Assembly (NCBI RefSeq): GCF_001306135.1
Contig: NZ_LGKP01000040.1
Location: 24,726-88,725 of the forward strand
Length of the DNA stretch: 64,000 nucleotides
Reading direction: 5' to 3'
From: Herpetosiphon geysericola
GTDB lineage: Bacteria; Chloroflexota; Chloroflexia; Chloroflexales; Herpetosiphonaceae
In this document: positions 1 to 64,000 of the stretch, piece by piece
Numbering within the stretch: the first letter of the stretch is position 1
How the letters are laid out: the number at the start of each line of letters is the position of its first letter
Program-made: the position numbers and the translations under genes
The notes under the pieces: model-generated
What the model was told of the DNA's origin: nothing
What the model saw: the letters and a program-made list of their open reading frames with translations, nothing else
The model's database searches: none

Positions 1-399
1 CATCGAGCATCATACGAGCTTGGTTGGCAATCTCTGGGCGAGCCATGGGTGGTTTGGGAGTTGGATCAATCACGTTGGCAGCGGCAGTGGTTTTGGGGTC
101 TAAGCCGAGGTCGACGATCATCGCCCGATCATCATCGGAGAGAATCGAGCGCCCAAGCTCCTGAATTTGGCGGCGCGGATCGAGATCGCGCAGCTGGCGG
201 GCCATCTTCTCGACTGATTCATAATCGTCGCCCAACTCGTTGCGCGCCTGATTGCGCAGATCGTTAATCAGCTTGCGGCCTTTGCTGATCCACTGGCCAA
301 TTTGAAACAGCATTTCAGGCAAGCGTTCAGGGCCGACGACCACGAGGGCAATCACCAAGATGATCACAAATTCAAACGGGCCAATCCCAAAAATTGTCA
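1..399 (-). CDS. tatA: Twin-arginine translocase TatA/TatB-family protein; the 3' end runs off the window start
   Basis: Reverse-strand translation from the ATG at about 399 gives MTIFGIGPFEFVIILVIALVVVGPERLPEM..., the typical TatA/B N-terminal TM helix and amphipathic hinge. The ORF is open to position 1. Confidence 0.7.
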
Positions 400-534
400 T
401 AAGCGTCTGACCACTAGCTAAAGGCTTTGGGGATACGCTTTACGCAAGTATTAACCTCAAGCCCAACAAAGAACAAATGGACAATGCCGCAAGGTTTAAG
501 CCTTGGGTGGCATTGTCCACTGTTCGCATACAAA

Positions 535-774
535 TTACTCTTGGATGTGTGCTTTGATAAATGCTTCGGCATCGCCGACGGTGCGCAATTTCTCAGCTTC
601 TTCGTCGGTAATTTCTACGCCGAATTCTTCTTCGAGCGACATGACCAACTCGACCAAATCGAGTGAGTCGGCGTTGAGGTCATCCAAGAAGGTTGCGCTT
701 GGGACAATTTTTTCTTCTTCGACGCCCAATTGTTCAGCAACCAATTTCTTCAAGCGTTCGTTTAAGTCTGCCAT
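535..774 (-). CDS. acpP: Acyl carrier protein
   Basis: [23 protein letters not shown] carries the phosphopantetheine-attachment DSL motif. About 79 aa from the internal Met. Sits in a fab gene neighbourhood. Confidence 0.9.
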
Positions 775-825
775 TGGTAGAATCTCCGTATAGAAAATAA
801 GTCCGAGGCGCGCCACAATGCTGCG

Positions 826-1266
826 TTACTCCTCGGATTCAGGTTTATTGACCACGGTACTGAGCACGCCATTGACAAATCGGCCAGAATTATCACTGCC
901 GAAATGTTTGGCCAGCTCGACCGCTTCATTAATCACGGCTTTAACCGGAGCTTTATCCGCTGCCGCATCGTAAAGAATTTCAAACAAGGCGATGCGCAGC
1001 ACCGCAATATCCACGCCTGGCATTTGGTGGACGGGCCAAGATGGGGCAATTTTAGCAATTAAGTCATCAATCTCTTGACGATTGCTCCATGCGCCATTGA
1101 CAATACGGGCAAAAAAATCACGACCTTCTGCGCTGAACATTTCATCATCGCTGATGCGTGCAACAACCGAATCAAGGTCGTGGGTGGTTTGATCAAGTTC
1201 AAAGAGTGCCTGAAGTGCCGCAGCACGCACTCGGTGGCGAAGGCTACCCACGGTTCTGCTCGACAT
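826..1266 (-). CDS. nusB: Transcription antitermination factor NusB
   Basis: NusB-like helical sequence ([14 protein letters not shown]...ALFEILY). Conserved accC-asp23-nusB synteny as in Firmicutes. Confidence 0.8.
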
Positions 1267-1606
1267 CCTGAATATAGACGTTAACGCCACGGACGGGCAT
1301 CCCGACCATTTCGTTTAACGCTTCGGTTACCGCCGATTGAACACGAGCACCGAGATCAAGCAAGTTGATATCGGGTTGGGCGATCAGGTAGCAATCGGCA
1401 CTGACACTATCATCGACAACCCGAATTGCCACGCCATCAGCGTTGGCACTTCCGCTCCCTAGCATGCTGCCCATCCGTTGTTGGCCGGGCACGCTGCCCA
1501 AACGCGCAACGCCAGCAACATCTTGGGCCGTCAGCGAGACAATCGCTGAAAGCACATCGGGAGCAATTGTCACAGTTCCAAATGGTTGATTCACGGTTTT
1601 CTCCAC
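1244..1606 (-). CDS. Asp23/Gls24-family alkaline shock protein
   Basis: 120 aa. [23 protein letters not shown]...VEQ resembles the Asp23 family, in the same position as B. subtilis yqhY between accC and nusB. Confidence 0.7.
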
Positions 1607-1613
1607 GACTGCC

Positions 1614-2981
1614 CTAGGCTGTCGCTTCTTTGGCAGTCTGTTGATTTAAAATATCAGCCAAGGTGTGCGTGGCAACGTCACCGCTCACAAAAGCTGGTTC
1701 GTTCATCATGCGCAGTTGAAATGGCAAGGTGGTTGTAATGCCACTAATCACACACTCGCTTAATGCCCGCCGCATCCGTTCAATGGCCTCAAGCCGCGTT
1801 TCGCCCCATACGATCACTTTGGCTAACATCGAATCGTAGTTGGTGGGGGTGCGATAGCCTGAATACAGATGTGAATCGACCCGCACGCCTGGGCCACCTG
1901 GCGGTAAATAGAGATCGACAGTCCCGCCAGCAGGCATAAAATCACGGTCAGCATCTTCGGCATTAATCCGACATTCAATCGCATGCCCGCGTATTTTAAT
2001 GTCATCCTGAGTGAGCGTCAAGCGTTCGCCAGCAGCAATCCGAATTTGCCACTTAACCAGATCAAGCCCAGTGAGCCATTCGGTCACGGGATGCTCGACC
2101 TGTAAGCGGGTATTCATTTCCATAAAATAGAAATTTCCCTGATGATCGAGCAAAAATTCCATGGTTCCAGCGTTGTAGTAACCAATTTCGCGCACGCCAT
2201 GCAACGCGGCTTCGCCCATTTTTTGGCGCAATTCTGGGGTCAGGGCTGGCGATGGGCCTTCTTCAACGACTTTTTGGTGGCGGCGTTGCAACGAGCAATC
2301 GCGCTCGCCCAGGTGAATTGCATTGCCATGCTGGTCGGCCAAAATCTGAATTTCAACGTGGCGCACAACAGGCAAGTATTTTTCCATATACAAATCGCCA
2401 CGACCAAAGGCGGCTTCGGCCTCAGCGCGGGCGGTATTAAAGGCACGGGCCAATTCGTCAGGCTGGTTGACCACACGCATGCCGCGCCCGCCACCGCCAG
2501 CGACAGCCTTCAAGAGCACTGGGTAGCCAATGCCATCGGCTAGGCTTTGGGCTTCTTCAACGCTGGTCAAAGGGTTTTCGGTGCCAGGCACAAGCGGCAG
2601 GCCAGCAAGTTTCATGGCTTGTTTGGCAAGGGCTTTATCGCCCATCCGCTGAATCGAATCTGCCGAAGGCCCAATGAAGGTCAGGCCACATTCGCGGCAG
2701 CTCTCGGCAAAATAGGGGTTTTCCGAAAGAAAGCCGTAGCCAGGGTGAATCGCATCGCAATCGCTAATCAGCGCGGCACTAATCAAGGCTGGCGCGTTCA
2801 GGTAGGATTTAGCGGGAGCTGGCGGACCGATACAAATTGCTTCATCGGCCATGCGCACTGCCAACGAATCACGATCGGCCTCGGAATAGGCGGCAACCGC
2901 TTTGATGCCTAGTTCATGGCAGGCGCGAATAATCCGCACGGCAATTTCGCCACGATTGGCAACCAGAATTTTGCGTAACAT
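1614..2981 (-). CDS. accC: Biotin carboxylase subunit of acetyl-CoA carboxylase
   Basis: 455 aa with MLRKILVANRGEIAVRIIRA, the ATP-grasp glycine loop and biotin carboxylase C-terminal motifs. Confidence 0.95.
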   Translation of the reverse strand: MLRKILVANRGEIAVRIIRACHELGIKAVAAYSEADRDSLAVRMADEAICIGPPAPAKSYLNAPALISAALISDCDAIHPGYGFLSENPYFAESCRECGLTFIGPSADSIQRMGDKALAKQAMKLAGLPLVPGTENPLTSVEEAQSLADGIGYPVLLKAVAGGGGRGMRVVNQPDELARAFNTARAEAEAAFGRGDLYMEKYLPVVRHVEIQILADQHGNAIHLGERDCSLQRRHQKVVEEGPSPALTPELRQKMGEAALHGVREIGYYNAGTMEFLLDHQGNFYFMEMNTRLQVEHPVTEWLTGLDLVKWQIRIAAGERLTLTQDDIKIRGHAIECRINAEDADRDFMPAGGTVDLYLPPGGPGVRVDSHLYSGYRTPTNYDSMLAKVIVWGETRLEAIERMRRALSECVISGITTTLPFQLRMMNEPAFVSGDVATHTLADILNQQTAKEATA

Positions 2982-3029
2982 GGTGGTTCCTCAGCTAAAG
3001 CGTTCAAGCAAGCGACCCAACGCTGCTCT

Positions 3030-3785
3030 CTAATACATGGTCATGCCGCCATCGACGGCCAAGGTTTGGCCAGTGATATAGCCAGCAGCATCGGAAGCCA
3101 AGAAAACTACCGCGTTGGCGATTTCGGCAGGTTGGCCCATGCGCGCCAAGGGAATCCGATCCAAGGCTTTGGAGATCAAATCTTCGGACATGGCGTTGCG
3201 GGTCATATCGGTTTCAATAAAGCCTGGGCAAATTGCGTTGGCAGTGATCCCGCGCGACGCCATTTCTTGGGCCACCGATTTGCTAAAGCCAATCAGGCCT
3301 GCTTTGGCGGCAGCATAATTAGCTTGGCCAGCATTGCCCGTCAGGCCAATCACTGAGCTAATCGTAATCACGCGACCCCATTTATTTTTCATCATCGGGC
3401 GTAGCACAGCCTTGGTAAGCAACATTACGCCACGCAAGTTGGTTTGCAACACATCATCGACTTCGCTCTCTTTCATGCGCAACAATAGGTTATCACGGGT
3501 AATGCCAGCATTGTTGACCAGAATATCGACCCGCCCAAAGGCTTCGGTCGTCGCTTTAAGCAAGGTTTCGTGGCTGGCAGGGTCGGCGACATCTGCTTGA
3601 ACAGCCAGCGCTTTGCCACCCTTGGCCGTAATTGCCGCAACAACCTCAGCCGCTGCTGCCTCGCTGCCACGATAATTAACCACCACAGCTGCGCCACTCG
3701 CAGCCAAGGCCTCGGCAATCGAACGTCCGATGCCGCGTGAAGCTCCAGTCACAATTGCGACACGACCGGTTAAATCTAGTTGCAT
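3030..3785 (-). CDS. fabG: 3-oxoacyl-ACP reductase FabG, canonical
   Basis: TGASRGIG Rossmann loop, NNAG, catalytic Ser (ITISSV), NYAAAKAG (Y-x3-K). Start chosen at the internal Met preceded by a GAAGGAG RBS. Confidence 0.9.
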   Translation of the reverse strand: MQLDLTGRVAIVTGASRGIGRSIAEALAASGAAVVVNYRGSEAAAAEVVAAITAKGGKALAVQADVADPASHETLLKATTEAFGRVDILVNNAGITRDNLLLRMKESEVDDVLQTNLRGVMLLTKAVLRPMMKNKWGRVITISSVIGLTGNAGQANYAAAKAGLIGFSKSVAQEMASRGITANAICPGFIETDMTRNAMSEDLISKALDRIPLARMGQPAEIANAVVFLASDAAGYITGQTLAVDGGMTMY

Positions 3786-3801
3786 GCTTGCTCCTTCAAC
3801 A

Positions 3802-4545
3802 CTAAACCATGCGCCAACCGCCATCGACTGGCAGCACTTGGCCGGTGATATAGCCCGCCTCTGGATTGGCCAACATAAAAATCGCTGGCGTAATCTCGGC
3901 AGGCGCGCCCAACCGTTTGAGCGGCACAATATTGGTGGCCCATGGGATATAACTTGGGTCAAAACTCGACATATGGGGCCGCGAAATTAGGCCCGGGGCA
4001 ACGCTATTGACCGTAATGCCCCACGGCGCTACCTCGCGGGCCAGCGATTTCGAAAAGCCAATAATTCCGCCAAGCGCAGCAGCATAATTGGCTTGGGTCA
4101 GGCCGCCAGCCAAAGGCTGATAGCCAGTAATTGTAATAATCCGCCCATAGCGGGCTTTTTGCATTGGCCGCAACACCGCGCGGGTAATGCGGGTTACGCC
4201 ACGCAGCATCGTCTCAAGCACATCGTTCCATTGCTCCAGCGTCATCTCCGCAACTGGCGCGTTGTTGACTGCTGAATGGGCGGTGATCAGCATATCGAGC
4301 CGCTCCCAGCGCCGCACCGCCACCTCAACAAGGCTGTTCATGGCTTCAGCATCGCGCACATCGGCCTTGATCGCAATTAGGCGTTGTTCATCGGCAATCG
4401 TAGCGCACATTTCTTCGGCCAGCTCATCGCGTTGACGATAGCAAAAAACCACGCGGGCACCACGTTGAATGAGGCCTGAAACAACTTCGCGCCCAATCGC
4501 GCCAGTGCCACCTGTGACAATCGCCACTTGATCGTTGATACTCAT
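3802..4545 (-). CDS. SDR-family FabG paralog with degenerate catalytic residues; possible pseudo-reductase subunit
   Basis: TGGTGAIG Rossmann loop present. Catalytic Ser is replaced (ITITGY). Y-x3-K is replaced by Y-x3-L (NYAAALGG). NNAG becomes NNAP. Confidence 0.75.
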   Translation of the reverse strand: MSINDQVAIVTGGTGAIGREVVSGLIQRGARVVFCYRQRDELAEEMCATIADEQRLIAIKADVRDAEAMNSLVEVAVRRWERLDMLITAHSAVNNAPVAEMTLEQWNDVLETMLRGVTRITRAVLRPMQKARYGRIITITGYQPLAGGLTQANYAAALGGIIGFSKSLAREVAPWGITVNSVAPGLISRPHMSSFDPSYIPWATNIVPLKRLGAPAEITPAIFMLANPEAGYITGQVLPVDGGWRMV

Positions 4546-4554
4546 TCTGCACCC

Positions 4555-5328
4555 CTATGGCATGACCCAGCCGCCGTCAATCGTCAGCACATGGCCAATA
4601 ATATACGATGCAGCAGGCGAGGCCAGAAAGGCAACGGCTGGCGCAACTTCTTCAACTTTGCCAAAGCGTTTGAGCGGAATCACATCAAGCGCCCAGGTTC
4701 GCAACCACTGCGGAATATGGTCGATAAAGTCAGTGTCAATATAGCCAGGCGCGACCACGTTGACCACAATCCCATCGGCGGTTACTTCGCGGGCCACAGC
4801 CTTGGAAAAGCCAACCAAGCCCATCTTGGCCGCAGCATAGTTGGTTTGGCCAACATTGCCCGCCAAGCCCGCCAACGAGGCAATGCTAACGATTCGGCCA
4901 TAGCTGTTGGCCCGCATCGCTGGCAACACCGCTTGGGTGCATAAAAACGCCGAGGTCAGATCAGCTTTGATCACATCGTCCCATTCCTCGTCTTTCAAAC
5001 GCTGAAACAGGTTGTCACGGGTAATGCCCGCATTGTTGATCAAAATGTGAATCGCGCCCCATTCAGTTAAGGTTTGGGTCACCATGGTTTCAACTGCCTG
5101 CTGATCGGTTACATCTGCTTGAATCGCCATGGCCGTGCCACCAGCAGCCTGAATTTCACCAACCACGGTTTCAGCTTTGGCGGCACTTGATTGATAATTG
5201 ACAACGACTTTAACGCCCCAACTGGCTAGCTCCAAAGCAATCGCTCGGCCAATGCCGCGCGATGCTCCGGTAACAATCGCCACATGGTCTTTCATTCCCC
5301 GCATAGCAAATGCCTCACCCATGTACAT
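4555..5328 (-). CDS. fabG: 3-oxoacyl-ACP reductase FabG, second canonical copy
   Basis: TGASRGIG, NNAG, IVSIASLAG, NYAAAKMG. The start overlaps the fabD stop as TAATG. An alternative start lies at the Met at 5295. Confidence 0.85.
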   Translation of the reverse strand: MYMGEAFAMRGMKDHVAIVTGASRGIGRAIALELASWGVKVVVNYQSSAAKAETVVGEIQAAGGTAMAIQADVTDQQAVETMVTQTLTEWGAIHILINNAGITRDNLFQRLKDEEWDDVIKADLTSAFLCTQAVLPAMRANSYGRIVSIASLAGLAGNVGQTNYAAAKMGLVGFSKAVAREVTADGIVVNVVAPGYIDTDFIDHIPQWLRTWALDVIPLKRFGKVEEVAPAVAFLASPAASYIIGHVLTIDGGWVMP

Positions 5329-6260
5329 TACTGGGCGTTATTGTACTCGCCAATCTTCGCTATGTCATCAAAGCTGGCAAGATTCAGGCGTTGCAAGCTG
5401 GGATCGATGCGCTTAACCAAGCCAGTCAGCACGCTGCCAGCGCCAATTTCAATCACAGTTTGCACACCTAAGGCTGCCATTTGTTCGATCGTGGCAATCC
5501 AGCGCACTGGAGCCGTAATTTGGGTCACTAACTCGGCCCGAATCTCGGCGGCGCTACTGATTGCTTGGGCGGTGCTATTGGCAATCACTGGCACTTGGGC
5601 AGCAGCAATCGTCGCTGTGGCAATTGCGGGAGCCAAACCAGCAGCGGTTGCTTCCATCAAGGGCGAGTGAAAAGCGGCGCTGACATTCAAGGGCATGATT
5701 TTTTTGGCCCCAGCAGCTTTGGCTTGTTCGCTGGCTGCCGCAACCGCTGCACTTGTGCCGCTAATCACCAATTGGCCAGGGGCGTTTTGGTTGGCGACGA
5801 CACACGCACCAAGCTCGCTCACATTGGTGCAAACGGCTTCGAGCGGCGCAAGATCCAGCCCAATGATGGCGGCCATTGCGCCTTCGCTGGCTTGAGCCAT
5901 CAATTCGCCACGTTGGCGCACCAAACGCAGCGCAGTAGCAAAATCAAGGGCTTTGGCAGCAACTAAGGCGCTATATTCGCCCAACGAATGGCCCGCAACC
6001 ACGCTTGGCTTCAGTACTATACCTGCCTCTGCAAGCGCCGCCAACAAGGCCACGCTCACGGTCAACAAGGCTGGTTGGGTGTTTTCAGTTGCGGTTAAAT
6101 CAGCTTCTGGCCCATCAAAGCACAACGCCGCCAAATCAAAGCCCAGCACTGCGTTGGCTTCGGCAAAAATTGCCCGAGCCGCCGCCGATTGTTCGTAAAC
6201 CTCACGGCCCATGCCCACTTTCTGCGAGCCTTGGCCAGGAAAAAGCAATCCGATTGTCAT
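5328..6260 (-). CDS. fabD: Malonyl-CoA:ACP transacylase
   Basis: LLFPGQGSQ...GHSLGEYSAL carries the GHSLG active-site serine motif. Confidence 0.95.
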   Translation of the reverse strand: MTIGLLFPGQGSQKVGMGREVYEQSAAARAIFAEANAVLGFDLAALCFDGPEADLTATENTQPALLTVSVALLAALAEAGIVLKPSVVAGHSLGEYSALVAAKALDFATALRLVRQRGELMAQASEGAMAAIIGLDLAPLEAVCTNVSELGACVVANQNAPGQLVISGTSAAVAAASEQAKAAGAKKIMPLNVSAAFHSPLMEATAAGLAPAIATATIAAAQVPVIANSTAQAISSAAEIRAELVTQITAPVRWIATIEQMAALGVQTVIEIGAGSVLTGLVKRIDPSLQRLNLASFDDIAKIGEYNNAQ

Positions 6261-6261
6261 T

Positions 6262-6350
6262 GGGTATCTTTCTATCTATGCTGGGGATCGGGAATTGGGG
6301 GTTGGGGATCGGTTTTAAAACCGCGAAGCATGTTCCGATCCCCAGCACCC
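6262..6350. repeat. G-rich palindromic intergenic repeat (GGGGATCGG family) followed by CTATGTTCT short tandem units
   Basis: GGGGATCGG...CCGATCCCC inverted repeat plus ctatgttct-like units. Related copies occur at about 43.8, 46.65 and 47.55 kb. Confidence 0.6.
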
Positions 6351-6397
6351 AACGACCGATCCTCAACCTCTATGTTCTGTGCTCTATGCTCTATGTT

Positions 6398-7384
6398 CTA
6401 CTTGCCGCCCCACACCAACACGCCCGAAGCCCAGGTTAGGCCGCCGCCAAATGCGGTCAGCAAAATCGTGTCGCCTGGCTGCATTCGGCCAGCATCGGCG
6501 GCTTCGGCGATCGCTACGGGCAAGGTGGCAGCTGAGGTATTGCCATATTCTTGAATATTGACAAACACCTGCTCCATTGGCACGTTGAGCCGCTTGGCGA
6601 CGGCTTCGATAATGCGTAAATTCGCTTGATGCGGCACGACCAATTGCACATCGGCAGGCGTTTTGCCAACTTGCTGCAACACATGGACTGAACTTTCGAC
6701 CATGGCGCGCACAGCATACTTGAACACTTCAGCGCCATTCATCTGAATATATTGTTCAGACTGATCAAGCCGCTCGTGAGTTGCAGGGTAGAGCGTTGCG
6801 CCAGCTTTGATCCACAATAATTCGGCGGTATCGGGGATTGCCCCCAACTTATAAGCTTGCAGCCCGCGTTCTTGCTCGGTTGCTTCGAGAATAACCGCGC
6901 CAGCAGCATCGCCGAAAATCACGCAGGTATTGCGATCCTGCCAATTTAAGAATGGCGAGATGGTTTCTGCTCCGCAGAGTAATACTTTACGCACACCACC
7001 ACCGCGAATCATGGCGGTGACTGCGCTGAGCGCATATAAAAAGCCACAGCAAGCGGCGTTCATATCCATCACGCCAGCGTTGATTGCGCCCAATTTGGTT
7101 TGGACCAAAGCGGCGGTTGAGGGCAAGAGCAAATCGGGCGAGGTGGTAGCAACCACAATCAAATCAAGCTCTTCCGGCTGCACGCCAGCTTTAGCGAGCG
7201 CAATCCGCGCGGCGCGGCTGGCCATATCCGAGGTTGCTTGGCCTTCGGCCACAATATGGCGGCGCTGAATCCCAGTGCGCGATTGAATCCATTCGGCATT
7301 GGTATCGACAATTTGTTCAAGCTCTTCGTTGGTAAGCACCCGTTCGGGAGCATAGCGCCCCCAGCCAGTAATTGCTGCATTCAT
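6398..7384 (-). CDS. fabH: 3-oxoacyl-ACP synthase III
   Basis: AITGWGRYAP, active-site C in NAACCGFLYAL, HQANLRI and GNTSAA motifs. Start taken at MNAAITG; the ORF-track start is an upstream GTG. Confidence 0.9.
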   Translation of the reverse strand: MNAAITGWGRYAPERVLTNEELEQIVDTNAEWIQSRTGIQRRHIVAEGQATSDMASRAARIALAKAGVQPEELDLIVVATTSPDLLLPSTAALVQTKLGAINAGVMDMNAACCGFLYALSAVTAMIRGGGVRKVLLCGAETISPFLNWQDRNTCVIFGDAAGAVILEATEQERGLQAYKLGAIPDTAELLWIKAGATLYPATHERLDQSEQYIQMNGAEVFKYAVRAMVESSVHVLQQVGKTPADVQLVVPHQANLRIIEAVAKRLNVPMEQVFVNIQEYGNTSAATLPVAIAEAADAGRMQPGDTILLTAFGGGLTWASGVLVWGGK

Positions 7385-7503
7385 TGCAAAACACTCCCCT
7401 GATGAAGCCGTTTCATGCTGCACTGCACAATAAACCGCCTAAAATGCGAAAGGGACGAGAACCATGTTCTCGACCCTTTCGCTGCTTTGCTGCCAAACAT
7501 GGC

Positions 7504-7695
7504 TTATGCTTCAGCATTGTCCTTCTTGAGGTATTGGCGACCCTTGTAGGTACCGCAATTCAAGCAAACGCGGTGTGGACGGCGATAGCCGCCACAGTTT
7601 GGACAAGCCGACAATGAAGGTGCGGTCAAAGCAAGGTGTTGGCGGCGGTGCCCGCGTTGTTCGCGGGTAATTTTACGTCGTGGCAATGCGCCCAT
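7504..7695 (-). CDS. rpmF: 50S ribosomal protein L32
   Basis: 63 aa, CPNCG...CLNCG zinc-ribbon. Lies downstream of yceD as in many bacteria. Confidence 0.9.
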   Translation of the reverse strand: MGALPRRKITREQRGHRRQHLALTAPSLSACPNCGGYRRPHRVCLNCGTYKGRQYLKKDNAEA

Positions 7696-7701
7696 GAGAA
7701 A

Positions 7702-8238
7702 CTAGGCTCCTTTCAGCAATTGTTTGAGCGCGGCTAAACGCTCATCGATCACTTGATCGTCCAGATCGTCGGCTGCTGGGTTATCGTTGCGGTTTTGGCC
7801 GTCGAACGACAATCCACGACAATCTGGGCGACAAATCGGCGCGATTGGTAAGTTGATGAGCGTGTATTCACGGGCAGCATCGCCAAGATCAAGCAAATGG
7901 TTGCCGTTAATTTTGAACACATCAGGCTCTTCTGGTTCTGGCAACGGTGCGCCCGTCGTTGCATGAACCGTCGCAAAATATTCTTCAGCGAAATCGAACT
8001 CAACAGGTTGGCTGAAATCGCTTAAGCATCGCACACATTCTACGGTGACGTTGCCGCTCATCGCGGCATCAACTAAGACCCCATTTTTGGTGCGGGTCAT
8101 TTTAACATCGCCTTCGGTAATCCTCAGGCTCGTACCATCACCCAAATCAAGTTGTTCGTTTTCATATGTATACTGGCGGGTCGCCCCAACGTATTCTTGC
8201 AACAGTTGGGATACATTGAATTGGAGTTCGGATGACAT
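7702..8238 (-). CDS. yceD: YceD/DUF177-family protein (large-subunit ribosomal RNA accumulation protein)
   Basis: 178 aa, acidic, with a Cys cluster (CVRC...C...C). Immediately upstream of rpmF. Confidence 0.75.
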   Translation of the reverse strand: MSSELQFNVSQLLQEYVGATRQYTYENEQLDLGDGTSLRITEGDVKMTRTKNGVLVDAAMSGNVTVECVRCLSDFSQPVEFDFAEEYFATVHATTGAPLPEPEEPDVFKINGNHLLDLGDAAREYTLINLPIAPICRPDCRGLSFDGQNRNDNPAADDLDDQVIDERLAALKQLLKGA

Positions 8239-8305
8239 ACAGTGACCTCCTGCTGGAATTCAACCCGCAAGCGACGTGACATTATAGGCGCGAGAGCGCG
8301 CTCTG

Positions 8306-8818
8306 TCAAACTACGCCCAGTTCATCGAGGCCATTTTGAATAATTGTCAGCGATTTGCCGATATGTTCTTCAAGGTTGAGCAACACTTGACGCGCATATT
8401 CATCGGCATCAGAGCGCACTTTGGCTGCTTCTGATTCTGCTTCGGCAATCATTCTGGTGCGTTCGCGCTGGGCAATTTCAAGCATGCCCTGTTCCGAAAG
8501 CGTTAACGCAATTTTCTTTTTTGTTGCCTCGATCAGTTGGTCGCGTTCGCGCACAATCTGGCGTGCTTGGCGTAATTCATTGGGAACCGCAACCCGCATC
8601 CGGTCGATAATGTCGAAGACTTGCTTCTCGTCGATCATTAATCGGCTGGTTAAGGGCACACGGCCACCACTCGCTAAAACCTCTTCCAACTCGTTAATCA
8701 GGCGCTCAAACTCGGCCTCAGCATATTCTGGGGGGCGCTGGTGTTGCCCGACTGGCTCCACGCTGGTTGCTTCCTGATGTTCACTGGGCTGTTCTCCCCA
8801 TTGGGCTTGTTCGCTCAT
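8306..8818 (-). CDS. Hypothetical coiled-coil protein
   Basis: 170 aa, charged and helical (EAEFERLINELEE...). No confident family assignment. Confidence 0.4.
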   Translation of the reverse strand: MSEQAQWGEQPSEHQEATSVEPVGQHQRPPEYAEAEFERLINELEEVLASGGRVPLTSRLMIDEKQVFDIIDRMRVAVPNELRQARQIVRERDQLIEATKKKIALTLSEQGMLEIAQRERTRMIAEAESEAAKVRSDADEYARQVLLNLEEHIGKSLTIIQNGLDELGVV

Positions 8819-9312
8819 GTGCGTGACTCCTCATGCTTTTGATAGGCTTGCTTGAGCGCAAGGGCAATATGGGCGGGCACAAACGAGCTAACGTCGCCGC
8901 CATAGGCCGCAATTTCGCGCACCGCGCTTGAGCTAAGCAACGTAAAGCGTTGATCAGCCATCAAACAGACCGTATCAAGCGTGGGAGCCAAGTGATGATT
9001 GATATGCGCCATTTGAAATTCGTGCTCAAAGTCGGTCGAGGCCCGCAAGCCGCGTACCAAGACCGTCGCATTAATCCCAAGCGCATACTCCACAACTAAA
9101 CTCGAAAAAGCATCCACCCGCACATTTGGCAGGTGCGCTACCGATTCGCGAATCATGGCAATCCGTTGCTCGGTGGTAAAGAGCAACTTTTTGTACGGAC
9201 GATCAGCTACCGCTAAGACCAACTCATCAAACAACCGTGATGCGCGCTCGGTAACATCAAGATGTCCGTTGGTAATCGGGTCGAAGCTTGCAGGGTAGAC
9301 AGCAATAGTCAC
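8815..9312 (-). CDS. coaD: Phosphopantetheine adenylyltransferase
   Basis: IAVYPASFDPITNGHLDV carries the (T/H)xGH nucleotidyltransferase motif. 165 aa. Confidence 0.95.
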   Translation of the reverse strand: MTIAVYPASFDPITNGHLDVTERASRLFDELVLAVADRPYKKLLFTTEQRIAMIRESVAHLPNVRVDAFSSLVVEYALGINATVLVRGLRASTDFEHEFQMAHINHHLAPTLDTVCLMADQRFTLLSSSAVREIAAYGGDVSSFVPAHIALALKQAYQKHEESRT

Positions 9313-9318
9313 AGGTGA

Positions 9319-9894
9319 TTACTCCGATTGCGGCGGTAACGCTGGGCTCAATTCATACATTGAGAAACAGGAATCGCCGATACGCCGATGCTTGAGTAAA
9401 CTCAGTGGCCCAAGTTGGGGCGGCATCACCAGCTTTGGCCAATGGCCTAAAACTAATACGCCATTTGGATCTAAAATGCCGCGTTCAGCAACCCGCACCA
9501 CAAGGTCGGGAATGCCTTCCATAGCATATGGCGGATCGAGCAGGATTATAGCATATTTTGTTTTTTCGTCGATGATTTGCAGAAATTTATCGACGGAAAT
9601 ATTCCAAACTTTGGCTCGCTCAGCCAGTTTGGTCGTTTTGAGGTTGTCTTTGGTAACCGCCGCCACATGGCTGCGCGCCTCGACAAAATCGGCCCATTCA
9701 GCCCCACGCGATAAACACTCGATGCCCAACGATCCGGTGCCAGCAAATAAATCTAAGGCACGGCCTTCAAAGGCATCAAAGCCCTCTAAAATAGCAAATA
9801 ACGATTCTTTGACCCGATCAAGCATCGGGCGAGTGCCAATATCCGGCGGGCCTTTTAATTGTCGCCCCTTGGCACTGCCAGTAATCACCCGCAT
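9319..9894 (-). CDS. rsmD: 16S rRNA (guanine966-N2)-methyltransferase RsmD
   Basis: DLFAGTGSLGIE SAM motif and DPPY motif. Conserved rsmD-coaD pairing. Confidence 0.9.
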   Translation of the reverse strand: MRVITGSAKGRQLKGPPDIGTRPMLDRVKESLFAILEGFDAFEGRALDLFAGTGSLGIECLSRGAEWADFVEARSHVAAVTKDNLKTTKLAERAKVWNISVDKFLQIIDEKTKYAIILLDPPYAMEGIPDLVVRVAERGILDPNGVLVLGHWPKLVMPPQLGPLSLLKHRRIGDSCFSMYELSPALPPQSE

Positions 9895-9904
9895 TGGTAG
9901 TAAC

Positions 9905-10098
9905 CCCGTAAATAAAGTCAGAAGTCAAAGGGCAAAAGTCAGAAGTCAGAAGTCAAAAAAATGCCAAGAATTATTGATCAAAGATAGATAAAACTTGGTA
10001 TTGATCAAATGCTAGCTAGAGATTGGTTTGGAACTAGACTTTTTTGATTTTGTTCTCTACTTAATATTTTGCCCTTTGACTTTTGATTTTTGACTTTC
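9905..10098. repeat. Intergenic element with inverted AAGTCAAAGGGCAAAA arms and GTCAGAAGTCA reiterations, flanking two TATTGATCAAA sites
   Basis: Left arm aagtcaaagggcaaaagtcagaagtcagaagtca. Right arm is its inverted copy, ttttgccctttgacttttgatttttgac. The centre holds two TTGATCAA palindromes. The motif recurs at about 50229 upstream of cas10. Confidence 0.55.
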
Positions 10099-10446
10099 CT
10101 AAAAGACTTCTGCCCCGAATTCGGCTAGCTCGTCGGCAATCGATTCAATATCGTGGATGGTGCGCATTTTTTTGATCAGCCCAGTATATTTTTGACGATT
10201 GGCATCGTGGGCCATCACCGCCCGCTCAACATATTGGGTCAAATACAGTTTCAAAGCCGCTAGTTGGCCTTCATCCAGGCGCTCGCCGTTCATATAAGCA
10301 TCGACGGCAGCTTCTAACACCCCAGTTTGTTCTTCCATCCAAAAGCGTGGTGGCACTGCCACCTTAAATGGATAGGGATATTCGCGGTTGGGCACAAATA
10401 CTAAATTGCCAATTTGCTCGGCATCTTCTGGCCATTGCTCTGTCAT
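10099..10446 (-). CDS. Hypothetical protein
   Basis: 115-aa ORF with coding-like composition. No recognisable motif. Confidence 0.4.
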   Translation of the reverse strand: MTEQWPEDAEQIGNLVFVPNREYPYPFKVAVPPRFWMEEQTGVLEAAVDAYMNGERLDEGQLAALKLYLTQYVERAVMAHDANRQKYTGLIKKMRTIHDIESIADELAEFGAEVF

Positions 10447-10469
10447 TTTCGCAGAATCCTTCAGTAGAT

Positions 10470-11510
10470 TTAATTCTGAATATCGTTCAAGCTCGCCAAG
10501 GGCACAATTGGGTCGATTTGCTGGACGCTATTGCTTTCAGCAGCGTCAATTGCCCGCATAATTAAGCGCCAATCAGCCAACGCGCTTGCCAACGTAGCCA
10601 CAATTGGCTCATCATCAACAATCGCCGCGTAAAAATTACGAAACTCGCTTTCGTAACCACGCAAATCACGAGCTTGGTAGTGTTCTATTGTACCATCAGC
10701 CCGATATAATGTCGTCTGATCGCCACGAATCGTAATACTACCGCTCGTGCCATGCACTACCGTCCAATCAAACGAGGGCTGTTCGGTTTTTACCGCGCCC
10801 GAAAAACACAGCGAGCCAAGCACGCCCGAGGCAAAACGCAAATTTAGCACCATCGTGTCTGGGCCACGCAGTACCGGATGCACATCTTTAATGAAGGCAT
10901 GAGCGCTTTCGATTGGCCCGCCAATTTCGCGCAACAAAGCAGCTTGATGCACGCCAGCATCGGCAAGCACTGCACCACGATATTGATGATCGTGGCGCCA
11001 TGGCGTTGCGCCAAAGCCTTGGGTTGGATCGCTCCAAAAGGTTGCACGCACATCAATTAACACCACAGCGCCAATTGCGCCTGCATCCATCCAAGCCCGC
11101 GCTTGTTTAAGATCATCGCGATAGTGGAAATTCTCGGCAATCAGGATTTTAACCGGAGCATGTTTGCACGCTGCAACCAACGCTTCGGCCTGCGGCAAAT
11201 TCGCCGCCAATGGTTTTTCGCAAATCACATGTTTGCCAGCAACCACTGCCGCCTGAATTGCTTCGGCGTTACGCTGAATTGGCAACGAAATTAACACCGC
11301 ATCGATCGACGAGTCAGCAAAGAAATCCACCCACGAATCAGTGATCGTTGGGTGGACATCCAGCAGGCCTGCCAACGCCTCAGCATTTGCCCGATTATGG
11401 TCGCAAATGCTAACAATTTGAAAGCAATTCGGTAACGCTTTGAGCGCTGGCAGGTGTAAATGTTTGACCGCTAAACCAGCTCCAAGCACTCCTAACCTGA
11501 TCGTTTGCAT
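10470..11510 (-). CDS. Gfo/Idh/MocA-family NAD(P)-dependent oxidoreductase
   Basis: N-terminal Rossmann fold (IRLGVLGAGLAVKH) and EKPLA motif typical of the family. Confidence 0.8.
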   Translation of the reverse strand: MQTIRLGVLGAGLAVKHLHLPALKALPNCFQIVSICDHNRANAEALAGLLDVHPTITDSWVDFFADSSIDAVLISLPIQRNAEAIQAAVVAGKHVICEKPLAANLPQAEALVAACKHAPVKILIAENFHYRDDLKQARAWMDAGAIGAVVLIDVRATFWSDPTQGFGATPWRHDHQYRGAVLADAGVHQAALLREIGGPIESAHAFIKDVHPVLRGPDTMVLNLRFASGVLGSLCFSGAVKTEQPSFDWTVVHGTSGSITIRGDQTTLYRADGTIEHYQARDLRGYESEFRNFYAAIVDDEPIVATLASALADWRLIMRAIDAAESNSVQQIDPIVPLASLNDIQN

Positions 11511-11866
11511 TAATGACGGGCCTCACGCTGGAAGCGGCGACGTTGCATGAGAGTTGGGCGGCGGCGAATTTTGAACGGCGATGGTGGCGTTAATGGATCA
11601 TCAGCAGTCAAACGGGCGCGGCGCTTTGGACGTTCAAAGCGATAATAATCAAAGCCAACTAAGCCAACCCCAATCACGGCGGCAACCGCGATAATGACCG
11701 AACCAACCAAGCCTTCAGCATTGCGGGTATACACCAAGCCGCTCACAAAGGCAGTTGCGAGGGTTAGCCAGCCCAACGCACCTTGCCAGCGCTTGCGAAA
11801 AACAAACAACACAAGAACAGCAAACACCGCTAAAAAGCCGAAAACGAGCCAATCAACACCAGTCAT
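11510..11866 (-). CDS. Small membrane protein
   Basis: Three predicted TM helices and an Arg-rich tail. Confidence 0.45.
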   Translation of the reverse strand: MTGVDWLVFGFLAVFAVLVLFVFRKRWQGALGWLTLATAFVSGLVYTRNAEGLVGSVIIAVAAVIGVGLVGFDYYRFERPKRRARLTADDPLTPPSPFKIRRRPTLMQRRRFQREARH

Positions 11867-12049
11867 AACGTGCTCCTCTAAGTCAAAGCATGGCGGTTAA
11901 TACTGTAGCACACAATGGGCCATGCCTTCCGAGCCAATTCCGATTGATTATGGTTAATCATGGGCCATAATTCCATGTTTGACAAGCAGCCTTCAGATCT
12001 ATTATTCTATACCTTGTATAACAAAGTATCCTTTATCACAAGGTAGCCT

Positions 12050-12385
12050 ATGTTTGAACGTGAACTTCTTAAAGGTAGCCTCGGTTTGATGCTGATGGCA
12101 CTCATTGAGCAAGGCCCAATGTATGGCTACCTGATCGCGAAGGAAATCCGTGCCCTCACCGATGATGTAATTGATCTGAAAGAGGGTTCGTTGTATCCTG
12201 CGCTTCATCGATTGGAAAAAGAAGGGATGATTGAAGGCTTCTGGCAACGCCGTGAAGACGGTGTTGACCGCCGCTACTATCGGATAACGGCAGCTGGACA
12301 AGCTGTCTTAGACGAACGTCGCGCCCAATGGAGTCGATTTAGTGCCGCAGTTTCAAAGGTGGTCTCCGATGCACCGTCCCAATGA
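12050..12385 (+). CDS. PadR-family transcriptional regulator
   Basis: MYGYLIAKEI...GSLYPALHRLEKEGMI...RRYYRIT is the PadR winged-helix signature. Confidence 0.9.
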   Translation: MFERELLKGSLGLMLMALIEQGPMYGYLIAKEIRALTDDVIDLKEGSLYPALHRLEKEGMIEGFWQRREDGVDRRYYRITAAGQAVLDERRAQWSRFSAAVSKVVSDAPSQ

Positions 12386-12905
12386 TAGCTATTTTGCTGA
12401 ACTTGAACATGAATTAGCAGCGCTCAGCTTGGCCGAACGTGAAGCCATTCTGCGCGAGCTTCGTTCGCACTACGACGATGCCGCTGCCGATCCCACTGCT
12501 GATGATCAGACATTACGCTTAGGTTTGCCGTTTCAGGCCGATCAAATTGGGCGCAAGCTCAAGCGGATTCATCGCTCGGCCAAACGCGAGGCCGCCAAAC
12601 ATCGCACGATGATGATCATCGCAACCGTGATTGCCAGCATTGCAATTGTGCTCTCGTTTATCTTTCCATGGATCGATGGCAATCTTTTGGCCTTCATCCT
12701 TGGCGGCACAGCCGTGGTCTGCTCAATTCTCTCAGTCGTAGGAATTTGGCTGCCAAAACAAACGGTCGGCCAATGGCTCTTTTGGAGTGGCAGCACCGGC
12801 CTGACATTAATCGGCCTGCCATCGGTAATTAGTTTCAGTAGTTTCTATCTCATCTTCGGCCCTTTGTTGTTGTGGACAGGAACCCGACTACAACGGACGT
12901 ATTAA
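12369..12905 (+). CDS. DUF1700-like membrane protein partnered with PadR
   Basis: N-terminal SYFAELEHELAALSLAEREAILRELRSHYDD resembles DUF1700 (YvlC-like). C-terminal TM helices. Overlaps the padR stop. Confidence 0.6.
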   Translation: MHRPNDSYFAELEHELAALSLAEREAILRELRSHYDDAAADPTADDQTLRLGLPFQADQIGRKLKRIHRSAKREAAKHRTMMIIATVIASIAIVLSFIFPWIDGNLLAFILGGTAVVCSILSVVGIWLPKQTVGQWLFWSGSTGLTLIGLPSVISFSSFYLIFGPLLLWTGTRLQRTY

Positions 12906-12971
12906 GCCGCTAATGTGGCTGCCCCGTTCGAGCGGGGTTTCTTTAGTGTGCCTAAAACAAGGAGTAGCTCT

Positions 12972-13991
12972 GTGTTACACGAACAACAAACCCCTATCAC
13001 TCCCATAGTTATCAATGGCCCATGGACGCGCGAAGCCCGCGAACGGGCGATTGCCGAAGAAGTAAAATTAGCCTATATCGAATATTTTCGCAAAGCTGTC
13101 AAAACCCGCAATTGGTTGCCATGGGACGATTTGCCCTTGCGCGAGATGGAGCAATATGGTCATCTGCTGAGCGAAGATACCGTAACCTTGGTCGAAAGTT
13201 TCCTCGGCGTTGAAGATTACGTTGGCGATTATGTCGAGGATACGATCAACATTGTGCATGGTAAACGCGAACGGCGCAATATTCAATTGCAATGGGGTGC
13301 TGAAGAATCGAAGCATGCAGAAGCATGGGAATTAGTACTGTTGCACTCAGGCCGCCGCACCAAAGAGCAATTAGAAAGCTATCGCGATAAAGTGGCCGAG
13401 CATCGCTGGACGATGTATGAAAATCACCCTGGCTTTGACACGCCCTTAGGTGTTGCCGCCTATGCCATGGTCCAAGAACGCGCTACCTATTTCAATTATG
13501 AAGAATTGCGCAAACGGATTCGCAGCGAATATGGCTTGCCCGAGCACAGCACCGAAGAAGAACGCAAACGCGGCAAGCAAATTGGCGCAGCCGCAGCCTT
13601 CAAAATTGTTGGCGTTGATGAAATTGCCCACCACGGCATGTTTTTGCGGGTGATCGATATTTACAAGCGCTATTTGCCCTATGAAACGCTCGATATGGTG
13701 TTTCGGGTGCTGAATGGTTTCAACATGCCAGCGCTGCATATTTTGCCCAATGCAGAGGAACTGAAAGCCTCCTTGGAACGCACCAAGCTTTACACGCCAC
13801 TCAAGCATGGTCGTTTTGTTGCCAACCCCGTGCTCGATGCCATGGGCTTTAACAACAAACGCGCGCTCGAACGGGCCGTGCAACACGCCAAGCTTTTGCC
13901 AACCGGCCTTGGCCCTGAGCACGTCGCAATTGGCCGCGATGGCGAGTTTGTGATTTCAATGCAGCCAGACGCCGAAGTTGAAGCCGCCTAA
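12972..13991 (+). CDS. Soluble acyl-ACP desaturase (di-iron ferritin-like fatty-acid desaturase, DesA family)
   Basis: Two di-iron E-x-x-H motifs (EESKHAE, DEIAHHG) in an acyl-ACP desaturase-like context. GTG start preceded by an AAGGAG RBS. Confidence 0.75.
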   Translation: MLHEQQTPITPIVINGPWTREARERAIAEEVKLAYIEYFRKAVKTRNWLPWDDLPLREMEQYGHLLSEDTVTLVESFLGVEDYVGDYVEDTINIVHGKRERRNIQLQWGAEESKHAEAWELVLLHSGRRTKEQLESYRDKVAEHRWTMYENHPGFDTPLGVAAYAMVQERATYFNYEELRKRIRSEYGLPEHSTEEERKRGKQIGAAAAFKIVGVDEIAHHGMFLRVIDIYKRYLPYETLDMVFRVLNGFNMPALHILPNAEELKASLERTKLYTPLKHGRFVANPVLDAMGFNNKRALERAVQHAKLLPTGLGPEHVAIGRDGEFVISMQPDAEVEAA

Positions 13992-14015
13992 GACGTTACT
14001 TAAAGCCCAAAGCGC

Positions 14016-14050
14016 AGGGAGCATTGAATCCCTGCGCTTTGTTGTTTAAC
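14016..14050 (+). terminator. Rho-independent terminator
   Basis: GCGCAGGGA-loop-TCCCTGCGC hairpin followed by a T-rich run. Confidence 0.6.
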
Positions 14051-14087
14051 CCAGCATTCACCGAACAACAAATGGTTAAGAAGAACG

Positions 14088-14453
14088 TTAAGAATTGGAG
14101 ATTGATGATTGTTGGGTGTTGGTGTAGGCCGCCAAATCTTGTTCTTCAATCACTGGCATAAAGCGCGTCATCTCCACCATCTTGAAGATTTTTTGATGAT
14201 GAGGGCTAACATGGAGACAAAAGACTTTATAGCCATTCTTGCGCGCAGCCACCACAAACTTCAGCAACACCGAAATGCCAGCAGAGTTGATAAAGGCCAC
14301 ATCGGCAAAATCTAAAACCGTAATTGGTTTCATGTGAGTACAAGCATGTTCGATCGCTGCCGCCGAAACGGCATCGACGCTGTTGGTCAGAATATGCAAC
14401 AGCACGACATCATCCCACTCTTCTCGGCGAATTACCGATTGTACGTCGCTCAT
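14088..14453 (-). CDS. STAS-domain anti-sigma-factor antagonist (RsbV/SpoIIAA-like)
   Basis: STAS fold with a conserved Ser in DFADVAFINSAGISVLL. Confidence 0.8.
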   Translation of the reverse strand: MSDVQSVIRREEWDDVVLLHILTNSVDAVSAAAIEHACTHMKPITVLDFADVAFINSAGISVLLKFVVAARKNGYKVFCLHVSPHHQKIFKMVEMTRFMPVIEEQDLAAYTNTQQSSISNS

Positions 14454-14564
14454 AATAGATCTCCTAGGTTGGTCAACGCGGCCAACTCTCCCCTGATCAT
14501 AGTTGAGCAAGCGATTTTTGGCAACCAAGCTGCATGAAATTTTGATGACAGATCCAAAGAACAT

Positions 14565-14770
14565 AGAGCATTGATAAGGATGAAGGATGAAGGATGAGGG
14601 ATGAGAGATGAAGCCTAAAACCGATTGCCCTTCGCGTTCTTCGCGATCTTTGCGGTTCTATTCTTCGTGCGCTTCGTGTCCTTCGTGGATCAACACTAGC
14701 CCCCGACCCCTGATCCCCAGCCCCCAATCCCATTCGCTACTTTGCTTTGAAAATCCGCAGCCGCAAACTG
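14565..14770. repeat. Miniature repeat element (GGATGAA and CTTCGTG tandem units, G-rich end) inserted between the rsbW-like and STAS genes
   Basis: gataaggatgaaggatgaaggatgagggatgag...cttcgtgcgcttcgtgtccttcgtgg...cccccgacccctgatcccc. Related to the element at 25.6-25.97 kb. Confidence 0.6.
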
Positions 14771-15156
14771 GTGCCAGTGCCAGAGCTTTGCACCTCATAT
14801 TGATCGACCAATTCGCTGATCAAATATGAGCCAAAGCCACGCAACATGCCTGATTCGAGATTATCTTCCTCGACCACCCGGCGCTCGGTGTTGAAGTGCT
14901 CGATGCCTTTGCCATGATCGATAATTTCAACTTCTAGTTGATCGGCGTGGAGCGAAAAAATGACTTCAACCGAGCCAGCCACGCCGCCACCACCGCCATG
15001 CTCAATCGCGTTGGTGACGGCTTCGCTCACTGCGAGCTTGAGATCTTCGACGCGCTCGCGCGGAAAGCCCATGGTGCTGCCAAGCTCGGCGGCACTAGCC
15101 CGCACAACCCGCTCAAAAACCAAGTCAGATGGAATGTTAAGGTGAATCCGATTCAT
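14737..15156 (-). CDS. Anti-sigma regulatory factor Ser/Thr kinase (RsbW/SpoIIAB-like, HATPase_c)
   Basis: LAVSEAVTNAIEHGGGGG (N-box/G1), 139 aa. Confidence 0.8.
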   Translation of the reverse strand: MNRIHLNIPSDLVFERVVRASAAELGSTMGFPRERVEDLKLAVSEAVTNAIEHGGGGGVAGSVEVIFSLHADQLEVEIIDHGKGIEHFNTERRVVEEDNLESGMLRGFGSYLISELVDQYEVQSSGTGTSLRLRIFKAK

Positions 15157-16709
15157 CGTGAACCTCCACGGGCCATTGCGCGGCCCTTTTGGGGTAATTG
15201 TTCTTGTTGATTGATCAGATGTTCATAGCGACGAAGGTAGGCTTTGCCCAAGGAACTGTTGCCAACTTGGAGATAACATGCCCCCAGATAATACAGTGCT
15301 TGGGTATGGCGTGGGTTACGTCGCAGCACTTTTTCAAATAACGGGATGGCTTGGGCTGGTTCGAGCATTTCTTTATAACAGGTGCCCAGCATAAAAGTGG
15401 TTTCAATATCATCGGGCCAGTGCATCAGCACATGGCTAAATTCACGCGATGCCAAATCGTAGCGCCGCCGCCGCGTGTACATATAGCCCAAATCGTAGCG
15501 TAGCGAATGCGCATGCGGTGCTAATTCCACCGCTTTACGCCAAGCAGCCAAGGCCCAACTTTCGTGGCCCAACACGGTATACATAAAGCCCAGCAAATAG
15601 TAGGCATTGGGATCTTTGGGCAAGAGCTGTACCGCACGTTCAAAGGCCCGCATGGCGGCATGATGTTTTTCTAAATCATAGAGCAGCTTGCCCATTTGTA
15701 AGAAAATTTGGCCATCGTTGGGGCGCAATTTGGCGGTGCTATACAAATGGTTGTAGGCCTCGCGATGTTTGCCTTGAAAACGCAAAATTGCGCTGATGCG
15801 GAGCCGCGCATCAACATAATAGCGATCTTGCGGTGGAATCTGGCCATACTCTTGAAACGCCAATTCCCAGCGCCGCGCCCGCGCCAACAAATTACCAAGC
15901 AAATAGCGCGCCCGCTGTTCGGTTGGCCGCCATTTGAGCAAGGCTTCGTAAATGCGCTTAGCATCTTCGTCGTAGCCTTGAGCTTTAAGGTCATCGCTCA
16001 AACGGTAATACCAATTGGCAACCTCTTGCTCCGATTTGCTCACCAGCACTTCATCGGGGCCAACGCTGGGCGAGATAAAGGTTGGTTCAACGCGCAGCGC
16101 CTCGGCAAAACAGCGCTGGGCCAATTCGTGAGCGCCATGGGCTTGGTGCATCAAACCCATATAATACAAAGGTTCGCCAGCATAGGGACGCAACTCACGG
16201 GCCGAGGTAAAATGAATATAGGCCCGACCAGCATCGTCGAGCATTTGATAGGCGCGGCCAAGCGCAAAATGGGCTTCGTACAAGCCATTGTTATGCTCAA
16301 GCGCTTCCTTGAACGCACCAATTGCGCGATCGATTTGGCGCATCGCCCCAAAAGCCACGCCCAAATTGTAGTGCGCCTCGGCTAGTTGCGGATCGGTTTG
16401 TACCGATTCCAAATATTCACGCTGGGCAGTTGGCCAATCATCTTGAAACGCACAAGCATTGCCAATATACAAATAAATAATCGCCCGCTCACGATCATAA
16501 ATTTGCGATTTCTCATCGCCCTCGACATAGGCCGCGATCAACGCGGTTTTGAAATGCTCGATTGCATCAGGATAATTGGCGGCCAAATAGGCTTTGATCC
16601 CGCGTCCAAACGCAGCACCCAAGCGCGTTCCAGCCATAAAACGCTCGCTCCCAGCAAAGGTATCGAGGTCCAGCGGCATTACATTGAGCGTGTCAACATT
16701 GGTAGTCAT
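15153..16709 (-). CDS. TPR-repeat protein
   Basis: Multiple 34-residue TPR-like repeats (AxxYxxLGxxYxxxGxxxxAxxxFxxAL pattern). Confidence 0.8.
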   Translation of the reverse strand: MTTNVDTLNVMPLDLDTFAGSERFMAGTRLGAAFGRGIKAYLAANYPDAIEHFKTALIAAYVEGDEKSQIYDRERAIIYLYIGNACAFQDDWPTAQREYLESVQTDPQLAEAHYNLGVAFGAMRQIDRAIGAFKEALEHNNGLYEAHFALGRAYQMLDDAGRAYIHFTSARELRPYAGEPLYYMGLMHQAHGAHELAQRCFAEALRVEPTFISPSVGPDEVLVSKSEQEVANWYYRLSDDLKAQGYDEDAKRIYEALLKWRPTEQRARYLLGNLLARARRWELAFQEYGQIPPQDRYYVDARLRISAILRFQGKHREAYNHLYSTAKLRPNDGQIFLQMGKLLYDLEKHHAAMRAFERAVQLLPKDPNAYYLLGFMYTVLGHESWALAAWRKAVELAPHAHSLRYDLGYMYTRRRRYDLASREFSHVLMHWPDDIETTFMLGTCYKEMLEPAQAIPLFEKVLRRNPRHTQALYYLGACYLQVGNSSLGKAYLRRYEHLINQQEQLPQKGRAMARGGSR

Positions 16710-16719
16710 AACAGTTCCC

Positions 16720-17817
16720 TTAGGACGATCCTTTGGTGGATTGGAGCAAGCGATATTCTTCGATCACTGGGCGCAATTGCGCTTGAAGTTCGCGGGCAAT
16801 TCCACGGCCAAATTGGCTGGCAACCATTTCATTCAACGGACGCAATAGCTCTAGGCACTGGTCGGGCGTGCGGCTTGCGCCAACAAGCGCTAAGCTTTGC
16901 CACCATTCATCAGCAGTCATTGGCCCAACCACATCGGCCACAATGCTATGCATTTCATCAAGCAAATTGGCCAAACGTCGCCGCACGAGCACCATCGTCA
17001 CATCATCGTGTTTGAGTTGGCCTTGGGTCCAAGCGCGAACTTCGCTGAGCACGCGGGCCATCAACGCCCGTGGCTTAAGGTGGCCAACTGTTTGTAAAAG
17101 GCTTTGAAAGCGTGGGTAGCCATATAAAACTTGATGTTCATTGGTCGCTTCAACCACGCCATCAGTGTACAACATGACTGAATCGCCATAATTCAGTTGC
17201 AAGGTGGATTCAGTATAGCAATCGATCTCCATCACGCCGAGCGGCACACCTGACGTTTCGATTTCAACAACTTGATTATTGATCACAATCAGATAATTGT
17301 GACCAGCATTTGCCAATTGCATCATGCCAGTTTGCGGGTTGATTAATGCATACAGCATCGTAACCATGCCCTGGGGCATTTCTTCGATCAAAATATTATT
17401 AACTGCAGCCAGGGTGTGGCCTGGCGATTGACCGCGCCGCACTTCGGCCCGAAAGACCGTGCGCGCTACCGCCATGCGCAAAGCCGCTGGCAAGCCCTTG
17501 CCGCTCACATCGCCAATCATAATCCCCTGCGAGCCGTTCACCGCCAGAAAATCATACAGGTCGCCGCCAAGCTCACGAGCTGGCAATGAGACTGCGCTTA
17601 GCTCCCAGCCGGGCAAGCGCGGCACGGTTTCGAGCATCAAGCCTTGCTGCAAATCACGCGCCAATTGCAAATCTTGTTCCAACTCAGCTTGACGTTGGTC
17701 GGGCACTGATGCTTCGGGCACTGGCGCAGGCAATGCTGGCTCAAGCGGAATCGCCACCCGACCATGAGCACGGTGACTAAGCAGTGAACTATAGATTACT
17801 GGCTGTACTTTTTGCAT
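16720..17817 (-). CDS. PP2C-family Ser phosphatase (RsbU/SpoIIE-like)
   Basis: GGDLYDF and GDVSGKG motifs with DGVVEA metal-binding Asp; these are SpoIIE/RsbU PPM signatures. Confidence 0.85.
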   Translation of the reverse strand: MQKVQPVIYSSLLSHRAHGRVAIPLEPALPAPVPEASVPDQRQAELEQDLQLARDLQQGLMLETVPRLPGWELSAVSLPARELGGDLYDFLAVNGSQGIMIGDVSGKGLPAALRMAVARTVFRAEVRRGQSPGHTLAAVNNILIEEMPQGMVTMLYALINPQTGMMQLANAGHNYLIVINNQVVEIETSGVPLGVMEIDCYTESTLQLNYGDSVMLYTDGVVEATNEHQVLYGYPRFQSLLQTVGHLKPRALMARVLSEVRAWTQGQLKHDDVTMVLVRRRLANLLDEMHSIVADVVGPMTADEWWQSLALVGASRTPDQCLELLRPLNEMVASQFGRGIARELQAQLRPVIEEYRLLQSTKGSS

Positions 17818-17821
17818 AAGA

Positions 17822-19279
17822 TTAAAATGTTCCTTGGCTGGCTTCTAAGCTGCCAATCCAGCGTTCGCAGGCTGAACGCAACCAGCCAACTGCGATGCCG
17901 TCAATGACTGTGCTACTTGAATGTTGGGCCAACTTGCGTAAGGCATGTTGATAATAACGTAAGGCTGCGGTTTCGCGCCCTTGGTGGCGATAGCTTTCGG
18001 CCAAATGAAAAGCGATTGTCGGCGATTCGGGCACCAAATAGCTAGCACGCTCCAAATAATTAATCGCTTTATCCCACGCACCTTGGTTGAGCTCGATCAT
18101 GCCCAGCACCACATAGGCGGCATCTTGCAAGACATCAAGTTCTAAGGCGCGGCGGGCTTCAGCAGCAGCCTGATCGTTTTGGCCAAGGTCAGCATGCAAT
18201 TGCGCCGCCAAGGCCAAAATTGCTGGCTGGCGCTGATTGGGCGCAATAGTTGCCAAAAGGCTCAAGCCGCGTCGCTGTTGGCCTTGTGCCCGCAAGGTAC
18301 GCGCTTCGGCCAACAAACTGGCTACATCAGGCACTTTTGGCACATCAACGCTAACGCTGGGCCGCGTACTTGGCCGTGGTCGTACCGGAGTTGGCTCAAC
18401 AGGCTTATCAAGTGGCTTGGTAATTGGCCGTTCGACCGTTGGGCGTGGCTTGGGTTGGCCATCGCCTTTGCGATAGATAAATGCGCCAGCCACCTCGACC
18501 GTTTCGAAGCGATCAAAAATGCCCCACAGCGATTCCGAAAAGCCCAAGAGCAAATAGCCACCAACCGCCATCGCCGCATAGATCCGTTCGATCAACTGGC
18601 GACATGTTTCGAGCTGAAAATAGATGGTGACGTTTTGGCAAAACACCACATCAAGCTGATAGGCCCAATGCGGCAGGGCGTCAAGCAAATTGTGCTGCTC
18701 GAATTGTACCAAGGATCGCACTGCTTCGCTGACACGCAGCGACCCATTGGGCTGTTGCTCAAACCATTGTTTGTAGTCGGATTGAACGTTAGCCAACGAA
18801 CGCCCACGATATTCGCCAGCAATCGCCCGCTCAAGCGGCACATGGCTTAAATCGGTGGCCCAAATCGAAATTGGGCGGCTTGGCGGGTTGCCCCATTGCT
18901 GCAAGGCAACCATGGCCATGCTATAAGGTTCCTCGCCAGTTGAGCAGCCAGCGCTCCAGCAACGCAGCGGACGCAACGGCGAACGTACTCGCTGAAGTTC
19001 AGGAAAAATATGCTCGCGCAAAGCCCGAAAATGAGCTGGGTTGCGAAAAAATTGAGTTTCGTGATTGGCCAAGCGCTCAGCCAACCATTGCACCTCGCTT
19101 GCATTGGTCGGGTCTTGAATCCGCAACGTATAGGCTGCTGGGCTAATTTGCAATTGGCGATAGCGTTCCTGAACAAACATGCGCCCTTGGCGCATGCGAC
19201 TATCATCGAGATACAAGCCCGCTCGGCGAGCGAGATAATCGCGGATGATCGTCCATTGTTCAGTGCTTAACTCACTCAT
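17822..19279 (-). CDS. cheR: Chemotaxis protein methyltransferase CheR with C-terminal TPR repeats
   Basis: CheR SAM-MTase core (FFRN...RCWSAGCSTGEEPYS...LLGFSE) followed by TPR. Confidence 0.85.
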   Translation of the reverse strand: MSELSTEQWTIIRDYLARRAGLYLDDSRMRQGRMFVQERYRQLQISPAAYTLRIQDPTNASEVQWLAERLANHETQFFRNPAHFRALREHIFPELQRVRSPLRPLRCWSAGCSTGEEPYSMAMVALQQWGNPPSRPISIWATDLSHVPLERAIAGEYRGRSLANVQSDYKQWFEQQPNGSLRVSEAVRSLVQFEQHNLLDALPHWAYQLDVVFCQNVTIYFQLETCRQLIERIYAAMAVGGYLLLGFSESLWGIFDRFETVEVAGAFIYRKGDGQPKPRPTVERPITKPLDKPVEPTPVRPRPSTRPSVSVDVPKVPDVASLLAEARTLRAQGQQRRGLSLLATIAPNQRQPAILALAAQLHADLGQNDQAAAEARRALELDVLQDAAYVVLGMIELNQGAWDKAINYLERASYLVPESPTIAFHLAESYRHQGRETAALRYYQHALRKLAQHSSSTVIDGIAVGWLRSACERWIGSLEASQGTF

Positions 19280-20358
19280 CGACGTTCAGCTTCACTGAGC
19301 AGCGCCACCAAACGCGGCGCAATCAAATCGGCGGCCAAAAATTCCATCGCAGCCCCAACCTCCTCTGCGGCACGCGGCATGCCCCAAATCGCGCTGGTTG
19401 TACGATCTTGGGCAATTGTGCGAGCGCCTGCCCGCCGCAAGGCCAATAACCCTTGGGCGCCGTCGCGGCCCATGCCAGTTAACAGCACGCCAATCGTTTG
19501 CTTGGGCAAAACCTTGGCAGCTGATTGCATGGTTACGTCAACTGACGGATACAACAAATTATCAGGTTGCAACTCAAGATGCACCGTCCAGTTGCCATCG
19601 ATGCGCAAATGATGGGTATCGGGGGCAACATAAACGTGGCCAGTTTTCAAACTCATGCGATGCTGTGCCAATTCCACCTTCAAGGGCGAATGATTGTCCA
19701 ACCAGTCTACCATTGTACCAACAAATCCCTCGGCGATGTGCTGCACAATGATAATGCTTGCGGGGATGCTCGCAGGCAGGCTATGCAGGAGTTTGTATAA
19801 CACGCGTGGGCCGCCTGTCGAAGCACCGACGACAATCAACCAGCGTTGGCTTGGTGGGCTAATTGCGGCCATCAATAAGGGAATATTGGTTTCGGTAGTT
19901 GGCGATTTGCGCCGACGCCCGCGTAAATGGGTTACGACTTTGACCCGCGAAAGCATCTTAACCCGCTCCAATAGGCGCATCCGATTGGCTTCACCTTGGG
20001 CAAGGGTTAAATCGGTGGGTTTTTCCCACACTTCCAAAGCTCCGGCGTTGAGCATCTGAAAGGTTAAATTGCGATCATGACGGGTCAGCGATGAGGTAAT
20101 CACCAGAATTGGCGTGGGATGATAGGCCATAATTTCTTCAGTGGCCTGCAAACCATCCATCACCGGCATACGCACGTCCATCGTGATAATATCTGGTTGC
20201 AAGGCTGCCGCCAACTGCACCGCCTCACGCCCATCGCGGGCCTCGCCAACCACTTGAATCGCTGAATCACTGGCTAAAATAGTGCTGATGACTCGGCGCG
20301 AAACCGCCGAATCATCGACAACTAAGACGCGAATTGGTGCAAGCGGCCCTGGCATCAT
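19276..20358 (-). CDS. cheB: Protein-glutamate methylesterase CheB (REC plus methylesterase)
   Basis: REC domain (VLVVDDS...DVRMPVMDG) plus the methylesterase GASTGGP motif. Confidence 0.9.
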   Translation of the reverse strand: MMPGPLAPIRVLVVDDSAVSRRVISTILASDSAIQVVGEARDGREAVQLAAALQPDIITMDVRMPVMDGLQATEEIMAYHPTPILVITSSLTRHDRNLTFQMLNAGALEVWEKPTDLTLAQGEANRMRLLERVKMLSRVKVVTHLRGRRRKSPTTETNIPLLMAAISPPSQRWLIVVGASTGGPRVLYKLLHSLPASIPASIIIVQHIAEGFVGTMVDWLDNHSPLKVELAQHRMSLKTGHVYVAPDTHHLRIDGNWTVHLELQPDNLLYPSVDVTMQSAAKVLPKQTIGVLLTGMGRDGAQGLLALRRAGARTIAQDRTTSAIWGMPRAAEEVGAAMEFLAADLIAPRLVALLSEAERR

Positions 20359-20717
20359 TACATACCCAACAACAGTTTGACGCGATTGGGCAAATCGAGC
20401 AAATCAAGATCTTTGTTGAGATAATCATCGACTCCGGCCTCAAAGCCTGCCCGTTTATCATCCATCGAGGTCAACATGATAATTGGCAATTCTTCAAATA
20501 AAGGATTGGCACGCAACTGACGGCAAACCTCGTAGCCATCAATCCCAGGCATTTGCACATCCAGCACCACTAAATCAGGCGTGAGATCGCCGATTTTTTG
20601 CAGCGCTTCTTCGCCGCTATAGGCCAAATCGACAGCATAGCCATACATTTCGAGCCGCATTTTGACAATATCGGTAACCAGTTTGCTATCGTCAACAACT
20701 AAAATTCGTTCACTCAT
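20358..20717 (-). CDS. cheY: CheY-like single-domain response regulator
   Basis: 119 aa REC domain (LVVDDS...LDVQMPGIDG...K). Confidence 0.85.
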   Translation of the reverse strand: MSERILVVDDSKLVTDIVKMRLEMYGYAVDLAYSGEEALQKIGDLTPDLVVLDVQMPGIDGYEVCRQLRANPLFEELPIIMLTSMDDKRAGFEAGVDDYLNKDLDLLDLPNRVKLLLGM

Positions 20718-20767
20718 TGAAAAACTCCTCGCAGGGAAAGATTGGCAGTAAGCAAGGCCAAGCTACT

Positions 20768-23074
20768 TTAGCGGCCAAGTAATTGATGAATCGTTTCGAG
20801 CAAGTTGCTTTGATCAAACTGGCTTTTGACGATATAGGCTTGTGCGCCAGCCAATAAGCCTTCACGCCGATCACTATCACGGGCTAGGCTTGTAATAATG
20901 ATAATTGGCAGTTGGCGCAAACGTTCATGGGCACGCACCCGACGGGTCAACTCAAAGCCAGTCAGCAACGGCATTTCAACATCGCTTACCAGCAGATCGT
21001 AGGAATTGAGGTTGAGCTTGTCAAGCGCATCTTGGCCATTAATTGCGGTCTCGACGATGTAGCCCGCCGATTGGAGCATCGAGCGTAGTAGTTCGCGGGT
21101 GGTAAACGAATCTTCAGCAACCAGCAATTTGGCTGGCTGACGTTTGCTTGGCGCTGGCAAAGCCACTGGTTTTCCCCATTCGCGCGCCCGAGCCGCAATC
21201 GCCAACGGATTAAGCACCAGCACCAAACGCCCATCAGGTAGGGCAATCGCCCCAGTGCATAAACGCTGTTCATGCAATAGTGCGCCCAACGATTTAACCA
21301 CTACTTCGCGTTCATCAACCAATTTATCGACCAGCAAGGCCAAAGGTCGATTGGCTGGCCCCAAAACCACCAAATTGGAAATATCCGATGGCTGGGGCAA
21401 CGGCCCGCGTTGCTCAAGCAAGGGCGCAAGCGCCACAATGCTCACGCTCCGCTCATCGACGCGCACGCTTGGCCGACCTTCGACCATTTGAATCTGCGCC
21501 CCAGAAACCCGCCGCCCACCCAAACAGGCGGTCGATGGCAAGGCATAGGTTGTTCCAGCCACATCAAACAACAGTACCCGTGTAGTCAGCAAGGTAATTG
21601 GCAAAATGAGGGTGAAGGTCGTGCCTTGGCCAAGCACTGAATGCACATCAACTCGTCCGCCAACCTCGCTCACAGCGGCGCGCACAACATCCATGCCCAC
21701 GCCACGCCCAGAAACATCGGTGATGATTGCGCTGGTGGAAAAACCAGGCTGCCAGATCAATTCCAAGGCTTCTTCAGCGCGCAACCGAGCAGCCGCTTCA
21801 GCATCGATAATCCCACGCTTAATGGCTGTTGCGCGAATCACCGCTGGATCAATGCCACGGCCATCGTCGCTGATGATAATTTCAATCGTGCCGCCCAACG
21901 AGCGTGCTTGCAAGCGCAAGGTGGCCTCAGCAGGCTTGTTGGTTTTAATCCGATCTTCGGGCGTTTCAACCCCATGATCAAGTGCGTTGCGCACCAAATG
22001 CAGCAACGGATCTGCCATCAACTCGATAACTTTGCGGTCGGCCTCGGTGGTTTCGCCCTCGGTGATTAAATTAACTTCTTTGCCCAACGAGCGCGCCAAT
22101 TCGCGCACTGCCCGCGGAATCGGCGCAAACAAACCAGCGACTGGCTGCAAGCGCGTTGCCATCACCTCGGCCTCAAGTTCATCGACCAAGGCCTCGCTGG
22201 CAGCGCTATGGCTGCTCCAACGTTCGCTGAGCAAACGCAATTGGTTGCGCGTCGATTGCGCCAGATTCTGCAATTGGCTCGCAAGTTCGCTAGCCTCACG
22301 CCGTTGCTGAAAGGTCACGCGCTGACCAGTTAAACGCTCGCTCAGTTGTTGGCTTAGACGTTCGCTTTTGCTCAGCAATTTATCTAAGGCTTCAAGATCG
22401 GCCACATGCTCAAGATGCAACTGACGGGTGACAACCAACTCACCAGCAGTATTCAACAAGCGATCCAAGCGTGAAATTGGCACGCGCACTGTTGAACGCG
22501 TAGTGTTGATCAGCTTTGGAGCTTCGCCCGTAGGCCTGGCTTTTTTCGGTGCTTGGGGCGCGACAACTGGGGCTGGCTCAGGCTTGGGTTGCTCAAGCAC
22601 AACTGGCACTGGCTCGGGTTCTGGTTCAGCCACAGGCTCAACAATTGGCGCTAGCTTTTTGGTCGGTGGCGCAGCTGGCAGGCTTTCGCCAGCAGCCAAA
22701 GCATTCAGCTGCTCGACCAACATATCAACGTTTGGATCAGTCGGCGGCGGCTCATTGACGTTGGCATTCAAAGCCAACAGCACATCAACACTAGCCAGCA
22801 GCACATCGTTAATGCTTGCATTCATGGCCAGCATGCCACTGCGCAAAGCCGAAAGCAAGCTTTCCATCGAATGCGCTAAACGCCCCATATCAATTTGGCC
22901 GAGCATGCGGGCTGAGCCTTTGATCGTATGAGCCGCCCGAAAGATCGTATCAATCGCTTCGCGATCGCCTGGGTTTGACTCCAAGGCCAACAAGCCTGTG
23001 GTCAAGGCCCGCACATTCTCTTCAGTTTCTTCGCGAAACTGGCCAAAAAATGCTGATAAATCAAAACCGCCCAT
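20768..23074 (-). CDS. cheA: Hybrid chemotaxis histidine kinase CheA with C-terminal receiver domain
   Basis: Hpt (AAHTIKGSARMLG), HATPase, CheW-like domain, C-terminal REC (LLVAEDS...DVEMP). Confidence 0.9.
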   Translation of the reverse strand: MGGFDLSAFFGQFREETEENVRALTTGLLALESNPGDREAIDTIFRAAHTIKGSARMLGQIDMGRLAHSMESLLSALRSGMLAMNASINDVLLASVDVLLALNANVNEPPPTDPNVDMLVEQLNALAAGESLPAAPPTKKLAPIVEPVAEPEPEPVPVVLEQPKPEPAPVVAPQAPKKARPTGEAPKLINTTRSTVRVPISRLDRLLNTAGELVVTRQLHLEHVADLEALDKLLSKSERLSQQLSERLTGQRVTFQQRREASELASQLQNLAQSTRNQLRLLSERWSSHSAASEALVDELEAEVMATRLQPVAGLFAPIPRAVRELARSLGKEVNLITEGETTEADRKVIELMADPLLHLVRNALDHGVETPEDRIKTNKPAEATLRLQARSLGGTIEIIISDDGRGIDPAVIRATAIKRGIIDAEAAARLRAEEALELIWQPGFSTSAIITDVSGRGVGMDVVRAAVSEVGGRVDVHSVLGQGTTFTLILPITLLTTRVLLFDVAGTTYALPSTACLGGRRVSGAQIQMVEGRPSVRVDERSVSIVALAPLLEQRGPLPQPSDISNLVVLGPANRPLALLVDKLVDEREVVVKSLGALLHEQRLCTGAIALPDGRLVLVLNPLAIAARAREWGKPVALPAPSKRQPAKLLVAEDSFTTRELLRSMLQSAGYIVETAINGQDALDKLNLNSYDLLVSDVEMPLLTGFELTRRVRAHERLRQLPIIIITSLARDSDRREGLLAGAQAYIVKSQFDQSNLLETIHQLLGR

Positions 23075-23089
23075 GCGATAGCTCCTCGC

Positions 23090-24592
23090 TTAGCGTGTAT
23101 TGGCCTCGATGTTGACCAACGAATGCAAACGGTTTGCAATCGCGGTGAGTTTGGATGCTGCATCGGCAGTTTGGCGCGAACCAGCAGCCGTTTGACGTGA
23201 GACTTCGGCAATTTCACGCATGGTTTCGACAACTTGCTCGGATGCAGTTTGTTGCTGAGCAGTCGCTAGGCTAATTTCTTGGGCCAATTGGGCGGTATGT
23301 TCACCCAACACCACAATCGAATCCATTTCTTGGCCTGCCCGATGCGCCAAGTTGACCCCTTGAACAACTTCTTTGACGCTTTCTTCGGTCGCCAGCACCG
23401 AGGCATTGGTTGCAGCCTGAATTTCGGCAATCACATCTTTGACTTCGCGCGAAGCAGCCAAGGTACGGTTGGCCAAGCTCTTGACTTCGGCGGCAACCAC
23501 CGCAAAGCGTCGACCATGCTCGCCAGCCCCAGCAGCTTCAATCGCCGCATTCAAAGCCAACAGGTGAGTTTCATCGGAAACATCGTCAATCAAGGCGATA
23601 ATTTCGCTAATATGATGCGAACGTTCGCCCAAGCTCAAGACCCGCGATGAAACCTCTTGCACTCGTTGCTTAATCCGTTCCATGCCTTGAATCGCTTCAT
23701 CAACCGATTGCTGGCCCATGGCCAATGAGGTTAAGGTTTGTTGGGCGGCAATGCTGACTTGATCCGAGGCGCTAGCGATTTGGCGCGCGGTAAAGCCCAA
23801 TTCTTCAATCGTTGATGAAACTTCGGCGACTGCCGAAGCTTGTTCAGTTGCGCCCGAAGCTTGTTGCTGCGAGGCTGCCGACAATTCGGTGGCAGCAAAC
23901 GAAAGATCGGTGCCAAGCTCAATCTGCTGGATATTTTTCTCGATCAACTGCTCGTTGGCACGCATCAAATCGGCAGTCCATTGCTCGCTTTTGAGCGCAT
24001 ATTCGGCCAAGGCTTTGCTGAAAATCGTGGTTAGCACAATCGTTGTGGCCAAACCCACAAAAAACAGCACAGCGCCAACGCCATACACGCCAGCATCACC
24101 AGCAGTTAACGTACCTTCGGGAACTCTGAATGAGCCGAGATTATCTTTGAGCAGCAGCAACATACCATAAGCAAAGGTGATCGAAATGCCATAGGCCACA
24201 ATTTCGCGCCAGGTTGCCACCAAACCAACAATAAACAGCATCACCAGCAATAACGAAATGATCAAACTTTGATCGATCCCGCCATAGCGCACAGCACATG
24301 CCAAAGCAGCCAGCGAAATCGTGCCAATCAGCACATAGGTGGCAATTTGTTCTTGGCCTTGGCGAATCATGCGCAGGCTAAAAAAGGCGACCAGCAAAAT
24401 CGCGCCCATCGAAACAAATAGCACTCCGAGGGCATTCCACAATTGAGGATTATTGCGCTCGTAGATCCACGCTACCAAGGTTACTAACAAGGGCACGACC
24501 AAGGCAGCCAAGGCGACAATCCGCATAATCACGCGGCGGCGGTCAGCCAAATTCGTAAAATCGAGCGAGAAAAGCGAACCTAAATTCGCCAT
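23090..24592 (-). CDS. Methyl-accepting chemotaxis protein with multi-TM N-terminal sensor and no periplasmic domain
   Basis: Six to seven hydrophobic helices followed by the MCP signalling domain (methylation heptads, highly conserved LALNAAIEAARAGE). Start at MANLGS, preceded by an AAGGAG RBS. Confidence 0.85.
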   Translation of the reverse strand: MANLGSLFSLDFTNLADRRRVIMRIVALAALVVPLLVTLVAWIYERNNPQLWNALGVLFVSMGAILLVAFFSLRMIRQGQEQIATYVLIGTISLAALACAVRYGGIDQSLIISLLLVMLFIVGLVATWREIVAYGISITFAYGMLLLLKDNLGSFRVPEGTLTAGDAGVYGVGAVLFFVGLATTIVLTTIFSKALAEYALKSEQWTADLMRANEQLIEKNIQQIELGTDLSFAATELSAASQQQASGATEQASAVAEVSSTIEELGFTARQIASASDQVSIAAQQTLTSLAMGQQSVDEAIQGMERIKQRVQEVSSRVLSLGERSHHISEIIALIDDVSDETHLLALNAAIEAAGAGEHGRRFAVVAAEVKSLANRTLAASREVKDVIAEIQAATNASVLATEESVKEVVQGVNLAHRAGQEMDSIVVLGEHTAQLAQEISLATAQQQTASEQVVETMREIAEVSRQTAAGSRQTADAASKLTAIANRLHSLVNIEANTR

Positions 24593-24614
24593 GAGCAGAC
24601 TCCTTGGCACTGGT

Positions 24615-25034
24615 CTAGCGCGTTGCGTGTACCAGCACAAACAGTTCGAGATCAAGCATGAGGCATGGACGTTCATCGAGCATAATAATGCCCAAAATGC
24701 TGGGGTCGAGCAAGCTATCGGAAACTAAACTTGGCAATGGTTGCACGGTCAGTGCGGCCCGAATCGGGTCGCCTAATTGATCAACAACTACGGCCAAGCT
24801 TGCTCGTCCAGCCACAAATAAGGCTAAGCGATTAGCTTGTTCGCCAATTGGCTGTTGCAACCACTGATTTAAATCGATCACGTCGATTGGGTTGCCGTGT
24901 TGAATCACGCGGCGAATTGGTTGCCCGCTATTAGCAACATAATCCACCCCTACCAAGGCAGTTTGGCGAATTAAGAGCGTTTGATCACCGACACTCAGCG
25001 GATACAAATCGCTGACAACTGCTGGACTAACCAT
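24615..25034 (-). CDS. cheW: Chemotaxis coupling protein CheW
   Basis: CheW-like fold. Start placed at MVSPAVV. Confidence 0.7.
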   Translation of the reverse strand: MVSPAVVSDLYPLSVGDQTLLIRQTALVGVDYVANSGQPIRRVIQHGNPIDVIDLNQWLQQPIGEQANRLALFVAGRASLAVVVDQLGDPIRAALTVQPLPSLVSDSLLDPSILGIIMLDERPCLMLDLELFVLVHATR

Positions 25035-25476
25035 TGTTGATCGACCCAAGCAGCGCCGCCAGATCAAGCCAGGTTGCAAATCCAAATGGCGTTGGCAGCA
25101 AGCCTCTACTGGCAACCGTGCCGCGATGCGGCGTTGGCTCAGCCAAACTTAAATCAAGCTGCAACATATCGAGCACTTGATCAACCGCAATTGCACAGTC
25201 AATCTGTTCGTGAACCAATAAAAAGCGGCTGCGGCGGGTTGGCGTAATTGGCTTCATGCCCAAGATAACCCGCATATCAACCGCTGTCAGCAATACGCCA
25301 CGCTGATTGATAATGCCCATAATCGCCGCCGCCGTGCCTGGGATTCTGGTTGGCGTGCGCCAACGCTCGATGCCACGGGCTTGCTCGACTGGCAAGGCAA
25401 AGCGTTCTTGATCGAGGATAAAAACCACAAATTGCGCCAATTGATCCGTAACTTGGCTCACAGCAGGCTCCCTCAT
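25027..25476 (-). CDS. cheW: Chemotaxis coupling protein CheW, second copy
   Basis: QFVVFILDQERFALPVEQARGIE is the canonical CheW N-terminus. Confidence 0.8.
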   Translation of the reverse strand: MREPAVSQVTDQLAQFVVFILDQERFALPVEQARGIERWRTPTRIPGTAAAIMGIINQRGVLLTAVDMRVILGMKPITPTRRSRFLLVHEQIDCAIAVDQVLDMLQLDLSLAEPTPHRGTVASRGLLPTPFGFATWLDLAALLGSINNG

Positions 25477-25589
25477 GATTCAATGCTGATAGCTTGGCCA
25501 AATACCACGCAACCAACGACCAAATCACCACACATGGCGCATTCTAAAGCAGCAAATCGTAGCTTAGCATAGTCGCAAGGTAGCCCAAC

Positions 25590-25970
25590 TGTCAAGCGTA
25601 CTAAACCAAGTAATTCAAGGATGAATTATGAAGGATGAGGGTCTACAGAACAAAGAGCATAGAACATAGAACATAGAACATAGGGATCAGTCTCTAAGCT
25701 ATTGGCTTGTGGCTAGCGGAAGATTATTCGTGGAATTCGTGGAATTCGTGGAATTCGTGGCTAAAAACATGTGACTATTGGCTATTAGCTTGTGGCTCTG
25801 GGAATATAATCTGTGGTCATCTGTGTCAATCTGTGGCTAAAATGGTCTTCGCGATCTTCGTGGTTGCAAACTTCGTGCTCTTTGTGCGCTTCGTGGATCA
25901 GTTTTTAACGCATGGCTTTTGCCTTCTGACTTGGGCTTTATCCTTCATCCCTCATAATTCATCCTTGAAT
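25590..25970. repeat. Composite miniature repeat element of about 360 bp
   Basis: Terminal inverted repeats AAGGATGAATTATGA(A/G)GGATGA. Internal tandem 7-9 bp units CATAGAA x4 and GAATTCGTG x4. A CTTCGTG-rich segment is homologous to the 14.6-kb element. Confidence 0.65.
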
Positions 25971-26287
25971 TACAACGTTTGTAATTGCGAGATCAAGTGC
26001 TGGCCAGTGATTGGCTTGGCAAGGCTCAGGCAGCCAGTCGTTTGCGGTTGGGGTAAATCGGTCAGCAGAATATAGTTCTGATGAGCGGCGTAGTTCAACG
26101 CATTGCGTGGTTCACTCGAAATCGCTTCATCAAGAATGACAAAGTGTGGTTGATATTGCTGATTTAATTGTTCAGCCAGCAGCGAACTATCAGCTTCGTA
26201 GACTGTGTACCCTGCTCGACAAAGGTGATAGCGCATAATGGTTCGGGTAATTTGATCAGGATCGACGAGCAAAACAGTCATTCGCAT
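25970..26287 (-). CDS. Stand-alone receiver-like (REC) domain protein
   Basis: 105 aa with VLLVDPD...FVILDE; REC-like with partial conservation. Confidence 0.55.
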   Translation of the reverse strand: MRMTVLLVDPDQITRTIMRYHLCRAGYTVYEADSSLLAEQLNQQYQPHFVILDEAISSEPRNALNYAAHQNYILLTDLPQPQTTGCLSLAKPITGQHLISQLQTL

Positions 26288-26363
26288 ACAAAGTATCCTT
26301 ATAGTGATGGATCAATTCGGCAACCATCACCATCACTATAAGCACACAAGTTTACGAGTCAGA

Positions 26364-27074
26364 TTACAAGCCCCGCCGCGGTTGGACATCAAAGACGTAG
26401 CCCACTCCACGCACGGTTTTGAGGTAGATTGGCTTAGATGGGTTGTCCTCAAGTTTGGTGCGCAATGAGCGAATTCGCACCCATAACGATGATTGATCGC
26501 CCTCTTCACCCAAGCCCCACGCTTTGCGCAACAAGGTTGTAGTGGCTACGGCCACAGTTGGCGTTTGCAGCAACAAATACAACACTCGCAACTCAATCGG
26601 CTCCAAGGGAATTGCTTCGCCTTTGCGCATCAAAATATGTTGGCCGAAATTGACCGATAAATCTTCGTCTATCACAATCAACTCGCCTGGGTGCAAGCCA
26701 CCTTCATACGATTTGGTCAGCAGCTTGTTGACCCGCGCCCGCAATTCTGGGTAGCGATAGGGCTTGGTCATATAATCGTCGGCGTGTTGCTCCAGCCCGC
26801 GCACGGTCGTAGCTTCATCGGAAATTGAAGTCAACATGATGATCGGAATTTCAACATAGCGCCGCAAGCGATCAGACAGCTCAAATCCGGTCATGCCAGG
26901 CATCATCAAATCGAGAATCGCCAAATCGGGCCATGAGCTTTCGACCATCGCCAGCGCCGATTGGCCTGATTCTGCCGCCATCACTTCAAAGCCATCGTTG
27001 AGCAAATTGCTCACCAAAGTCCGTCGAATAATCGTATCATCATCAACCACCAAAATCCGCCATCGTGCTGGCAT
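26364..27074 (-). CDS. OmpR-family response regulator (REC plus winged-helix)
   Basis: ILVVDDD...DLMMPGMTG plus a C-terminal trans_reg_C (VRGVGYVF). Confidence 0.9.
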   Translation of the reverse strand: MPARWRILVVDDDTIIRRTLVSNLLNDGFEVMAAESGQSALAMVESSWPDLAILDLMMPGMTGFELSDRLRRYVEIPIIMLTSISDEATTVRGLEQHADDYMTKPYRYPELRARVNKLLTKSYEGGLHPGELIVIDEDLSVNFGQHILMRKGEAIPLEPIELRVLYLLLQTPTVAVATTTLLRKAWGLGEEGDQSSLWVRIRSLRTKLEDNPSKPIYLKTVRGVGYVFDVQPRRGL

Positions 27075-27080
27075 TGGCTC

Positions 27081-28676
27081 TTACTCCTTCCAAGGTAGGT
27101 GTATGGTGACGGTCGTCCCCTTGCCTACTTGGCTATCAACGCTAATTGTGCCGCCATGAGCGCCAACTGCTAAATTACAGAAGGTCAAGCCCAGCCCTGT
27201 GCCGCGCGACTGTGCAGCAGTCCGTCCTTGGTAAAATTTATCGAAAATATGTGGAATATCTTCGGTGGCAATGCCCTGCCCAGTATCACTAACCAACAAC
27301 GTAATTAATTTGGCCGCTTGATCAACCGTGCCAATCACCCGAATTGTACCGCCTGGCTTGGTCCATTTGATGCCATTGCTAACCAAATTGGCCAAGACGC
27401 GCACCATTTTATGCTCATCAAGCACCACCAATGGCGCAGCAGGCAGATTTAGCTCGAATGTCAGTTGTTGCTCAACCGTAATTGGCAGCACTTGCTCGCT
27501 CAGCAATTCGCCAATTCGTTCAAGGCTGGTGGTTTCTTGGCTCAGCACCAAGCGCCCAGCTTCTGCTTTGTACACATCAAGCAAATCGTCGATTAGGCGT
27601 TGTTGCGCTGCGCCAGCGCGAAAACCTAGCTCGACAAACAATTTGCCATCGTCATCAAGTTGGGTTGTCATCAAGGCATCGAAGCAGCCAACCATGCCCG
27701 CCAATGGCGCGCGCAAGTCGTGAGTCAACATCTGAATAAATCCGTCGCGGCTATCTTCGGCCTCACGCAAGCGCGTGTAGACCGCCGCGTTGGTCAGGGC
27801 AACGCTCAATTGATCAGTCAGGGCTTTGATCAAGGTTTCTAGCTCGGTCTTGAAGAAATTGCGCTGTGGATGGACCAAAATAAACACGCCGATAATCGTA
27901 TTTTGGGCATAATTATGCAATGGCAAGGCCAGCGCTGAGCCAATTTCCTCGCGATCATCATAAAAATGTTTCCAGCGTGGATCGTTTTGGGCATCTTCGA
28001 CAATTTGGACTTCGCCAGTGCGCAAGGCATACGAGGCTAGCCCTTCGCGCAGCACCGCCTCAATCGCTTGCTCTGCCTCTGCTGGCGGTAAATGTGGCCG
28101 AAACAGAATGCGCCGCCAAACCCGATTTTGATCATCGAGCAACAAAACGCTGCCACGGCTAGCTCCCAGCAGCTCGTTAATCGCATTCAAGGCTTCGGGT
28201 AACACCTGATCAATATCCAATGAGCGATGTAAGGTTTGCGAAACGCGATAGAGAAAGCGCAGCCGTTCTTGTTCACGGTGCAAAGCGCGGCGGGTGTGCT
28301 TCAAGCGCAACAGCACCCGCATGCGCGCCAGCAATTCATCACGATTAACTGGCTTGGTCACATAATCGTCGGCGCCAAGATCCAAGCCCGTAACTGTGTC
28401 GGCAGTGGTTTGCTTGGCCGAAACAAAAATAATCGGGATAAACGGCAGATGGTTGCGCTCGCGAATGGCTTGCAGGGTTTGATAGCCATCCATTTCAGGC
28501 ATCATGACGTCAAGCAAAATCAAATCGGGGACTTGCTGTTCGAGCATTTCCAAGGCTTCGAAGCCGCTGCGAGCACAGGCGGTTGCATAGCCAGCGCGTT
28601 CCAACATACGCTGTAACACCATCACATTGGTGGTTTGATCATCCACAATCAAAATTAGTTCGGGTGTTGCTTGCAT
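27081..28676 (-). CDS. Hybrid sensor histidine kinase (N-terminal REC, GAF, HisKA, HATPase)
   Basis: REC (LIVDDQ...DVMMPEMDG), a GAF-like middle region, H-box LTHDLRAPL, and G-boxes DTGQGI/GTGLGL. Confidence 0.85.
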   Translation of the reverse strand: MQATPELILIVDDQTTNVMVLQRMLERAGYATACARSGFEALEMLEQQVPDLILLDVMMPEMDGYQTLQAIRERNHLPFIPIIFVSAKQTTADTVTGLDLGADDYVTKPVNRDELLARMRVLLRLKHTRRALHREQERLRFLYRVSQTLHRSLDIDQVLPEALNAINELLGASRGSVLLLDDQNRVWRRILFRPHLPPAEAEQAIEAVLREGLASYALRTGEVQIVEDAQNDPRWKHFYDDREEIGSALALPLHNYAQNTIIGVFILVHPQRNFFKTELETLIKALTDQLSVALTNAAVYTRLREAEDSRDGFIQMLTHDLRAPLAGMVGCFDALMTTQLDDDGKLFVELGFRAGAAQQRLIDDLLDVYKAEAGRLVLSQETTSLERIGELLSEQVLPITVEQQLTFELNLPAAPLVVLDEHKMVRVLANLVSNGIKWTKPGGTIRVIGTVDQAAKLITLLVSDTGQGIATEDIPHIFDKFYQGRTAAQSRGTGLGLTFCNLAVGAHGGTISVDSQVGKGTTVTIHLPWKE

Positions 28677-28700
28677 TCCTGTGCTCCATATCTCTGAACA

Positions 28701-30581
28701 TTACGAAGCTGCGGCTAGCTCCGAAAGTTCCATCCAGCGTTCATAGCTTTGTTCTAAGGTTTGGCTTACCTGCTCAAGCTCGTTGCTCAAGCGGTTATAG
28801 GCCTGATAATCGCTGCCAGCGCTATTCAATGCGTCGTTGATTTCGGTTTGGCGGGCTTCCAAGCTGGCAATTGTTTTTTCAAGCTCGCTTAATTCGCGTT
28901 GTTGCTTAAAGGTCAGTTTACGTGGTTTTTCTTCGCGTGGGCGCTCTTGAGTTGACGGTTTGGTTACAGCCTTGGCGCTGGCTTGCTCGCGTTCGGAGGC
29001 CTCGCGATAGGCGCTGTAGTCGCCTGGGAAGTGGCGCACCTTGCCATCGCCCTCAAACACCAGCAAATGATCAACCGTGTTATCGAGAAAAGCGCGATCG
29101 TGGGAAACCACAATCACTGCGCCGTTGAATTGCTCAATGTATTCTTCCAAAATCGCAATCGTTTGGACATCGAGATCGTTGCTTGGTTCGTCGAGCAGCA
29201 ACACATTTGGGTTGCGCATCAGGGTGCGCAATAAATACAAGCGGCGGCGTTCGCCCCCAGACAAGCTGTGGATATAATCCCAGTGCTGGCTGTTGGGAAA
29301 CAAAAAGCGCTCAAGCATTTGGCTGGCGGTGCGCAAACCCTCGCCAGTTTGCACCAACTCTGCGCCATCGCTCACATAATCGATCAGGCGTTGGTTGGGG
29401 TTGAGATCGCTGCTGCTTTGATCGTAATAGGCAACGTGGATGGTTTCTCCAACGATCAACTCACCGCTATCTGGCTGCAAACGCCCAGCGATTAAATTGA
29501 GCAAGGTCGATTTGCCAACACCGTTGGGGCCGATAATTCCCAAGCGATCGTCGCGAGTGAGCTGATATTCAAAATCCTGCAATAAGGTTTTGCCAGCAAT
29601 TTGCTTGTTCAGGCCATGCATTTCGATCAGCTTTTTGCCAAGCCGTCGCCCAGTTGATTCAAGCTCCAAGGTACCGCGCTCTTGGCGACGTTCTTGGTTG
29701 ATCAAGGCATTGGCGCGATCAACGCGGGCTTGTTGTTTGGTGGTGCGGGCTTGGGCTCCTTGGCGCAACCACGCCAATTCGCGGCGCACTTCGTTGCGAT
29801 GATCAAGCTCGGCCTTGGCTCGTTGGCGTTCGCGCTCAATCCGCTCGGCCACAAAGCGCTCGTAATTGCCAGGGTAGGAGTGCAGTTGGCGATCTTCAAG
29901 CTCGATAATTGCCGTCACCACCCGATCCAAGAAGTAGCGATCGTGGGTGATCATCAACAATGCGCCTTGGAGATTGGCCAAATAGCCTTCGAGCCAAGCG
30001 ACCGTAGTTGGGTCGATGTGGTTGGTTGGTTCGTCGAGAATCAACAAATCGGGCTTTTCGATCAACACCCGCGCCATCGCCACGCGCTTGCGTTGGCCGC
30101 CAGAAAGCATGCCAAGTTGGGCATCGAGCGTAGTAATGCCAAGCCGCGAAAGCACAGTGCGTGCGCTTAACTCTGTATCCCAAGCGTCAAGCGTGGTCAG
30201 GCGTTCGCTCAACTCGGCAACGGCAGCCAATGCATTGGCATCGTTGGGATTTTGCTCAAGTTGCAAGCTGGCGAGCGTATATTGGCTGAGCAAAGTTGCG
30301 CCTTCGCCCGCCGCAGCATAGACATATTCAAGCACCGTTTGGTTGGCATCCATCGGCGGATCTTGGGCCAAATAGCCAACCCGACAATCTTTGCGCAAGG
30401 TTACGCGGCCAGTATCTGGTTGTTCTAAGCCAGCCGCAATTTTCAAGAGGGTTGATTTACCGCTGCCATTGACCCCAATTAAGCCAATTCGATCGCCATT
30501 TGCTAAGCCCAAGGAAATATTTTCAAACAACACTTTAGGGCCATAGGCTTTGGAAACAGTTTCTAAATTGATAATGTTCAT
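28701..30581 (-). CDS. ABC-F family ATPase (Uup/EttA-like translation factor)
   Basis: Two ABC cassettes (GVNGSGKST, GPNGVGKST; LSGGQRKR, LSGGERRR), an interdomain linker and a C-terminal coiled coil. Confidence 0.9.
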   Translation of the reverse strand: MNIINLETVSKAYGPKVLFENISLGLANGDRIGLIGVNGSGKSTLLKIAAGLEQPDTGRVTLRKDCRVGYLAQDPPMDANQTVLEYVYAAAGEGATLLSQYTLASLQLEQNPNDANALAAVAELSERLTTLDAWDTELSARTVLSRLGITTLDAQLGMLSGGQRKRVAMARVLIEKPDLLILDEPTNHIDPTTVAWLEGYLANLQGALLMITHDRYFLDRVVTAIIELEDRQLHSYPGNYERFVAERIERERQRAKAELDHRNEVRRELAWLRQGAQARTTKQQARVDRANALINQERRQERGTLELESTGRRLGKKLIEMHGLNKQIAGKTLLQDFEYQLTRDDRLGIIGPNGVGKSTLLNLIAGRLQPDSGELIVGETIHVAYYDQSSSDLNPNQRLIDYVSDGAELVQTGEGLRTASQMLERFLFPNSQHWDYIHSLSGGERRRLYLLRTLMRNPNVLLLDEPSNDLDVQTIAILEEYIEQFNGAVIVVSHDRAFLDNTVDHLLVFEGDGKVRHFPGDYSAYREASEREQASAKAVTKPSTQERPREEKPRKLTFKQQRELSELEKTIASLEARQTEINDALNSAGSDYQAYNRLSNELEQVSQTLEQSYERWMELSELAAAS

Positions 30582-30601
30582 GAATTCCTAACACAACTAA
30601 T

Positions 30602-33193
30602 TTATGGTGCGACATCCTGCGCACATCGAAAACCAACATTAATATTGGCAAGCTCAGGGCGGAACGAATTGCGGCCTGTCGTATGCGCCGACATCAAATC
30701 ATCGAACCACGAGCCACCACGCAACACCCGCGAACCATCGCCGCTAGCCAATTCGCGCCCATCATTGGGATGATAGGGATAGGGAATATACAGCGATTGG
30801 GTCCATTCCCACACATTGCCTGCAAGATCTAGTGTGCCATAGGGTCCAGCGTTTGGCAATGAACCAACAGGCATGGTACGGCCTGGCCCAAAATCTTTGA
30901 TATTTAGCAAATCTGCGTCTGCTTGGTCGCCCCACGGAAAGATCGTGCGTTGATCGCCACGGGCAGCCCGTTCCCATTCGGCTTCGGTTGGCAAGCGCTT
31001 GCCGCGCCATGCACAATAGCTGCGGGCATCATCCCAAGTTACATTGACCACCGGATGTTGGCTTAAGGAAATTGGCACGGTGCGATCAGGCAACCACAGC
31101 ATAAGCCCAACCGGATCAAACGAGTTAGTCGGCACTGGGCGAGCGGTGGCGCTGATAAATTCGGTATAGGCTTGGTTGGTCACTTCAGTATGGTCAAGGT
31201 AAAAGGCGGTGGTTGAAATGGGCGTTGATGGTTCTTCATTCTGCAAGCCTTCCCAGCCATAAACCTGTTTATAATGAGCCAAATCTTCTGCTGTCGCACC
31301 CATCGTCCAGCGCCCGCCAGCAATAAAATCCATGCCTTCGGGCACATAAAAATTGGTGGTTACGCAGCGAAAGCCAATAATATTCAAGGGCAATTCGGGG
31401 TCGCGGCGTTCGCGCCCAGCAGCGCGGGCATTCTCAGGGTTCGTGCCGCTAAAACTACCACGCACAATCCGCGCTCCAGGTTGGGTTGGCACTTCGCGGC
31501 CATCGCCAGCATTATAGGGATACGGCAAATCAAGGCTGCTCGTCCATTCCCAGACATTGCCCGCCAAATCGAGCACGCCTTCGGGCGTTGCACCAGTTGG
31601 ATAGCTGCCAACCTTTTGGGTATCGCCAGCAACTCCAGCGCCCCAAGCATTCAGCAAACTGGCATCCCACTGGTCGCCCCACGGATAGCGGCGGCCTTCA
31701 GTGCCACGGGCTGCGCGCTCCCATTCGGCCTCGTTGGGTAGACGCTTATTTTGGGCTTGGCAATAGGTTGCTGCTTGCTGCCATGTCACATTGATCATGG
31801 GGTAATCGTCATACGCTTGGTTATCATAATAATCAGCGACCGTCAGCGAACTGCGATCTGCTGGCTCGCTACAACGTTGTTGGGCCACACACTCGCGATA
31901 GGCGGCGACAGTGATCTCAGTGCGATCAATATAAAAGGTTGGCAAATAGCCACGGCCAGTTGGCTGCTCATTGGGCGGGCCAGCAGTGCTGCCAATCACA
32001 AACGTCCCAGCCGGAATCGCAACCATGCCCGGCGGTGCTGGCCCAATCACGACTGGCACAATCGGGGCCTCAGTTGGGGTTGCTACTGCAAGGCTCGGCG
32101 TACTTTGGGCAACGCTGGTTGGCGCAAGTTTGGTTTCAAATAGGCCGAAACTGCGGGCCAGCATAAAGCCAATCACGCCAAGGCTCAGCACAGCTAGCGC
32201 CAGCCACCACCAATTTGAGGCTTTAGATTTGGGCTTTGGCGGCGTTGCTTGATGGATTACTGTAGCATCAGGCAAGGCGGCAACCTGATTTTGATTTAAT
32301 GAATTATCGACTGCCATTTGAAAATCGCGCATTGATTGATAGCGATCGTCGGGATTGGGATGCATCGCGCGATGCAGGACATCGCTCAAGGCTGTTGGCA
32401 CGGTTTCGCGCAAATTATGGGCTAATGGCGGGCGGGTACTTTCGCGTTTGGCAGGCTCAAAACGGGTGATAAGTTCGTGAATAACCATCGCCAAGCTATA
32501 AATATCCGAGCGCTGGTCGGTTTGGCCAAAGCCATATTGCTCAGGCGGCGCATAGCCAGGCGTGCCATAAATCACGGTATCGCCTTCTTGACCATGCTTA
32601 AACAAGCGAGCGATACCAAAATCGATCAGAGCAATGCGGCCATCAGGGCGCAGCATAATATTGGGAGGCTTAAGATCGCGATAGATAATCGGTGGGTTTT
32701 GATTATGCAAATATTGCAGCACATTGGTTAATTGGCGCATCCAATCGATCACGGTTTCCAAGGCCAATGGCTCAACGCGGCCTTCCAATTCGGCACGCAG
32801 GGTTTGGCCCTCGACATATTCCATCACCAAAAACTCGTTCTCGGCGTGGCGGAATTGGTCGATAACCCGTGGCAAATTGGGGTGGCTCAAGCGAGCCAAC
32901 AAGGCTGCCTCGCGCCGAAACTCGCCAATCGCCCGTTCCCAAGCATCGGTATCGCCTGGTTGGTGCAAGCCCGTCATCTCTTTGAGCGCAACTGGCGCAT
33001 CACCAAGCCGCCGATCGGTTGCCAAATAAACCGCGCCCATGCCACCACGAGCCAACGGGCGGACGACGACATAGCGATCAATCAATACATCGCCATTGGC
33101 AAGGCGGCCAGTCCAACGGGGCAGACCAGCACCACACTTAGGGCAAAAGCGCGCCCCAGTTTTCAATTCAGTTGAACAGCGTGGACAAACCAT
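30602..33193 (-). CDS. Ser/Thr protein kinase with N-terminal zinc ribbon, TM segment and two C-terminal FGE-sulfatase (SUMF1) domains
   Basis: CPRCSTEL...CPKCG ribbon. Kinase subdomains (VALKEM, HRDLKPPN, DFG, APE). Two repeats carrying the GNVWEWT FGE signature. Confidence 0.85.
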   Translation of the reverse strand: MVCPRCSTELKTGARFCPKCGAGLPRWTGRLANGDVLIDRYVVVRPLARGGMGAVYLATDRRLGDAPVALKEMTGLHQPGDTDAWERAIGEFRREAALLARLSHPNLPRVIDQFRHAENEFLVMEYVEGQTLRAELEGRVEPLALETVIDWMRQLTNVLQYLHNQNPPIIYRDLKPPNIMLRPDGRIALIDFGIARLFKHGQEGDTVIYGTPGYAPPEQYGFGQTDQRSDIYSLAMVIHELITRFEPAKRESTRPPLAHNLRETVPTALSDVLHRAMHPNPDDRYQSMRDFQMAVDNSLNQNQVAALPDATVIHQATPPKPKSKASNWWWLALAVLSLGVIGFMLARSFGLFETKLAPTSVAQSTPSLAVATPTEAPIVPVVIGPAPPGMVAIPAGTFVIGSTAGPPNEQPTGRGYLPTFYIDRTEITVAAYRECVAQQRCSEPADRSSLTVADYYDNQAYDDYPMINVTWQQAATYCQAQNKRLPNEAEWERAARGTEGRRYPWGDQWDASLLNAWGAGVAGDTQKVGSYPTGATPEGVLDLAGNVWEWTSSLDLPYPYNAGDGREVPTQPGARIVRGSFSGTNPENARAAGRERRDPELPLNIIGFRCVTTNFYVPEGMDFIAGGRWTMGATAEDLAHYKQVYGWEGLQNEEPSTPISTTAFYLDHTEVTNQAYTEFISATARPVPTNSFDPVGLMLWLPDRTVPISLSQHPVVNVTWDDARSYCAWRGKRLPTEAEWERAARGDQRTIFPWGDQADADLLNIKDFGPGRTMPVGSLPNAGPYGTLDLAGNVWEWTQSLYIPYPYHPNDGRELASGDGSRVLRGGSWFDDLMSAHTTGRNSFRPELANINVGFRCAQDVAP

Positions 33194-33467
33194 GGATTAC
33201 GCCTCGTTTGCAGCAGCAGTGTCATCCTATTGTAGCATCTCGATCAAGCCAGCTCAATCGTTAGAATCGGCTATTTACCAAGCCTGCTAAGCTGAAAACC
33301 CTTGACACTCAACCCCTAGAGGGGATTCGCCTTGGATAGCCCAAGCCAATAGATAAACTTGTCTTTGTTGATGGCTGCTCGCAAGCGTTTGAGGTTAAAA
33401 CTACTGTGCCCCATTCTTAGCCCAATTGAATGAGGATAATTTGCCTTCGTACTTTCATGTATAATCA

Positions 33468-33497
33468 TTGACTTATCGTTCCAACATGTGCTATACT
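33468..33497 (+). promoter_or_regulatory. Sigma-70-like promoter for the TetR gene
   Basis: TTGACT, 18-bp spacer, TGcTATACT, about 30 bp upstream of the 33527 start. Confidence 0.45.
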
Positions 33498-33526
33498 TCG
33501 CGACAAGCAGGAGTATGAGACGACTT

Positions 33527-34108
33527 ATGGCAGGTAAGAAAGCATTTGAGCCTCAACGGGTTCTCGAAAAAGCCATGAACGCCTTTTGGGAACGTGGTTA
33601 TGAAGGGCTATCAATTGAAGATCTCGTCCAAGTTACGGGGATCGGGCGCGGTAGTCTCTATGGAACGTTTGGCGATAAACATGCGCTATATCTAGCGGCG
33701 CTTAATCAATATACTACCGCTATTAAAGCCCAAACTATGGCTATTTTGGCGCAAACTGGCTCACTCCAAGGTGTATTAGGCCAGCTTTTCCAAGCACAGG
33801 TTGATGCCTTGCTGCACGACCCAGCGCGGCGTGGATGCTTTTTGGTTAATGCATCCTTAGAAATAGCTCCGCATGATCATGCCGTTAACGAGATCATCCA
33901 GTCGGCATTAAACGAGTTCGAAGAAGCACTCTATCGGCTGCTGATCAAAGCGCAAGTTGCGGGGGAACTTTCGTGGCAACACGATCCCCATCAATTGGCG
34001 CATTTCTTGGTAGGAACCTTTGTCAGCCTACGCGTGCTTGCGCGCAGCCAGCAGCAGCGGGGAATGCTCGACGATATTGTAAAAACGGCTTTATCGATTT
34101 TTAACTAA
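33527..34108 (+). CDS. TetR-family transcriptional regulator
   Basis: GYEGLSIEDLVQVTGIGRGSLYGTFGDKHALY is a TetR HTH. Confidence 0.9.
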   Translation: MAGKKAFEPQRVLEKAMNAFWERGYEGLSIEDLVQVTGIGRGSLYGTFGDKHALYLAALNQYTTAIKAQTMAILAQTGSLQGVLGQLFQAQVDALLHDPARRGCFLVNASLEIAPHDHAVNEIIQSALNEFEEALYRLLIKAQVAGELSWQHDPHQLAHFLVGTFVSLRVLARSQQQRGMLDDIVKTALSIFN

Positions 34109-34170
34109 ATTTTTTTGGCTTCATTTTTGAATGATCATTCAAACATGGCTATTCATGAAGGAACAGATTA

Positions 34171-34980
34171 ATGACATCGCAGCAAAAGGTCGTGCTCATT
34201 ACGGGCGCATCATCGGGGATTGGGCAAGCAACTGCGGAACTCTTGGCAGCCAAAGGATTTCGGGTTTTCGGCACGAGCCGCAACCCGATTGCGCACAAGC
34301 ATTCATTTACTTGGCTACCACTGGATGTCCGCTCGGACGATTCGGTGGATGCAGCAGTTCAATCGTTACTAGGCCAGACTGGACAACTTGATATCCCCGT
34401 CAATAATGCAGGTTATGTGCAGTTTGGCGCGGTTGAGGAAAGTAGCATTGCCGATGCGCAAGCTCAGTTCGACACCAATCTGTTTGGTGTTATCCGCATG
34501 ATCAAGGCGGTAATGCCGATTATGCGCCAGCAAGGGAGCGGACAGATTATCAATGTTAGCTCAATCGTTGGGCATATTGCGCCTCCATATGGCGGCCTGT
34601 ATAGTGCAAGTAAATTTGCCTTGGAAGGCCTGAGCGAATCTCTTAGCGCCGAGGTTCGGCAGTTCGGCGTGAGCGTCTCGCTGGTCGAGCCAAGCTATGT
34701 GAACACGCCGTTCGTTGCCCAATGGCCGACCACCGCGATTGACGACTATACCCCAGGTCGCCAAAGTGCTCAGCAAAGCCTTGTCACGAATGCCAAGAAA
34801 GGAATGGACCCTGGCGCAGTAGCCCGTGTGATCCTTCGCGCCGCAACGAGCAAGCCTCGTCTGCGCTATCCCGTTGGCGTAGATGGAACCATCGCCCTGA
34901 TGCTCCAGCGTGTGCTTCCAGAGACAGTATTTGAGGCGTTCAAACGCCGCCTGTTCAGTTGTGGCAAGACCGCTGCCTAG
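34171..34980 (+). CDS. Short-chain dehydrogenase/reductase
   Basis: TGASSGIG, NNAG, S...YSASK catalytic triad. Confidence 0.85.
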   Translation: MTSQQKVVLITGASSGIGQATAELLAAKGFRVFGTSRNPIAHKHSFTWLPLDVRSDDSVDAAVQSLLGQTGQLDIPVNNAGYVQFGAVEESSIADAQAQFDTNLFGVIRMIKAVMPIMRQQGSGQIINVSSIVGHIAPPYGGLYSASKFALEGLSESLSAEVRQFGVSVSLVEPSYVNTPFVAQWPTTAIDDYTPGRQSAQQSLVTNAKKGMDPGAVARVILRAATSKPRLRYPVGVDGTIALMLQRVLPETVFEAFKRRLFSCGKTAA

Positions 34981-35064
34981 TCTATAAACTACGAACGGCA
35001 GCACGCTGATGGGAACCGAAATTCCCATCAGCAGCGCCAGATACAACAATAGGAGCAACACCAT

Positions 35065-36069
35065 ATGATGAAAGCCTTCTTCATCGAGCGCTATGGAAAC
35101 AAGGATCGCGTGCAGGCTGGCGATCTGCCAATTCCAGAACTGCGGGATACTGATCTATTGATTCAGATCCACGCCGCTGGAGTTAACCCGTTGGATAATA
35201 AAATTAGGGATGGCGCGTTCAAAGCTATCTTGCCATATCGCTTCCCGCTTATTTTGGGCAATGATGTCGCTGGAGTTGTGGTTAAGGTTGGATCAAAGGT
35301 ACAGCGATTCAAGCTAGGCGATGAGGTTTATGCTCGGCCAGCTGCCGACCGGATTGGAACCTTTGCCGAATTCATTGCTATCAGCGAAGCTGATGTCGCG
35401 ATCAAGCCCAAAAAACTAAGCATGGCCGAAGCGGCTTCCTTTCCGTTGGTCGGACTGACCGCTTGGCAAGCCTTGATCGAACAAGCACAGCTCAAAAAAG
35501 GCCAAAAAGTTTTCATTCAGGCCGGCTCTGGCGGGGTTGGGACAATTGCAATTCAGCTGGCCAAACATGTGGGGGCGATTGTCGCCACAACCACGAGCAA
35601 GGCAAATTTCGATTTTGTGAAGCGCCTTGGGGCCGATATTGTGATTGATTACAAGACCGAGGATTTCGAAACAATCCTGAAGGACTATGATGTAGTCCTG
35701 AATAGTCAAGAGGGAGCGATCGTCGAAAAATCGCTTCGCGTACTAAAGCCTGGCGGAACGCTGATCTCGATTTCGGGACCACCGGATCCCGCGTTTGGTC
35801 AAGAAATTGGCGCGAAGTGGCCCGTTCGCATGCTTTTGCGCTTTTTGAGTTCTCGTATTCGCAAAAAAGCTCAACAACAGCAGGTACGCTATTCATTTCT
35901 GTTTATGCGGGCGCACGGCGAGCAGCTCAGCGAACTTAGTTCGTTGATCGACGCTGGAATTATCAACCCCATTGTGGATCGAAGCTTTGCTTTCGAAGCA
36001 ACCAAAGAGGCCTTGGACTACGTAGAAACAGGCCGCGTAAAAGGCAAGGTCGTTATCACGATGCGCTAA
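35065..36069 (+). CDS. Zinc-type alcohol dehydrogenase / quinone oxidoreductase (MDR superfamily)
   Basis: MDR fold with GAGGVG NAD(P)-binding motif. Confidence 0.8.
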   Translation: MMKAFFIERYGNKDRVQAGDLPIPELRDTDLLIQIHAAGVNPLDNKIRDGAFKAILPYRFPLILGNDVAGVVVKVGSKVQRFKLGDEVYARPAADRIGTFAEFIAISEADVAIKPKKLSMAEAASFPLVGLTAWQALIEQAQLKKGQKVFIQAGSGGVGTIAIQLAKHVGAIVATTTSKANFDFVKRLGADIVIDYKTEDFETILKDYDVVLNSQEGAIVEKSLRVLKPGGTLISISGPPDPAFGQEIGAKWPVRMLLRFLSSRIRKKAQQQQVRYSFLFMRAHGEQLSELSSLIDAGIINPIVDRSFAFEATKEALDYVETGRVKGKVVITMR

Positions 36070-36455
36070 GTTGCGTTTCATTACGTTTTGGGAGATGGGA
36101 ATGCTTTATCTATTAAATGATGCCCGTCAAGGTATCAGCATGGATTTTCATTCGATGTAGTATAGATTTTAAAACCCCAATCAATCGATCTAGTCCTCTG
36201 ATCAAGATTGTATGCATTCGACGGAATAACTTCTGGAGCACCCCGAAAAGCAGGCTATTCCGTCGGATTGAGCCATTGGTGGTTGGCGCTAGCTAGTAGG
36301 CCACGCGAAAAACCACCTGATCGCGTATCTCTCCTAGATAAACATTTACAACAATTAAAATCCCCCCGTATGGGGGTCAAACGGCTGTTGCATCACCCGT
36401 ATGGCGTGCTATACTTCAGATCTCAGAACTAGTACCATGATGGAAGGAAGTCCTT

Positions 36456-37469
36456 GTGGCTGATGCAGCAGCGTTACTTACCCAAGCACAGACCCAATTG
36501 GCGCATGCCTTGCAGGCCTTGCGAGGTGAGGCGGCGCAACTACGCGAGCAGCATACCGCAATCACTCAACAAGGACGCAAAATGTATCGCACTGCTGATG
36601 AACTTGCGGTACAACGAACCTTCGCCGAACAACTCAACACGCCAGCAGTTGGCCGTTTGCGCCAACAAGAAGCAGAGTTGCGTAGCAAAATGGCGGCGAT
36701 CGATGCCGAAACGAGTGCTACTGCTGAAGCACTCAAACGCCTCGAACAGCTCATTCGCCAGATTGAGATGAGCAGCACCAGCCTCAGTGGCACAACCAGT
36801 ATTGGCCAACAAAATGATCCGTGGGCCTTAGCCTTACGCGGTCAGATTGTCCAAGGCCGCGAAGACGAGCGCTTACGCCTGGCCCGTGAAGTCCACGATG
36901 GGCCAGCCCAAGTTTTAGCCAACGTCTTGATGGGCTTGGAACATGCCATGAATTTGCAGCAGAGTAATCCGGCCCAGCTTGAGCCATTTTTAAACGAATT
37001 ACGCAGCGCTGCTCGCCAAGGACTCCACGAAGTGCGTGGCTTTATCGCCGATTTGCGGCCAGGTGCGCTCGACCAAGGCTTCCCCACCGCCTTAGCCGAT
37101 TATGTCCAAAAATATCAACAAACCACCAAGGTCAAAGTCACAATTGACCTGCTCCACTGGCCAACCCGCCTTCCTGCTGAAGCTGAGATTGTGCTCTATC
37201 GGGTAACACAAGAAGCATTGCAAAATATTCACAAACATGCCCGCAATGCCAATGTTTTGATCCGCAGTGTGTTGCAAGGCAACCTGCTGATCGTCACCAT
37301 CCGCGACGATGGCCCAGGCTTTGATCCACGCGAAGTTGTGCGGCGCTCTGGCAAAGAGAGTTGGGGATTGACCAGTATGCGCGAACGAGTCGCCTTACTT
37401 GGCGGAGATTTTGCCATTGCTTCACGCCCAGGGGCTGGCACTGAAGTGACCATCAGGATTAGCATCTAA
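36456..37469 (+). CDS. Cytoplasmic sensor histidine kinase of the HisKA_3 (DegS/LiaS-like) class
   Basis: N-terminal coiled coil with no TM. H-box EDERLRLAREVHDGPAQ. HATPase_c. Confidence 0.8.
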   Translation: MADAAALLTQAQTQLAHALQALRGEAAQLREQHTAITQQGRKMYRTADELAVQRTFAEQLNTPAVGRLRQQEAELRSKMAAIDAETSATAEALKRLEQLIRQIEMSSTSLSGTTSIGQQNDPWALALRGQIVQGREDERLRLAREVHDGPAQVLANVLMGLEHAMNLQQSNPAQLEPFLNELRSAARQGLHEVRGFIADLRPGALDQGFPTALADYVQKYQQTTKVKVTIDLLHWPTRLPAEAEIVLYRVTQEALQNIHKHARNANVLIRSVLQGNLLIVTIRDDGPGFDPREVVRRSGKESWGLTSMRERVALLGGDFAIASRPGAGTEVTIRISI

Positions 37470-37491
37470 GCTCACCCAGAAGGAGATACCC

Positions 37492-38205
37492 ATGGAGCAA
37501 ATTCGCGTTCTTATTATTGATGATCACCCGCTTTTTCGCCAAGGCATCTGCTGGAGCCTCGGCCAAGAAAAAGATATCGAGGTGATTGGCCAAGCAGAAA
37601 ATGGCGCTGAGGCCATTAAACTCACCGAAACGCTCAACCCCAATGTTGTGCTGCTGGATATTAATTTGCCAGGCTTGAATGGCTTGGAAGTTGCCCGCGT
37701 GCTCAAACGCCGCGCCCCACGTATGGGCATTATTGTGCTCAGCATTCACGACGACGATGAGCAATTGTTCAACGCAATCAAGGCTGGCGCTGCTGCCTAT
37801 GCTTCCAAGGAAATCGATCCCACCCAACTCGTAGGCATGATTCGCGACGTCGCTCATGGCCGCTATGTGATCAACGAAAGCGTTATGTCAAAGCCGCATG
37901 TCGCAACCCGCGTGCTCAACCAATTTCGCGAGCTTTCGAATGTTGCCAACAGTAGCGAAGATACCTCGGTGATGTTTGCACCCTTGACCAGCCGCGAAAT
38001 TGAAATTCTCGATTGTATTGCCCGCGGCCTTTCCAACAAAGAAATCGCCAACCAACTTTCAATTAGCGGTCAAACCGTCAAAAACCATATCACCTCAATT
38101 CTCAGCAAGCTCCAAGTCAACGACCGCACGATGGCTGTTATTCATGCTATTCAACAAGGTTGGATCAAACTAGGCTATGATGAAAGTCGCAGTCGTACCG
38201 CTTGA
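37492..38205 (+). CDS. NarL/LuxR-family response regulator
   Basis: REC (VLIIDDH...DINLPGLNG) plus a LuxR HTH (LTSREIEILDCIARGLSNKEIA). Confidence 0.9.
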   Translation: MEQIRVLIIDDHPLFRQGICWSLGQEKDIEVIGQAENGAEAIKLTETLNPNVVLLDINLPGLNGLEVARVLKRRAPRMGIIVLSIHDDDEQLFNAIKAGAAAYASKEIDPTQLVGMIRDVAHGRYVINESVMSKPHVATRVLNQFRELSNVANSSEDTSVMFAPLTSREIEILDCIARGLSNKEIANQLSISGQTVKNHITSILSKLQVNDRTMAVIHAIQQGWIKLGYDESRSRTA

Positions 38206-38294
38206 CGAACAGACCGTCTCTCGGCTAAAGTTGGCTCATCGCTGGTAATTGGCAGCCTCGCTCCGGCGGGGCTGTTCTTTTTTTAGGGGGATTA

Positions 38295-39401
38295 ATGTCG
38301 ATTGCATTTAACGATCTTGGGCGGCATGTGGCCACGATGGAAGCAGAGATTGAGGCTGCCAGCCTGCGGGTGTTGCGCAGTGGCTGGTTTGTGCTTGGCC
38401 CAGAAGTTCGCGCCTTTGAAGCAGAATGGGCGGCCTATTGTGGTGCACGCCATTGCATTAGCCTCGCCACTGGCACCGATGCCCTGATTTTGGGGCTACG
38501 CGCCTTGGGCTTGCAAGCAGGCGACGAAGTATTGACCGTAGCCAACGCAGGCAGCTACACAACTTTTGCCACCCACACAGTTGGCGCAACCCCACGCTAT
38601 GTCGATGTTGATCCACAGCACTACACGCTTGATCCAAGCCAATTGGCGGCTGCAATTACGCCTCGTACCAAAGTGATTGTGCCTGTGCACTTGTATGGTC
38701 AAGTTGCCAACCTTGAAGCAATTTTGGCTGTTGCCACTGATCATCAGTTGCCGGTGATCGAAGATTGTGCGCAAGCCCATGGTGCGCGCTATCAAGGCCA
38801 GCACGTTGGCACGTTCGGCGCTTTAGCTACATTTTCATTCTACCCAACCAAAAATTTAGGCGCGTTGGGCGATGGCGGAGCCATTATCACCAACGACGAT
38901 GCCCTGGCAGCCAAAATCAAACAATTGCGCACCTACGGCTGGGCCAGCAAATACCAAGTGACGCTTGAAAATGGCACCAATAGCCGCCTCGATGAGTTGC
39001 AAGCTGCGATTTTGCGGGTCAAATTAGCCCAGCTTGATGCCCAAAATCTGCGCCGCCAAGCCTTGGCAGCCCGCTACAACGCAGGCCTCGCCTCAACTCC
39101 AATCCAATGCCCACAGCTTGATAATGCTCAACATGTGCAGCATTTGTATGTGGTGCGGGTTGCCGCCGAGCAACGTCAAGCCCTGCGCGAACATTTACAA
39201 GCAGCAGGCATTGGCAGCGATATTCACTATCCAATTGCCGATCATCAGCAGCCTGCTTGGGCCGAGCGCTATCAGGATGTACATTTGCCAGTAACCGAAG
39301 CCCTCAGCGCTGAAATTCTGTCGTTGCCCTGCTACCCAGAGTTGAGCGATGCAGAGGTTGATCAGGTTATTAGCTGCATTCAAACCTTTTTTGCCAAATA
39401 G
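38295..39401 (+). CDS. DegT/DnrJ/EryC1/StrS-family PLP-dependent sugar aminotransferase
   Basis: Family-typical N-terminus and [15 protein letters not shown] (lysine-containing PLP motif). Confidence 0.85.
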
Positions 39402-39570
39402 TAGCAGCATTAGGCAGGCAGCAGCCAACCAGCACTTCGCCATGGGTGCTGCTGCCGCTAAAACCTCAGTTCTGCCCCATGCGTCAAATTGCCATCTCAC
39501 CTATCCTGCGTATAATGCAAATCGCTGGCCATCGGCTCGATGGCTATTTATTTGAACACAAGGATGAGCT

Positions 39571-40479
39571 ATGGCACAAACATCACTCGAACAAACCGGC
39601 CTTTCGCCACGGCGCGAGGCCTTACAGCTCTGGATTCCGTTGGGAATTGTGCTGTTTTTGACCGTTGTCACCGCCTTTTTTCTAACTGGGCAGTATCAAA
39701 TTGCCGCTGGCAAGGGGATTGTGCAAGGCTTAGGCGAGCCATTGCCAATTTCATCGTCGGCGCATTTGATTGTTGTGCCATGGTTTTTCGATTGGCATGA
39801 TCCTTTTTTCCAAACTCAAACCTTCGATGTAGCGCTGCATATGGGCACATTAATTGCGCTGTTGCTGTTTTTTTGGCGCGATTGGTTGAATTTAGTTTTA
39901 CACATGCATCAACCACGCAGCCAACAAGGCCAAATGTTTTGGTTTATCGTGTTGGCCTCGATTCCAGCAGGGATTGTGGGCTTGCTGCTCGATAGCTTGG
40001 CCGAAGAATATTTCATTGATAAATATTTGGTGATTGCCGCCACGATGAGCATTATGGGCGTTGTATTGTATATTGCCGATCGCTTTGCGCCGCGCCGTTA
40101 TGAACTGAGCGACCTCACGTGGAAGCATGCCTTGTTGGTTGGTTGCGCCCAAGCGTTGGCCTTGATTCCTGGGGTTTCGCGCTCAGGCAGCACCATGACG
40201 ATGGGTCGGGCATTGGGCTTTACCCGTGAAACCGCCGCTCGTTTCTCGTTTTTGATGGCGATTCCGATTACCTTTGGGGCGGGCGTGCTCAAACTGCGCG
40301 ATATTGATAGCTCACAATTGACTGCACCCTTTTGGCTCGGCATTAGCGTCTCATTCGTGGTCGGTGCATTGGCGGTTGGCTTCTTGCTGCGCTATGTTCG
40401 CACCAACTCGTTTTTGCCGTTTATCATCTATCGGCTGATCTTAGCAGCGGTGATTGTGGCCGTCTATGTAGTTCGCTAA
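39571..40479 (+). CDS. uppP: Undecaprenyl-diphosphatase
   Basis: PISSSAHL and PGVSRSGSTMT motifs of the BacA/UppP family. Multi-TM. Confidence 0.8.
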   Translation: MAQTSLEQTGLSPRREALQLWIPLGIVLFLTVVTAFFLTGQYQIAAGKGIVQGLGEPLPISSSAHLIVVPWFFDWHDPFFQTQTFDVALHMGTLIALLLFFWRDWLNLVLHMHQPRSQQGQMFWFIVLASIPAGIVGLLLDSLAEEYFIDKYLVIAATMSIMGVVLYIADRFAPRRYELSDLTWKHALLVGCAQALALIPGVSRSGSTMTMGRALGFTRETAARFSFLMAIPITFGAGVLKLRDIDSSQLTAPFWLGISVSFVVGALAVGFLLRYVRTNSFLPFIIYRLILAAVIVAVYVVR

Positions 40480-40480
40480 G

Positions 40481-41212
40481 TTGGCTGTTCTGGCCCAATT
40501 GATTGCAGGAGGACGCATGATTTGTAGCGCTTGCCAAGCCCAAGTTCGCGATAGTGCCGAGCATTGTCAGGCCTGTGGAGCGAAAATCGTTCAAGCAGCA
40601 CCAGCAACGCCAATCACTGGGCCGTTGCCCCAAGCCAAAGCAAGCAAACCACAGCGACGCTTGGTTAAATCGTGGTGGAGCTTTACCCTCGGCGTCTTGA
40701 GCACTGGCGTGATCTTGCCACTCGTCGCAATCATTGGGTTGTGGATTTTTGGCGGAACAAACCCAGCCCGCACGCCTTCAGCAGTGCCAGATCAGCGCCC
40801 AGACATTAGCGTTGACGTTGATCATAGCTATATCGAAGAGGCAATTGCCACCAACCCTGATTTTCACAATCCGCTCGTGGTATTGGGCAATCATCCGCAA
40901 GGCGGCGTGGCCATGACCGTGACGGTTGGCTATGGATTGCCCTTGGTTGGAGTGCAAACGATTCAGGCCCGCACCCAAATTGCCGCGATTGATGGCAACC
41001 TCGTGGTCACAACCGAGAGCGTTGGCTTGGGTAAAAATGGCGGGCTTGGCATTCCAGGTTCGTTTATCGAAAATATGCTTAGCTCAACCCTCAACCAAGA
41101 GATTGACAAACGGCTACGCTCAAACCCGCAACTAGAGATTGCGATTATCAACACCAGCACCAATAATCAAGTGTTGCGGGTTGCAGCGATTATCAATGCC
41201 AACCCAAAGTAA
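40481..41212 (+). CDS. Zinc-ribbon membrane protein, hypothetical
   Basis: CSAC...CQACG ribbon, one TM, and an extracytoplasmic domain of unknown family. Confidence 0.45.
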   Translation: MAVLAQLIAGGRMICSACQAQVRDSAEHCQACGAKIVQAAPATPITGPLPQAKASKPQRRLVKSWWSFTLGVLSTGVILPLVAIIGLWIFGGTNPARTPSAVPDQRPDISVDVDHSYIEEAIATNPDFHNPLVVLGNHPQGGVAMTVTVGYGLPLVGVQTIQARTQIAAIDGNLVVTTESVGLGKNGGLGIPGSFIENMLSSTLNQEIDKRLRSNPQLEIAIINTSTNNQVLRVAAIINANPK

Positions 41213-41213
41213 A

Positions 41214-41819
41214 CTATGGCTCGGTAATCGTCATAAAAAAACTAAACAGAGAGTAGGGTTCATTTGTAGAATCCATAATCCGTTGATCAGTAAACGATAA
41301 ACGGGTCTTCCCAACGTCAGTGGCTTCAAATACGAGGATTTCGAAGCCTTCGGCATCACTAAGGATGCTTGATGCTTCAAATTCTAACGAAGGGAGTTGT
41401 TGCAAAAGTCTTAATTTCGGCGATGTTACCCACTTAAAGCCAATTGAAGGGCTACTTGCCAAACGTATCTCGAGAATATCGCCTCGCTTGAGCTCCAATT
41501 TACTACCCTCATCCGCACGCGAAAGCCGAATTCTACGAGGTTCATAGGGAATCGCAGTTGATTCGATGGTGGCGGTTGATTTTATGAGATCAGTGCCACA
41601 TAGCAGGTAATTAGGATTCTCAACATAGGGGGTAGGCGACGACGGCTCAAGCGTTGGCGTTGTTACAATGCGCGAATGCTGGCGATAGTTAGCAGTTTTC
41701 AGCTCTCCTGCTGGCTGGTTAAGTTCACTGATTTGCTCCGATGTTTGGCTTAAACCGCAAGCCGAAAGGCCGATTAATATGAGTATCGATAGCCCAAACC
41801 GCCGACATAGATAGTTCAT
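41214..41819 (-). CDS. Lipoprotein with chagasin-family (I42) protease-inhibitor domain
   Basis: Lipobox LSAC. ELKRGDILEIRLASSPSIGFKW resembles the NPTTGY(S/F)W chagasin core. Confidence 0.55.
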   Translation of the reverse strand: MNYLCRRFGLSILILIGLSACGLSQTSEQISELNQPAGELKTANYRQHSRIVTTPTLEPSSPTPYVENPNYLLCGTDLIKSTATIESTAIPYEPRRIRLSRADEGSKLELKRGDILEIRLASSPSIGFKWVTSPKLRLLQQLPSLEFEASSILSDAEGFEILVFEATDVGKTRLSFTDQRIMDSTNEPYSLFSFFMTITEP

Positions 41820-41920
41820 AGATATCCTTTCTCTCTATTTAGGATAAAATTTGTATCTCTTGGTTATATTGTCTAAGCCAAAGGGCTAAGGTTTAAACTA
41901 ACCCTTTGGCTATTATCAAA

Positions 41921-42514
41921 CTACTCGCTAATTTCAAGTTCAATTAAGAACATTTCGCCAGCATCAAAACCACGTTGATACACCAGTGCAAAGCTGCCTG
42001 AACCAACCTCAACCGCCTCAAAAGAGAAAGTTTCCGTGCCGCCAGAGCCAGGCTTCGGATTCGGGTCGGAAGCGTGATATTGAGCTTGGCCTTGTTGTTG
42101 CAACAATTTGCCAGCATCAGGGCCAACGCTCCAGCTATAGCCAGTGCTTGGGTTGCTATCCAGCACAATTTGAATCCGATCGCCTTTTCTGAGCTTCAGC
42201 GTGCGATTATTATCCTGCATCGTCAGTTCGTAAACGCGGATATTAGCTTGATTTTGGCTGGTTGGGCCACACTCGCCGCGCTGAAAAGCCCATTCTTCAC
42301 ATTCGCTGCCATCAGGAAAGCCACAAAAACCAGTTTGATTGCCAGCAGCATCTTGGCGAATAGTCAGCGTGCCACCATGTTCAGTACAAAATACTGAAGC
42401 CGGATTAGCCATATCCACTACTGGAACCGGCGTTGCGCGATTTGCACCACAAGCGATGAGTACGCTTGCCATTAGCCCCATTCCCACGCTTAGCATTGAT
42501 CGACGAATCATCAT
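41921..42514 (-). CDS. Lipoprotein with DUF333-like domain plus chagasin-family (I42) inhibitor domain
   Basis: Lipobox LIAC. NPASVFCTEHGG (DUF333 / COG3042-like). LKLRKGDRIQIVLDSNPSTGYSWSV (chagasin motif). Confidence 0.65.
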   Translation of the reverse strand: MMIRRSMLSVGMGLMASVLIACGANRATPVPVVDMANPASVFCTEHGGTLTIRQDAAGNQTGFCGFPDGSECEEWAFQRGECGPTSQNQANIRVYELTMQDNNRTLKLRKGDRIQIVLDSNPSTGYSWSVGPDAGKLLQQQGQAQYHASDPNPKPGSGGTETFSFEAVEVGSGSFALVYQRGFDAGEMFLIELEISE

Positions 42515-42613
42515 GTGGCTCCATTGCTCTGGATTTCATATCAGGATTTGCAGTTGTAGTAGCAAACGTGCTTGAATGAGTAATTGTTCCCAATTGAGCT
42601 AACAAGTGCCAAC

Positions 42614-43021
42614 TTAGCGCGCAGCTTGATCGATAACCCAAGCCCATTGTTCAGGGCTGCATGCCACCACCGAAAGCCGCGATTGGCGTACCAACATCCA
42701 ATCGGCCAAGCTTGGCTCGGCTTTGATTTGGACCAGAGTCACTGGCTGTTTGAGCGCAACCACTGGCTCAATCTCGACCACCACATGCTTAGGGTTGTCG
42801 CTGCTTGGATCGGGATAGGCGGTGCGGCTCACTTGGGCAATCCCGACTGCGGCTCGCACATCGCCGCTATGATAAATCAAACATTGATCCTCAAGCTGCA
42901 TCGCACGTAAATTGATCAAGGCTTGGGCGTTGGTCACCCCATTCCAAACGGTTGAACCATCGCGCACCAAATCATCCCAACTAAACTCGTTTGGCTCAGT
43001 TTTGAGCAACCAATAGGCCAT
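42614..43021 (-). CDS. EVE (PUA-like) domain protein
   Basis: MAYWLLKTEP...F...VRD is the typical EVE-domain N-terminus. 135 aa. Confidence 0.75.
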   Translation of the reverse strand: MAYWLLKTEPNEFSWDDLVRDGSTVWNGVTNAQALINLRAMQLEDQCLIYHSGDVRAAVGIAQVSRTAYPDPSSDNPKHVVVEIEPVVALKQPVTLVQIKAEPSLADWMLVRQSRLSVVACSPEQWAWVIDQAAR

Positions 43022-43092
43022 GGCAGCGGCTCCTTAACTCAAAAGCACGGATGGTTTGAGCCATCCGTGCTTAAACATGCGCTTAATCAAGC

Positions 43093-43695
43093 TTACTTAT
43101 CGTTTTCAGCGACCTTGTTCCAATCCAGCACTTCCCACCAGGTTTTGATGTAGTCTGGGCGGCGGTTTTGGTAGCGCAAGTAGTACGCGTGTTCCCAAAC
43201 ATCCAAGCCCAACAATGGGGTTTGGCCTTCCATGACTGGTGAGTCTTGGTTGGCAGTACTGGTTACGGCCAATTTACCATCGGCATTACGCACCAACCAA
43301 GCCCAGCCTGAGCCGAAGCGAGTGGTTGCAGCCTTAGCAAATTGTTCTTTGAAGGCATCCAACGAGCCAAACGTAGCGGTGATTTCTTCGCCAAGTTTGC
43401 CAGCTGGTTCGCCGCCACCATTGGGGCTAAGGATATTCCAGAACAAGCTGTGGTTGGCGTGACCGCCACCATTGTTGCGCACAGCGGTACGAATATCTTC
43501 TGGCAGGCTGTTCAAATCGCTGATCAATTCGTGCAATGATTTGCTTTGCAATTCGGGATACTTTTCCAAGGCAGCGTTGAGGTTATTCACATAGGCAGCG
43601 TGGTGCTTGCCATGGTGAATTTCCATGGTTTGCGCATCGATTGCTTTTTCTAAGGCATCGGTTGCATACGGCAACGCTGGCAGTTCAAAAGCCAT
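43093..43695 (-). CDS. sodA: Fe/Mn superoxide dismutase
   Basis: ELPALPY...HHGKHH...DVWEHAYYL are SOD signatures. Start at the internal Met. Confidence 0.9.
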
Positions 43696-43789
43696 TGTAT
43701 GGACTCCTTTTGAGCTCAATGATGCGTCTAGCGGCGCATCAACACACGGTTCCCACATCTATTGTAGCAGAAGTTGGGCCACGCTTGAT

Positions 43790-44020
43790 GCCAATCTTGC
43801 GCACATTTGGGAGCATGGGGGTCGGTTGTTGGGGATCGGGGATCGGAACGGCGAAGGGTACGAAGGGATGAGGGGTCAGGTAACGCAACCACGAAGAGTC
43901 TTTTAACGCAGAGGCGCAGAGGAAATGAGGCTATTAGCTATCGGAAAATGCATGGGTTTGACTTAGAATCTGGAGCTTGAGCAAGTAACCGATCCCCAGC
44001 CCCTAGCCCCCGATCCCTCG
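43790..44020. repeat. MITE-like element of about 200 bp with G-rich terminal inverted repeats (GGGGATCGG family)
   Basis: Left end gggggtcggttgttggggatcggggatcgg. Right end is its inverted copy ccgatccccagcccctagcccccgatccc. Confidence 0.6.
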
Positions 44021-44119
44021 TTCGCAAGCACCCAATTGGCTAAAATGTGTTAAGCTTAATCCTAACGATGATTAATCACGGGCAATCACAATTGCCACCA
44101 CCATAGATTTAGGAACTTC

Positions 44120-46644
<2,525 letters not shown>

Positions 46645-46645
<1 letters not shown>

Positions 46646-46700
46646 CATTTGGGGATCGGTTGTTGGGGATCGGGGATCAGGAATGCGGTACTAGCACTAA
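46645..46700. repeat. GGGGATCGG-family repeat plus a perfect 12-bp-stem hairpin between convergent genes
   Basis: ggggatcggttgttggggatcggggatcagg followed by gcggtactagca-ctaa-tgctagtaccgc. Likely a bidirectional terminator. Confidence 0.55.
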
Positions 46701-46730
46701 TGCTAGTACCGCACTCTTGGTGCTTTCGAT

Positions 46731-47516
46731 TTAAATTTCAATCGTGCCTTCAAGATAGAAGACACACGAGCCAGCTAATTCAACGCGGTCGCCAACCAGC
46801 CGACAATTAATTTCGCCGCCCCGCTGCGAGGCTTGATAGGCGCGGAAACTGGTTTTATCCAAGCGCTCGGCCCAATAAGGCGTTAATGCACAGTGGGCAG
46901 CACCAGTCACCGGATCTTCAGGAATGCCCTTGGCAGGCGCAAAATAACGGCTGACAAAATCGTAGCCCTGATCGCCAGCCGCAGTTACCACCACCCCACT
47001 GCGATCAAATTGGGCGATTGCCGCTAGATTTGGTTTTAGCTCACGCACAAGCTGGGCATGCTCAAGTATCGCTGTATAATTAACAACATCGCTCAGCACC
47101 TCAACTGGCATCACCCCCAAGGCTTCGGCCAAACCTGGTGGCAACGCAACCCGCTGCCATGGCCGAATTGGAAAATTCAGCACATAGCCATCATCATTTT
47201 TGCTGACCATCAACGGCCCACTTTTAGAGGAAAATGTGACTTGGCTGCGGCTTGGCTCCAAGCGCTCGATCACCACCGCCGCACTTGCCAAGGTCGCATG
47301 GCCACACAGCGCCACCTCGGTGACTGGCGTAAACCAGCGAATCGCATATTGCTCGCCAGTCGGCACGATAAACGCCGTTTCGGCCAAATTATTTTCGCTG
47401 GCAATCGCGTGTAACACCGCATCAGCAGGAAATTCATCAAACAGCACAACCGCCGCTGGGTTGCCTGCAAACCGCCGCGTCGTAAACGCATCAACTTGAA
47501 AGATCGGCACGTGCAT
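46731..47516 (-). CDS. PhzF-family phenazine-biosynthesis-like isomerase
   Basis: IFQVDAFTTRRFAGNPAAVV is the PhzF/YddE N-terminal motif. Confidence 0.85.
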   Translation of the reverse strand: MHVPIFQVDAFTTRRFAGNPAAVVLFDEFPADAVLHAIASENNLAETAFIVPTGEQYAIRWFTPVTEVALCGHATLASAAVVIERLEPSRSQVTFSSKSGPLMVSKNDDGYVLNFPIRPWQRVALPPGLAEALGVMPVEVLSDVVNYTAILEHAQLVRELKPNLAAIAQFDRSGVVVTAAGDQGYDFVSRYFAPAKGIPEDPVTGAAHCALTPYWAERLDKTSFRAYQASQRGGEINCRLVGDRVELAGSCVFYLEGTIEI

Positions 47517-47544
47517 TATGAAATCCTTTGGGCAAAATGATGGC

Positions 47545-47760
47545 AGAAGCGAAGAAATGGGGATCGGTTGTTGGGAGCTGGGGATTGGTTATTGAGGGCT
47601 GGGAATCGGTCATTGAACAGATGATCAGAGACCATTGTGCAACTAAGCACTACCCCCGACCCCTAACTATGAGGGCTAGGGATCGGTCATTGAAACAGAA
47701 AATCGGCGACAGTTGTGCCAACCAAGCCCGATCCCCGGCCCCTAACCCCCGACCTCCAAC
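47545..47760. repeat. Larger GGGGATCGG-family element with terminal inverted G-rich ends and an internal ATCGGTCATTGAA direct repeat
   Basis: ggggatcggttgttgggagctggggattgg ... cccgatccccggcccctaacccccgacc. Confidence 0.55.
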
Positions 47761-48645
47761 TTACAAATAGCGCTCGAAAAACTCGGCCACTCGTTTGACA
47801 TAGGCTGGTCGATCGGCGAAATACGCGCCACAATGTGGCATATCTTCGACAATCCAAAGTTCTTTGGGGCCTTGCGCGGCAGCATGCAAATCGTAGGCAT
47901 CGATCACCGGAACGACTGTATCGCCAGTGCAATGAATCACCAGCAAAGGCCGTTGCCCATAGCGTATCAAGGCCTCGATTGGCCGCACAGCTTCGAAGCG
48001 ATAGCCATAGCGCTGGGCCGTAATCTGGTCGGCCAACGCGCGCAATGGGCGAGGTGGTAAACGTCGATTAGCCAAAGCAAAATCAACCAAATTAGCCATC
48101 TCAGCAAAGCCACTATCAGCAACGACCGCCTTGACCGCTGGTTGATCGGCGCTGCCCAACAAACTTACAGCCGCGCCCATCGAATAGCCAATTACCCCGA
48201 TTTGGGCCTCTGGCATACGATCTTGGACATAGTTGATCGCGCCATGCAAATCGCCAACTTCATGGTAGGCCAACGAGCAAATTGAATCGTCGCTCTCGCC
48301 ACGCCCACGAAAATCGAAAATTAACACATTCATGCCAGCACGCCACAAGCCCGAGCCAATGCCCAATAATTCGTCTTTGCGCCCGCGATGACCATGGCAG
48401 CCAATCACGACGCGCTTACTTTCAGGCCGCGTCAGCCACCAAGCTCGAATTTGCAGGCCATCGACCGAATTAAAGCGCACTTCTTCCCAATCAACGCCAG
48501 TTTCAAACGGCGTGAAGGCAAACAGGGTTTCACGTTTGAGCGCAGCAGTCGGGCCGCTCAAGCGATGAGCAGCATAGGCAGCAATTCCGGCGAGCGTACT
48601 AGCGGCGGCACTTAGGCCAGCCCCAACCAACAATTTACGTTTCAT
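47761..48645 (-). CDS. Secreted alpha/beta hydrolase
   Basis: Signal peptide; GYSMG nucleophile elbow. Confidence 0.75.
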   Translation of the reverse strand: MKRKLLVGAGLSAAASTLAGIAAYAAHRLSGPTAALKRETLFAFTPFETGVDWEEVRFNSVDGLQIRAWWLTRPESKRVVIGCHGHRGRKDELLGIGSGLWRAGMNVLIFDFRGRGESDDSICSLAYHEVGDLHGAINYVQDRMPEAQIGVIGYSMGAAVSLLGSADQPAVKAVVADSGFAEMANLVDFALANRRLPPRPLRALADQITAQRYGYRFEAVRPIEALIRYGQRPLLVIHCTGDTVVPVIDAYDLHAAAQGPKELWIVEDMPHCGAYFADRPAYVKRVAEFFERYL

Positions 48646-48647
48646 AA

Positions 48648-50180
48648 CTACTCGATACTAAAGACCATCTCAACATCGCCAATCCGAATTCGGTCGCCTG
48701 GCCGTAGATGGTGCGGTTGGTAGGCGGTCATCGGCACGCCGTTGATGCTGGTGCCATTGATACTGCCCAAATCAATTAATAAATGATGATCGCCCTGTTG
48801 CTCAATAACAGCATGACGACGGGAAGCTACGCCACGATCATGCTCAGCCAAATCGATCTCAGGGTGATGATTTTGGGCAGGATCACGCCGCCCAATGCGG
48901 CAAGGAAAATGAGTTAATGCTAATTCCCAAACCGCGCGCGGCGAGGTAATGACCAGTTTTGGCACAGCTCGCTTGATTGCAGCGCCACACCCAGCGCAAA
49001 ATCGTGCATTAGGCTTATTCATGCGCCCACATTGATCACAAATTGGGCCATTGGCCTGTGGTGGCGGCGACCAAGCTGGAGTCTGAACTGGTGGCGCCCA
49101 CGATGGCACTGATTGCTGTGGCACCGGCTGCGCCATTGGTTGCTGATAATTTGGCTGTTGCGGCGCACCCCACGCTGGTGCTGGATTGGGATTCGGATTG
49201 CCCCACGCTGGTGCTGGATTGGGATTCTGGTTGCCCCACGCTGGTGCTGGATTGGAATTCGGATTGCTCCACGAAGGATCAGGATTGTTAAACACTGGCG
49301 CTGGCGTTGGCATCATCGTCGGATCATCAAGCTTATCGGGCACGATAACCCCACGATCAACCGCCAACAAGGCTTGCTCAAATGAAGCCATAGTTTGAAA
49401 GCGCTTATCGCGATCCATCGCCATGGCCTTGATAATCACCTGTTCCATCTCCGGTGTAACCGATTGATTATGTCGAATCAATGAGCCATCTTTGGGGGTT
49501 TGCAAGGGCACAGGCGGCAAGTTGGTGAGCATATGCAGCAAGGTCGCCCCCAAAGCATAAATATCGGCACGGGCATCAGTTTGGCCCTTGCCATATTGCT
49601 CTGGTGGTGCATAGCCCGCCGAACCCATTGCCACCGTATCTTTGCTTTTATTGGTTTTGTAGGTACGCGCCACGCCAAAATCGATCAGCTTAATAATGCC
49701 CTCAGGCGTAAGCATCACATTTGGCGGCTTCATATCGCGAAAAATAATTGGCGGATTTTGGGTGTGCAAATAATTCAACACCCGCGCAATTTGAATTCCC
49801 CAATTGACCACATCGCGTTGAAAAAATGGCGCATTCGTTTCACGCTGCTTATCTTCGAGCGTTTTGCCTTGCACAAACTCCATCACCAGCGTCGGGCGCC
49901 CAGCCTGATCGAAAGAATCGATCACTTTGGGTAAGTTTGGATGATCGAGCGTTTGCAACAATTGCGATTCTTGGTCGAAAAGCTTGCGATTTTCGGCAAT
50001 TTCTTCAGGCGCAGCCTCAACTGGTGGGCGCATCTCTTTTAATGCCCAGGTCGAGCCATCGCTCATGCGTTCACAGCGATAGACCGCGCCCATGCCGCCG
50101 CGCCCAATGAGGCCGAGAATCCGATATTGATCACGTTGTCCTTGAAGTATCGTGCCATCAGGCAGCAAATCAGCAAACAC
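48648..50180 (-). CDS. Ser/Thr protein kinase with Pro/Gln-rich repeat linker, zinc ribbon and C-terminal FHA domain
   Basis: Kinase core (ALKEM, FRDMKPPN, DFG, APE). PAPAWGNPNPN x3 repeat. CDQCG...CAGCG ribbon. FHA (CRIGR...RRHAVI...LIDLGSINGT). Confidence 0.85.
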   Translation of the reverse strand: MFADLLPDGTILQGQRDQYRILGLIGRGGMGAVYRCERMSDGSTWALKEMRPPVEAAPEEIAENRKLFDQESQLLQTLDHPNLPKVIDSFDQAGRPTLVMEFVQGKTLEDKQRETNAPFFQRDVVNWGIQIARVLNYLHTQNPPIIFRDMKPPNVMLTPEGIIKLIDFGVARTYKTNKSKDTVAMGSAGYAPPEQYGKGQTDARADIYALGATLLHMLTNLPPVPLQTPKDGSLIRHNQSVTPEMEQVIIKAMAMDRDKRFQTMASFEQALLAVDRGVIVPDKLDDPTMMPTPAPVFNNPDPSWSNPNSNPAPAWGNQNPNPAPAWGNPNPNPAPAWGAPQQPNYQQPMAQPVPQQSVPSWAPPVQTPAWSPPPQANGPICDQCGRMNKPNARFCAGCGAAIKRAVPKLVITSPRAVWELALTHFPCRIGRRDPAQNHHPEIDLAEHDRGVASRRHAVIEQQGDHHLLIDLGSINGTSINGVPMTAYQPHHLRPGDRIRIGDVEMVFSIE

Positions 50181-50444
50181 AGTTTCTCCCGCCGCTACAT
50201 GATTGCGTAGCTTGTATTATCACCGATTGATACGTCAAAAGTCAAAGGGTGGTGGCAACCATTAATCAACAATTAAGCAAGCATTGCCCCAATCACATGC
50301 AAAAAATCACCAGAGATTGCATCTATACCTAGTACAGGCTGTGCTTGACAATCCTTGGTAGGATAGGAGATAGCTCCTAGCATTCCACCAAGCCACTCCA
50401 ACTATACCACTCTCTGTTGCCAGTTAGTTCTTTGGGGAGTTGTA

Positions 50445-52268
50445 ATGTCAAATTTATTCCTGATCGCGATCGGCCCAGTTCAAGATTTTATCGCCAGTGC
50501 TCGCCGTACCCGCGACCTCTGGTTTGGTTCGTGGCTACTCAGCGAATTAGCCAAAGCGGTAGCAAAAAGCATTTATGAAAAAGAGGGAAAAGAAGCGCTG
50601 ATCTTCCCCTATCCAACCGATCTACCTCAAGATTTAGAGCCAAACAGTACATTCAACGTCCCTAACAAAATTCTCGCCAAAATTAAAGACGATCCCACAG
50701 GCCAAGCAGTTTTAGCTCGTGAGGCCTTAATCGCTCGATTGAATGAGATTCGCGAGGCAGCCTTTGCCAAAGTTAATGGCAAAATTGAGCGAGAGCGAGC
50801 GATTGAACAAATCGATGCATTAGTTGAATTCAATTGGGTTGCATTACCCTTAGCAAGCGATGATACTTATCGTGCAACCCGCCAGCAACTTGAGAACATG
50901 ATGGCGGCGCGGAAAAATACCCGTAATTTTGGTGCGGTAACGTGGGGTACCAACGATCCAAAATCCTCAATCGATGGTGAACGCGAATCGGTGATTGCTG
51001 AAAAATACTATCCCCCTCCTCAGTTGTCTAATACCTCACCAGAATACGCCAAAATCGTTGTCGATCTCTATCGCAATTATGGAATCAACGTTGGCGAACG
51101 TTTATCAGGCGTTGATATGCTCAAGCGTCATGGTCAAAAAGGCAAAGATTCAAGATTTCCAAGCACCTCACATATGGCAGCTGTACCAGTTTTTAATTAT
51201 TTGCTTGGAATGAATACCAAAGAGCAAAGTAAAAATAAGGTAGCCGAATCCTGGGATACATACATTGCTAATTTAAATACTATTCTTGCTATGCGAGAAT
51301 ATATTCGCAATGAAGTTACCCCCAAATCACAGGATATTTTTGAAGATTATGATGGTTCGCTTCTCTTTGCCGAACGTTTCAACGATGCCTTAGTAGGGGA
51401 AGATATTCAAAAGGCGCAACAATTTCTACATACATTTCTACAACCATTTCTTGGTACAAAGGTTCCCATTCCCTACTACGCCATTCTCCATGCTGATGGC
51501 GATGCGATGGGGAGTGTGATTAATAAACAAGAAGAGTTAATTGATCACCAAGATATTTCCAAACAATTAACAGTCTTTGCAGGGGAAGTAAAATCAATCG
51601 TTGAAGCAAATCAAGGAGCCTTAGTCTATTCCGGTGGCGATGATGTTTTAGCATTTTTACCGTTGCATACTGTATTGGAATGTGCCGATGCGTTGGCTAA
51701 AAGGTTTCAAACGCTGTTAAGTAACTTTAAAGATAAAACAGATCGTTCGCCAACGCTCTCGGTCGGCATTGCAATTGTGCACCACTTGGAGCCATTATCC
51801 GATGCCTTAGAGTTGGCACGCGCTGCCGAGAAAAAAGCCAAAGGCGTAGCAGGCAAAAATGCACTGGCCATCAATCTCAGCAAACGTGGCGGCACAGATC
51901 GAATTATCGTTGGCTCATGGATTGAAAGCACATATTCATTTTACAATCGACTTAAAAAATTAATTGAATGGCATCAAAACGATAAAATTCCCCTTAGCTT
52001 TGCTTTTGAACTGCATGATTTATCCATTCGCCTAAAAGACTTGCCTGCCAATATTTTTCACGCCGAGGCCAAACGAATTATCGAGCGCAAACATACCAGC
52101 AACGGGATAAAAGTTGACGGTGATATTGCGCAAAAACTCCTCTCCATGATTCATGATTTGGTTCCAGAAACGCTGACCGAAGCACACACACTGATCCAGC
52201 AATTTGCCGATGAAGTGATTATTGCGGGGTTTATTGCTCAAGCCCAAAACCTTAGTAACGGCAAATAA
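50445..52268 (+). CDS. cas10: Type III CRISPR-Cas Cas10/Cmr2, minimal HD-less form
   Basis: N-terminal IGPVQDFIASARRTRDLWFGSWLLS (Cmr2 signature) and palm GGDD motif (VYSGGDDVLAFLP). No HD motif. Good GGGGAG RBS. Confidence 0.85.
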   Translation: MSNLFLIAIGPVQDFIASARRTRDLWFGSWLLSELAKAVAKSIYEKEGKEALIFPYPTDLPQDLEPNSTFNVPNKILAKIKDDPTGQAVLAREALIARLNEIREAAFAKVNGKIERERAIEQIDALVEFNWVALPLASDDTYRATRQQLENMMAARKNTRNFGAVTWGTNDPKSSIDGERESVIAEKYYPPPQLSNTSPEYAKIVVDLYRNYGINVGERLSGVDMLKRHGQKGKDSRFPSTSHMAAVPVFNYLLGMNTKEQSKNKVAESWDTYIANLNTILAMREYIRNEVTPKSQDIFEDYDGSLLFAERFNDALVGEDIQKAQQFLHTFLQPFLGTKVPIPYYAILHADGDAMGSVINKQEELIDHQDISKQLTVFAGEVKSIVEANQGALVYSGGDDVLAFLPLHTVLECADALAKRFQTLLSNFKDKTDRSPTLSVGIAIVHHLEPLSDALELARAAEKKAKGVAGKNALAINLSKRGGTDRIIVGSWIESTYSFYNRLKKLIEWHQNDKIPLSFAFELHDLSIRLKDLPANIFHAEAKRIIERKHTSNGIKVDGDIAQKLLSMIHDLVPETLTEAHTLIQQFADEVIIAGFIAQAQNLSNGK

Positions 52269-52292
52269 CACAACATTTTGAGGAGGATTACG

Positions 52293-53741
52293 ATGGCAAA
52301 ACAAAGCCGCCGCGAACGGCATAACCAAAAACAACAAGCAAAAAAGCAAATGCATGCGCAAAACCAAATAGCCGACCCAATAATCGAGCATACTAGCCAC
52401 GTTCAGGTCGAAACATATGAGAATCCACCAAACACCAGCTGCGAAACACCAACCCAACAAACATGGCTGATCGAACCGCGTGATCCGTTGATTGTGCGCG
52501 ATGGCCGACCATTTAACAACACACCTGGAGCACGCGCCTATACCCAGTCGTTCCCGCCGCCATCAGTTTTGGCAGGGGTTATTCGCTCACAAACTGCCTA
52601 TGCTTCAAAACTCCAATTTACTCGTAACTCCGATGACAACCGACAGCAGGGAAATAAATTACAGCCAATTCAAATCTATGGGCCTTTATTATTCAAATTG
52701 CCCAATCCAAACAAAGAAAAAGATGAGCCTGAATTCTTATGCCATGCACCTGCCGATGCACTGTTATTTGAGCCTGAGGCCAAAACCAAGGCCCAAGAAT
52801 CTGACAATCAACAATCACCACCAACTAGACCTTGGCTCTGCCGCTTGGTGCCAATTCAGGTTCCTGAAAGGTTCGTCTGCGATTTTAATGAACTTGGCTT
52901 GGTTGGTTTAGTCAAAGCTGATCCACGTAAGCCAGCCAAAGATCAACCGCAATTTTGGTATTGGGAACATTTTCTGCACTGGTTGCAAGATCCTGAAGGA
53001 TTGATCAATAAGACCAATCCTCAAGCCTCAAACCCCAAGACAATCGCCGTGGGAGATTTGGGAATTAAAGGCTTGCCAATTGATCAACGAACTCATGTAC
53101 AGATTGATAGTGAGAGCCAAAGTGCTGAAGATGGCCGCTTATTTCAAACCCGTGGCCTAAGTTTTACCCAAACCAACGAGCAACAATTGGCCGAAGCGCG
53201 GCGTTTGGCATTATATGTGCACGCCGATTACCGCGATACAACTGGTTTAACTATCCCACAACCAAGCATCGCACCATTGGGCGGCGAACGCCGTTTGGCT
53301 CATTGGGCAAAAACCGATCAGAGCTTACCAGCATGCGATCAAGTTATCGTTGATGCAATCGTAAAAGCCAACGCATGCCGCGTGATTCTGCTCACCCCAG
53401 CAATGTTTAGTGAGGGCTATCGCCCAACGTGGCTATTCCAAGATCCCCAAGGTGTTCAGCCAACGCTTGCAGCAATTGCGATCAAGCGTGCTCAAGTTAT
53501 TTCAGGCTGGGATTTGGCAATTCATAAGCCGAAACCAACTCGCCGCCTAGCTCCCGCTGGCACGGTCTTGTTCCTGAAATTCGCTGAAAAGGAAAATTCG
53601 GCGGCAATTGAAGCATGGGTTCGTAACTATTGGATGCAATGCATCAGCGATGAAGAGCAAGATCGCCGCGATGGCTTTGGCTTGGCCGTATTTGGAACTT
53701 GGGATGGCGAGTTTGCTGAAATTAAGGGGGAAACTAAATGA
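52293..53741 (+). CDS. cmr3: Cmr3 (Cas5-group RAMP) with Lys/Gln-rich N-terminal extension
   Basis: DPLIVRDGRPF...SFPPPSVLAGVIRS is the canonical Cmr3 N-terminus. C-terminal G-rich loop DGFGLAVFG. ATG start with a GAGGAGG RBS. Confidence 0.85.
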   Translation: MAKQSRRERHNQKQQAKKQMHAQNQIADPIIEHTSHVQVETYENPPNTSCETPTQQTWLIEPRDPLIVRDGRPFNNTPGARAYTQSFPPPSVLAGVIRSQTAYASKLQFTRNSDDNRQQGNKLQPIQIYGPLLFKLPNPNKEKDEPEFLCHAPADALLFEPEAKTKAQESDNQQSPPTRPWLCRLVPIQVPERFVCDFNELGLVGLVKADPRKPAKDQPQFWYWEHFLHWLQDPEGLINKTNPQASNPKTIAVGDLGIKGLPIDQRTHVQIDSESQSAEDGRLFQTRGLSFTQTNEQQLAEARRLALYVHADYRDTTGLTIPQPSIAPLGGERRLAHWAKTDQSLPACDQVIVDAIVKANACRVILLTPAMFSEGYRPTWLFQDPQGVQPTLAAIAIKRAQVISGWDLAIHKPKPTRRLAPAGTVLFLKFAEKENSAAIEAWVRNYWMQCISDEEQDRRDGFGLAVFGTWDGEFAEIKGETK

Positions 53742-54142
53742 ATCGTAAGCCAAGAATTCCTGCACCAGAGCCTATAAAGTATCAAGCGCCAAATGAATTT
53801 ACTGTTGGAGAACACACCTATATCACCAAAACCCGCAGCTACAAACTGATCACCCCATTGTTTGGTGGTGGCGTTGAAGCTGGGCTGAACGACCCACTCA
53901 CGCCAATTCGCGCTAGTGGCATTCGCGGCCAATTGCGCTTTTGGTGGCGAGCTATTCGCGGCGGCGGCTATAGCTCAGTTGATGATTTACGGGCAAAAGA
54001 GGCTGAAATTTGGGGTAGTGCTGGAACTTCGTCTACTTCTGAAAAGAAAAAGGTGAATCAAGATTCTAGTAATCTAGTAGATGATCAAAATCAAGAAAAT
54101 AATAAATTAAAAAAATATCATTCCTATTCAAATCTCTGTTGA
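53738..54142 (+). CDS. cmr1: Cmr1 N-terminal RAMP domain; first fragment of a split or frameshifted cmr1
   Basis: ITPLFGGG...SGIRGQLRFWWRA RAMP motif. ATGA overlap with the cmr3 stop. Ends just after an A7 homopolymer. Confidence 0.7.
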   Translation: MNRKPRIPAPEPIKYQAPNEFTVGEHTYITKTRSYKLITPLFGGGVEAGLNDPLTPIRASGIRGQLRFWWRAIRGGGYSSVDDLRAKEAEIWGSAGTSSTSEKKKVNQDSSNLVDDQNQENNKLKKYHSYSNLC

Positions 54143-54179
54143 GATAATTTCTGATGGAGAAGAAAAATATCCATATGTT

Positions 54180-55217
54180 ATGGAAAAGAATGCTAGAGGA
54201 AATTATAATCCAGAGCCTATATCTAGTACTGCGCCTGCATATGTATCTTTTCCATTAAAGCCAGAAAGGAACGCTATAAGAAAATATGGATCTCAAACTC
54301 CTATCAATCCTATTCGTAATAAGATTATTTTTAGATTAAAAATTACCTACTATCAGCATCATAAACTGGAAATTCAAGCTGCACTATGGGCATGGGAGAC
54401 GTTTGGTGGAGTTGGTGGTCGTACCCGCCGTGGATTTGGTTCGATCACTCAGTGTGATAGTGATAATAAACCACAAAATGCAGAATCAGTTACGCAATGG
54501 CTAAAACAAAACATTAACAATTATACAGAAGATATTTCAAAAAGAGGTTTTAATTGGATTAATAATATTCCTAATATTGTAGAAAGTATTAACGAGAGTA
54601 AATTTTTCTGCTCAAAACAAAGCTTAAATGCTTTAAGTATTTGGAGTGATATGATAAATATGTTACAAATATTTCGTCATCAACGCATTCAGTATGGAAA
54701 AAAATTTGGAAGAAATTATTGGCCTGAGCCAGATTTTATTCGGAGAATTACCAAGAAAAGATCATATAGTCATAATAAGGATATAGTTACGATTAATAAA
54801 TTTCCGCGTGCAGCTTTTGGATTACCAATAATATTCCAGTTTATCAATCGTAAAGATGAAAGTAATCCTAATGCTCCTAGAGATCCTTATGATACAACGC
54901 TAGTGCCCAAAGGTTTTGAGCGCTTTTCTAGCCCTTTGATTATTAAGATTATTCAATGTACCGATGAAAGTTATGTTGGAATTGCACTTATTTTGAGCAA
55001 AACCCAAGTCCCTAATCAATTACAACTGAAAAAGGGTGGAACTCCATTGCTCAATCCTAACGATCAAACCGAAGATTTTCAACATCTCTTGACACCTAAT
55101 GAAGCACAGAAAATCAAGCAAATTGAAGCTAATAAAGCGTCAGGCTCATTACTGAATCAAGGAACCGATATTCTTAAAGCATTTTTAGCCTATCTTAAGG
55201 AAAAAATGCCGCAATAA
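54180..55217 (+). CDS. cmr1: Cmr1 C-terminal RAMP domain; second fragment
   Basis: G-rich loop WETFGGVGGRTRRGFGSI. The open frame extends upstream to about 54111, through the A7 run. Very AT-rich codon usage. Confidence 0.7.
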   Translation: MEKNARGNYNPEPISSTAPAYVSFPLKPERNAIRKYGSQTPINPIRNKIIFRLKITYYQHHKLEIQAALWAWETFGGVGGRTRRGFGSITQCDSDNKPQNAESVTQWLKQNINNYTEDISKRGFNWINNIPNIVESINESKFFCSKQSLNALSIWSDMINMLQIFRHQRIQYGKKFGRNYWPEPDFIRRITKKRSYSHNKDIVTINKFPRAAFGLPIIFQFINRKDESNPNAPRDPYDTTLVPKGFERFSSPLIIKIIQCTDESYVGIALILSKTQVPNQLQLKKGGTPLLNPNDQTEDFQHLLTPNEAQKIKQIEANKASGSLLNQGTDILKAFLAYLKEKMPQ

Positions 55218-55286
55218 TCTACTGTTACTAGGTAAAAAATACTGTTCTCAAAGCATTTTTAGCCTATCTTAAGAAGGAGCTAGATA

Positions 55287-56168
55287 ATGACCACCAAACT
55301 CGTTTTTGTCCATGCCCTTTCACCACTCCATGCTGGCACTGGCCAAGGTTCCGGCGTGATCGATTTGCCGATTGCCCGCGAAAAAGCCACCAATTTGCCC
55401 TATTTGCCTGGCTCATCGCTCAAAGGCCCGTTGCGTGATAGTTACACTGGCGCTCGTAAAGATGAAATTTTTGGAACAGCATCAGATAACGCCACTGGTA
55501 GTGCAGGCTTTGTACAATTTTCTGATCTGCGCTTGTTATGCATGCCGGTGCGCAGCTTGTATGGAACCTTCGCATGGGTCACTTCGCCGTATATTCTCAA
55601 TCGCCTTGCCCGTGAAATCAAAGACCTTTTTACTGAAAATATCCCACCAAGCTGGATCAAAACCCCTGATGTGGAGCAATGTTTTGTTGCTGCAAACTCA
55701 GCACTTAAATCAAACTTACCAAAATCAGCAAAGCACAAGGATATTTATTTAGAAGATTTGGATTTTGAATATCAAGCGGATCAAGCTGAGCTAGTAACCC
55801 AATGGGTTGAGTGGCTGAAAAAACGTATTTTTGGTGATTCACCAGAGTGGCAAACGATGTTTGTTGAGCGTTTTTGCATCGTCAATGATGATGTGTTTAG
55901 TTTTCTTTTGAATACTGCCACCGAAATAACTGCTCGGATTCGGCTTAACGATGAAACCAAAACCGTTGCTGATGGTCAACTTTGGTATGAAGAAGCCTTG
56001 CCAGCCGAATCGATTTTGACTGGCTTGATGTTAATTGCTCCGCCAGCCTCAAAAACAGAGGTAGGAGACAGCATTAAGACTGAGCTACCACGACTTTGGC
56101 AAAAACCAATTCAACTTGGAGGCAAGGCCACCGTCGGGCGCGGAATTTGTCGCGTGATTGTGAAATAG
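55287..56168 (+). CDS. cmr4: Cmr4 (Cas7 backbone subunit, target-RNA slicer)
   Basis: VFVHALSPLHAGTGQGSGVIDLPIAREKATNLPYLPGSSLKGPLR is a textbook Cmr4 N-terminus including the catalytic Asp region. C-terminal G-rich loop GGKATVGRG. Confidence 0.9.
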   Translation: MTTKLVFVHALSPLHAGTGQGSGVIDLPIAREKATNLPYLPGSSLKGPLRDSYTGARKDEIFGTASDNATGSAGFVQFSDLRLLCMPVRSLYGTFAWVTSPYILNRLAREIKDLFTENIPPSWIKTPDVEQCFVAANSALKSNLPKSAKHKDIYLEDLDFEYQADQAELVTQWVEWLKKRIFGDSPEWQTMFVERFCIVNDDVFSFLLNTATEITARIRLNDETKTVADGQLWYEEALPAESILTGLMLIAPPASKTEVGDSIKTELPRLWQKPIQLGGKATVGRGICRVIVK

Positions 56169-56178
56169 GAGTAGCACT

Positions 56179-56634
56179 ATGAGTAATTCAGTTTTTCAAA
56201 CTCGTGATCAGAAATTTGCTGCTTCAGCGTATGCTCATATTGAAACAGTCTTAAAACAATATCCAAAACCAGTTGATAAACCCAACACTGAGAAATCCAA
56301 AGAAGAGAAATCTATTGAGGCAAAATATCAAACGAGTCGCAATGTATATGGCTCGATGGCGCACAAATTACCAATCTTGATTAGAAATGCAGGTTTAGTT
56401 CAAGCTTTAGCATTTGCCCAATCACGCGATAAGTCAGAGATTAACTTATTTCTAGAACATCTTGCCATAACTATTAACTTTACCTGTAAAGCTCAAGATT
56501 TCGCTGCTAAAGTAGCTGAATTAGAATTAGCTGAGTATATGTACCGAACTCAGCAAGCTTTAGATGCATTACTTTGGTACAAGCGTTTTGTTCAAAGCAT
56601 TCTTGATATTGATCCAAGCAATGCAATTCAATAA
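56179..56634 (+). CDS. cmr5: Cmr5 small subunit
   Basis: 151 aa, helical, LPILIRNAGLVQALAF motif. Position between cmr4 and cmr6. Confidence 0.75.
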   Translation: MSNSVFQTRDQKFAASAYAHIETVLKQYPKPVDKPNTEKSKEEKSIEAKYQTSRNVYGSMAHKLPILIRNAGLVQALAFAQSRDKSEINLFLEHLAITINFTCKAQDFAAKVAELELAEYMYRTQQALDALLWYKRFVQSILDIDPSNAIQ

Positions 56635-56648
56635 ACATTGAGGTATTT

Positions 56649-57572
56649 ATGAATAGTCGGCGTGATAGTTTAAATAAGGTCACAGTAGACAATGTAGCGC
56701 ATGCAGGCTTATGGCTTGACCGCTATTTGCCCGAACAACCTGAAAATAAAGCGAATCAGCAACGTCCGAATAATGCACTAGTCGGAAAACATCCAGTTAA
56801 ACATGATGAATGCACATCAGATAATCCATTAACTAAACATTTTTGTAGAGGTTCGCAGATTGCCAGAAAAGAACCAGTATTAAAACTCTATCAACAATTT
56901 TTTGCTCGCTGGTTGAACGCGTTAAAGGAAATTCCCGATATTTGCTTGCTGAAGGCGGAAGTCAAGGGTCGCATGGTCGTGGGGCTGGGAGCCGAAAGCG
57001 TGCTCGAAAACTCGATTGCTTTGCAGCGCACCTATGGCATGCCGTACATTCCTGGCAGTGCCTTGAAGGGATTGGCATCGAGCTTCGCCCACCAACGCCT
57101 CGGCCAAGGAGCTGCCAATGCAGATACACCCAACGATTGGGCAAAGGGTGGCAAATTTCATCGCGAATTATTTGGCACAACCGAGCTAAGTGGCTGCGTT
57201 AGCTTTTACGATGCCTTGTATATGCCTGATACTGCTGAAACTGGAGGCCCATTACATCCCGATGTGATTACCGTGCATCATCCTGAGTATTATCAAGGCA
57301 AGAAAAAGCCTAATCCCAATGGTGATCAAGACCAAAGTATGCCACCAGCCGATTGGGATAGCCCGACGATTATTCAGTTTCTCAGCGCGACTGGTCACTA
57401 TTTAGTAGCACTCAGCGGAGTAGAAGGTTGGCGTGATACCGCCCGCACATTGCTAGCCAATGGCCTTACGCATATAGGCATTGGCGCCAAAACTTCTAGT
57501 GGGTATGGACGGATGGAGCTTAAATCCCTTAATGAAGCCGAGATTGTAAAGTTATTAAATCAAGGAGTTTAA
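56649..57572 (+). CDS. cmr6: Cmr6 (Cas7-group RAMP)
   Basis: GRMVVGLGAESVLEN...PYIPGSALKGLASS and C-terminal G-rich loop IGIGAKTSSGYGRM. Confidence 0.85.
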   Translation: MNSRRDSLNKVTVDNVAHAGLWLDRYLPEQPENKANQQRPNNALVGKHPVKHDECTSDNPLTKHFCRGSQIARKEPVLKLYQQFFARWLNALKEIPDICLLKAEVKGRMVVGLGAESVLENSIALQRTYGMPYIPGSALKGLASSFAHQRLGQGAANADTPNDWAKGGKFHRELFGTTELSGCVSFYDALYMPDTAETGGPLHPDVITVHHPEYYQGKKKPNPNGDQDQSMPPADWDSPTIIQFLSATGHYLVALSGVEGWRDTARTLLANGLTHIGIGAKTSSGYGRMELKSLNEAEIVKLLNQGV

Positions 57573-57574
57573 TT

Positions 57575-58915
57575 ATGACTAAGAAAGCCATCGCATTTTT
57601 AGGCAAAGGCCGCTATAGTTTTACCCAATATTGTTATACAGATTCTAAAACTGGAAATGTTATCAAAGCCGATTGGAATAAATATTTCAGTGCAACATTA
57701 ACATTTTTCTATCCTGATATTGAAGAACTATATATCGTTATGACAGAAGAGGCGAGAAAAGAGCATTGGGATAACTCGGAAAATCCTAAAAATCTCAAAG
57801 AAACCTTGAAATTGCAAAAAGTTCGGGTGATACCTGTTCCTATTGATTCTGGAAGAAATGATACGGAACTTTGGGAAATTTTCAAGTCTATCGTTAAGGT
57901 TATTGATTATAATGATGAGATCATTTTTGATATTACAAATGCTTTTCGCTCACAACCAGTGATAACAATGATTATTGCATCATTTATTAAAGTTATTAAA
58001 AACGCCAAAATTACCCATTTGGTGTATGGTGCTTGGGATGCAAGAGTAGAAGAGAAAGATTCAGAAAATAACATTAAATTCTCTGAATCTCCTGTTTTCG
58101 ACCTGTCTGCCTTCTTAACCCTACTCGACTGGACTACTGCCACCAACACCTTTATTCAAACAGGTCGTGCCGAACAATTGACCAAACTTGCTGAAACGTT
58201 TAAAAACGATGCAGTTGAAGGTTTTGCCAAACAAGTACACAAACTTTCGCAAGAGTTATTAACTACCCGCCCAGTTGGCGTGATGCAAGCTGCCTCAGGC
58301 TTTGAGCAAGCCTTAGCCAAGGTTGAAGCCGCCGTGCAACAAAACCCAGCCATGCAACCGTATCAACAGTTGTTGGAACGGATCAAAGATGAATATAGCC
58401 CGTTTGCGATTGCTACTGAGCCGATGGCAGATTTGAGTGAGGCTTATGCGACAGCTCGCCAGCAACAACGGGCTTTTTTAGCAGTCCAACTCGAGATGAT
58501 TAAGTGGTATCTCGAAAAGGGATTACCAATTCAAGCTATGACTTTAGCCCGCGAGTGGCTGATATTGTTGAGTGTCTATTACCAAAATGCTGATGGTGAG
58601 AAAGTTGATATGTTTATTTATAATGAAAAGAAGGTTATTGAGAGTTTTATCAATGGCTATTCACCTCAGCAAAACAATAACCGATCACAACGAAATGACA
58701 ACAAGAAACCTAAAATGGTTATGTCGGCTAAACTACAAAAGTCAATCGAAAAAATACAAGCTGTTTGGGATAGCGAAGATGCTTCAATTCGCACTATTCG
58801 TAATGATATTGCTCATTGTGGGCTGGATATAGGTAATAGCCGAACCGCCACAGAAATTGCTGAACAGGCTGAAACTATCTGCCAACGGCTGTATGCTTTA
58901 TTACCGACCGAATAA
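57575..58915 (+). CDS. csx1: Csx1-family CARF-HEPN ribonuclease
   Basis: N-terminal Rossmann-like CARF (KAIAFLGKGRYSF...). C-terminal HEPN R-x4-H motif (IRNDIAHCG). 446 aa. Confidence 0.8.
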   Translation: MTKKAIAFLGKGRYSFTQYCYTDSKTGNVIKADWNKYFSATLTFFYPDIEELYIVMTEEARKEHWDNSENPKNLKETLKLQKVRVIPVPIDSGRNDTELWEIFKSIVKVIDYNDEIIFDITNAFRSQPVITMIIASFIKVIKNAKITHLVYGAWDARVEEKDSENNIKFSESPVFDLSAFLTLLDWTTATNTFIQTGRAEQLTKLAETFKNDAVEGFAKQVHKLSQELLTTRPVGVMQAASGFEQALAKVEAAVQQNPAMQPYQQLLERIKDEYSPFAIATEPMADLSEAYATARQQQRAFLAVQLEMIKWYLEKGLPIQAMTLAREWLILLSVYYQNADGEKVDMFIYNEKKVIESFINGYSPQQNNNRSQRNDNKKPKMVMSAKLQKSIEKIQAVWDSEDASIRTIRNDIAHCGLDIGNSRTATEIAEQAETICQRLYALLPTE

Positions 58916-58929
58916 TTGAAGGAAAGCCT

Positions 58930-59319
58930 ATGCTTCTGATTAACTTTGCCCATCCATTGACTGATGCGCAGTTTAGCCAAGTCGTGGCCATCGTTGAAGA
59001 AACTCCACAACTATGTTTTGTCGATACCCAAGTGAGCCGGATGCGGCCTTTGGGCGAGGTTGCTTATGATTTGGTTGAAAGCGTTAGCTTGAAAACCGCC
59101 GATTGGCAAACTATACCGATTATTATCAATCCCCCAGGCTTGGCTCCATTGGCCTTGGCAGTTATCGCCGAGTTGCACGGGCGTTCAGGCTATTTTCTGC
59201 CAATTATCAATATGCGGCCTGTGCCCAAGACTACCCCAACCATCTTCGAGGTAGCAGAAATTTGCAATTTGGATGCAATTCGCCAAGTTGCACGTACACG
59301 GCGCATTCCCAAGCTGTAG
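58930..59319 (+). CDS. Uncharacterised small alpha/beta protein in the type III locus (candidate accessory or ring-nuclease-like)
   Basis: 129-aa ORF with an RBS (GAAGGA). Alternating beta-alpha pattern (LLINFAHP...IPIIINPPGLAPLALAVIAEL). Followed by a strong terminator. Confidence 0.5.
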   Translation: MLLINFAHPLTDAQFSQVVAIVEETPQLCFVDTQVSRMRPLGEVAYDLVESVSLKTADWQTIPIIINPPGLAPLALAVIAELHGRSGYFLPIINMRPVPKTTPTIFEVAEICNLDAIRQVARTRRIPKL

Positions 59320-59320
59320 T

Positions 59321-59372
59321 CCAAGCACAGGGTATAGATCAAACTAATCTATGCCCTGTGCTTGGACTTAGG
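59321..59372. terminator. Bidirectional terminator hairpin between convergent genes
   Basis: 22-bp stem AGTCCAAGCACAGGGTATAGAT / ATCTATGCCCTGTGCTTGGACT with a 7-nt loop, including one G-U pair. Confidence 0.6.
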
Positions 59373-60126
59373 CAAAGCGCCCCACATAGACCGTCGTGGT
59401 GTATAAAAAGGCGACCTTGCCAGCAACTTGATACGCTTGCCAGGCATCGATTAGGCCTTGACGTAGGGCTTGATAGTTTGGTTGCTCCGGCGTGGGTGTG
59501 TACGATGAGGAAAATGCGCGGCCAAGCAAGCCTGCTTGATCAAAATATTGGGCATTTTGGGCGGTGTAGCAGGCTGGTTGCTGGCCAAAAAAGTCGCTAA
59601 TCAGTTGTGGATCGATATTGGTATGTTTGACGGTGGAGTAATCATTGCCAAATTGGTGTAAGAGCGCTTCGTATTGGCGCAAAAAGGGCGTAGCATCAAG
59701 TGAGCGTTGGTTCCAAATCAGCGCAACCCAGCCCTCAGGCCGTAAAATTCGCTGCCATTCGCGGCGCGTAGCGTTTGGCTCAAACCAGTGAAACGCTTGG
59801 GCTGCCGTAATCCAATTAACGCTCTGATCAGCTAAACCAGTGGCTTCAGCGCTGCCATCAAGCACTTGGAAATTAGGATAGCGCGCACTACGTTGCAAAC
59901 TAGCTTCACGCATTGGTGCGTTTGGTTCAATTGCATAGACGGTTGCGCCATGCTCCAATAATTGCTCGCTCCAAATGCCCGTGCCCGCCCCAATATCGGC
60001 CACGATCGAGCTTGAACCAAAGCCATGCTGGGTTTGTAATGGCTCAAAAATTTCGCGTGGATAGTTCGGGCGAAATTGCACATAATCGGCAACTCGATTG
60101 CTAAACCGTTGACGGTTATCACTCAT
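59368..60126 (-). CDS. Class I SAM-dependent methyltransferase
   Basis: VADIGAGTGIWSEQLLEHGATVYAIEPN motif I. Confidence 0.85.
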   Translation of the reverse strand: MSDNRQRFSNRVADYVQFRPNYPREIFEPLQTQHGFGSSSIVADIGAGTGIWSEQLLEHGATVYAIEPNAPMREASLQRSARYPNFQVLDGSAEATGLADQSVNWITAAQAFHWFEPNATRREWQRILRPEGWVALIWNQRSLDATPFLRQYEALLHQFGNDYSTVKHTNIDPQLISDFFGQQPACYTAQNAQYFDQAGLLGRAFSSSYTPTPEQPNYQALRQGLIDAWQAYQVAGKVAFLYTTTVYVGRFA

Positions 60127-60149
60127 TGTTGGTCTCCTTCACACTACGC

Positions 60150-61889
60150 TTAGCTGCGAAAGCTATACCACCATTCAACCACCAGCAACGCTAATGCCAA
60201 GCCAATCAAAATTGGCCATAATGGCGTGCCTTGCGGTACTAAGCGGTCGCCCTCAGGCTGAGCAATTTGACTGATTGTTGGTTGGGTTTGTTGCTGAAGA
60301 TTCGATTCCTGGGGATCGCCAAAATTGACCGCAATTCCGCCACGATTGCTACCAACCACCCGATATAAACCAGCTTGGTTCAGCCGTTGATCAAGCGCTT
60401 GCTGCTGGCCATCAGGACGCGTCAATGGCGTATTCGGAGCAAAACTGCCAGCTGCCAGCTGTTCAGGCAACGATCCGCCAGTGAGATTGGCAATGCTGGC
60501 CGCCGTCAACAAAGGAAAGGCCAATTTTGCACTCAGATTGGTGTTATCCAAATTAAACAGCCAAACGATGGTGGCTTGCTCTTGCCACGTGCCACGCAAC
60601 ACCAAAGGCAATTGGGTATCAGTTTCAATCACACTGGTCAGGCCGGTTGGAATATTCTCACGCGTCATTGGGCGTCGACCACCCCATTGCACACTCGACA
60701 GATCGATGCCAGCAAAATCAGCATCAAGCACCGCACTACTGGCCTGTTCACCTAAAATGCTATCCTCGGTGAGCAAACGCTCGTCACGCGGTGGATTAAC
60801 AATCAACAGCGCACTGCTGGGTAATTGCTCAGGCAATACGCCATTCAGCACCGTCAAATCAACCCGCTGATTGCTAACCCCCGTGCCAACGCTCAACTCG
60901 ATATTAGGCAAACTCCGCAGCATCCGTTCCAGCGGCGAGGGCGTTAATGTCGCTAAATGCACCCGCAACGAGCCAGAACGATCAAGCGACACCAGCGCCC
61001 GATCATCAACTGCATAATCGTCGTTGGGGCTAAGCTGCAATTCAGCCAATTCGCCAGTACCCACTTCCCATGTACGTTCTTCGCTACCGCCCGGCTGAAT
61101 CACGATGTTTTGCTCGGATTCCAGCTGGCCATCAAGCAACAGGGTCAAGGTTCTGGCTGCTGGCAAATCGCTAAAATTGGTCACGCGGGCATACAATGCA
61201 TTGCGTTGATTGGGCAAGCGGCGGCTGGCAAAGGTCACGATGCCGCTGTTGGCGGTGCTTTCGCCCAGCGTGCGCCATTCCAATTCGGCTGCAACCGAGA
61301 GCGGTGTGCTACTAGCAGGCAAGGCGCCATCGCTCAACACCAGCATTTGATTTAGGCGATCGTTGGCGATAGTGGCGTTGGCAATGCTCAGCGCTTGAGC
61401 CAGATTGGCATTATTGCCAGCAGGCGCAAGCTCGGCCACAATTTGGCGCAATTGTTGGCGCTCTGCATAGCCGCCATAACCCAACAAGCGGGCTTCACTG
61501 TTGAGCTCAACCAAGGCCACGCTATCATCACGGCCCAAATCGCTAAGCACATTTTGGGTTTGTTGTTGGGCTTGGGCAAACGTGCCGTTGGCCAGCATGC
61601 TTGAGGTTGTGTCGAGGATAATCACCACATGGCGAGGATCGTTAAGCCCAAAAATCCAGCTTGGTTGGGTGAGGCCCAAAGCTAAACATGCAGCAACCAA
61701 GAGGTGTAATGCCAATAAAAGCGTTAATGGCAATTTGCGTTGCTGGCGCTCAGGTGGTGGTTTGAGCGCCGCCCACAGCCGAATTGTGGGAATTCGCAAG
61801 CGCTGACGGCGCTGCCGCACCATATGCAAAATTGCAATGATTGGCAACGAAATTAAGCCAATTAAGCCCAAGGGAACAAGCAAATTCAT
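60150..61889 (-). CDS. BatA-like membrane protein with vWA domain
   Basis: N-terminal double TM (LLVPLGLIGLISLPIIAILHMVR). vWA MIDAS-like region (VVIILDTTSSM). C-terminal TM. Confidence 0.7.
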   Translation of the reverse strand: MNLLVPLGLIGLISLPIIAILHMVRQRRQRLRIPTIRLWAALKPPPERQQRKLPLTLLLALHLLVAACLALGLTQPSWIFGLNDPRHVVIILDTTSSMLANGTFAQAQQQTQNVLSDLGRDDSVALVELNSEARLLGYGGYAERQQLRQIVAELAPAGNNANLAQALSIANATIANDRLNQMLVLSDGALPASSTPLSVAAELEWRTLGESTANSGIVTFASRRLPNQRNALYARVTNFSDLPAARTLTLLLDGQLESEQNIVIQPGGSEERTWEVGTGELAELQLSPNDDYAVDDRALVSLDRSGSLRVHLATLTPSPLERMLRSLPNIELSVGTGVSNQRVDLTVLNGVLPEQLPSSALLIVNPPRDERLLTEDSILGEQASSAVLDADFAGIDLSSVQWGGRRPMTRENIPTGLTSVIETDTQLPLVLRGTWQEQATIVWLFNLDNTNLSAKLAFPLLTAASIANLTGGSLPEQLAAGSFAPNTPLTRPDGQQQALDQRLNQAGLYRVVGSNRGGIAVNFGDPQESNLQQQTQPTISQIAQPEGDRLVPQGTPLWPILIGLALALLVVEWWYSFRS

Positions 61890-62044
61890 AAGGCTCGATG
61901 CTTCACAAGCATCTCGGTGCAGGCCCAGATGATTGCGCTGAATGAACAAACAGCATGGTGTTGATTGCACCATGCTGTCGTATTATAACGAGCTTTTGGG
62001 TCGCAGCGAAAGTAATGCAGCAGAAGAAGGCTGCAATCCCAAAG

Positions 62045-62785
62045 CTAGCGCTGTGGTAATTCGCGCATAAAGGTTTGTTGTTGCTCATCGATTGCGTGTT
62101 GCAACTGATTGCGCGAGAGCATGCCCGAAAGCACCAGTAACTCGCCAACCTGAAAATGCTGGCCGCGCACTTTCAAATCTGCTTGGCGGGCAATCACCTG
62201 ATTCAGTTGGGTGCGGGTAATCAGGCCTTGTTCAATCAGATGTTCACCCAAGCGATTGACGGTGCTTGCTTGGCCACCTTGGGCCCGAGCCATTTTTTGC
62301 ACTTCCAAGACCTTGCCCAGTGCTTGGGTGGTCAGCCAGCGGCGGCGCAGCAAAATATCACCTAGCGGCACAATCCGGCCATAGCGGGCTTCTTGGGATT
62401 GCTCGCTCAAGGCAGCTTCAAGCTGGATTTGCTTGATAAATTTTTGCTCAACCAAATATTCGCCCAAACGTTTGACCGCTGCAACCGATTTTTCAACCGG
62501 CGCTGCTGGCGGCGTTTGATCAACCACGACTTGCAAGCGCAAGAATTCCAAGCCCATGAGCGCTGCTTCGTTCGTTGGATCAAGCTCCAGCACCCGTTGC
62601 AAACAATCACGGCGTTTTTCTGGCTCCTCCAAAACCCCGCTGAGCCACAGCCAAGCTGGCGCAAAATCGGGATTTTCATGAATAATTGAAATTAATAAGC
62701 TGCGCCCCTCCTCCTTCCGGCCAGTGCTAATCGCAGCACGGGCGTGGGCAAAAAGCGTTTCGATGCTCACAGAATGTCCTTTCAA
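62045..62785 (-). CDS. Protein with N-terminal TPR-like region and two tandem MshEN (T2SSE_N-like) domains
   Basis: Four 24-residue motifs: RLGEYLVEQKFIKQIQLEAALSEQ, PLGDILLRRRWLTTQALGKVLEVQ, RLGEHLIEQGLITRTQLNQVIARQ and VGELLVLSGMLSRNQLQHAIDEQ. Confidence 0.65.
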   Translation of the reverse strand: MKGHSVSIETLFAHARAAISTGRKEEGRSLLISIIHENPDFAPAWLWLSGVLEEPEKRRDCLQRVLELDPTNEAALMGLEFLRLQVVVDQTPPAAPVEKSVAAVKRLGEYLVEQKFIKQIQLEAALSEQSQEARYGRIVPLGDILLRRRWLTTQALGKVLEVQKMARAQGGQASTVNRLGEHLIEQGLITRTQLNQVIARQADLKVRGQHFQVGELLVLSGMLSRNQLQHAIDEQQQTFMRELPQR

Positions 62786-62787
62786 GC

Positions 62788-64000
62788 TTAGCCTTTAGCC
62801 AATGCTTGGGCAGCAACCAAGAGTGGGTCCCACACCGATGAAAATGGCGGTGCATAACTTAGGTCTTGCCAAGCAAACTCATCTACCGTCATTCTTCCCG
62901 CTAATGCCACCGCTACCACATCAACCCGCTTTGCCACATCGTCGTAGCCAATAATTTGGCCACCCAACAATGTGCCGTCGGCTGCGTTCGCAACCAACTT
63001 AACCGTAATGGGCCGAGCATTGGGGTAATACCCCGCATGATCGGTCGAATGGATGATTTTGCTACGAACGTGGTAGCCATGGTGGAGAGCTTGCTCAACA
63101 CTTAATCCGGTCGCGGCAATGTGTAAATCGGCAAATTTGGTCACCGATGTGCCAACAACGCCGCGAAATGGTCGCTCGTGGCCTGCGAGAAAGGCGCCGA
63201 GGGTTCGACCTTGTTTATTTGCAGTGGTACCAAGCGGCATATACACTGGCTTATTTAAGATTCGATGATCAACGGTACAGCAATCGCCAGCAGCAAACAC
63301 CCTATCGACCGTAGTACGGCCTACTTGGTCGATTTTGATTGCCCCAGCTTCGCCAAGTTCAGCGCCGCAACTTGCAGCCAGTTCGCTATTGGGCTGCACT
63401 CCAGTGGCGATAATCACCAATTCGGCGGGATAATCGACCTTGCCAGCAACCACATGGGTCACTGTATCAGCCTTGCCTTCGAGGCCTTCGAGCGCCGCAC
63501 CAAGCGCTAAATGCACGCCCGCTGCTTCAAGTCGTTCGATAATCTGATTACTCATATCGTCATCAAGCGAGCTTAAAACCGTTTTGCTGCGGTTGATTAA
63601 GGTCACGCTAATGCCCAAATCAAGCAAAGCCTCGGCCATTTCTAACCCGATATAGCCAGCGCCAACCACCACCGCATGCTTGGGCTGCTGCTCATTGATA
63701 TAGGCTTGAATTGCTAAACCGTCATGCATTGAGCGTAACCGAAAGACACCCTGTAGTTCAATCCCTCTTACTGGTGGACAATTGACTCTTGCGCCAGTTG
63801 CCAGCACCAAGCGATCAAAATGATCGTGGAATGTCGTATTCGTGGCCAAATTGCGCACCGTCACCCGCCCAGCAGCCACATCAAGATCAGTCACTTCATG
63901 TTCAGTTTTCACCGTCACGCCATCGCGGGCAAATTGGGCTGGAGTACGGGCGATTAACGCCTGATAATCAGCAACTGCCCCGCTAATCAAATAGGGCAAG
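62788..64000 (-). CDS. FAD-dependent pyridine nucleotide-disulfide oxidoreductase (CoA-disulfide reductase / NADH oxidase-like); N-terminus beyond window end
   Basis: NAD-binding VVVGAGYIGLE and the family C-terminal dimerisation region. The ORF is open at the window edge; the reported M is a TTG. Confidence 0.75.
   Translation of the reverse strand, partial: LPYLISGAVADYQALIARTPAQFARDGVTVKTEHEVTDLDVAAGRVTVRNLATNTTFHDHFDRLVLATGARVNCPPVRGIELQGVFRLRSMHDGLAIQAYINEQQPKHAVVVGAGYIGLEMAEALLDLGISVTLINRSKTVLSSLDDDMSNQIIERLEAAGVHLALGAALEGLEGKADTVTHVVAGKVDYPAELVIIATGVQPNSELAASCGAELGEAGAIKIDQVGRTTVDRVFAAGDCCTVDHRILNKPVYMPLGTTANKQGRTLGAFLAGHERPFRGVVGTSVTKFADLHIAATGLSVEQALHHGYHVRSKIIHSTDHAGYYPNARPITVKLVANAADGTLLGGQIIGYDDVAKRVDVVAVALAGRMTVDEFAWQDLSYAPPFSSVWDPLLVAAQALAKG

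Follow-up and report, generated by a model that had tools for sequence, protein, structure and literature searches.

The window, a 64,000-nucleotide stretch of Herpetosiphon geysericola DNA, carries a run of minus-strand genes in which a Che-like pathway adjoins a partner-switching cassette. Comparative genomics delimits a conserved core of 11 genes (14088-25476, minus strand), which runs from cheW to STAS in the order listed here, below three upstream signalling genes.

27081-28676, minus strand: hybrid kinase, REC-GAF-HisKA-HATPase (Pfam)
26364-27074, minus strand: OmpR-family regulator, REC plus Trans_reg_C (Pfam)
25970-26287, minus strand: short (half-length) REC protein, 105 aa (Pfam)
25477-25969, minus strand: 493-bp spacer between the short REC gene and cheW; promoter-like site, repeats
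25027-25476, minus strand: cheW (CheW1), which opens the conserved module (Pfam CheW, 3.9e-21)
24615-25037, minus strand: cheW' (CheW2), divergent second cheW-like gene, putative start (weak Pfam CheW match, 9.7e-5, below cut-off)
23090-24592, minus strand: MCP with about six TM helices (Pfam MCPsignal, 1.1e-36; about six hydrophobic segments by hydropathy)
20768-23074, minus strand: CheA-REC, Hpt-P3-P4-P5-REC (Pfam Hpt, H-kinase_dim, HATPase_c, CheW, Response_reg)
20358-20717, minus strand: CheY, single-domain response regulator (Pfam Response_reg, 1.6e-27)
19276-20358, minus strand: CheB, methylesterase plus receiver (Pfam CheB_methylest, 2.9e-57; Response_reg)
17822-19279, minus strand: CheR methyltransferase fused to TPR (CheR, 7.6e-52; TPR families, residues 350-450)
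16720-17817, minus strand: soluble PP2C serine phosphatase, SpoIIE/RsbU-type (Pfam SpoIIE, 1.1e-46)
15153-16709, minus strand: all-TPR protein, 518 aa, cytoplasmic (Pfam TPR families only)
14737-15156, minus strand: RsbW/SpoIIAB-like serine kinase (Pfam HATPase_c_2, 8.1e-26)
14457-14736, minus strand: variable rsbW-STAS spacer (sequence, pattern searches, promoter scan)
14088-14456, minus strand: single-domain STAS protein, anti-anti-sigma type (Pfam STAS, 3.7e-7; TIGR00377, 2.1e-10)
14008-14041, no strand assigned: hairpin with a 13-bp stem between the convergent STAS and desaturase-like genes (terminator scan)

Pfam recovered all 14 minus-strand genes named in the initial annotation, with the domains and positions given there, and all are under purifying selection (dN/dS 0 to 0.18 versus H. 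aurantiacus), so they are real genes rather than chance ORFs. Some starts were moved. By orthologue alignment, cheW2 (ORF 24615-25115) probably begins at the ATG at 25037, overlapping cheW1 by 11 nt, and the MCP (ORF 23090-24676) begins at M29 (24592). STAS (ORF 14088-14564) begins at M37 (14456), with an AGGAG ribosome-binding site 7 nt upstream, and has 122 aa; its orthologues have 108 aa and begin MSD.IRREE.

The Che part of the module is a Che-like system of the ACF kind, as first proposed: CheA carries a receiver, CheR carries TPRs, and Chloroflexi Che pathways have all been classed as ACF, with CheR-TPR only (PMC3447774). The remark that flagellar and pilus genes are lacking nearby also holds across the 64-kb window. 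An orthologue of cheW1 occupies the same position in 39 loci, and a second CheW gene was called at the position of cheW2 (dN/dS 0.07-0.18) in loci L001 and L003. The MCP has neither a periplasmic domain nor HAMP. Its heptad classification, suggested as a check, gave 40H, the signalling hairpin aligning without gaps to the PcaY receptor (6s18) and with two symmetric 14-aa insertions relative to Tsr (36H). CheA has the phospho-His motif HTIKGS and no P2 domain. Of the module's genes, cheY is conserved best: mean identity to orthologues outside the genus is 76%, and dN versus H. aurantiacus is 0. The alpha4-beta5-alpha5 face of CheY is conserved, and its signature C-terminal face DDYLNKDLDLLDLPNRVKL persists in a sister lineage described below (CheY identity 59.5%). 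In the PDB, CheY comes closest to generic receivers rather than to the REC domains of REC-PP2C proteins. Its top rank in conservation would also fit a CheY that serves as terminal output to an unlinked machine.

The junctions, initially called tiny or overlapping throughout, are so in the segment cheR/pp2c/tpr/rsbW (gaps of 4 and 10 nt, then a 4-nt overlap), but not at the short REC-cheW (493 bp) and rsbW-STAS (280 bp) spacers. The former holds a promoter-like TTGACA-18-TATGCT (25595..25566), a 39-nt inverted repeat pair (25603-25641 and 25942-25980) and tandem repeats; its length varies within the genus, repeat positions and alignment breaks differ between genomes, and it is likely the 5' boundary of the module. 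The proposed 14-gene unit must be reduced, since only 11 of the 14 genes are conserved together elsewhere and the upstream trio adjoins the module only in Herpetosiphon (loci L005, L007, L008 and L009). The trio may be a lineage-specific output branch outside the core. The REC of its hybrid kinase is 38% identical to that of a REC-GAF-HD-GYP protein encoded just after the module in Chloroflexales. Tight junctions run on upstream past the hybrid kinase gene (an ABC-F gene ends 24 bp before it, and an STK-FGE gene 20 bp before ABC-F), so 28676 is no natural boundary. The rsbW-STAS spacer (172 bp to the listed ORF, 280 bp to the true start) contains tandem repeats of the 9-nt unit CACGAAGnn, repeats of CATCCTT and, at 14524..14496, a promoter-like site, and alignments to other Herpetosiphon genomes break there; in Roseiflexus and Chloroflexaceae rsbW and STAS overlap, leaving no spacer. 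The hairpin at 14008..14041, the strongest terminator-like site in the scan, is likely the 3' end of the unit.

The phosphatase, kinase and STAS protein have intact catalytic or phospho-acceptor motifs and, on this basis, should be competent. In PP2C, a disordered N-terminal tail (residues 1-40) leads through a linker helix (41-63) to the catalytic core (71-280), and a four-helix bundle (285-363) ending in GRG..RE..Q.R...EEYR forms the C-terminal part. Its metal-binding motifs are invariant in 43 sequences, and the best Foldseek matches are Rv1364c, SiaA, RssB and SpoIIE (AF2 model, pLDDT 86.7). Pfam, the 43-sequence alignment and the AF2 model revealed no receiver or sensor domain in this core-module (type-A) PP2C, and its N- and C-terminal extensions matched no Pfam family above the curated cut-off, even at E<=10; the sole match for either was a weak, sub-threshold DUF3046 hit (E 0.0075) in the C-terminal extension. 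Partners activate RsbU-type PP2Cs by ordering the N-terminal linker helix (PMC12143880). The kinase, a separate protein of 139 aa, has intact, conserved N, G1 and G2 boxes and matches the NCBIfam families RsbW, SpoIIAB and RsbA; its best PDB match is RsbW (6m36, 3.6e-14). These closest characterised relatives are true anti-sigma factors, which counts against any reading in which the kinase's partner is the TPR protein. The Ser in the STAS motif FINSAGIS is invariant.

The TPR protein, present in the initial list with its role missed, is a scaffold and the signature component of the cassette. Its AF2 prediction consists of two TPR lobes (29-207 and 227-504), its N-terminal motif LDLDTFxGSERF is invariant, and Pfam and AF2 gave no enzymatic or DNA-binding domain, so it can be only an adaptor and not itself an effector. 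With a dN/dS of 0.011, it is among the most constrained genes of the block and more constrained than the phosphatase. CheY, TPR, RsbW and STAS have the lowest dN/dS of the module (0-0.05), and CheY (0.76), TPR (0.72) and STAS (0.68) the highest mean cross-family identity. The TPR family occurs only in Chloroflexia. Among 1.84 billion representatives searched exhaustively with HMMER, full-length relatives fell into one other subfamily only (49% identity), which belongs to a second Chloroflexia lineage and is encoded as rsbW-STAS-PP2C-TPR.

The 11-gene operon is common to the whole class Chloroflexia. About 55 loci keep its gene order, which is identical in Herpetosiphonaceae, Roseiflexaceae, Chloroflexaceae and Oscillochloridaceae, with all ten detectable genes present in 30 loci. 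Che genes and cassette genes give congruent distance matrices (r = 0.8-0.94), STAS being set apart (r = 0.54-0.62) with a short, partly mis-extracted sequence set; the module was therefore inherited as a unit, and we regard it as a signalling supermodule inherited vertically within the class. In the sister lineage, where protein identity is only 30-60%, the cassette is followed in three of four contexts by orthologous cheW, cheA-REC, cheY, cheB and cheR-TPR in a different order, and the cluster has no MCP gene. The fourth context (L060) has the cassette with no che genes within 10 kb; being encoded together there too, PP2C, TPR, kinase and STAS form a self-contained cassette. That the cassette stays beside che genes despite complete re-ordering argues for a real functional coupling, and the link between che genes and a partner-switching trio drawn in the initial annotation is borne out. 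Two independent systems that merely share a transcription unit would be plausible in a single genome, Herpetosiphon having 175 two-component system genes (PMC6210107) and a STAS gene with its own promoter-like site behind a 280-bp spacer; we consider this very unlikely, given the adjacency across several families and through re-ordering, the congruent matrices and the close cheR/pp2c/tpr/rsbW junctions.

The suggestion that the output is possibly sigma-factor release gained no positive support. Across 65 sequences (1.1 Mb in all), the module has no sigma-factor gene beside it, the one RpoD-like match among related loci being incidental and at a contig edge; for the block itself the initial annotation had already noted this absence, which extends to the 64-kb window. 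A canonical switch might still operate on a sigma factor encoded elsewhere, sequestered by the kinase and freed by Che through PP2C and STAS, with the TPR protein as an accessory scaffold. The RsbW/SpoIIAB affinity of the kinase (6m36; NCBIfam), the STAS match to the anti-sigma-antagonist superfamily and the regulation of unlinked RpoS by CrsR-CrsA of Shewanella che1 (PMC9855816, PMC6482189) speak for this arrangement, which we judge unlikely: none of the 64 related loci has a conserved sigma gene nearby, the kinase (80 versus 145 bits for RsbW, and also below SpoIIAB) and STAS (40 versus 53 bits) fall far short of the equivalog cut-offs, many STAS switches have non-sigma targets (PMC8256260), and the arrangement leaves unexplained why the TPR protein never parts from the trio and is under stronger constraint than the phosphatase. 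On our best reading, the second partner of the kinase would be the TPR scaffold and not a sigma factor.

We tentatively propose, as a possibility short of an even chance, that an ACF-type Che pathway is coupled to a four-protein partner switch, with the signal passing from CheA/CheY to PP2C, STAS and the kinase and with TPR as the kinase's alternative partner. The membrane-embedded 40H receptor would control CheA, which would phosphorylate CheY, with CheB and the CheA receiver providing adaptation and a phosphate sink. CheY~P would act on the sensor-less PP2C in trans, either directly or via the TPR scaffold, the likely contact being the linker helix or the lineage-specific C-terminal bundle. 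PP2C would then dephosphorylate STAS-P, and free STAS would capture the kinase, releasing its co-translated partner, TPR, or a client that TPR holds. No computational result indicated physical contact of CheY with PP2C or TPR, and the analogous CheA2-RsbU pair of V. vulnificus gave no two-hybrid signal (PMC10107281). Precedent exists in F7 che clusters with REC-PP2C and STAS (PMC7184735, PMC10107281, PMC6482189). Che is not simply a replacement for a missing sensor, because the sister-lineage PP2C carries a membrane domain (about 200 aa) at its N-terminus and che genes are still adjacent.

That same membrane domain, in a cluster without an MCP gene, could let the switch supply sensory input, and the flow may run the other way, the switch modulating the Che array (CheA, CheW or receptor) and CheY being the sole output to an unlinked machine such as the gliding apparatus. 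The conservation of CheY, the highest in the module, and that of its alpha4-beta5-alpha5 face would fit, as would Sinorhizobium CheS, a STAS protein that binds CheA and tunes CheA-CheY (PMC12654446), and the gliding of all Chloroflexia with the module, whose gliding genes are unidentified (PMC3368417). RsbW also co-varies with MCP and CheB (0.57-0.60), a weak partial mirror-tree signal confounded by phylogeny. We find this direction improbable: the cassette at L060 points to an independent function, no sensor through which input could enter is recognisable in the type-A PP2C, and nothing in the Chloroflexia module indicates a STAS-CheA contact. If the switch lies downstream of Che, as we prefer, its candidate outputs would be gliding or aggregation behaviour, or gene expression; the non-motility output initially claimed is not assertable for hosts that glide. 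The module offers a concrete handle on behavioural decision-making in filamentous Chloroflexia. Herpetosiphon itself is a gliding, filamentous bacterium without a flagellum.

Che clusters with partner switches are already known from gammaproteobacterial F7 systems, and the Chloroflexia module is a variant of these. The nearest parallels are the F7 'stage 1' clusters (V. cholerae che3, V. vulnificus che2 and S. oneidensis che1 with CrsR-CrsA), which likewise combine a complete che cluster, two cheW-like genes, CheB and CheR with PP2C and STAS, and which are not their hosts' motility pathway (PMC7184735, PMC10107281, PMC9855816). Unlike the Chloroflexia PP2C, the F7 phosphatase has an N-terminal receiver linking it to Che, and in CrsR the kinase/anti-sigma domain is fused in the same polypeptide, whereas the Chloroflexia kinase is separate. 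The F7 receptor is a soluble 36H Aer2 rather than a 6-TM 40H protein, CheD is present in F7 and absent here, the TPR protein is absent from F7 and obligatory here, and the demonstrated F7 target is RpoS; the Chloroflexia module differs further in its ACF kind, CheA-REC and CheR-TPR.

The Bacillus switches RsbU/RsbV/RsbW (sigma-B) and SpoIIE/SpoIIAA/SpoIIAB (sigma-F) share the three protein families, their catalytic and phospho-acceptor motifs, the PP2C fold and the type of preceding linker helix. By comparison, all three Chloroflexia proteins fall below equivalog thresholds, no sigma factor is co-encoded, PP2C has a C-terminal helical bundle in place of the RsbU N-terminal domain, and the TPR protein and che genes are added. 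CheA-REC, CheR-TPR and the lack of flagellar or pilus neighbours recall ACF systems such as P. aeruginosa Wsp and M. xanthus Che3 with CrdS/CrdA, and the adjacent REC-GAF-HK and OmpR genes, or REC-GAF-HD-GYP in Chloroflexales, resemble ACF kinase and c-di-GMP outputs (PMC3447774, PMC3147164); here, however, the universal Che partner is a Ser/Thr partner switch instead of a REC-fused output domain, and the response regulator within the core is a CheY of one domain. Non-canonical switches (P. aeruginosa HsbR-HsbA with FlgM/HsbD, Nostoc HmpU/V/W and SiaABC) also join PP2C, kinase and STAS to a read-out beyond sigma release, and in Nostoc, which is filamentous and glides, HmpU/V/W governs the development of motile filaments (PMC6482189, PMC8256260); they lie outside che operons, have no TPR partner and are related in sequence only at superfamily level. 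Sinorhizobium and Agrobacterium CheS consists of STAS alone and is encoded within a che operon (PMC12654446), but it acts directly on CheA/CheY1 with no cognate kinase or phosphatase, whereas the Chloroflexia STAS protein is accompanied by both.

Fourteen consecutive open reading frames (ORFs) occupy the minus strand between positions 14088 and 28676, and their Pfam content agrees, entry for entry, with the genes and domains listed in the initial annotation. All 14 are under purifying selection (dN/dS 0 to 0.18 against H. aurantiacus). Alignment to orthologues revised three starts: STAS to M37 (14456), with an AGGAG ribosome-binding site 7 nt upstream and orthologues of 108 aa; the methyl-accepting chemotaxis protein (MCP) to M29 (24592); and the second cheW to the ATG at 25037.

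Features of the gene cluster (window positions), with ORFs in order from the REC-GAF-HK end
14088-28676, minus strand: REC-GAF-HisKA-HATPase; OmpR-type regulator; 105-aa half receiver (short REC), whose Pfam match covers the receiver's first half only; CheW; weak CheW-like; MCP; CheA with C-terminal receiver; single-domain CheY; CheB; CheR-TPR; SpoIIE/PP2C; 518-aa all-TPR; HATPase_c_2; STAS
25595..25566, minus strand: promoter-like TTGACA-18-TATGCT in the 493-bp spacer, which also holds a 39-nt inverted-repeat pair and tandem repeats
14008-14041: hairpin directly after STAS, the sole strong terminator-like site
28701-33193: genes for an ABC-F ATPase and for a zinc-ribbon/Ser-Thr-kinase protein that bears two FGE-sulfatase domains (STK-FGE), directly upstream of REC-GAF-HK
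12050-13991, plus strand: convergent neighbours of STAS, namely a small ORF (12050-12385), a membrane protein with a HAAS domain (12342-12905) and a 358-aa protein whose fatty-acid-desaturase-like match is weak

Gene junctions 5' to 3' on the minus strand, with revised starts (nt; negative values are overlaps)
STK-FGE to ABC-F, 20
ABC-F to HK, 24
HK to OmpR, 6
OmpR to short REC, 76
short REC to cheW, 493
cheW to second cheW, -11
second cheW to mcp, -24
mcp to cheA, 15
cheA to cheY, 50
cheY to cheB, -1
cheB to cheR, -4
cheR to pp2c, 4
pp2c to tpr, 10
tpr to rsbW, -4
rsbW to stas, 280

The tiny or overlapping junctions previously ascribed to the whole run hold at most joints, but not at short REC/cheW (493 bp) or rsbW/stas (280 bp). 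Nor do the tight joints stop at 28676, the upstream limit first proposed: they run on through ABC-F and STK-FGE, and the trio of HK, OmpR and short REC possibly forms a five-gene unit with these two genes, separate from the che operon. Taken together, promoter-like and terminator-like sites were not enriched over shuffled sequence, and we treat them as pointers to unit boundaries, not proof. On the STAS side, the convergent synteny is kept within the genus (L005 and L007-L009, all Herpetosiphon loci). Myxococcus xanthus Che7 is linked to a desaturase.

To delimit the conserved unit, all window proteins were mapped onto 55 genomic loci encoding PP2C relatives. An 11-gene order (cheW-cheW'-mcp-cheA-cheY-cheB-cheR-pp2c-tpr-rsbW-stas, here at 14088-25476) recurs in Herpetosiphonaceae, Roseiflexaceae, Chloroflexaceae, Oscillochloridaceae, Viridilinea and Kouleothrix-like MAGs, and independent gene calls on a Herpetosiphonaceae MAG and a Roseiflexus MAG returned the identical order. 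The trio lies upstream of this module only in the four loci of the genus Herpetosiphon; the 14-gene unit of the initial annotation was thus drawn too wide, although 11 of its genes are conserved as a unit. Within the genus, PP2C identity is 98% with Herpetosiphon giganteus, H. llansteffanensis and Herpetosiphon sp. NSE202 and 92% with H. aurantiacus DSM 785, and the 11.4-kb module shares 94.8% DNA identity with H. giganteus. Herpetosiphon is a filamentous, gliding, non-flagellated predator (PMC3368417), and the H. llansteffanense genome paper remarks only that one contig carries "an entire chemosensory system" (PMC6210107).

Chloroflexales carry extensions downstream of the module. In 28 of 44 loci there is a second single-domain receiver, itself well conserved, and in 18 of 44 a REC-GAF-HD-GYP protein, a putative c-di-GMP phosphodiesterase; a lactate/malate dehydrogenase gene sometimes lies between STAS and the second receiver. 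The REC domains of REC-GAF-HD-GYP and of the Herpetosiphon REC-GAF-HK share 38% identity. We read the trio and the Chloroflexales extras as lineage-specific side branches of the 'multidomain receiver' kind found in alternative-cellular-function (ACF) systems, outside the core.

Downstream extensions in Chloroflexales (positions within each related locus)
L052, 13752-16959
L047, 13682-17046
L013, 14059-16308
L014, 13781-16208

Distance matrices of the Che and switch genes correlate at r = 0.8-0.94 among nine of ten proteins, the short and partly mis-extracted STAS set reaching r = 0.54-0.62 only; because the matrices are congruent, the two halves of the module share one history. Residual mirror-tree correlations (TPR-RsbW 0.56, RsbW-CheB 0.60) are weak and confounded by shared phylogeny, and we do not rely on them. 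Mere co-location of the Che genes and the phosphatase-to-STAS genes is contradicted by the synteny data and is very improbable.

Both long spacers (14580-14690 and 25603-25980, minus strand) hold the same repeat family, which comprises tandem 9-nt CACGAAGnn units and CCTCATCCTTCAT/CATCCTT runs, and whose 39-nt inverted-repeat pair flanks 300 bp. Nine of the 12 matches to the 9-nt repeat in the window fall in these two spacers, against 0.4 expected by chance. H. giganteus, NSE202 and H. aurantiacus carry the repeats at these spacers too, and a companion motif of the family lies at another intergenic site (L005 17720-17846). The family resembles a dispersed, intergenic, MITE-like element peculiar to the genus, and it may have a regulatory role. 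We rejected the CACGAAGnn units as specific evidence of operators for the adjacent OmpR regulator: the companion motif occurs at an unrelated intergenic site (L005, L007) and copies vary between strains.

Other loci in the window
50445-58915: type III-B CRISPR effector locus encoding Cas10/Cmr2, Cmr3, three RAMP proteins, Cmr5 and a 446-aa protein without a Pfam match, in a low-GC island (GC 0.37-0.47 against ~0.52 elsewhere)
41214-42514 and 48648-50180: a neighbouring pair of genes for chagasin-family (I42) peptidase inhibitors, and a Ser/Thr kinase with C-terminal FHA domain; both unrelated to the module

Che-like systems without a role in steering flagella are common, but few have a known output. 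Here MCP, CheW, CheA, CheB and CheR form a complete core in one cluster by Pfam, with both a CheR-TPR fusion and a CheA bearing a C-terminal receiver. All Chloroflexi Che pathways have been classed as ACF, and CheR-TPR is associated with ACF systems (PMC3447774); on the basis of that statement for the phylum, the system is ACF-like, as first proposed. Likewise, no flagellar or type IV pilus genes were found in the 64-kb window or in the gene tables of six related loci (L001, L003, L060 and L062-L064). CheA comprises Hpt, P3, P4, P5 and receiver domains and lacks P2, and Pfam detected no cheD in the cluster. The receptor, with about six hydrophobic helices, lacks both a periplasmic domain and HAMP, and carries QQ-containing methylation-type motifs. 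Its heptad class, which the initial annotation had named as a check, fits 40H by alignment, because the hairpin aligns without gaps to Pseudomonas putida PcaY, carries a symmetric pair of 14-residue insertions when compared with Tsr (36H) and continues for 142 residues beyond the tip glutamate.

As a candidate output regulator the core holds only the single-domain CheY; REC-GAF-HK adjoins the module in Herpetosiphon only, and REC-GAF-HD-GYP follows it in 18 of 44 loci. A survey of CheR-TPR entered the Chloroflexus and Roseiflexus clusters simply as "single domain RR". The best PDB relatives of CheY are generic receivers, which lends no support to the idea that it resembles the REC of REC-PP2C proteins (a split RsbY/CrsR).

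The phosphatase, kinase and STAS protein have the features expected of a partner switch. In PP2C, the metal-binding motifs GGDLYD, DVSGKG, YTDG and DDxT are invariant across 43 sequences. Its AF2 model (pLDDT 86.7) begins with a disordered N-tail (residues 1-40) and a helix (41-63), followed by the catalytic core and, at the C-terminus, a confidently modelled four-helix bundle (285-363). The tail carries a near-invariant (T/S)LLxH motif. An invariant GRG..RE..Q.R...EEYR closes the bundle and usually the protein itself. Both resemble docking sites, perhaps ones that TPR repeats bind. In Foldseek, the catalytic core alone matched known structures (Rv1364c, SiaA, P. aeruginosa RssB and SpoIIE). 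The extensions matched no Pfam family above its curated cut-off, even when searched at E<=10, giving only a weak, sub-threshold DUF3046 match (E 0.0075) in the C-terminal one; a degenerate receiver or sensor domain was rejected after searches of Pfam, NCBIfam, the AF2 model and, at E<=10, the isolated termini.

Elements of the phosphatase and TPR protein (window positions)
16723-16974, minus strand: C-terminal bundle of PP2C
17700-17817, minus strand: N-tail of PP2C
16635-16673, minus strand: TPR protein residues 13-24, LDLDTFxGSERF

The kinase is a HATPase_c_2 protein (Pfam 8.1e-26) with conserved N, G1 and G2 boxes (EAVTNAIEHG, D.G.G, RGFG). It is closest to RsbW (PDB 6m36, 3.6e-14) and scores 80 bits against the NCBIfam RsbW model, whose cut-off is 145. 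In STAS, the FINS(A/S/G)GIS motif is kept in 44 of 44 orthologues and in a sister lineage; its invariant serine we take to be the phospho-acceptor position of SpoIIAA Ser58 and RsbV Ser56 (D-S-x-G motif). With a metal-motif PP2C, a GHKL serine kinase and a single-domain STAS all present, the module works like a partner switch; its membership of the anti-sigma subclass is unproven.

As first noted, the block holds no sigma-factor gene; none occurs in the window, and none is conserved near the module across 64 related loci, so sigma-factor release as the output has no positive support. The single RpoD-like primary sigma fragment (L018 294-539, minus strand) comes from one Chloroflexaceae MAG only, where it sits at a contig edge, upstream of cheW by about 1 kb. 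An unlinked sigma factor could still be the kinase target, as in CrsR-RpoS, and the nearest characterized relatives of the kinase fit such a role; we nevertheless consider this unlikely, as it leaves the TPR protein unexplained.

That protein is the overlooked key component and defines the cassette of PP2C, TPR protein, kinase and STAS. It is cytoplasmic, and its 518 residues hold TPR repeats only; the AF2 model (pLDDT 87) consists of two lobes (29-207 and 227-504) with a disordered linker between them and contains no further domain. The LDLDTFxGSERF segment before the first repeat is invariant in both of its subfamilies, including an invariant serine, and could be a binding or phosphorylation site. 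Among the ten proteins listed below, its mean identity to orthologues outside the genus is second only to that of CheY.

Constraint on module proteins (mean identity to orthologues outside the genus; dN/dS against H. aurantiacus)
CheY, 0.76; 0
TPR, 0.72; 0.011
STAS, 0.68; 0.047
RsbW, 0.59; 0.013
PP2C, 0.52; 0.072
CheB, 0.50; 0.054
MCP, 0.49; 0.053
CheA, 0.48; 0.050
CheR, 0.45; 0.046
CheW, 0.33; 0.073

Among 5.8 billion proteins searched by word index, the TPR family turned up, at ~70% identity and without annotation, in Chloroflexia only. HMMER over 1.84 billion cluster representatives returned one 50% cluster for the family and exactly one other full-length relative (49% identity, 645 aa); the remaining matches were generic giant TPR proteins (21-36% identity), nearly all matching over several separate stretches.

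The 645-aa relative represents a small subfamily (14 clusters) from MAGs labelled Chloroflexota or Chloroflexia bacterium. In this sister lineage the cassette is ordered rsbW-STAS-PP2C-TPR, and the PP2C (475-517 aa) has no C-terminal bundle and begins with a multi-transmembrane domain of ~200 aa. Three of the four contexts continue directly with che genes (cheW, long cheW-like, two single-domain Hpt genes, cheA-REC, cheY, cheB, cheR-TPR), one of these contigs stopping after the cheW genes. In L060, on a 683-kb contig, the cassette is followed by a 350-aa polytopic membrane protein, with no che gene within 10 kb. No MCP gene was present in any sister locus examined. The sister proteins look like orthologues of the window proteins, with identities of 49% for TPR, 47-50% for STAS (with the same signature), 44% for the kinase, 39-42% for the PP2C core, 59.5% for CheY (with the same C-terminal face), 40% for CheB and 34-43% for CheA. 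The six-transmembrane region of the MCP had no BLASTP match to the sister PP2C membrane domain (hhalign probability 35%).

Sister-lineage loci (positions within each locus)
L062, 6337-19778
L064, 7313-20333
L063, 7602-13261
L060, 6940-13129

PP2C, TPR protein, kinase and STAS therefore form one cassette able to stand alone. Because its neighbourhood with the Che genes outlived complete re-ordering, the classical signature of functional coupling, the link between chemosensory system and partner switch drawn in the initial annotation is borne out. The direction of that coupling could be the reverse of the one we favour: the cassette may feed into the Che array, with CheY as sole output, possibly to gliding machinery. 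Such an arrangement would suit the extreme conservation of CheY, the membrane domain on the sister PP2C in clusters without an MCP, and the precedent of CheS, but it is at odds with the che-less cassette of L060 and with the lack of any sensor on the window-type (type-A) PP2C, and we regard it as rather unlikely.

In the scheme we favour, the switch itself is straightforward because the enzymes are competent: the kinase would phosphorylate STAS, PP2C would reverse this, and unphosphorylated STAS would bind the kinase. CheA would signal through CheY~P to PP2C, directly or via the TPR scaffold. RsbU-type phosphatases are activated by partners that order a helix ahead of the catalytic domain (PMC12143880), and in proteobacterial F7 clusters a fused receiver fills the PP2C-control role; we favour this route because of both precedents, and because type-A PP2C is sensor-less and its sister counterpart has a membrane domain. 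As speculation, the TPR repeats might dock the N-terminal TLLxH motif or C-terminal EEYR tail of PP2C. The alternative partner of the kinase would be the TPR scaffold or a client that it holds; the scaffold is preferred because no sigma gene is conserved, tpr and rsbW overlap by 4 nt (translational coupling), tpr is inseparable from the phosphatase, kinase and STAS genes, and the TPR protein is very strongly constrained. The overall model, CheY~P controlling PP2C and the TPR protein or its client serving as alternative partner, is tentative and falls a little short of an even chance. More doubtful, yet possible, is a fuller version in which the kinase partner is the Chloroflexia-specific TPR scaffold, not a sigma factor, and forms with the highly conserved CheY a sigma-independent output hub for the surface behaviour (gliding, reversal or aggregation) of filamentous Chloroflexia, with a modular membrane sensor (on the MCP or the PP2C, by lineage). 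Class-wide conservation, a sensor-less phosphatase, a scaffold-centred cassette and two architectures make the role of the single conserved Che system of Chloroflexia directly testable in a compact unit, through the predictions that STAS is phosphorylated, that the kinase binds the TPR protein and that CheY controls the phosphatase. Good targets for interaction screens are two unannotated families under strong constraint, the TPR protein and the C-terminal domain of PP2C.

Joining Che proteins to a partner switch is not new in principle, because for the F7 class Che clusters that contain a serine phosphatase and STAS have been documented (Vibrio, Shewanella, Pseudomonas and Methylomicrobium; PMC7184735, PMC10107281), and the Shewanella CrsR-CrsA pair controls RpoS (PMC9855816, PMC6482189). 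For the phosphatase/TPR/kinase/STAS part in Chloroflexi we found no description in the full-text literature, a scope that mostly excludes subscription papers, so an earlier mention is possible. The Chloroflexia module differs from F7 in every defining detail testable here. Its PP2C lacks a receiver by Pfam, NCBIfam and structure, whereas the F7/CrsR phosphatase is receiver-fused; its receptor is of the 40H, six-transmembrane type with no CheD, in contrast to the Aer2-type 36H receptor and CheD of F7; and, unlike F7/CrsR, it combines an ACF-like core (CheA-REC and CheR-TPR) with a separate kinase and an obligatory, dedicated TPR protein. The module represents a second, independent route from chemosensory array to Ser/Thr partner switching, with a dedicated scaffold and no fused receiver, and it extends the range of known designs past the proteobacterial F7/CrsR type.

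Follow-up and report, generated by a model that had tools for sequence, protein, structure and literature searches.

By its sequence, the segment 50445-59319 on the + strand of the window (the 64,000-nucleotide stretch of DNA analysed here) is a type III-B CRISPR effector operon that encodes a Cmr complex, the RNase Csx1 and Csx15. We consider it very probable that the segment represents a chromosomal, array-less type III-B interference module with an architecture like that of the Thermus thermophilus HB8 complex (TtCmr), for which crRNA would come from elsewhere in the genome. HD-less, array-less III-B systems that combine Csx1 with a ring nuclease have already been well described, and the system as such adds little. 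The sole point beyond routine is evolutionary, namely the mosaic cas alleles between conserved flanks and the varying accessory effector.

Extent and organization of the operon

The co-directional cas block proposed in an earlier, sequence-only reading occupies exactly 50445-59319; all features described below lie on the + strand, except a hairpin to which no strand is assigned. In searches with Pfam, TIGRFAM/NF models with curated cut-offs and PADLOC models, every ORF matched its expected family above the curated cut-offs, and the core of the sequence-only reading, a type III-B Cmr effector with Csx1, survived all tests made. The count of eight genes has to be corrected to nine ORFs, since a frameshift divides cmr1 into 53738-54142 and 54180-55217. 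All other genes are intact and keep their catalytic motifs. The genes had also been described as translationally coupled throughout; the operon is indeed tight and cmr3 overlaps cmr1 (ATGA), but this is the only overlapping junction. The cmr1-cmr4 gap measures 69 nt, and the remaining intergenic gaps are 2, 9, 10, 14 and 14 nt. A divergent Ser/Thr kinase gene with an FHA domain and a convergent methyltransferase gene flank the block, as the earlier reading had stated.

Alignment of six Herpetosiphon loci placed a leader with a putative promoter at 50290-50444. The ~ 150 nt adjoining cas10 occur only in carriers of the module, in two allelic types, whereas the ~ 105 nt adjoining the kinase gene are found in empty sites too; the leader is therefore part of the inserted module and not the kinase promoter. 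We infer its promoter function. A GGGGAG ribosome-binding site lies 5′ of the cas10 ATG. At the other end, csx15 and the methyltransferase gene converge, and the spacer between them is filled by a perfect 22-bp hairpin (59318-59368) with a fold energy of -45.7 kcal/mol and a z-score of -10.6. The hairpin is missing from empty sites and probably serves as a bidirectional terminator.

Cas10 and the missing HD domain

The cas10/cmr2 gene (50445-52268) encodes a 607-aa protein with GGDD at residues 397-400 and DGD at residues 351-353. It scored 226 bits against TIGR02577 (cut-off 79) and matched the Pfam families Cas10-Cmr2_palm2 (PF22335, E = 7.5e-39) and Cmr2_N (PF12469, E = 7.6e-20). TtCmr2 (584 aa) aligns with it end to end at 39% identity, with GGDD and DGD invariant. 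No HD nuclease domain was found in the protein, where the Cmr2_N domain already begins at residue 5, and in alignments its N-terminus coincides with that of other ~ 600-aa Cmr2 proteins. The earlier proposal of an HD-less Cas10 with an intact GGDD cyclase motif was thus borne out. It also held when the cas10 start was extended upstream, where an in-frame stop is met after 27 codons and no HD domain was recovered. Because of this stop and the spacer of only 264 nt to the divergent kinase gene, there is no room for an HD domain. A minimal Cas10 of this kind is, nevertheless, not the unusual feature it had been taken for: the best 120 of 2851 homologues all measure 573-690 aa, and the T. thermophilus HB8 Cas10 is alike.

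Cmr3, Cmr4, Cmr5 and Cmr6

Four further subunits of the complex were assigned by their profiles, and the PADLOC models for each of them match as well. The Cas5-family gene cmr3 (52278-53741) matched PF09700 (E = 1.3e-74) and TIGR01888 (105 bits, cut-off 100). Its start is uncertain, as a TTG (52278) is listed for it and the match to the family runs from residue 63 on. The gene cmr4 (55287-56168; TIGR02580, 249 bits, cut-off 87) encodes the Cas7 backbone, which is the subunit that cleaves target RNA. Cmr4 shares 47% identity and the catalytic loop with TtCmr4, and the loop aspartate is present (GVID26LPIAREKAT, aligning with GAIDLPIAREKAT of TtCmr4). The Cas11 small subunit is encoded by cmr5 (56179-56634; PF09701, E = 1.7e-19; TIGR01881, 36.8 bits, cut-off 27.9), and the Cas7-like cap subunit by cmr6 (56649-57572; TIGR01898, 123 bits, cut-off 51).

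Csx1 and Csx15

The csx1 gene (57575-58915) encodes a 446-aa effector RNase of the CARF-HEPN type, with the HEPN motif R409-N-D-I-A-H414. The PADLOC model CARF2--CARF_HEPN matched residues 3-443 (1e-88) and the Csx1/Csm6 model followed at 1.8e-87, while TIGR02221 gave 91 bits (cut-off 76). The RNDIAH (Rx4H) motif is invariant in three Herpetosiphon Csx1 proteins. No relatives of Csx1 were found in the PDB at the sequence level.

The last ORF, csx15 (58930-59319), had been listed as an unknown 129-aa ORF. It belongs to Csx15, a family of small CARF-fold proteins described as cA4-specific binders or ring nucleases (PMC13148439): NF040560 matched residues 2-125 with 140.7 bits (cut-off 35; E = 2.7e-41). 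The protein also matched csx15 in PDB 9teu (1.2e-13) and the Csx15 domain of CbCash in 9ylu (E about 1e-13). The ligand-site residues His8 and His83 and the C-terminal cluster of Arg118, Arg122 and Arg124 are present. In the solved Csx15 (9teu) a Ser precedes the conserved His; here this Ser is replaced by Ala (NFAHP), and the substituted position presumably corresponds to the conserved Ser9 of PfCsx15. Either hydrolysis of cA4 or its mere sequestration would fit this protein. The locus is a natural example of a cA4 quencher hard-wired behind its effector. Neither the identity of Csx15 nor the cmr1 frameshift had been noticed in the sequence-only reading.

Proposed mechanism and crRNA supply

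Established knowledge of the families suggests how the module would work. Cas10, Cmr3, Cmr1, Cmr4, Cmr5 and Cmr6 would assemble on a crRNA produced elsewhere in the genome by the Cas6 of another CRISPR-Cas locus. Upon pairing with a target transcript, the Cmr4 backbone would cut the RNA at 6-nt intervals, and the Cas10 palm (GGDD) would synthesize cyclic oligoadenylate. The species is most likely cA4, as suggested by the specificity of the Csx15 family. A DNase output would be absent because Cas10 has no HD domain. The cA4 would activate the CARF-HEPN RNase Csx1, leading to collateral RNA degradation, and Csx15 may bind or slowly degrade cA4, thereby damping or resetting the signal. That the complex is active in this genome is a prediction.

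The crRNA of type III-B complexes carries an 8-nt repeat-derived 5′ handle and originates from a CRISPR array processed by Cas6. As the sequence-only reading had noted, the 64 kb contain neither arrays nor cas6, cas1 or cas2. TRF, direct-repeat scans and Rfam gave no CRISPR-like repeat array in the window. PADLOC, applied to every remaining ORF of 80 aa or more, gave no cas1, cas2, cas6 or other cas genes outside the block; of the eight concatenated queries, two had their listed matches filled by kinase models, and the genes there are housekeeping genes as judged by the Pfam content of their orthologues and by reading. A 29-nt direct repeat at 55171-55273 was rejected as a CRISPR, having only two copies, one of them coding. 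The copies (97% identity) lie at the 3′ end of cmr1 (55171-55199) and in the cmr1-cmr4 spacer (55245-55273), the latter directly 5′ of the cmr4 ribosome-binding site; the repeat is also present in the H. gulosus locus (L005) and in locus L002.

Supply of crRNA in trans is plausible for this genome by analogy, because H. aurantiacus possesses an orthologous module together with a plasmid-encoded type I-B Cas6 and two arrays. The type I-B cas genes lie on its plasmid pHAU01 and include those for Cas6 (Haur_5080, PADLOC 1.8e-80), Cas1, Cas2 and Cas4. One pHAU01 array has ~ 102 repeats, with the repeat 3′ end ACTGAAAC, and the second has 22. Eleven CRISPR arrays have been reported for the H. aurantiacus genome (PMC3368417) and 33 cas genes for H. 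llansteffanensis (PMC6210107).

Distribution and evolution in Herpetosiphon

The same chromosomal site is occupied in five other genomes, namely H. sp. NSE202, H. llansteffanensis, H. gulosus, H. aurantiacus DSM 785 and one MAG, and all genes of their orthologous modules are intact. Site, orientation and boundaries are alike in the six genomes, which cover both clades of the genus. The site is empty in two genomes, H. giganteus and one MAG, which makes the module an indel polymorphism.

The GC content is lower in the module (0.425) than in the rest of the window (0.522), as had been claimed. The reading attached to this difference, recent horizontal acquisition by this strain, we regard as improbable. 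The indel relative to two congeners would suit it, as would single genes that are closest to alleles of the other Herpetosiphon clade. However, an equal GC deficit (0.41-0.43) was observed at the identical site in every carrier, and the site, orientation and boundaries common to both clades also argue against a recent arrival. Moreover, among the matches listed, the closest Cas10 from other genera reaches only 46% identity, which points to a gene pool within the genus, and it is alleles and segments that move by homologous recombination, not the whole island.

The flanks share 86-98% identity; the cas genes that they enclose are a patchwork of diverged alleles, with 39-94% amino acid identity. 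The accessory effector varies by species, being Csx1, a CARF-PD(D/E)xK nuclease or both. Within the module, dN/dS is about 0.2-0.35 at a synonymous divergence of 0.4-1; this dN/dS is five to ten times the value for the flanking genes. The raised ratio could reflect relaxed constraint; the ratio is still well below 1 and, together with the intact orthologues at the same site, suggests selective maintenance of the module. We tentatively propose, with somewhat less than even confidence, that the Cmr slot is a genus-wide hypervariable immune locus at which divergent alleles of single genes and of gene parts are retained and shuffled between species by homologous recombination at a fixed site. The shuffled units would include the C-terminal half of Cmr1, Cmr4, Cmr5, both ends of Csx1 (CARF and HEPN) and the operon leader, with the effector swapped as well. 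If true, such shuffling fits diversifying or balancing selection by phage anti-CRISPRs or ring nucleases, and not the drift of an idle orphan. The eight congeneric genomes, in which one immune locus is present, absent or furnished with other effectors and alleles in a collinear background, offer a handy natural experiment on the diversification of type III complexes.

The interrupted cmr1 gene

In cmr1 (53738-55217), the N-terminal fragment spans 53738-54142, and an open C-terminal frame extends over 54111-55217, with its first ATG at 54180. The gene is present but split, so that the intact Cmr1 expected of a type III-B complex is not encoded as the sequence stands. TIGR01894 matched the N-terminal fragment (52.7, cut-off 28.65) and the PADLOC Cmr1 model the C-terminal one (1.5e-25), whereas the Pfam RAMPs model is divided over both ORFs (positions 3-101 and 104-188). 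The +1 frameshift originates from an A7 homopolymer at 54109-54115, within the first RAMP domain of Cmr1. In two intact orthologues, those of H. gulosus and H. aurantiacus (L015), the run is A6 in a near-identical context and is read through as NNKLKNIIPIQISVE. When one A is removed, the gene encodes 492 aa, and the product can be aligned along its entire length with intact orthologues (476-509 aa).

It is nearly an even call whether the frameshift arose through an error of sequencing or assembly, in which case the operon would be fully intact with eight genes. There is exactly one surplus base, in a 7-A run within a low-complexity segment of 33% GC, and the repaired frame equals the intact orthologues residue for residue over the junction. 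On the other hand, in neither the operon nor the compared flanking genes was a further frameshift noticed. If the A7 run is a true mutation and not a homopolymer sequencing error, the complex would lack intact Cmr1 and would probably be impaired. The frameshift should be verified before the operon is annotated or cloned.

A genuine frameshift might also be a first, inactivating step towards loss, the module being a decaying orphan that is unused for defence in this strain. The split RAMP domain and the difference from the A6 orthologues are compatible with decay, as are the dN/dS raised above that of the flanking genes and the lack of an array inside the 64 kb; the precise absence of the whole module from H. 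giganteus and one MAG implies that its loss or absence is tolerated. Nevertheless, we find decay doubtful. A single-base homopolymer difference is the commonest type of assembly error, and all other genes are intact, including their catalytic motifs. Orthologues intact over dS 0.5-1 with dN/dS < 0.35 indicate purifying selection in the genus. Furthermore, the C-terminal part of cmr1 shows a dS of 0.16 to H. aurantiacus vs 0.67-1.16 for its flanks, which suggests a recent allele exchange and a gene functional until recently.

The A-run lies in a lineage-specific low-complexity insert that is common to the Cmr1 proteins of the window, H. gulosus and H. aurantiacus, and the C-terminal frame is open directly past it. 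Both features would suit a slippage-prone switch that either adjusts the dosage of Cmr1 or turns the module on and off, through phase variation or through frameshifting during transcription or translation. Such a switch is highly improbable, as both orthologues are plainly in frame, the variant was observed once only, and runs of six or seven A are shorter than those usual for efficient slippage.

Comparison with known systems

The closest model is TtCmr, which is in use for diagnostics. The position of cmr1 between cmr3 and cmr4, which had been singled out as atypical, is real but not unusual: the T. thermophilus HB8 Cmr operon on pTT27 has the identical order cas10-cmr3-cmr1-cmr4-cmr5-cmr6. 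In both operons cas6, cas1 and cas2 are absent. The Cas10 of TtCmr is reported to have neither an HD domain nor DNase activity, yet to make cOA (PMC8376896). Both systems have a CARF RNase effector, which in Thermus is the cA4-activated TTHB144 (PMC13148439). They differ in that the Thermus operon is plasmid-borne and has no accessory genes immediately 3′, whereas the Herpetosiphon operon includes csx1 and csx15. Moreover, the cmr1 of the window is frameshifted, and the Herpetosiphon proteins contain lineage-specific low-complexity inserts, e.g. in Cmr1.

The Synechocystis type III-Bv system (CRISPR3) is a Cas6-less Cmr module that relies on RNase E for maturation and has its own adjacent array. 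The Herpetosiphon module likewise has no cas6 of its own; in contrast, the window contains no array and no sign of RNase E processing, and no enrichment of the HIP1 motif was found in it, which shows that its DNA is not of cyanobacterial origin. Array-less type III modules that borrow crRNAs and Cas6 from co-resident type I systems are represented, for example, by the Cmr of Pyrococcus furiosus and by the III-B systems of Marinomonas and Pseudomonas, which use I-F arrays. The present module is interference-only as well, and a congener with an orthologous module has a type I-B Cas6 and large arrays, although sharing of crRNA is only plausible in Herpetosiphon. With PfCsx15 and CliCsx15 (PDB 9teu), the Csx15 described here shares a full-length family match and the His and Arg residues of the ligand site, and csx15 in the window, like the gene for CliCsx15, belongs to a type III locus.

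Composition of the operon

Nine ORFs followed one another on the forward (+) strand of the window between 50445 and 59319, and profile searches (Pfam, NCBIfam, PADLOC) upheld the proposed identity of a type III-B Cmr operon with csx1. The first ORF encoded Cas10/Cmr2 (607 aa), which scored 226 bits against TIGR02577 (cut-off 79) and matched Cmr2_N and the second palm domain. It was followed by cmr3 (PF09700, E = 1.3e-74), cmr1 in two fragments of 134 and 345 aa (53738-54142 and 54180-55217), cmr4 (TIGR02580, 249 bits), cmr5 (profile match), and cmr6 (TIGR01898, 123 bits). The csx1 gene (57575-58915) encoded a CARF-HEPN protein of 446 aa (PADLOC 1e-88; TIGR02221 above cut-off), for which a sequence search found no relative in the PDB. 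The last ORF, of 129 aa, had been described as unknown in the sequence-only reading; it is csx15 (NF040560, 140.7 bits, cut-off 35), and its product also matched the solved Csx15 (PDB 9teu) and the Csx15 domain of CbCash.

That reading had counted eight genes, translationally coupled by overlaps. There are nine ORFs as the sequence stands, and overlap was confirmed only at cmr3/cmr1 (ATGA); all remaining junctions have gaps, of 69 nt between cmr1 and cmr4 and of 2-14 nt elsewhere. Scans for promoter and terminator consensus sequences performed no better than on shuffled sequence. Every subunit of the Cmr complex is encoded in the module, with cmr1 in two frames. The sequence also retains, without damage, the cyclase motif of Cas10, the catalytic loop of Cmr4, and the Rx4H motif of Csx1.

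The frame of the C-terminal cmr1 ORF is open from 54111, and the break divided the Pfam RAMP model between positions 101 and 104. It coincided with an A7 homopolymer at 54109-54115. In H. gulosus and H. aurantiacus the homopolymer is A6, its surroundings are nearly identical, and cmr1 is uninterrupted there (...NNKLKNIIPIQISVE...). Removal of one A yielded a 492-aa Cmr1 that aligned over its full length with the intact orthologues of 476-509 aa. Since the orthologues have six A and a single deletion restores the frame, the extra A is explained either by a sequencing error in the homopolymer or by a true, recent pseudogenisation of cmr1, and we gave the two roughly equal weight; that the run is a programmed slippage site is unlikely. 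The extra A is the only defect of the module in this genome.

A 29-nt direct repeat was found at 55171-55199 and 55245-55273 (97% identical, gap 45 nt). The first copy forms the last codons of cmr1, and the second lies between cmr1 and cmr4, immediately ahead of the ribosome-binding site of cmr4. We rejected a mini-CRISPR, as there are only two copies, one of them coding, the repeat is shared in this form with H. gulosus and a MAG, and it overlaps the ribosome-binding region of cmr4. It may have been left by recombination, as a scar, or may serve in regulation. The called length of cmr6 differed between two assemblies with identical Cas10 protein, being 226 aa in the Chloroflexi MAG (L002, 16368-17048) and 282 aa in L003 (8912-9760), which reflects either an assembly error or a second damaged subunit gene in the module family.

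Cas10 and the search for an array

In the alignment with Cmr2 proteins, the Cas10 motifs GGDD (397-400) and DGD (351-353) were invariant, and the alignment to other Cmr2 proteins of similar length (about 600 aa) began at the first residues of the protein. A longer cas10 with an HD domain was ruled out by an in-frame stop 27 codons upstream of the ATG and by the lack of room, with only 264 nt separating the gene from the divergent kinase gene. The ATG is preceded by a GGGGAG ribosome-binding site. Thus, the claim of an HD-less Cas10 that retains GGDD held when the upstream extension was checked. The best 120 of 2851 Cas10 matches were all 573-690 aa long with the same domain set, so the short, HD-less form is the norm for a large clade. 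The nearest relatives (63-77% identical) were, where named, Herpetosiphon species or an unclassified Chloroflexi MAG, and a second tier at about 46% comprised assorted Chloroflexota, Acidobacteriota, and others.

The reported lack of an array, cas6, and cas1/cas2 was borne out. Tandem Repeats Finder and a direct-repeat scan at CRISPR-like spacing found no CRISPR array in the 64 kb, Rfam gave no match in the whole window, and PADLOC, run on the remaining ORFs of 80 aa or more (concatenated), listed no cas genes among its matches outside the module. Those matches were generic kinase, receiver-domain, and LuxR-HTH cross-matches only. We judged the "CARF3" match to a LuxR-type response regulator (37492-38205) and the SduA and PD-T4-6 matches to receiver and kinase domains to be of this generic kind and not defence genes. 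A cyanobacterial origin of the window, and with it the III-Bv/RNase E arrangement, was also rejected, as the HIP1 motif is not enriched and the homologues point to Herpetosiphon.

Short tandem arrays with units of 7 or 9 nt (AAGTCAG, TTTTGAC, AAGGATG, AGAACAT, and ATTCGTGGA) occur in or near intergenic DNA at 9914-9958, 10067-10097, 14576-14613, 25647-25683, and 25726-25760. At 41214-42514 (-), a low-GC kilobase (0.443) holds two neighbouring ORFs, each about 200 aa long, that carry lipoprotein-like signal sequences; relatives have a single DUF333/Inhibitor_I42 gene at the equivalent place, and the pair may be a local duplication.

Chromosomal site and base composition

Five other genomes have the operon in this setting, flanked by the kinase-FHA gene on one side and the methyltransferase on the other: H. 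sp. NSE202, a Chloroflexi MAG, H. llansteffanensis, H. gulosus, and H. aurantiacus DSM 785 (chromosome). A search of species-representative genomes with the methyltransferase as query revealed that the site is empty in H. giganteus DSM 589 and in a MAG (loci L012 and L014, 10757-10866 in each). In both, 110 nt separate the methyltransferase stop from the kinase start, and no remnant of the module is present. A 9.2-kb module (50181-59367) is therefore present or absent at one site. Comparison of filled and empty sites showed neither an obvious target-site duplication nor an att-like repeat at the module boundaries. About 105 nt adjoining the kinase are common to both kinds of site, and the module has its own leader of about 150 nt. 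At the other end, where csx15 and the methyltransferase gene converge, their spacer is taken up exactly by a hairpin that reaches both stop codons (59318-59368; perfect 22-bp stem, 7-nt loop, -45.7 kcal/mol, z-score -10.6).

The kinase gene contains a 33-nt tandem repeat (49168-49273, 3.2 copies, 91% matches) encoding PAPAWGN-type repeats in the linker that joins the kinase part to the zinc-ribbon/FHA parts; across species, the length of the protein varies from 491 to 512 aa.

The GC content was 42.5% in the module and 52.2% in the rest of the window, with the lowest values (34-36%) in the 3′ part of cmr1 and in cmr5. The deficit itself agrees with the earlier view of horizontal acquisition. 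A recent arrival in this strain does not follow, because each of the six carriers has a module GC of 0.41-0.43, which makes low GC a standing property of the cassette.

Selection and allelic mosaic

The orthologues of the module are intact across the genus, and dN/dS values near 0.2-0.35, at synonymous distances of 0.4-1, indicate purifying selection. The flanking genes (dN/dS about 0.05) are under five- to tenfold stronger constraint. By the genes flanking the module, the window groups with NSE202, H. llansteffanensis, and H. giganteus (96-98% amino acid identity, dS 0.26-0.45); against H. aurantiacus, H. gulosus, and the MAGs, identity is mostly 86-90%, up to 94% for the hydrolase, with dS 0.64-1.4.

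Between flanks at 86-98%, the cas genes were 39-94% identical, and the nearest relative changed along the operon (50445-59319 compared with L001, L002, L004, L005, and L015, the loci of the five other carriers). For cas10 it was NSE202 (77%), and for cmr3 the MAG (78%). The nearest partner of Cmr1 switched along the protein, the C-terminal half being closest to H. aurantiacus (87%, dS 0.16), with NSE202 at 39%. In cmr4, identity was 91-94% to the other clade (dS 0.27) and 59-60% to its own. These two segments resemble the other Herpetosiphon clade more closely than do the flanks. Identity was 44-72% across the set for cmr5 and 50-54% for csx1; csx15 (85-97%) evolved like the flanks. The operon leader occurs as two allelic types, and their distribution departs from the grouping given by the flanks.

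Within Csx1 (compared with L001 16897-18204 of NSE202 and L004 9636-10949 of H. llansteffanensis), residues 173-345 (about 170 aa) are almost identical to NSE202, and divergence is much greater in the CARF and HEPN ends. On sequence grounds, this suggests either domain-level recombination or differing ligand or target specificities on a shared scaffold. As Cas10 proteins from other genera reach only 46% identity, the pattern points to a within-genus allele pool moved by homologous recombination. The diversity may reflect an arms race or relaxed constraint. This allelic mosaic is the only aspect of the module that might repay further work.

The accessory effector slot also varies. The window and NSE202 have Csx1 alone; H. 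aurantiacus, H. gulosus, and the MAG have a 284-aa CARF-PD(D/E)xK nuclease alone; and H. llansteffanensis has both. The nuclease gene lies between cmr6 and csx15 (PADLOC PDLC01887, 1e-106 to 1e-111), at 11404-12258 (-) in H. aurantiacus (L015), 10977-11834 in H. llansteffanensis (L004), 17115-17969 in the MAG (L002), and 17181-18035 in H. gulosus (L005). In NCBIfam, the H. llansteffanensis orthologue had sub-threshold CARF matches only.

Proposed mechanism and crRNA supply

Judging from the protein families, the crRNA-loaded Cmr complex would pair with a complementary transcript, cut it, and make cOA, probably cA4 since Csx15 is cA4-specific. Csx1 would then degrade RNA non-specifically, and Csx15 would damp or reset the signal. 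In the genome of the window, the crRNA would have to come from elsewhere. Such supply in trans is plausible by analogy with H. aurantiacus, which has an array-less orthologous module on the chromosome and a type I-B locus on plasmid pHAU01 (CP000876; cas operon and arrays at L009 2031-9378 and 34010-35581 and at L008 43117-50000). The cas genes there encode Cst1, DevR/Cas7, Cas5, Cas3, Cas6, Cas1, Cas2, and Cas4. PADLOC identified Haur_5080, annotated as "conserved hypothetical", as Cas6 (1.8e-80) and Haur_5075 as a WYL regulator; NCBIfam gave no match for either or for the 284-aa accessory protein of H. aurantiacus. One array has about 102 repeats (ATTTCAATTACTCGATCCGATTAGAGGATACTGAAAC), and the repeat end (...ACUGAAAC) is a candidate Cas6-type 8-nt handle. 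The second has 22 repeats (GTAAGAATCATCGCCCCGACGAAGAGGGGTTTAAAAC) and no adjacent cas genes. Eleven arrays were reported in the H. aurantiacus genome (PMC3368417), and 33 cas genes in H. llansteffanensis (PMC6210107).

Comparison with known systems

The operon of the Thermus thermophilus HB8 Cmr complex (TtCmr) on pTT27 has the gene order found in the window, cas10 (584 aa), cmr3, cmr1, cmr4, cmr5, cmr6, and likewise lacks cas6 and adaptation genes. The window proteins are 39% (Cas10) and 47% (Cmr4) identical to those of Thermus. TtCmr Cas10 is reported to have neither an HD domain nor DNase activity, and the complex cuts target RNA and makes cOA (PMC8376896). The location of cmr1 between cmr3 and cmr4 and the "minimal" Cas10 had both been considered unusual; with the same order and an HD-less Cas10 of similar length in TtCmr, they represent the textbook TtCmr arrangement. 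Csx15 proteins have been shown to adopt a CARF fold and to bind cA4 in filaments, with slow cA4 hydrolysis by a member linked to type III (PMC13148439); the conserved His and Arg residues of Csx15 are kept in the window protein. The module is therefore an ordinary member of a well-known kind, a TtCmr-like, HD-less, array-less III-B system with Csx1 and the ring nuclease Csx15.

What the first reader, a model, noticed from the sequence alone, without database searches (positions are those of the whole stretch)
53738..55280. cmr1 split at an A7 homopolymer inside a strikingly AT-rich segment bounded by a 24-bp direct repeat
The two RAMP halves of Cmr1 lie in different frames. The downstream frame stays open back to about 54111, and the upstream frame ends just after an A7 run near 54109-54115. 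A +1 shift in that run would fuse them into a Cmr1 of about 480 aa. That points to a sequencing error, a phase-variable slippery site or a pseudogene. The segment from about 54000 to 55250 is about 30-40% GC, against about 50% for neighbouring cas genes and about 56% for the window. The sequence AAAGCATTTTTAGCCTATCTTAAG occurs twice, about 75 bp apart (about 55175 and 55250); one copy encodes the Cmr1 C-terminus and the other precedes the cmr4 RBS. Together these look like a recombination scar from replacement of the cmr1 cassette by a gene from an AT-rich donor, that is, a mosaic effector.
Basis: seen in the sequence. Interest (0 to 1): 0.55.

Follow-up and report, generated by a model that had tools for sequence, protein, structure and literature searches.

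The report
Frameshifted cmr1 in a mosaic Cmr operon
One subunit gene (cmr1) of an ordinary type III-B CRISPR operon in Herpetosiphon geysericola is broken by a single extra A, while the AT-rich stretch and the repeat are shared with related species, whose versions of the operon have been shuffled together by recombination.

Summary
The three observations are real. An A7 run at 54109-54115 splits cmr1. The 3' three-quarters of cmr1 is 33% GC. A 24-nt repeat (29 nt at 28/29) lies at 55176-55199 and 55250-55273.

The window is Herpetosiphon geysericola. The same type III-B operon sits at the same chromosomal site in at least five other Herpetosiphon lineages. Ten related loci have A6 and an intact Cmr1 of 493-498 aa, so the window carries a private +1 insertion. 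That is either a recent inactivating mutation or an assembly error; the reads are needed to decide.

The AT-richness is not private. All five cmr1 alleles compared show the same GC step near codon 90 (GC3 0.22 in the window). The repeat, with its identical 32-nt filler, also occurs in H. gulosus and in a metagenomic Herpetosiphon-like contig.

The operon is nevertheless strongly mosaic. Flanking genes group the window with H. llansteffanensis. The AT-rich part of cmr1 groups with H. aurantiacus (dS 0.05-0.10 against 0.74-1.2 in the flanks). cmr5 groups with H. gulosus.

So "mosaic effector with a recombination scar" is right in spirit, but "recent replacement from an AT-rich donor" is not. This is an ordinary system with a modestly interesting evolutionary pattern.

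The parts
50445..52268 (+). cmr2/cas10 (607 aa), with GGDD cyclase palm and no HD domain
   Evidence: Pfam Cas10-Cmr2_palm2 7.5e-39 and Cmr2_N; TIGR02577 8.2e-67. GGDD seen in the translation.
52278..53741 (+). cmr3 (487 aa)
   Evidence: Pfam Cas_Cmr3 1.3e-74; TIGR01888.
53738..54142 (+). cmr1 5' fragment (134 aa, frame 0). It carries strand 1 and the RFWWRA helix of RAMP domain 1. GC-normal (0.50) up to about 54030.
   Evidence: TIGR01894 Cmr1 5.3e-14, 52.7 bits against a cut-off of 28.65. Annotated separately as KPL80188.1.
54109..54115 (+). A7 homopolymer carrying a +1 insertion relative to the A6 of relatives
   Evidence: The pairwise alignment with L001 shows A6. The five-way alignment shows A6 in L012. 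All 10 pattern matches in other loci are 44 nt long, which means A6.
54111..55217 (+). cmr1 3' fragment in the +1 frame (368 codons open; first ATG at 54180, giving 345 aa)
   Evidence: Identical to KPL80189.1 / WP_054537066.1 of H. geysericola. Pfam RAMPs profile positions 91-188.
54001..55250 (+). AT-rich, hypervariable part of cmr1 (GC 0.33, GC3 0.22). It is a patchwork of blocks whose nearest relatives are L012, L001 or L011.
   Evidence: composition. (block-wise nearest relatives). (dS).
55171..55199 (+). Repeat copy 1: codes for the conserved ..LKAFLAYLK end of Cmr1
   Evidence: The 20-mer AAGCATTTTTAGCNTATCTT is also found in H. aurantiacus, H. llansteffanensis and Herpetosiphon sp. NSE202.
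55200..55249 (+). 50 nt absent from H. aurantiacus: the alternative Cmr1 tail EKMPQ plus stop (55200-55217), then a 32-nt non-coding filler (55218-55249)
   Evidence: 74-nt gap in L001 and L009. The filler is identical in L012 and L028 and unique in the window.
55245..55273 (+). Repeat copy 2: remnant of a cmr1 3' end of the H. aurantiacus type, now non-coding and lying just upstream of the cmr4 RBS
   Evidence: Aligns to the in-frame cmr1 end of L001 and L009, which overlaps the cmr4 start.
55287..56168 (+). cmr4 (293 aa)
   Evidence: TIGR02580 7.9e-74.
56179..56634 (+). cmr5 (151 aa), AT-rich, H. gulosus-like allele
   Evidence: Pfam Cas_Cmr5. Quartet sites 4:12:49 in favour of window+L012.
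56649..57572 (+). cmr6 (307 aa)
   Evidence: TIGR01898 1.4e-35.
57575..58915 (+). CARF-type accessory gene (TM1812/Csx1-like, 446 aa)
   Evidence: TIGR02221 9.5e-26 and the DxTHG motif.
58930..59319 (+). csx15 (129 aa)
   Evidence: NF040560 2.7e-41.

Best explanation
This is a standard type III-B (Cmr) CRISPR effector operon: cmr2-cmr3-cmr1-cmr4-cmr5-cmr6-csx1-like-csx15. It sits at a chromosomal site conserved across the genus Herpetosiphon.

Its genes alternate between two kinds of block. Conserved blocks have normal GC and diverge at about the species level. Hypervariable blocks are AT-rich and represent much older allelic lineages. Homologous recombination among Herpetosiphon lineages, crossing over in the conserved blocks, has reshuffled these pieces. 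In H. geysericola the operon is therefore a patchwork:
- the flanks and the csx1-like gene resemble H. llansteffanensis;
- most of the AT-rich body of cmr1 resembles H. aurantiacus;
- the cmr1-cmr4 junction, cmr5 and the 5' part of cmr6 resemble H. gulosus.

The 24/29-nt direct repeat is an older hybrid junction carried by several lineages. A cmr1 end with the tail KEKMP(Q/K)* and a 32-nt spacer lies in front of the remnant of a second kind of cmr1 end, the one that overlaps the cmr4 start in H. aurantiacus.

On top of this, the H. geysericola sequence has one extra A in an A6 run, inside a disordered low-complexity loop of the first RAMP domain. I take this most likely (about 60:40) to be a real, recent loss-of-function mutation in a strain kept in culture since 1970, rather than an assembly error. 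If real, full-length Cmr1 would be made only through rare slippage. The Cmr2-6 core would then work at the weak basal level reported for a Cmr1-less complex.

Shown: the anatomy, the A6/A7 difference, the shared AT-richness, the shared junction and the mosaicism.
Inferred: that the extra A is real, its functional consequence, and the order of events at the junction.
For: Identity of the system and organism:
- Family assignments of all eight genes.
- The 345-aa and 134-aa fragments are identical to H. geysericola proteins KPL80189.1 and KPL80188.1.

Conserved site:
- The operon is syntenic, between the Ser/Thr kinase-FHA gene and the methyltransferase gene, in L001 (matches the H. aurantiacus DSM 785 genome, L015, over the 560 nt compared), L009, L011 (H. 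llansteffanensis) and L012 (H. gulosus).
- L019 (Herpetosiphon sp. NSE202) and L028 show the same arrangement in part.

Frameshift:
- A6 in L001-L008, L012 and L015 against A7 in the window.
- Cmr1 is intact, 452-498 aa, in all relatives.
- The downstream frame has no further lesion.
- No other split gene was found among 10 suspicious ORF neighbours in the window.
- The genome was sequenced on Illumina MiSeq and assembled with SPAdes 3.1.1 (PMC4653791). Illumina chemistry is not prone to homopolymer indels at 7 nt (my knowledge).
- In the AF2 model of the intact ortholog (pLDDT 84.7), the site maps to the end of a low-confidence loop (residues 101-130, pLDDT 51-58), just before strand 138-145. 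This loop is absent or different in other alleles.

AT-richness is ancestral:
- cmr1 GC is 0.364-0.375 in all five alleles, with the same profile of about 0.45, 0.55, then 0.25-0.45.
- Window cmr1: GC3 is 0.22 for codons 89-492 and 0.44 for codons 1-88. Flanking genes have GC3 of about 0.5.
- GC correlates with conservation (Spearman 0.55, p 4e-9).

Mosaicism (quartet sites counted as win+L001: win+L011: win+L012):
- flanks 16:124:8 and 14:277:11;
- cmr1 AT-rich part 61:8:9;
- cmr5 4:12:49;
- runs test 209 runs against 439 +/- 12 in shuffles.
- dS between the window and L001 is 0.74-1.23 in flanking genes, but 0.098 (codons 108-310) and 0.053 (codons 368-486) in cmr1, with an H. llansteffanensis-like block of dS 0.77 between them.
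- Block map at 30-nt resolution.
- Columns with conserved amino acids keep identical codons as often in the cas genes (0.28-0.51) as in the flanks (0.39-0.51).

Junction:
- L001 and L009 have a single copy, with the cmr1 stop overlapping the cmr4 ATG.
- L012 and L028 have copy 1 + identical filler + copy 2.
- L011 and L019 have the KEKMPKEK tail plus a different spacer.

Role of Cmr1:
- Deleting Cmr1-alpha in S. islandicus eliminated RNA interference in vivo and strongly impaired DNA interference.
- Cmr2-6 forms a stable core complex with basal activity that Cmr1 strongly enhances.
Against: - Without the reads, a consensus error (true A6) cannot be excluded.
- The genome announcement lists 5,335 genes but 4,688 CDSs. 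This could mean many annotated pseudogenes, and so a consensus with some indel errors.
- The absence of any second lesion in cmr1 fits an error as well as it fits a very recent mutation.
- Alignment of hypervariable blocks at 20-50% identity is unreliable, so exact breakpoints are approximate.
- Only five or six lineages were compared, so the true donors may be unsampled.
- The order of events at the junction is not resolved. It could be illegitimate joining of two junction types, or a duplication later deleted in the H. aurantiacus line.
- No CRISPR array or cas6 lies in the window, so activity of the operon is assumed, not shown.
Confidence: 0.6

Rival explanations
1. The extra A is a sequencing or assembly error. 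The organism has A6 and an intact 492-aa Cmr1, so nothing is biologically wrong with the gene.
For: - Every related locus has A6.
- The downstream frame is completely undamaged.
- All other cas genes are intact and of orthologous length.
- The assembly is a 2015 draft made with SPAdes 3.1.1.
- The gap between gene and CDS counts in that paper could reflect many frameshifted genes.
- AT-rich regions can have low coverage (my knowledge).
Against: - Illumina reads rarely produce indels at 7-nt homopolymers (my knowledge).
- The other nine homopolymers of 7 nt in the window cause no visible frameshift.
- Ten suspicious ORF neighbours all turned out to be complete, separate genes.
- About 18 kb of aligned flanking genes have orthologous lengths.
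Confidence: 0.35
2. The A-run is a functional switch. Either it is a phase-variable contingency tract, or it is a programmed +1 ribosomal or transcriptional slippage site that sets the level of Cmr1.
For: - A +1 slip of tRNA-Lys on A-AAA-AAA would restore exactly the orthologous sequence ..NKLKNIIP...
- Homopolymeric A runs are known slippage sites (my knowledge).
Against: - The shifted arrangement is not conserved: ten relatives are in frame with A6.
- The tract is only 7 nt. Efficient transcriptional slippage and phase variation usually need 8-9 nt or more (my knowledge).
- No Shine-Dalgarno-like stimulator is visible upstream and no stop or rare codon sits at the site (sequence).
- No A-run longer than 7 nt exists anywhere in the window.
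Confidence: 0.04
3. One reading: the cmr1 cassette of this genome was recently replaced by a gene from an AT-rich foreign donor, and the 24-nt repeat marks the edge of the replaced DNA.
For: - There is a sharp GC step near 54000-54030 and a return to higher GC after 55290.
- A repeat sits at the 3' edge.
- The cmr1 body does have a different nearest relative from the flanks.
Against: - The same GC step and level occur in all five Herpetosiphon alleles.
- The best hits of the gene are all Herpetosiphon: 84%, 63%, 57% and 53% identity, against 45% or less elsewhere.
- The relative closest to the AT-rich part is H. aurantiacus, a genus-mate with about 50% GC in its flanks.
- The repeat and filler are shared with H. 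gulosus and L028, next to quite different cmr1 alleles.
- Other AT-rich patches (cmr2 51100-51700, cmr5, the csx1-like gene) show that this is a property of the whole operon.
- No match in the plasmid or phage collections.
Confidence: 0.05

Closest known systems
Type III-B (Cmr) CRISPR-Cas effector modules, e.g. Pyrococcus furiosus Cmr and Sulfolobus islandicus Cmr-alpha
   Same: The subunit set is the same: Cas10/Cmr2 with GGDD, Cmr3, Cmr1, Cmr4, Cmr5 and Cmr6, plus a CARF accessory gene. The Cmr1 profile hits solved Cmr1 structures 9z7q, 4l6u, 4w8x and 6s6b. The RFWWRA helix is conserved.
   Different: Cas10 has no HD domain. No array or cas6 lies within 64 kb. cmr1 is out of frame in this genome.
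Intact cmr1 of Herpetosiphon aurantiacus DSM 785 (P0001, 498 aa; loci L001 and L015)
   Same: Same chromosomal site and gene order. It is 84-85% identical in protein overall, and 95-99% identical in DNA over most of 54060-55196. The AT-richness is the same.
   Different: It has A6 instead of A7. It has a single copy of the AFLAYL block, with the cmr1 stop overlapping the cmr4 ATG, and lacks the 74 nt present in the window. Its accessory gene is different (284-aa CARF_Card1).
Mosaic, recombining defence and surface-antigen loci, and module shuffling of cas operons (from my knowledge: Takeuchi et al. 2012, Held et al. 2013, the Makarova/Koonin classification papers)
   Same: Divergent allelic blocks are separated by conserved blocks. 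Block trees disagree with the species tree. Blocks at the same site are far older than the species.
   Different: Here the mosaic is intragenic, with blocks of 100-1000 nt inside the Cmr subunit genes, at a fixed chromosomal site and across species. I found no description of this for Herpetosiphon in the paper library. Those searches were not exhaustive.
Homology-facilitated illegitimate recombination or unequal crossover scars (my knowledge)
   Same: A short duplicated homologous block brackets a filler. The sequences on the two sides have different nearest relatives.
   Different: The mechanism was not observed. The junction is old and shared by at least three lineages. The single-copy form in H. 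aurantiacus could equally be a later deletion between the two copies.

Membership tests
Type III-B CRISPR-Cas (Cmr) effector module | Cas10/Cmr2 large subunit with cyclase palm domains | tested here: met
   PF22335 7.5e-39 and TIGR02577 226 bits against a cut-off of 79.4. GGDD is present in the translation.
Type III-B CRISPR-Cas (Cmr) effector module | Cmr3, Cmr4, Cmr5 and Cmr6 encoded together | tested here: met
   All four score above the NCBIfam cut-offs: 105.2/100.4, 249/87, 36.8/27.9 and 123.2/51.1 bits.
Type III-B CRISPR-Cas (Cmr) effector module | An intact cmr1 open reading frame | tested here: not met
   The gene is split at the A7 run into 134-aa and 345-aa ORFs. The one-base-corrected 492-aa product is 84% identical, with 100% coverage, to the H. 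aurantiacus Cmr1.
Type III-B CRISPR-Cas (Cmr) effector module | CRISPR array and Cas6 available to supply crRNA | tested here: inconclusive
   There is no array in the 64-kb window. The genome paper reports 6 arrays elsewhere in the genome.
Programmed frameshift or transcriptional slippage gene | The out-of-frame arrangement is conserved in orthologs | tested here: not met
   Ten related loci have in-frame A6.
Programmed frameshift or transcriptional slippage gene | A recognised slippery motif with a stimulator, or a long run (9 nt or more) | tested here: not met
   The run is A7 only. No Shine-Dalgarno-like element or stop codon is at the site.
Phase-variable contingency locus | Tract length varies among isolates or reads of one species | not testable with these tools
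   Only one H. geysericola assembly is available. The exact-protein look-ups found no other contig.
Recent horizontal replacement from an AT-rich foreign donor | The compositional anomaly is private to the recipient, and the closest relatives lie outside the genus | tested here: not met
   The same GC profile is seen in five alleles. The top hits are all Herpetosiphon. No plasmid or phage match.
Recombinational mosaic among congeners | Adjacent blocks have significantly different nearest relatives, and synonymous divergence is far below that of the flanks | tested here: met
   Quartet site counts and the runs test. dS of 0.05-0.10 against 0.74-1.23 in the flanks. Block maps.

The most novel reading that the evidence does not exclude
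The Herpetosiphon Cmr operon may be maintained as a genus-wide pool of ancient allelic cassettes. The AT-rich hypervariable blocks in Cmr1, Cmr5, parts of Cmr2, Cmr3 and Cmr6, and the accessory genes would be far older than the species. They would be separated by conserved anchor blocks, such as the AFLAYL-coding 20-mer, which is identical at every synonymous site in six alleles. Cross-species homologous recombination would keep re-assorting the cassettes. This would be an MHC-like regime of balancing or diversifying selection on a type III effector, perhaps driven by phage anti-CRISPR proteins that bind Cmr subunits. The low GC3 of the cassettes would follow from their rarely recombining.
Probability: 0.25. 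Interest if true: 0.6.

Novelty: new member of a known kind. Interest (0 to 1): 0.33.

Why it matters
For annotation: the two H. geysericola CDSs KPL80188.1 and KPL80189.1 are one cmr1 gene disrupted by a single extra A. They should be treated as a pseudogene or as a sequencing error, not as two proteins. If the mutation is real, the type strain has a crippled type III-B effector, which matters for anyone using it in phage or CRISPR work.

More generally, the locus is a clean, well-anchored example of intragenic shuffling of Cmr subunit segments between species at a fixed chromosomal site. Allelic blocks older than the species coexist with conserved blocks that diverge at the species level. 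With more genomes it could be used to test whether type III effector subunits are under diversifying or balancing selection, for example from anti-CRISPRs. It could also test whether recombination frequency explains the striking GC3 contrast within single genes.

Tried and rejected
- Exact-protein look-ups of the window's Cmr4 and of the 345-aa fragment found no other contig. No independent copy of the H. geysericola locus could therefore be examined.
- A metagenome scan for the A-run context, allowing A6-A9, returned nothing. The pattern itself works on held loci.
- The genome-contig scan with the 20-mer anchor returned three Herpetosiphon genomes and 12 unrelated matches that look like chance hits. 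It did not return H. geysericola or H. gulosus.
- The plasmid and phage collections hold nothing similar to 54000-55290. A mobile AT-rich donor was therefore not supported.
- I looked for a CRISPR array in the window and found none.
- I looked for other frameshifted genes in the window as a proxy for assembly quality. Ten suspicious ORF neighbours are all complete, separate genes.
- A two-piece functional Cmr1 was considered and rejected. The first in-frame ATG of the 3' part (54180), and the ATT start used by RefSeq (54147), both lie downstream of the strand IPIQISVEI that follows the break.
- dN/dS between the window and L001 in the recently shared cmr1 blocks (0.5 and 0.34) rests on too few changes to show either relaxed or positive selection.
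- A tandem duplication of the 74 nt was rejected as the origin of the repeat, because only 24-29 nt are repeated.
- Literature searches for earlier descriptions of mosaic Cmr genes, or of Herpetosiphon CRISPR evolution, found nothing specific.
- A diversity-generating retroelement was considered as a source of the hypervariability but not tested. No reverse transcriptase gene is called in the syntenic loci.


Full report
**What is in the sequence**

- cmr2/cas10, 50445-52268
- cmr3, 52278-53741
- cmr1, 53738-55217, in two frames
- cmr4, 55287-56168
- cmr5, 56179-56634
- cmr6, 56649-57572
- a TM1812/Csx1-like CARF gene, 57575-58915
- csx15, 58930-59319

Cas10 has the GGDD cyclase motif and no HD domain. 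No CRISPR array lies anywhere in the 64-kb window.

- An A7 run lies at 54109-54115. The upstream cmr1 frame ends at 54142. The +1 frame is open from 54111 to the stop at 55215-55217.
- The stretch 54000-55250 is 33.3% GC.
- The 24-mer AAAGCATTTTTAGCCTATCTTAAG occurs at 55176-55199 and 55250-55273. It extends to 29 nt at 28/29 identity, 74 nt start to start.

One correction: the break lies within the first RAMP domain, not between two RAMP halves.

**Where the window comes from, and its relatives**

The 345-aa and 134-aa fragments are identical to Herpetosiphon geysericola proteins KPL80189.1 and KPL80188.1, which are annotated as two separate CDSs. Removing one A gives a 492-aa protein. It is 84% identical over its full length to the 498-aa Cmr1 of H. 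aurantiacus. The next best hits are other Herpetosiphon proteins at 63, 57 and 53%. Everything outside the group is at or below 45%.

The operon occupies the same chromosomal site, between a Ser/Thr kinase-FHA gene and a methyltransferase gene, in several lineages:
- H. aurantiacus (L001-L008; L001 matches the DSM 785 genome, L015, over the 560 nt compared)
- an unnamed Herpetosiphon (L009)
- H. llansteffanensis (L011)
- H. gulosus (L012)

Partial loci from Herpetosiphon sp. NSE202 (L019) and a 604-kb metagenomic contig (L028) show the same arrangement.

**The frameshift**

The pairwise alignment with H. aurantiacus and the five-way alignment show A6 where the window has A7. The flanking sequence is otherwise almost identical. 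A pattern allowing A6 to A9 matched ten other loci, all at the length that corresponds to A6. The window therefore has a private +1 insertion.

In the protein, the site falls at the end of a Ser/Lys/Asn/Asp/Gln-rich insertion that only some alleles possess. In an AlphaFold model of the intact H. aurantiacus ortholog (mean pLDDT 84.7), this insertion is a low-confidence loop (residues 101-130, pLDDT 51-58) immediately before strand 138-145.

The downstream part has no start codon that would include that strand. The first ATG is at 54180, and RefSeq's alternative 356-aa model begins at an ATT at 54147. A working two-piece Cmr1 is therefore unlikely.

Programmed frameshifting or phase variation finds no support. 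The shifted state is not conserved, the tract is short, and no stimulatory element is visible.

Two readings remain: a real recent mutation, or a consensus error. The following favour a real change:
- The genome was sequenced on Illumina MiSeq and assembled with SPAdes 3.1.1 (PMC4653791).
- The other nine 7-nt homopolymers in the window cause no visible frameshift.
- Ten suspicious ORF neighbours proved to be complete, separate genes.
- The strain has been in culture since 1970.

Against that, cmr1 has no second lesion, and the published counts of 5,335 genes against 4,688 CDSs leave an error quite possible. I put it at roughly 60:40 in favour of a real mutation. Only the reads can settle it.

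If the mutation is real, work on S. islandicus Cmr-alpha suggests a strongly weakened effector. Deletion of Cmr1 eliminated RNA interference in vivo and strongly impaired DNA interference. Cmr2-6 still formed a stable core complex with basal activity (PMC5737701).

**The AT-rich segment**

It is not peculiar to this genome. All five cmr1 alleles have 36.4-37.5% GC. All show the same profile along the gene: about 0.45 and 0.55 in the first 300 nt, then 0.25-0.45. This holds even though the alleles are only 47-85% identical in protein.

The effect is compositional and does not come only from amino-acid content. In the window, GC3 is 0.22 for codons 89-492, 0.44 for codons 1-88, and about 0.5 in flanking genes.

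cmr5 (GC 0.355, GC3 0.24), part of cmr2 and the accessory genes are similarly AT-rich in every lineage. Across the operon, GC correlates with conservation (Spearman 0.55 over 98 bins, p 4e-9). No similar DNA exists in the plasmid or phage collections.

The idea of a recent import from an AT-rich donor is therefore not supported. Why the variable blocks are AT-rich at synonymous sites remains unexplained (note 3).

**The mosaic**

Flanking genes place the window next to H. llansteffanensis. Quartet-informative sites, counted as window+L001: window+L011: window+L012, are 16:124:8 upstream and 14:277:11 downstream. Inside the operon the nearest relative changes every 100-1000 nt. The counts are:
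- cmr1 AT-rich part, 61:8:9, grouping with H. aurantiacus
- cmr5, 4:12:49, grouping with H. gulosus
- the csx1-like gene, 4:148:1, grouping with H. llansteffanensis

Site patterns are far more clustered than in shuffles: 209 runs against 439 +/- 12.

Synonymous divergence between the window and H. aurantiacus is 0.74-1.23 in four flanking genes. It is only 0.098 and 0.053 in the two large cmr1 blocks. Between those blocks, at about 54670-54840, lies a block with dS 0.77 whose closest relative is H. llansteffanensis. The stretch 54030-54150, which holds the A-run, is nearly identical to H. gulosus.

Columns with invariant amino acids keep identical codons about as often in the cas genes (0.28-0.51) as in the flanks (0.39-0.51). 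The conserved blocks are thus about as old as the species. The variable blocks, at 20-60% nucleotide identity between some pairs, are much older allelic lineages.

The picture is homologous exchange among congeners, crossing over in conserved blocks such as those encoding GIRGQLRFWWRA, WPEPD.IRRIT, FPRAAFGLPIIF and AFLAYL. It is mosaic genus-wide and at fine scale, rather than through one cassette replacement.

**The direct repeat**

H. aurantiacus and L009 have a single copy of the block. There cmr1 ends ..KAFLAYLAKELR*, and its stop overlaps the cmr4 ATG.

H. llansteffanensis and NSE202 end ..EAFLAYL(K/E)(E/G)KMPKEK*, followed by a roughly 45-nt spacer and a divergent cmr4.

The window, H. 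gulosus and L028 have both kinds of end. Copy 1 carries the KEKMP(Q/K)-type tail. A 32-nt filler follows, identical in all three. Then comes copy 2, which is the H. aurantiacus-type end and is now non-coding. Then comes the RBS and an H. aurantiacus-type cmr4.

The cmr1 alleles in front of this junction are only 45-57% identical to one another. The junction is therefore an old structural variant that travels with cmr4. It is not the edge of DNA recently inserted into H. geysericola.

In the window, sequence up to 55196 is H. aurantiacus-like and sequence from 55200 onward is H. gulosus-like. This places a crossover inside the conserved block itself. The 20-mer is identical at all six synonymous positions in the five alleles aligned, and the same sequence is present in NSE202.

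I could not determine the order of events. The double form may have arisen by illegitimate joining of the two junction types. Alternatively, the single H. aurantiacus form may be a later deletion between the two copies. Distant Cmr1 proteins end at the AFLxxL motif with no tail, which does not settle the question.

**Comparison with what is known, and verdict**

The system is a regular type III-B operon. Its Cmr1 profile matches solved Cmr1 structures. Shuffling of cas modules and recombination at defence loci are well known (my knowledge). I found no description of this particular intragenic, cross-species mosaic in Herpetosiphon, but the searches were limited.

The frameshift is an ordinary pseudogene or an error. 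The AT-richness and the repeat are inherited features of the gene family. I rate the finding as a new member of a known kind, with modest interest (0.33).

The most novel reading still open is that the operon is kept as a pool of ancient allelic cassettes re-assorted across species under selection from phage counter-defence (probability about 0.25).

Noticed in passing
window 46731-47516 (- strand): A PhzF-like gene (PF02567, 1e-55) sits between the peptidase U32 gene and the hydrolase gene only in the window. H. aurantiacus and H. gulosus have nothing at that spot. L009 has Fic, sigma-70 and GAF-histidine kinase genes there instead. This looks like a second variable insertion site about 3 kb upstream of the Cmr operon.
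   Followed up: partly
window 49168-49273: A 33-nt tandem repeat (3.2 copies, 91% matches) lies inside the Ser/Thr kinase-FHA gene. It coincides with a local drop in identity between species (0.52-0.76 against about 0.88 around it).
   Followed up: no
window 57575-58915; L001 13861-14715; L011 9636-11834: The CARF accessory gene downstream of cmr6 is swapped between lineages. The window and L009 have a 446-aa TM1812/Csx1-like gene. H. aurantiacus and H. gulosus have a 284-aa CARF_Card1-like gene, and L028 has an open frame of similar size (about 290 aa) at the same position. H. llansteffanensis has both genes in tandem.
   Followed up: partly
window 50445-52268: Cas10/Cmr2 is short (607 aa). 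It has an intact GGDD motif and no HD nuclease domain. The system therefore probably relies on cOA signalling to the CARF protein rather than on DNA cleavage by Cas10 (the inference is mine).
   Followed up: partly
window 47558-47694: Degenerate 21-25-nt repeats (TGGGGATCGGTTATTGAGAGC-like, 3-4 copies) lie in the intergenic region between the PhzF-like gene and the hydrolase gene.
   Followed up: no
window 54147-55217: RefSeq holds a second, 356-aa model of the 3' cmr1 fragment (WP_330218474.1). Its length corresponds to an ATT start at 54147. The public annotation treats the two halves as separate proteins rather than as a pseudogene.
   Followed up: yes
window 50445-59319 (whole operon): Within single genes, GC3 differs about two-fold between conserved blocks and hypervariable blocks (0.44 against 0.22 in cmr1). 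GC tracks conservation across the operon (Spearman 0.55). The cause is unknown. Possibilities are biased gene conversion in the blocks that recombine, or an old low-GC origin of the operon.
   Followed up: partly
window 1-64000: No CRISPR array or cas6, cas1 or cas2 gene was seen in the window or next to the operon in any syntenic locus. The genome paper reports six arrays elsewhere, so the Cmr module must use crRNAs made in trans.
   Followed up: partly
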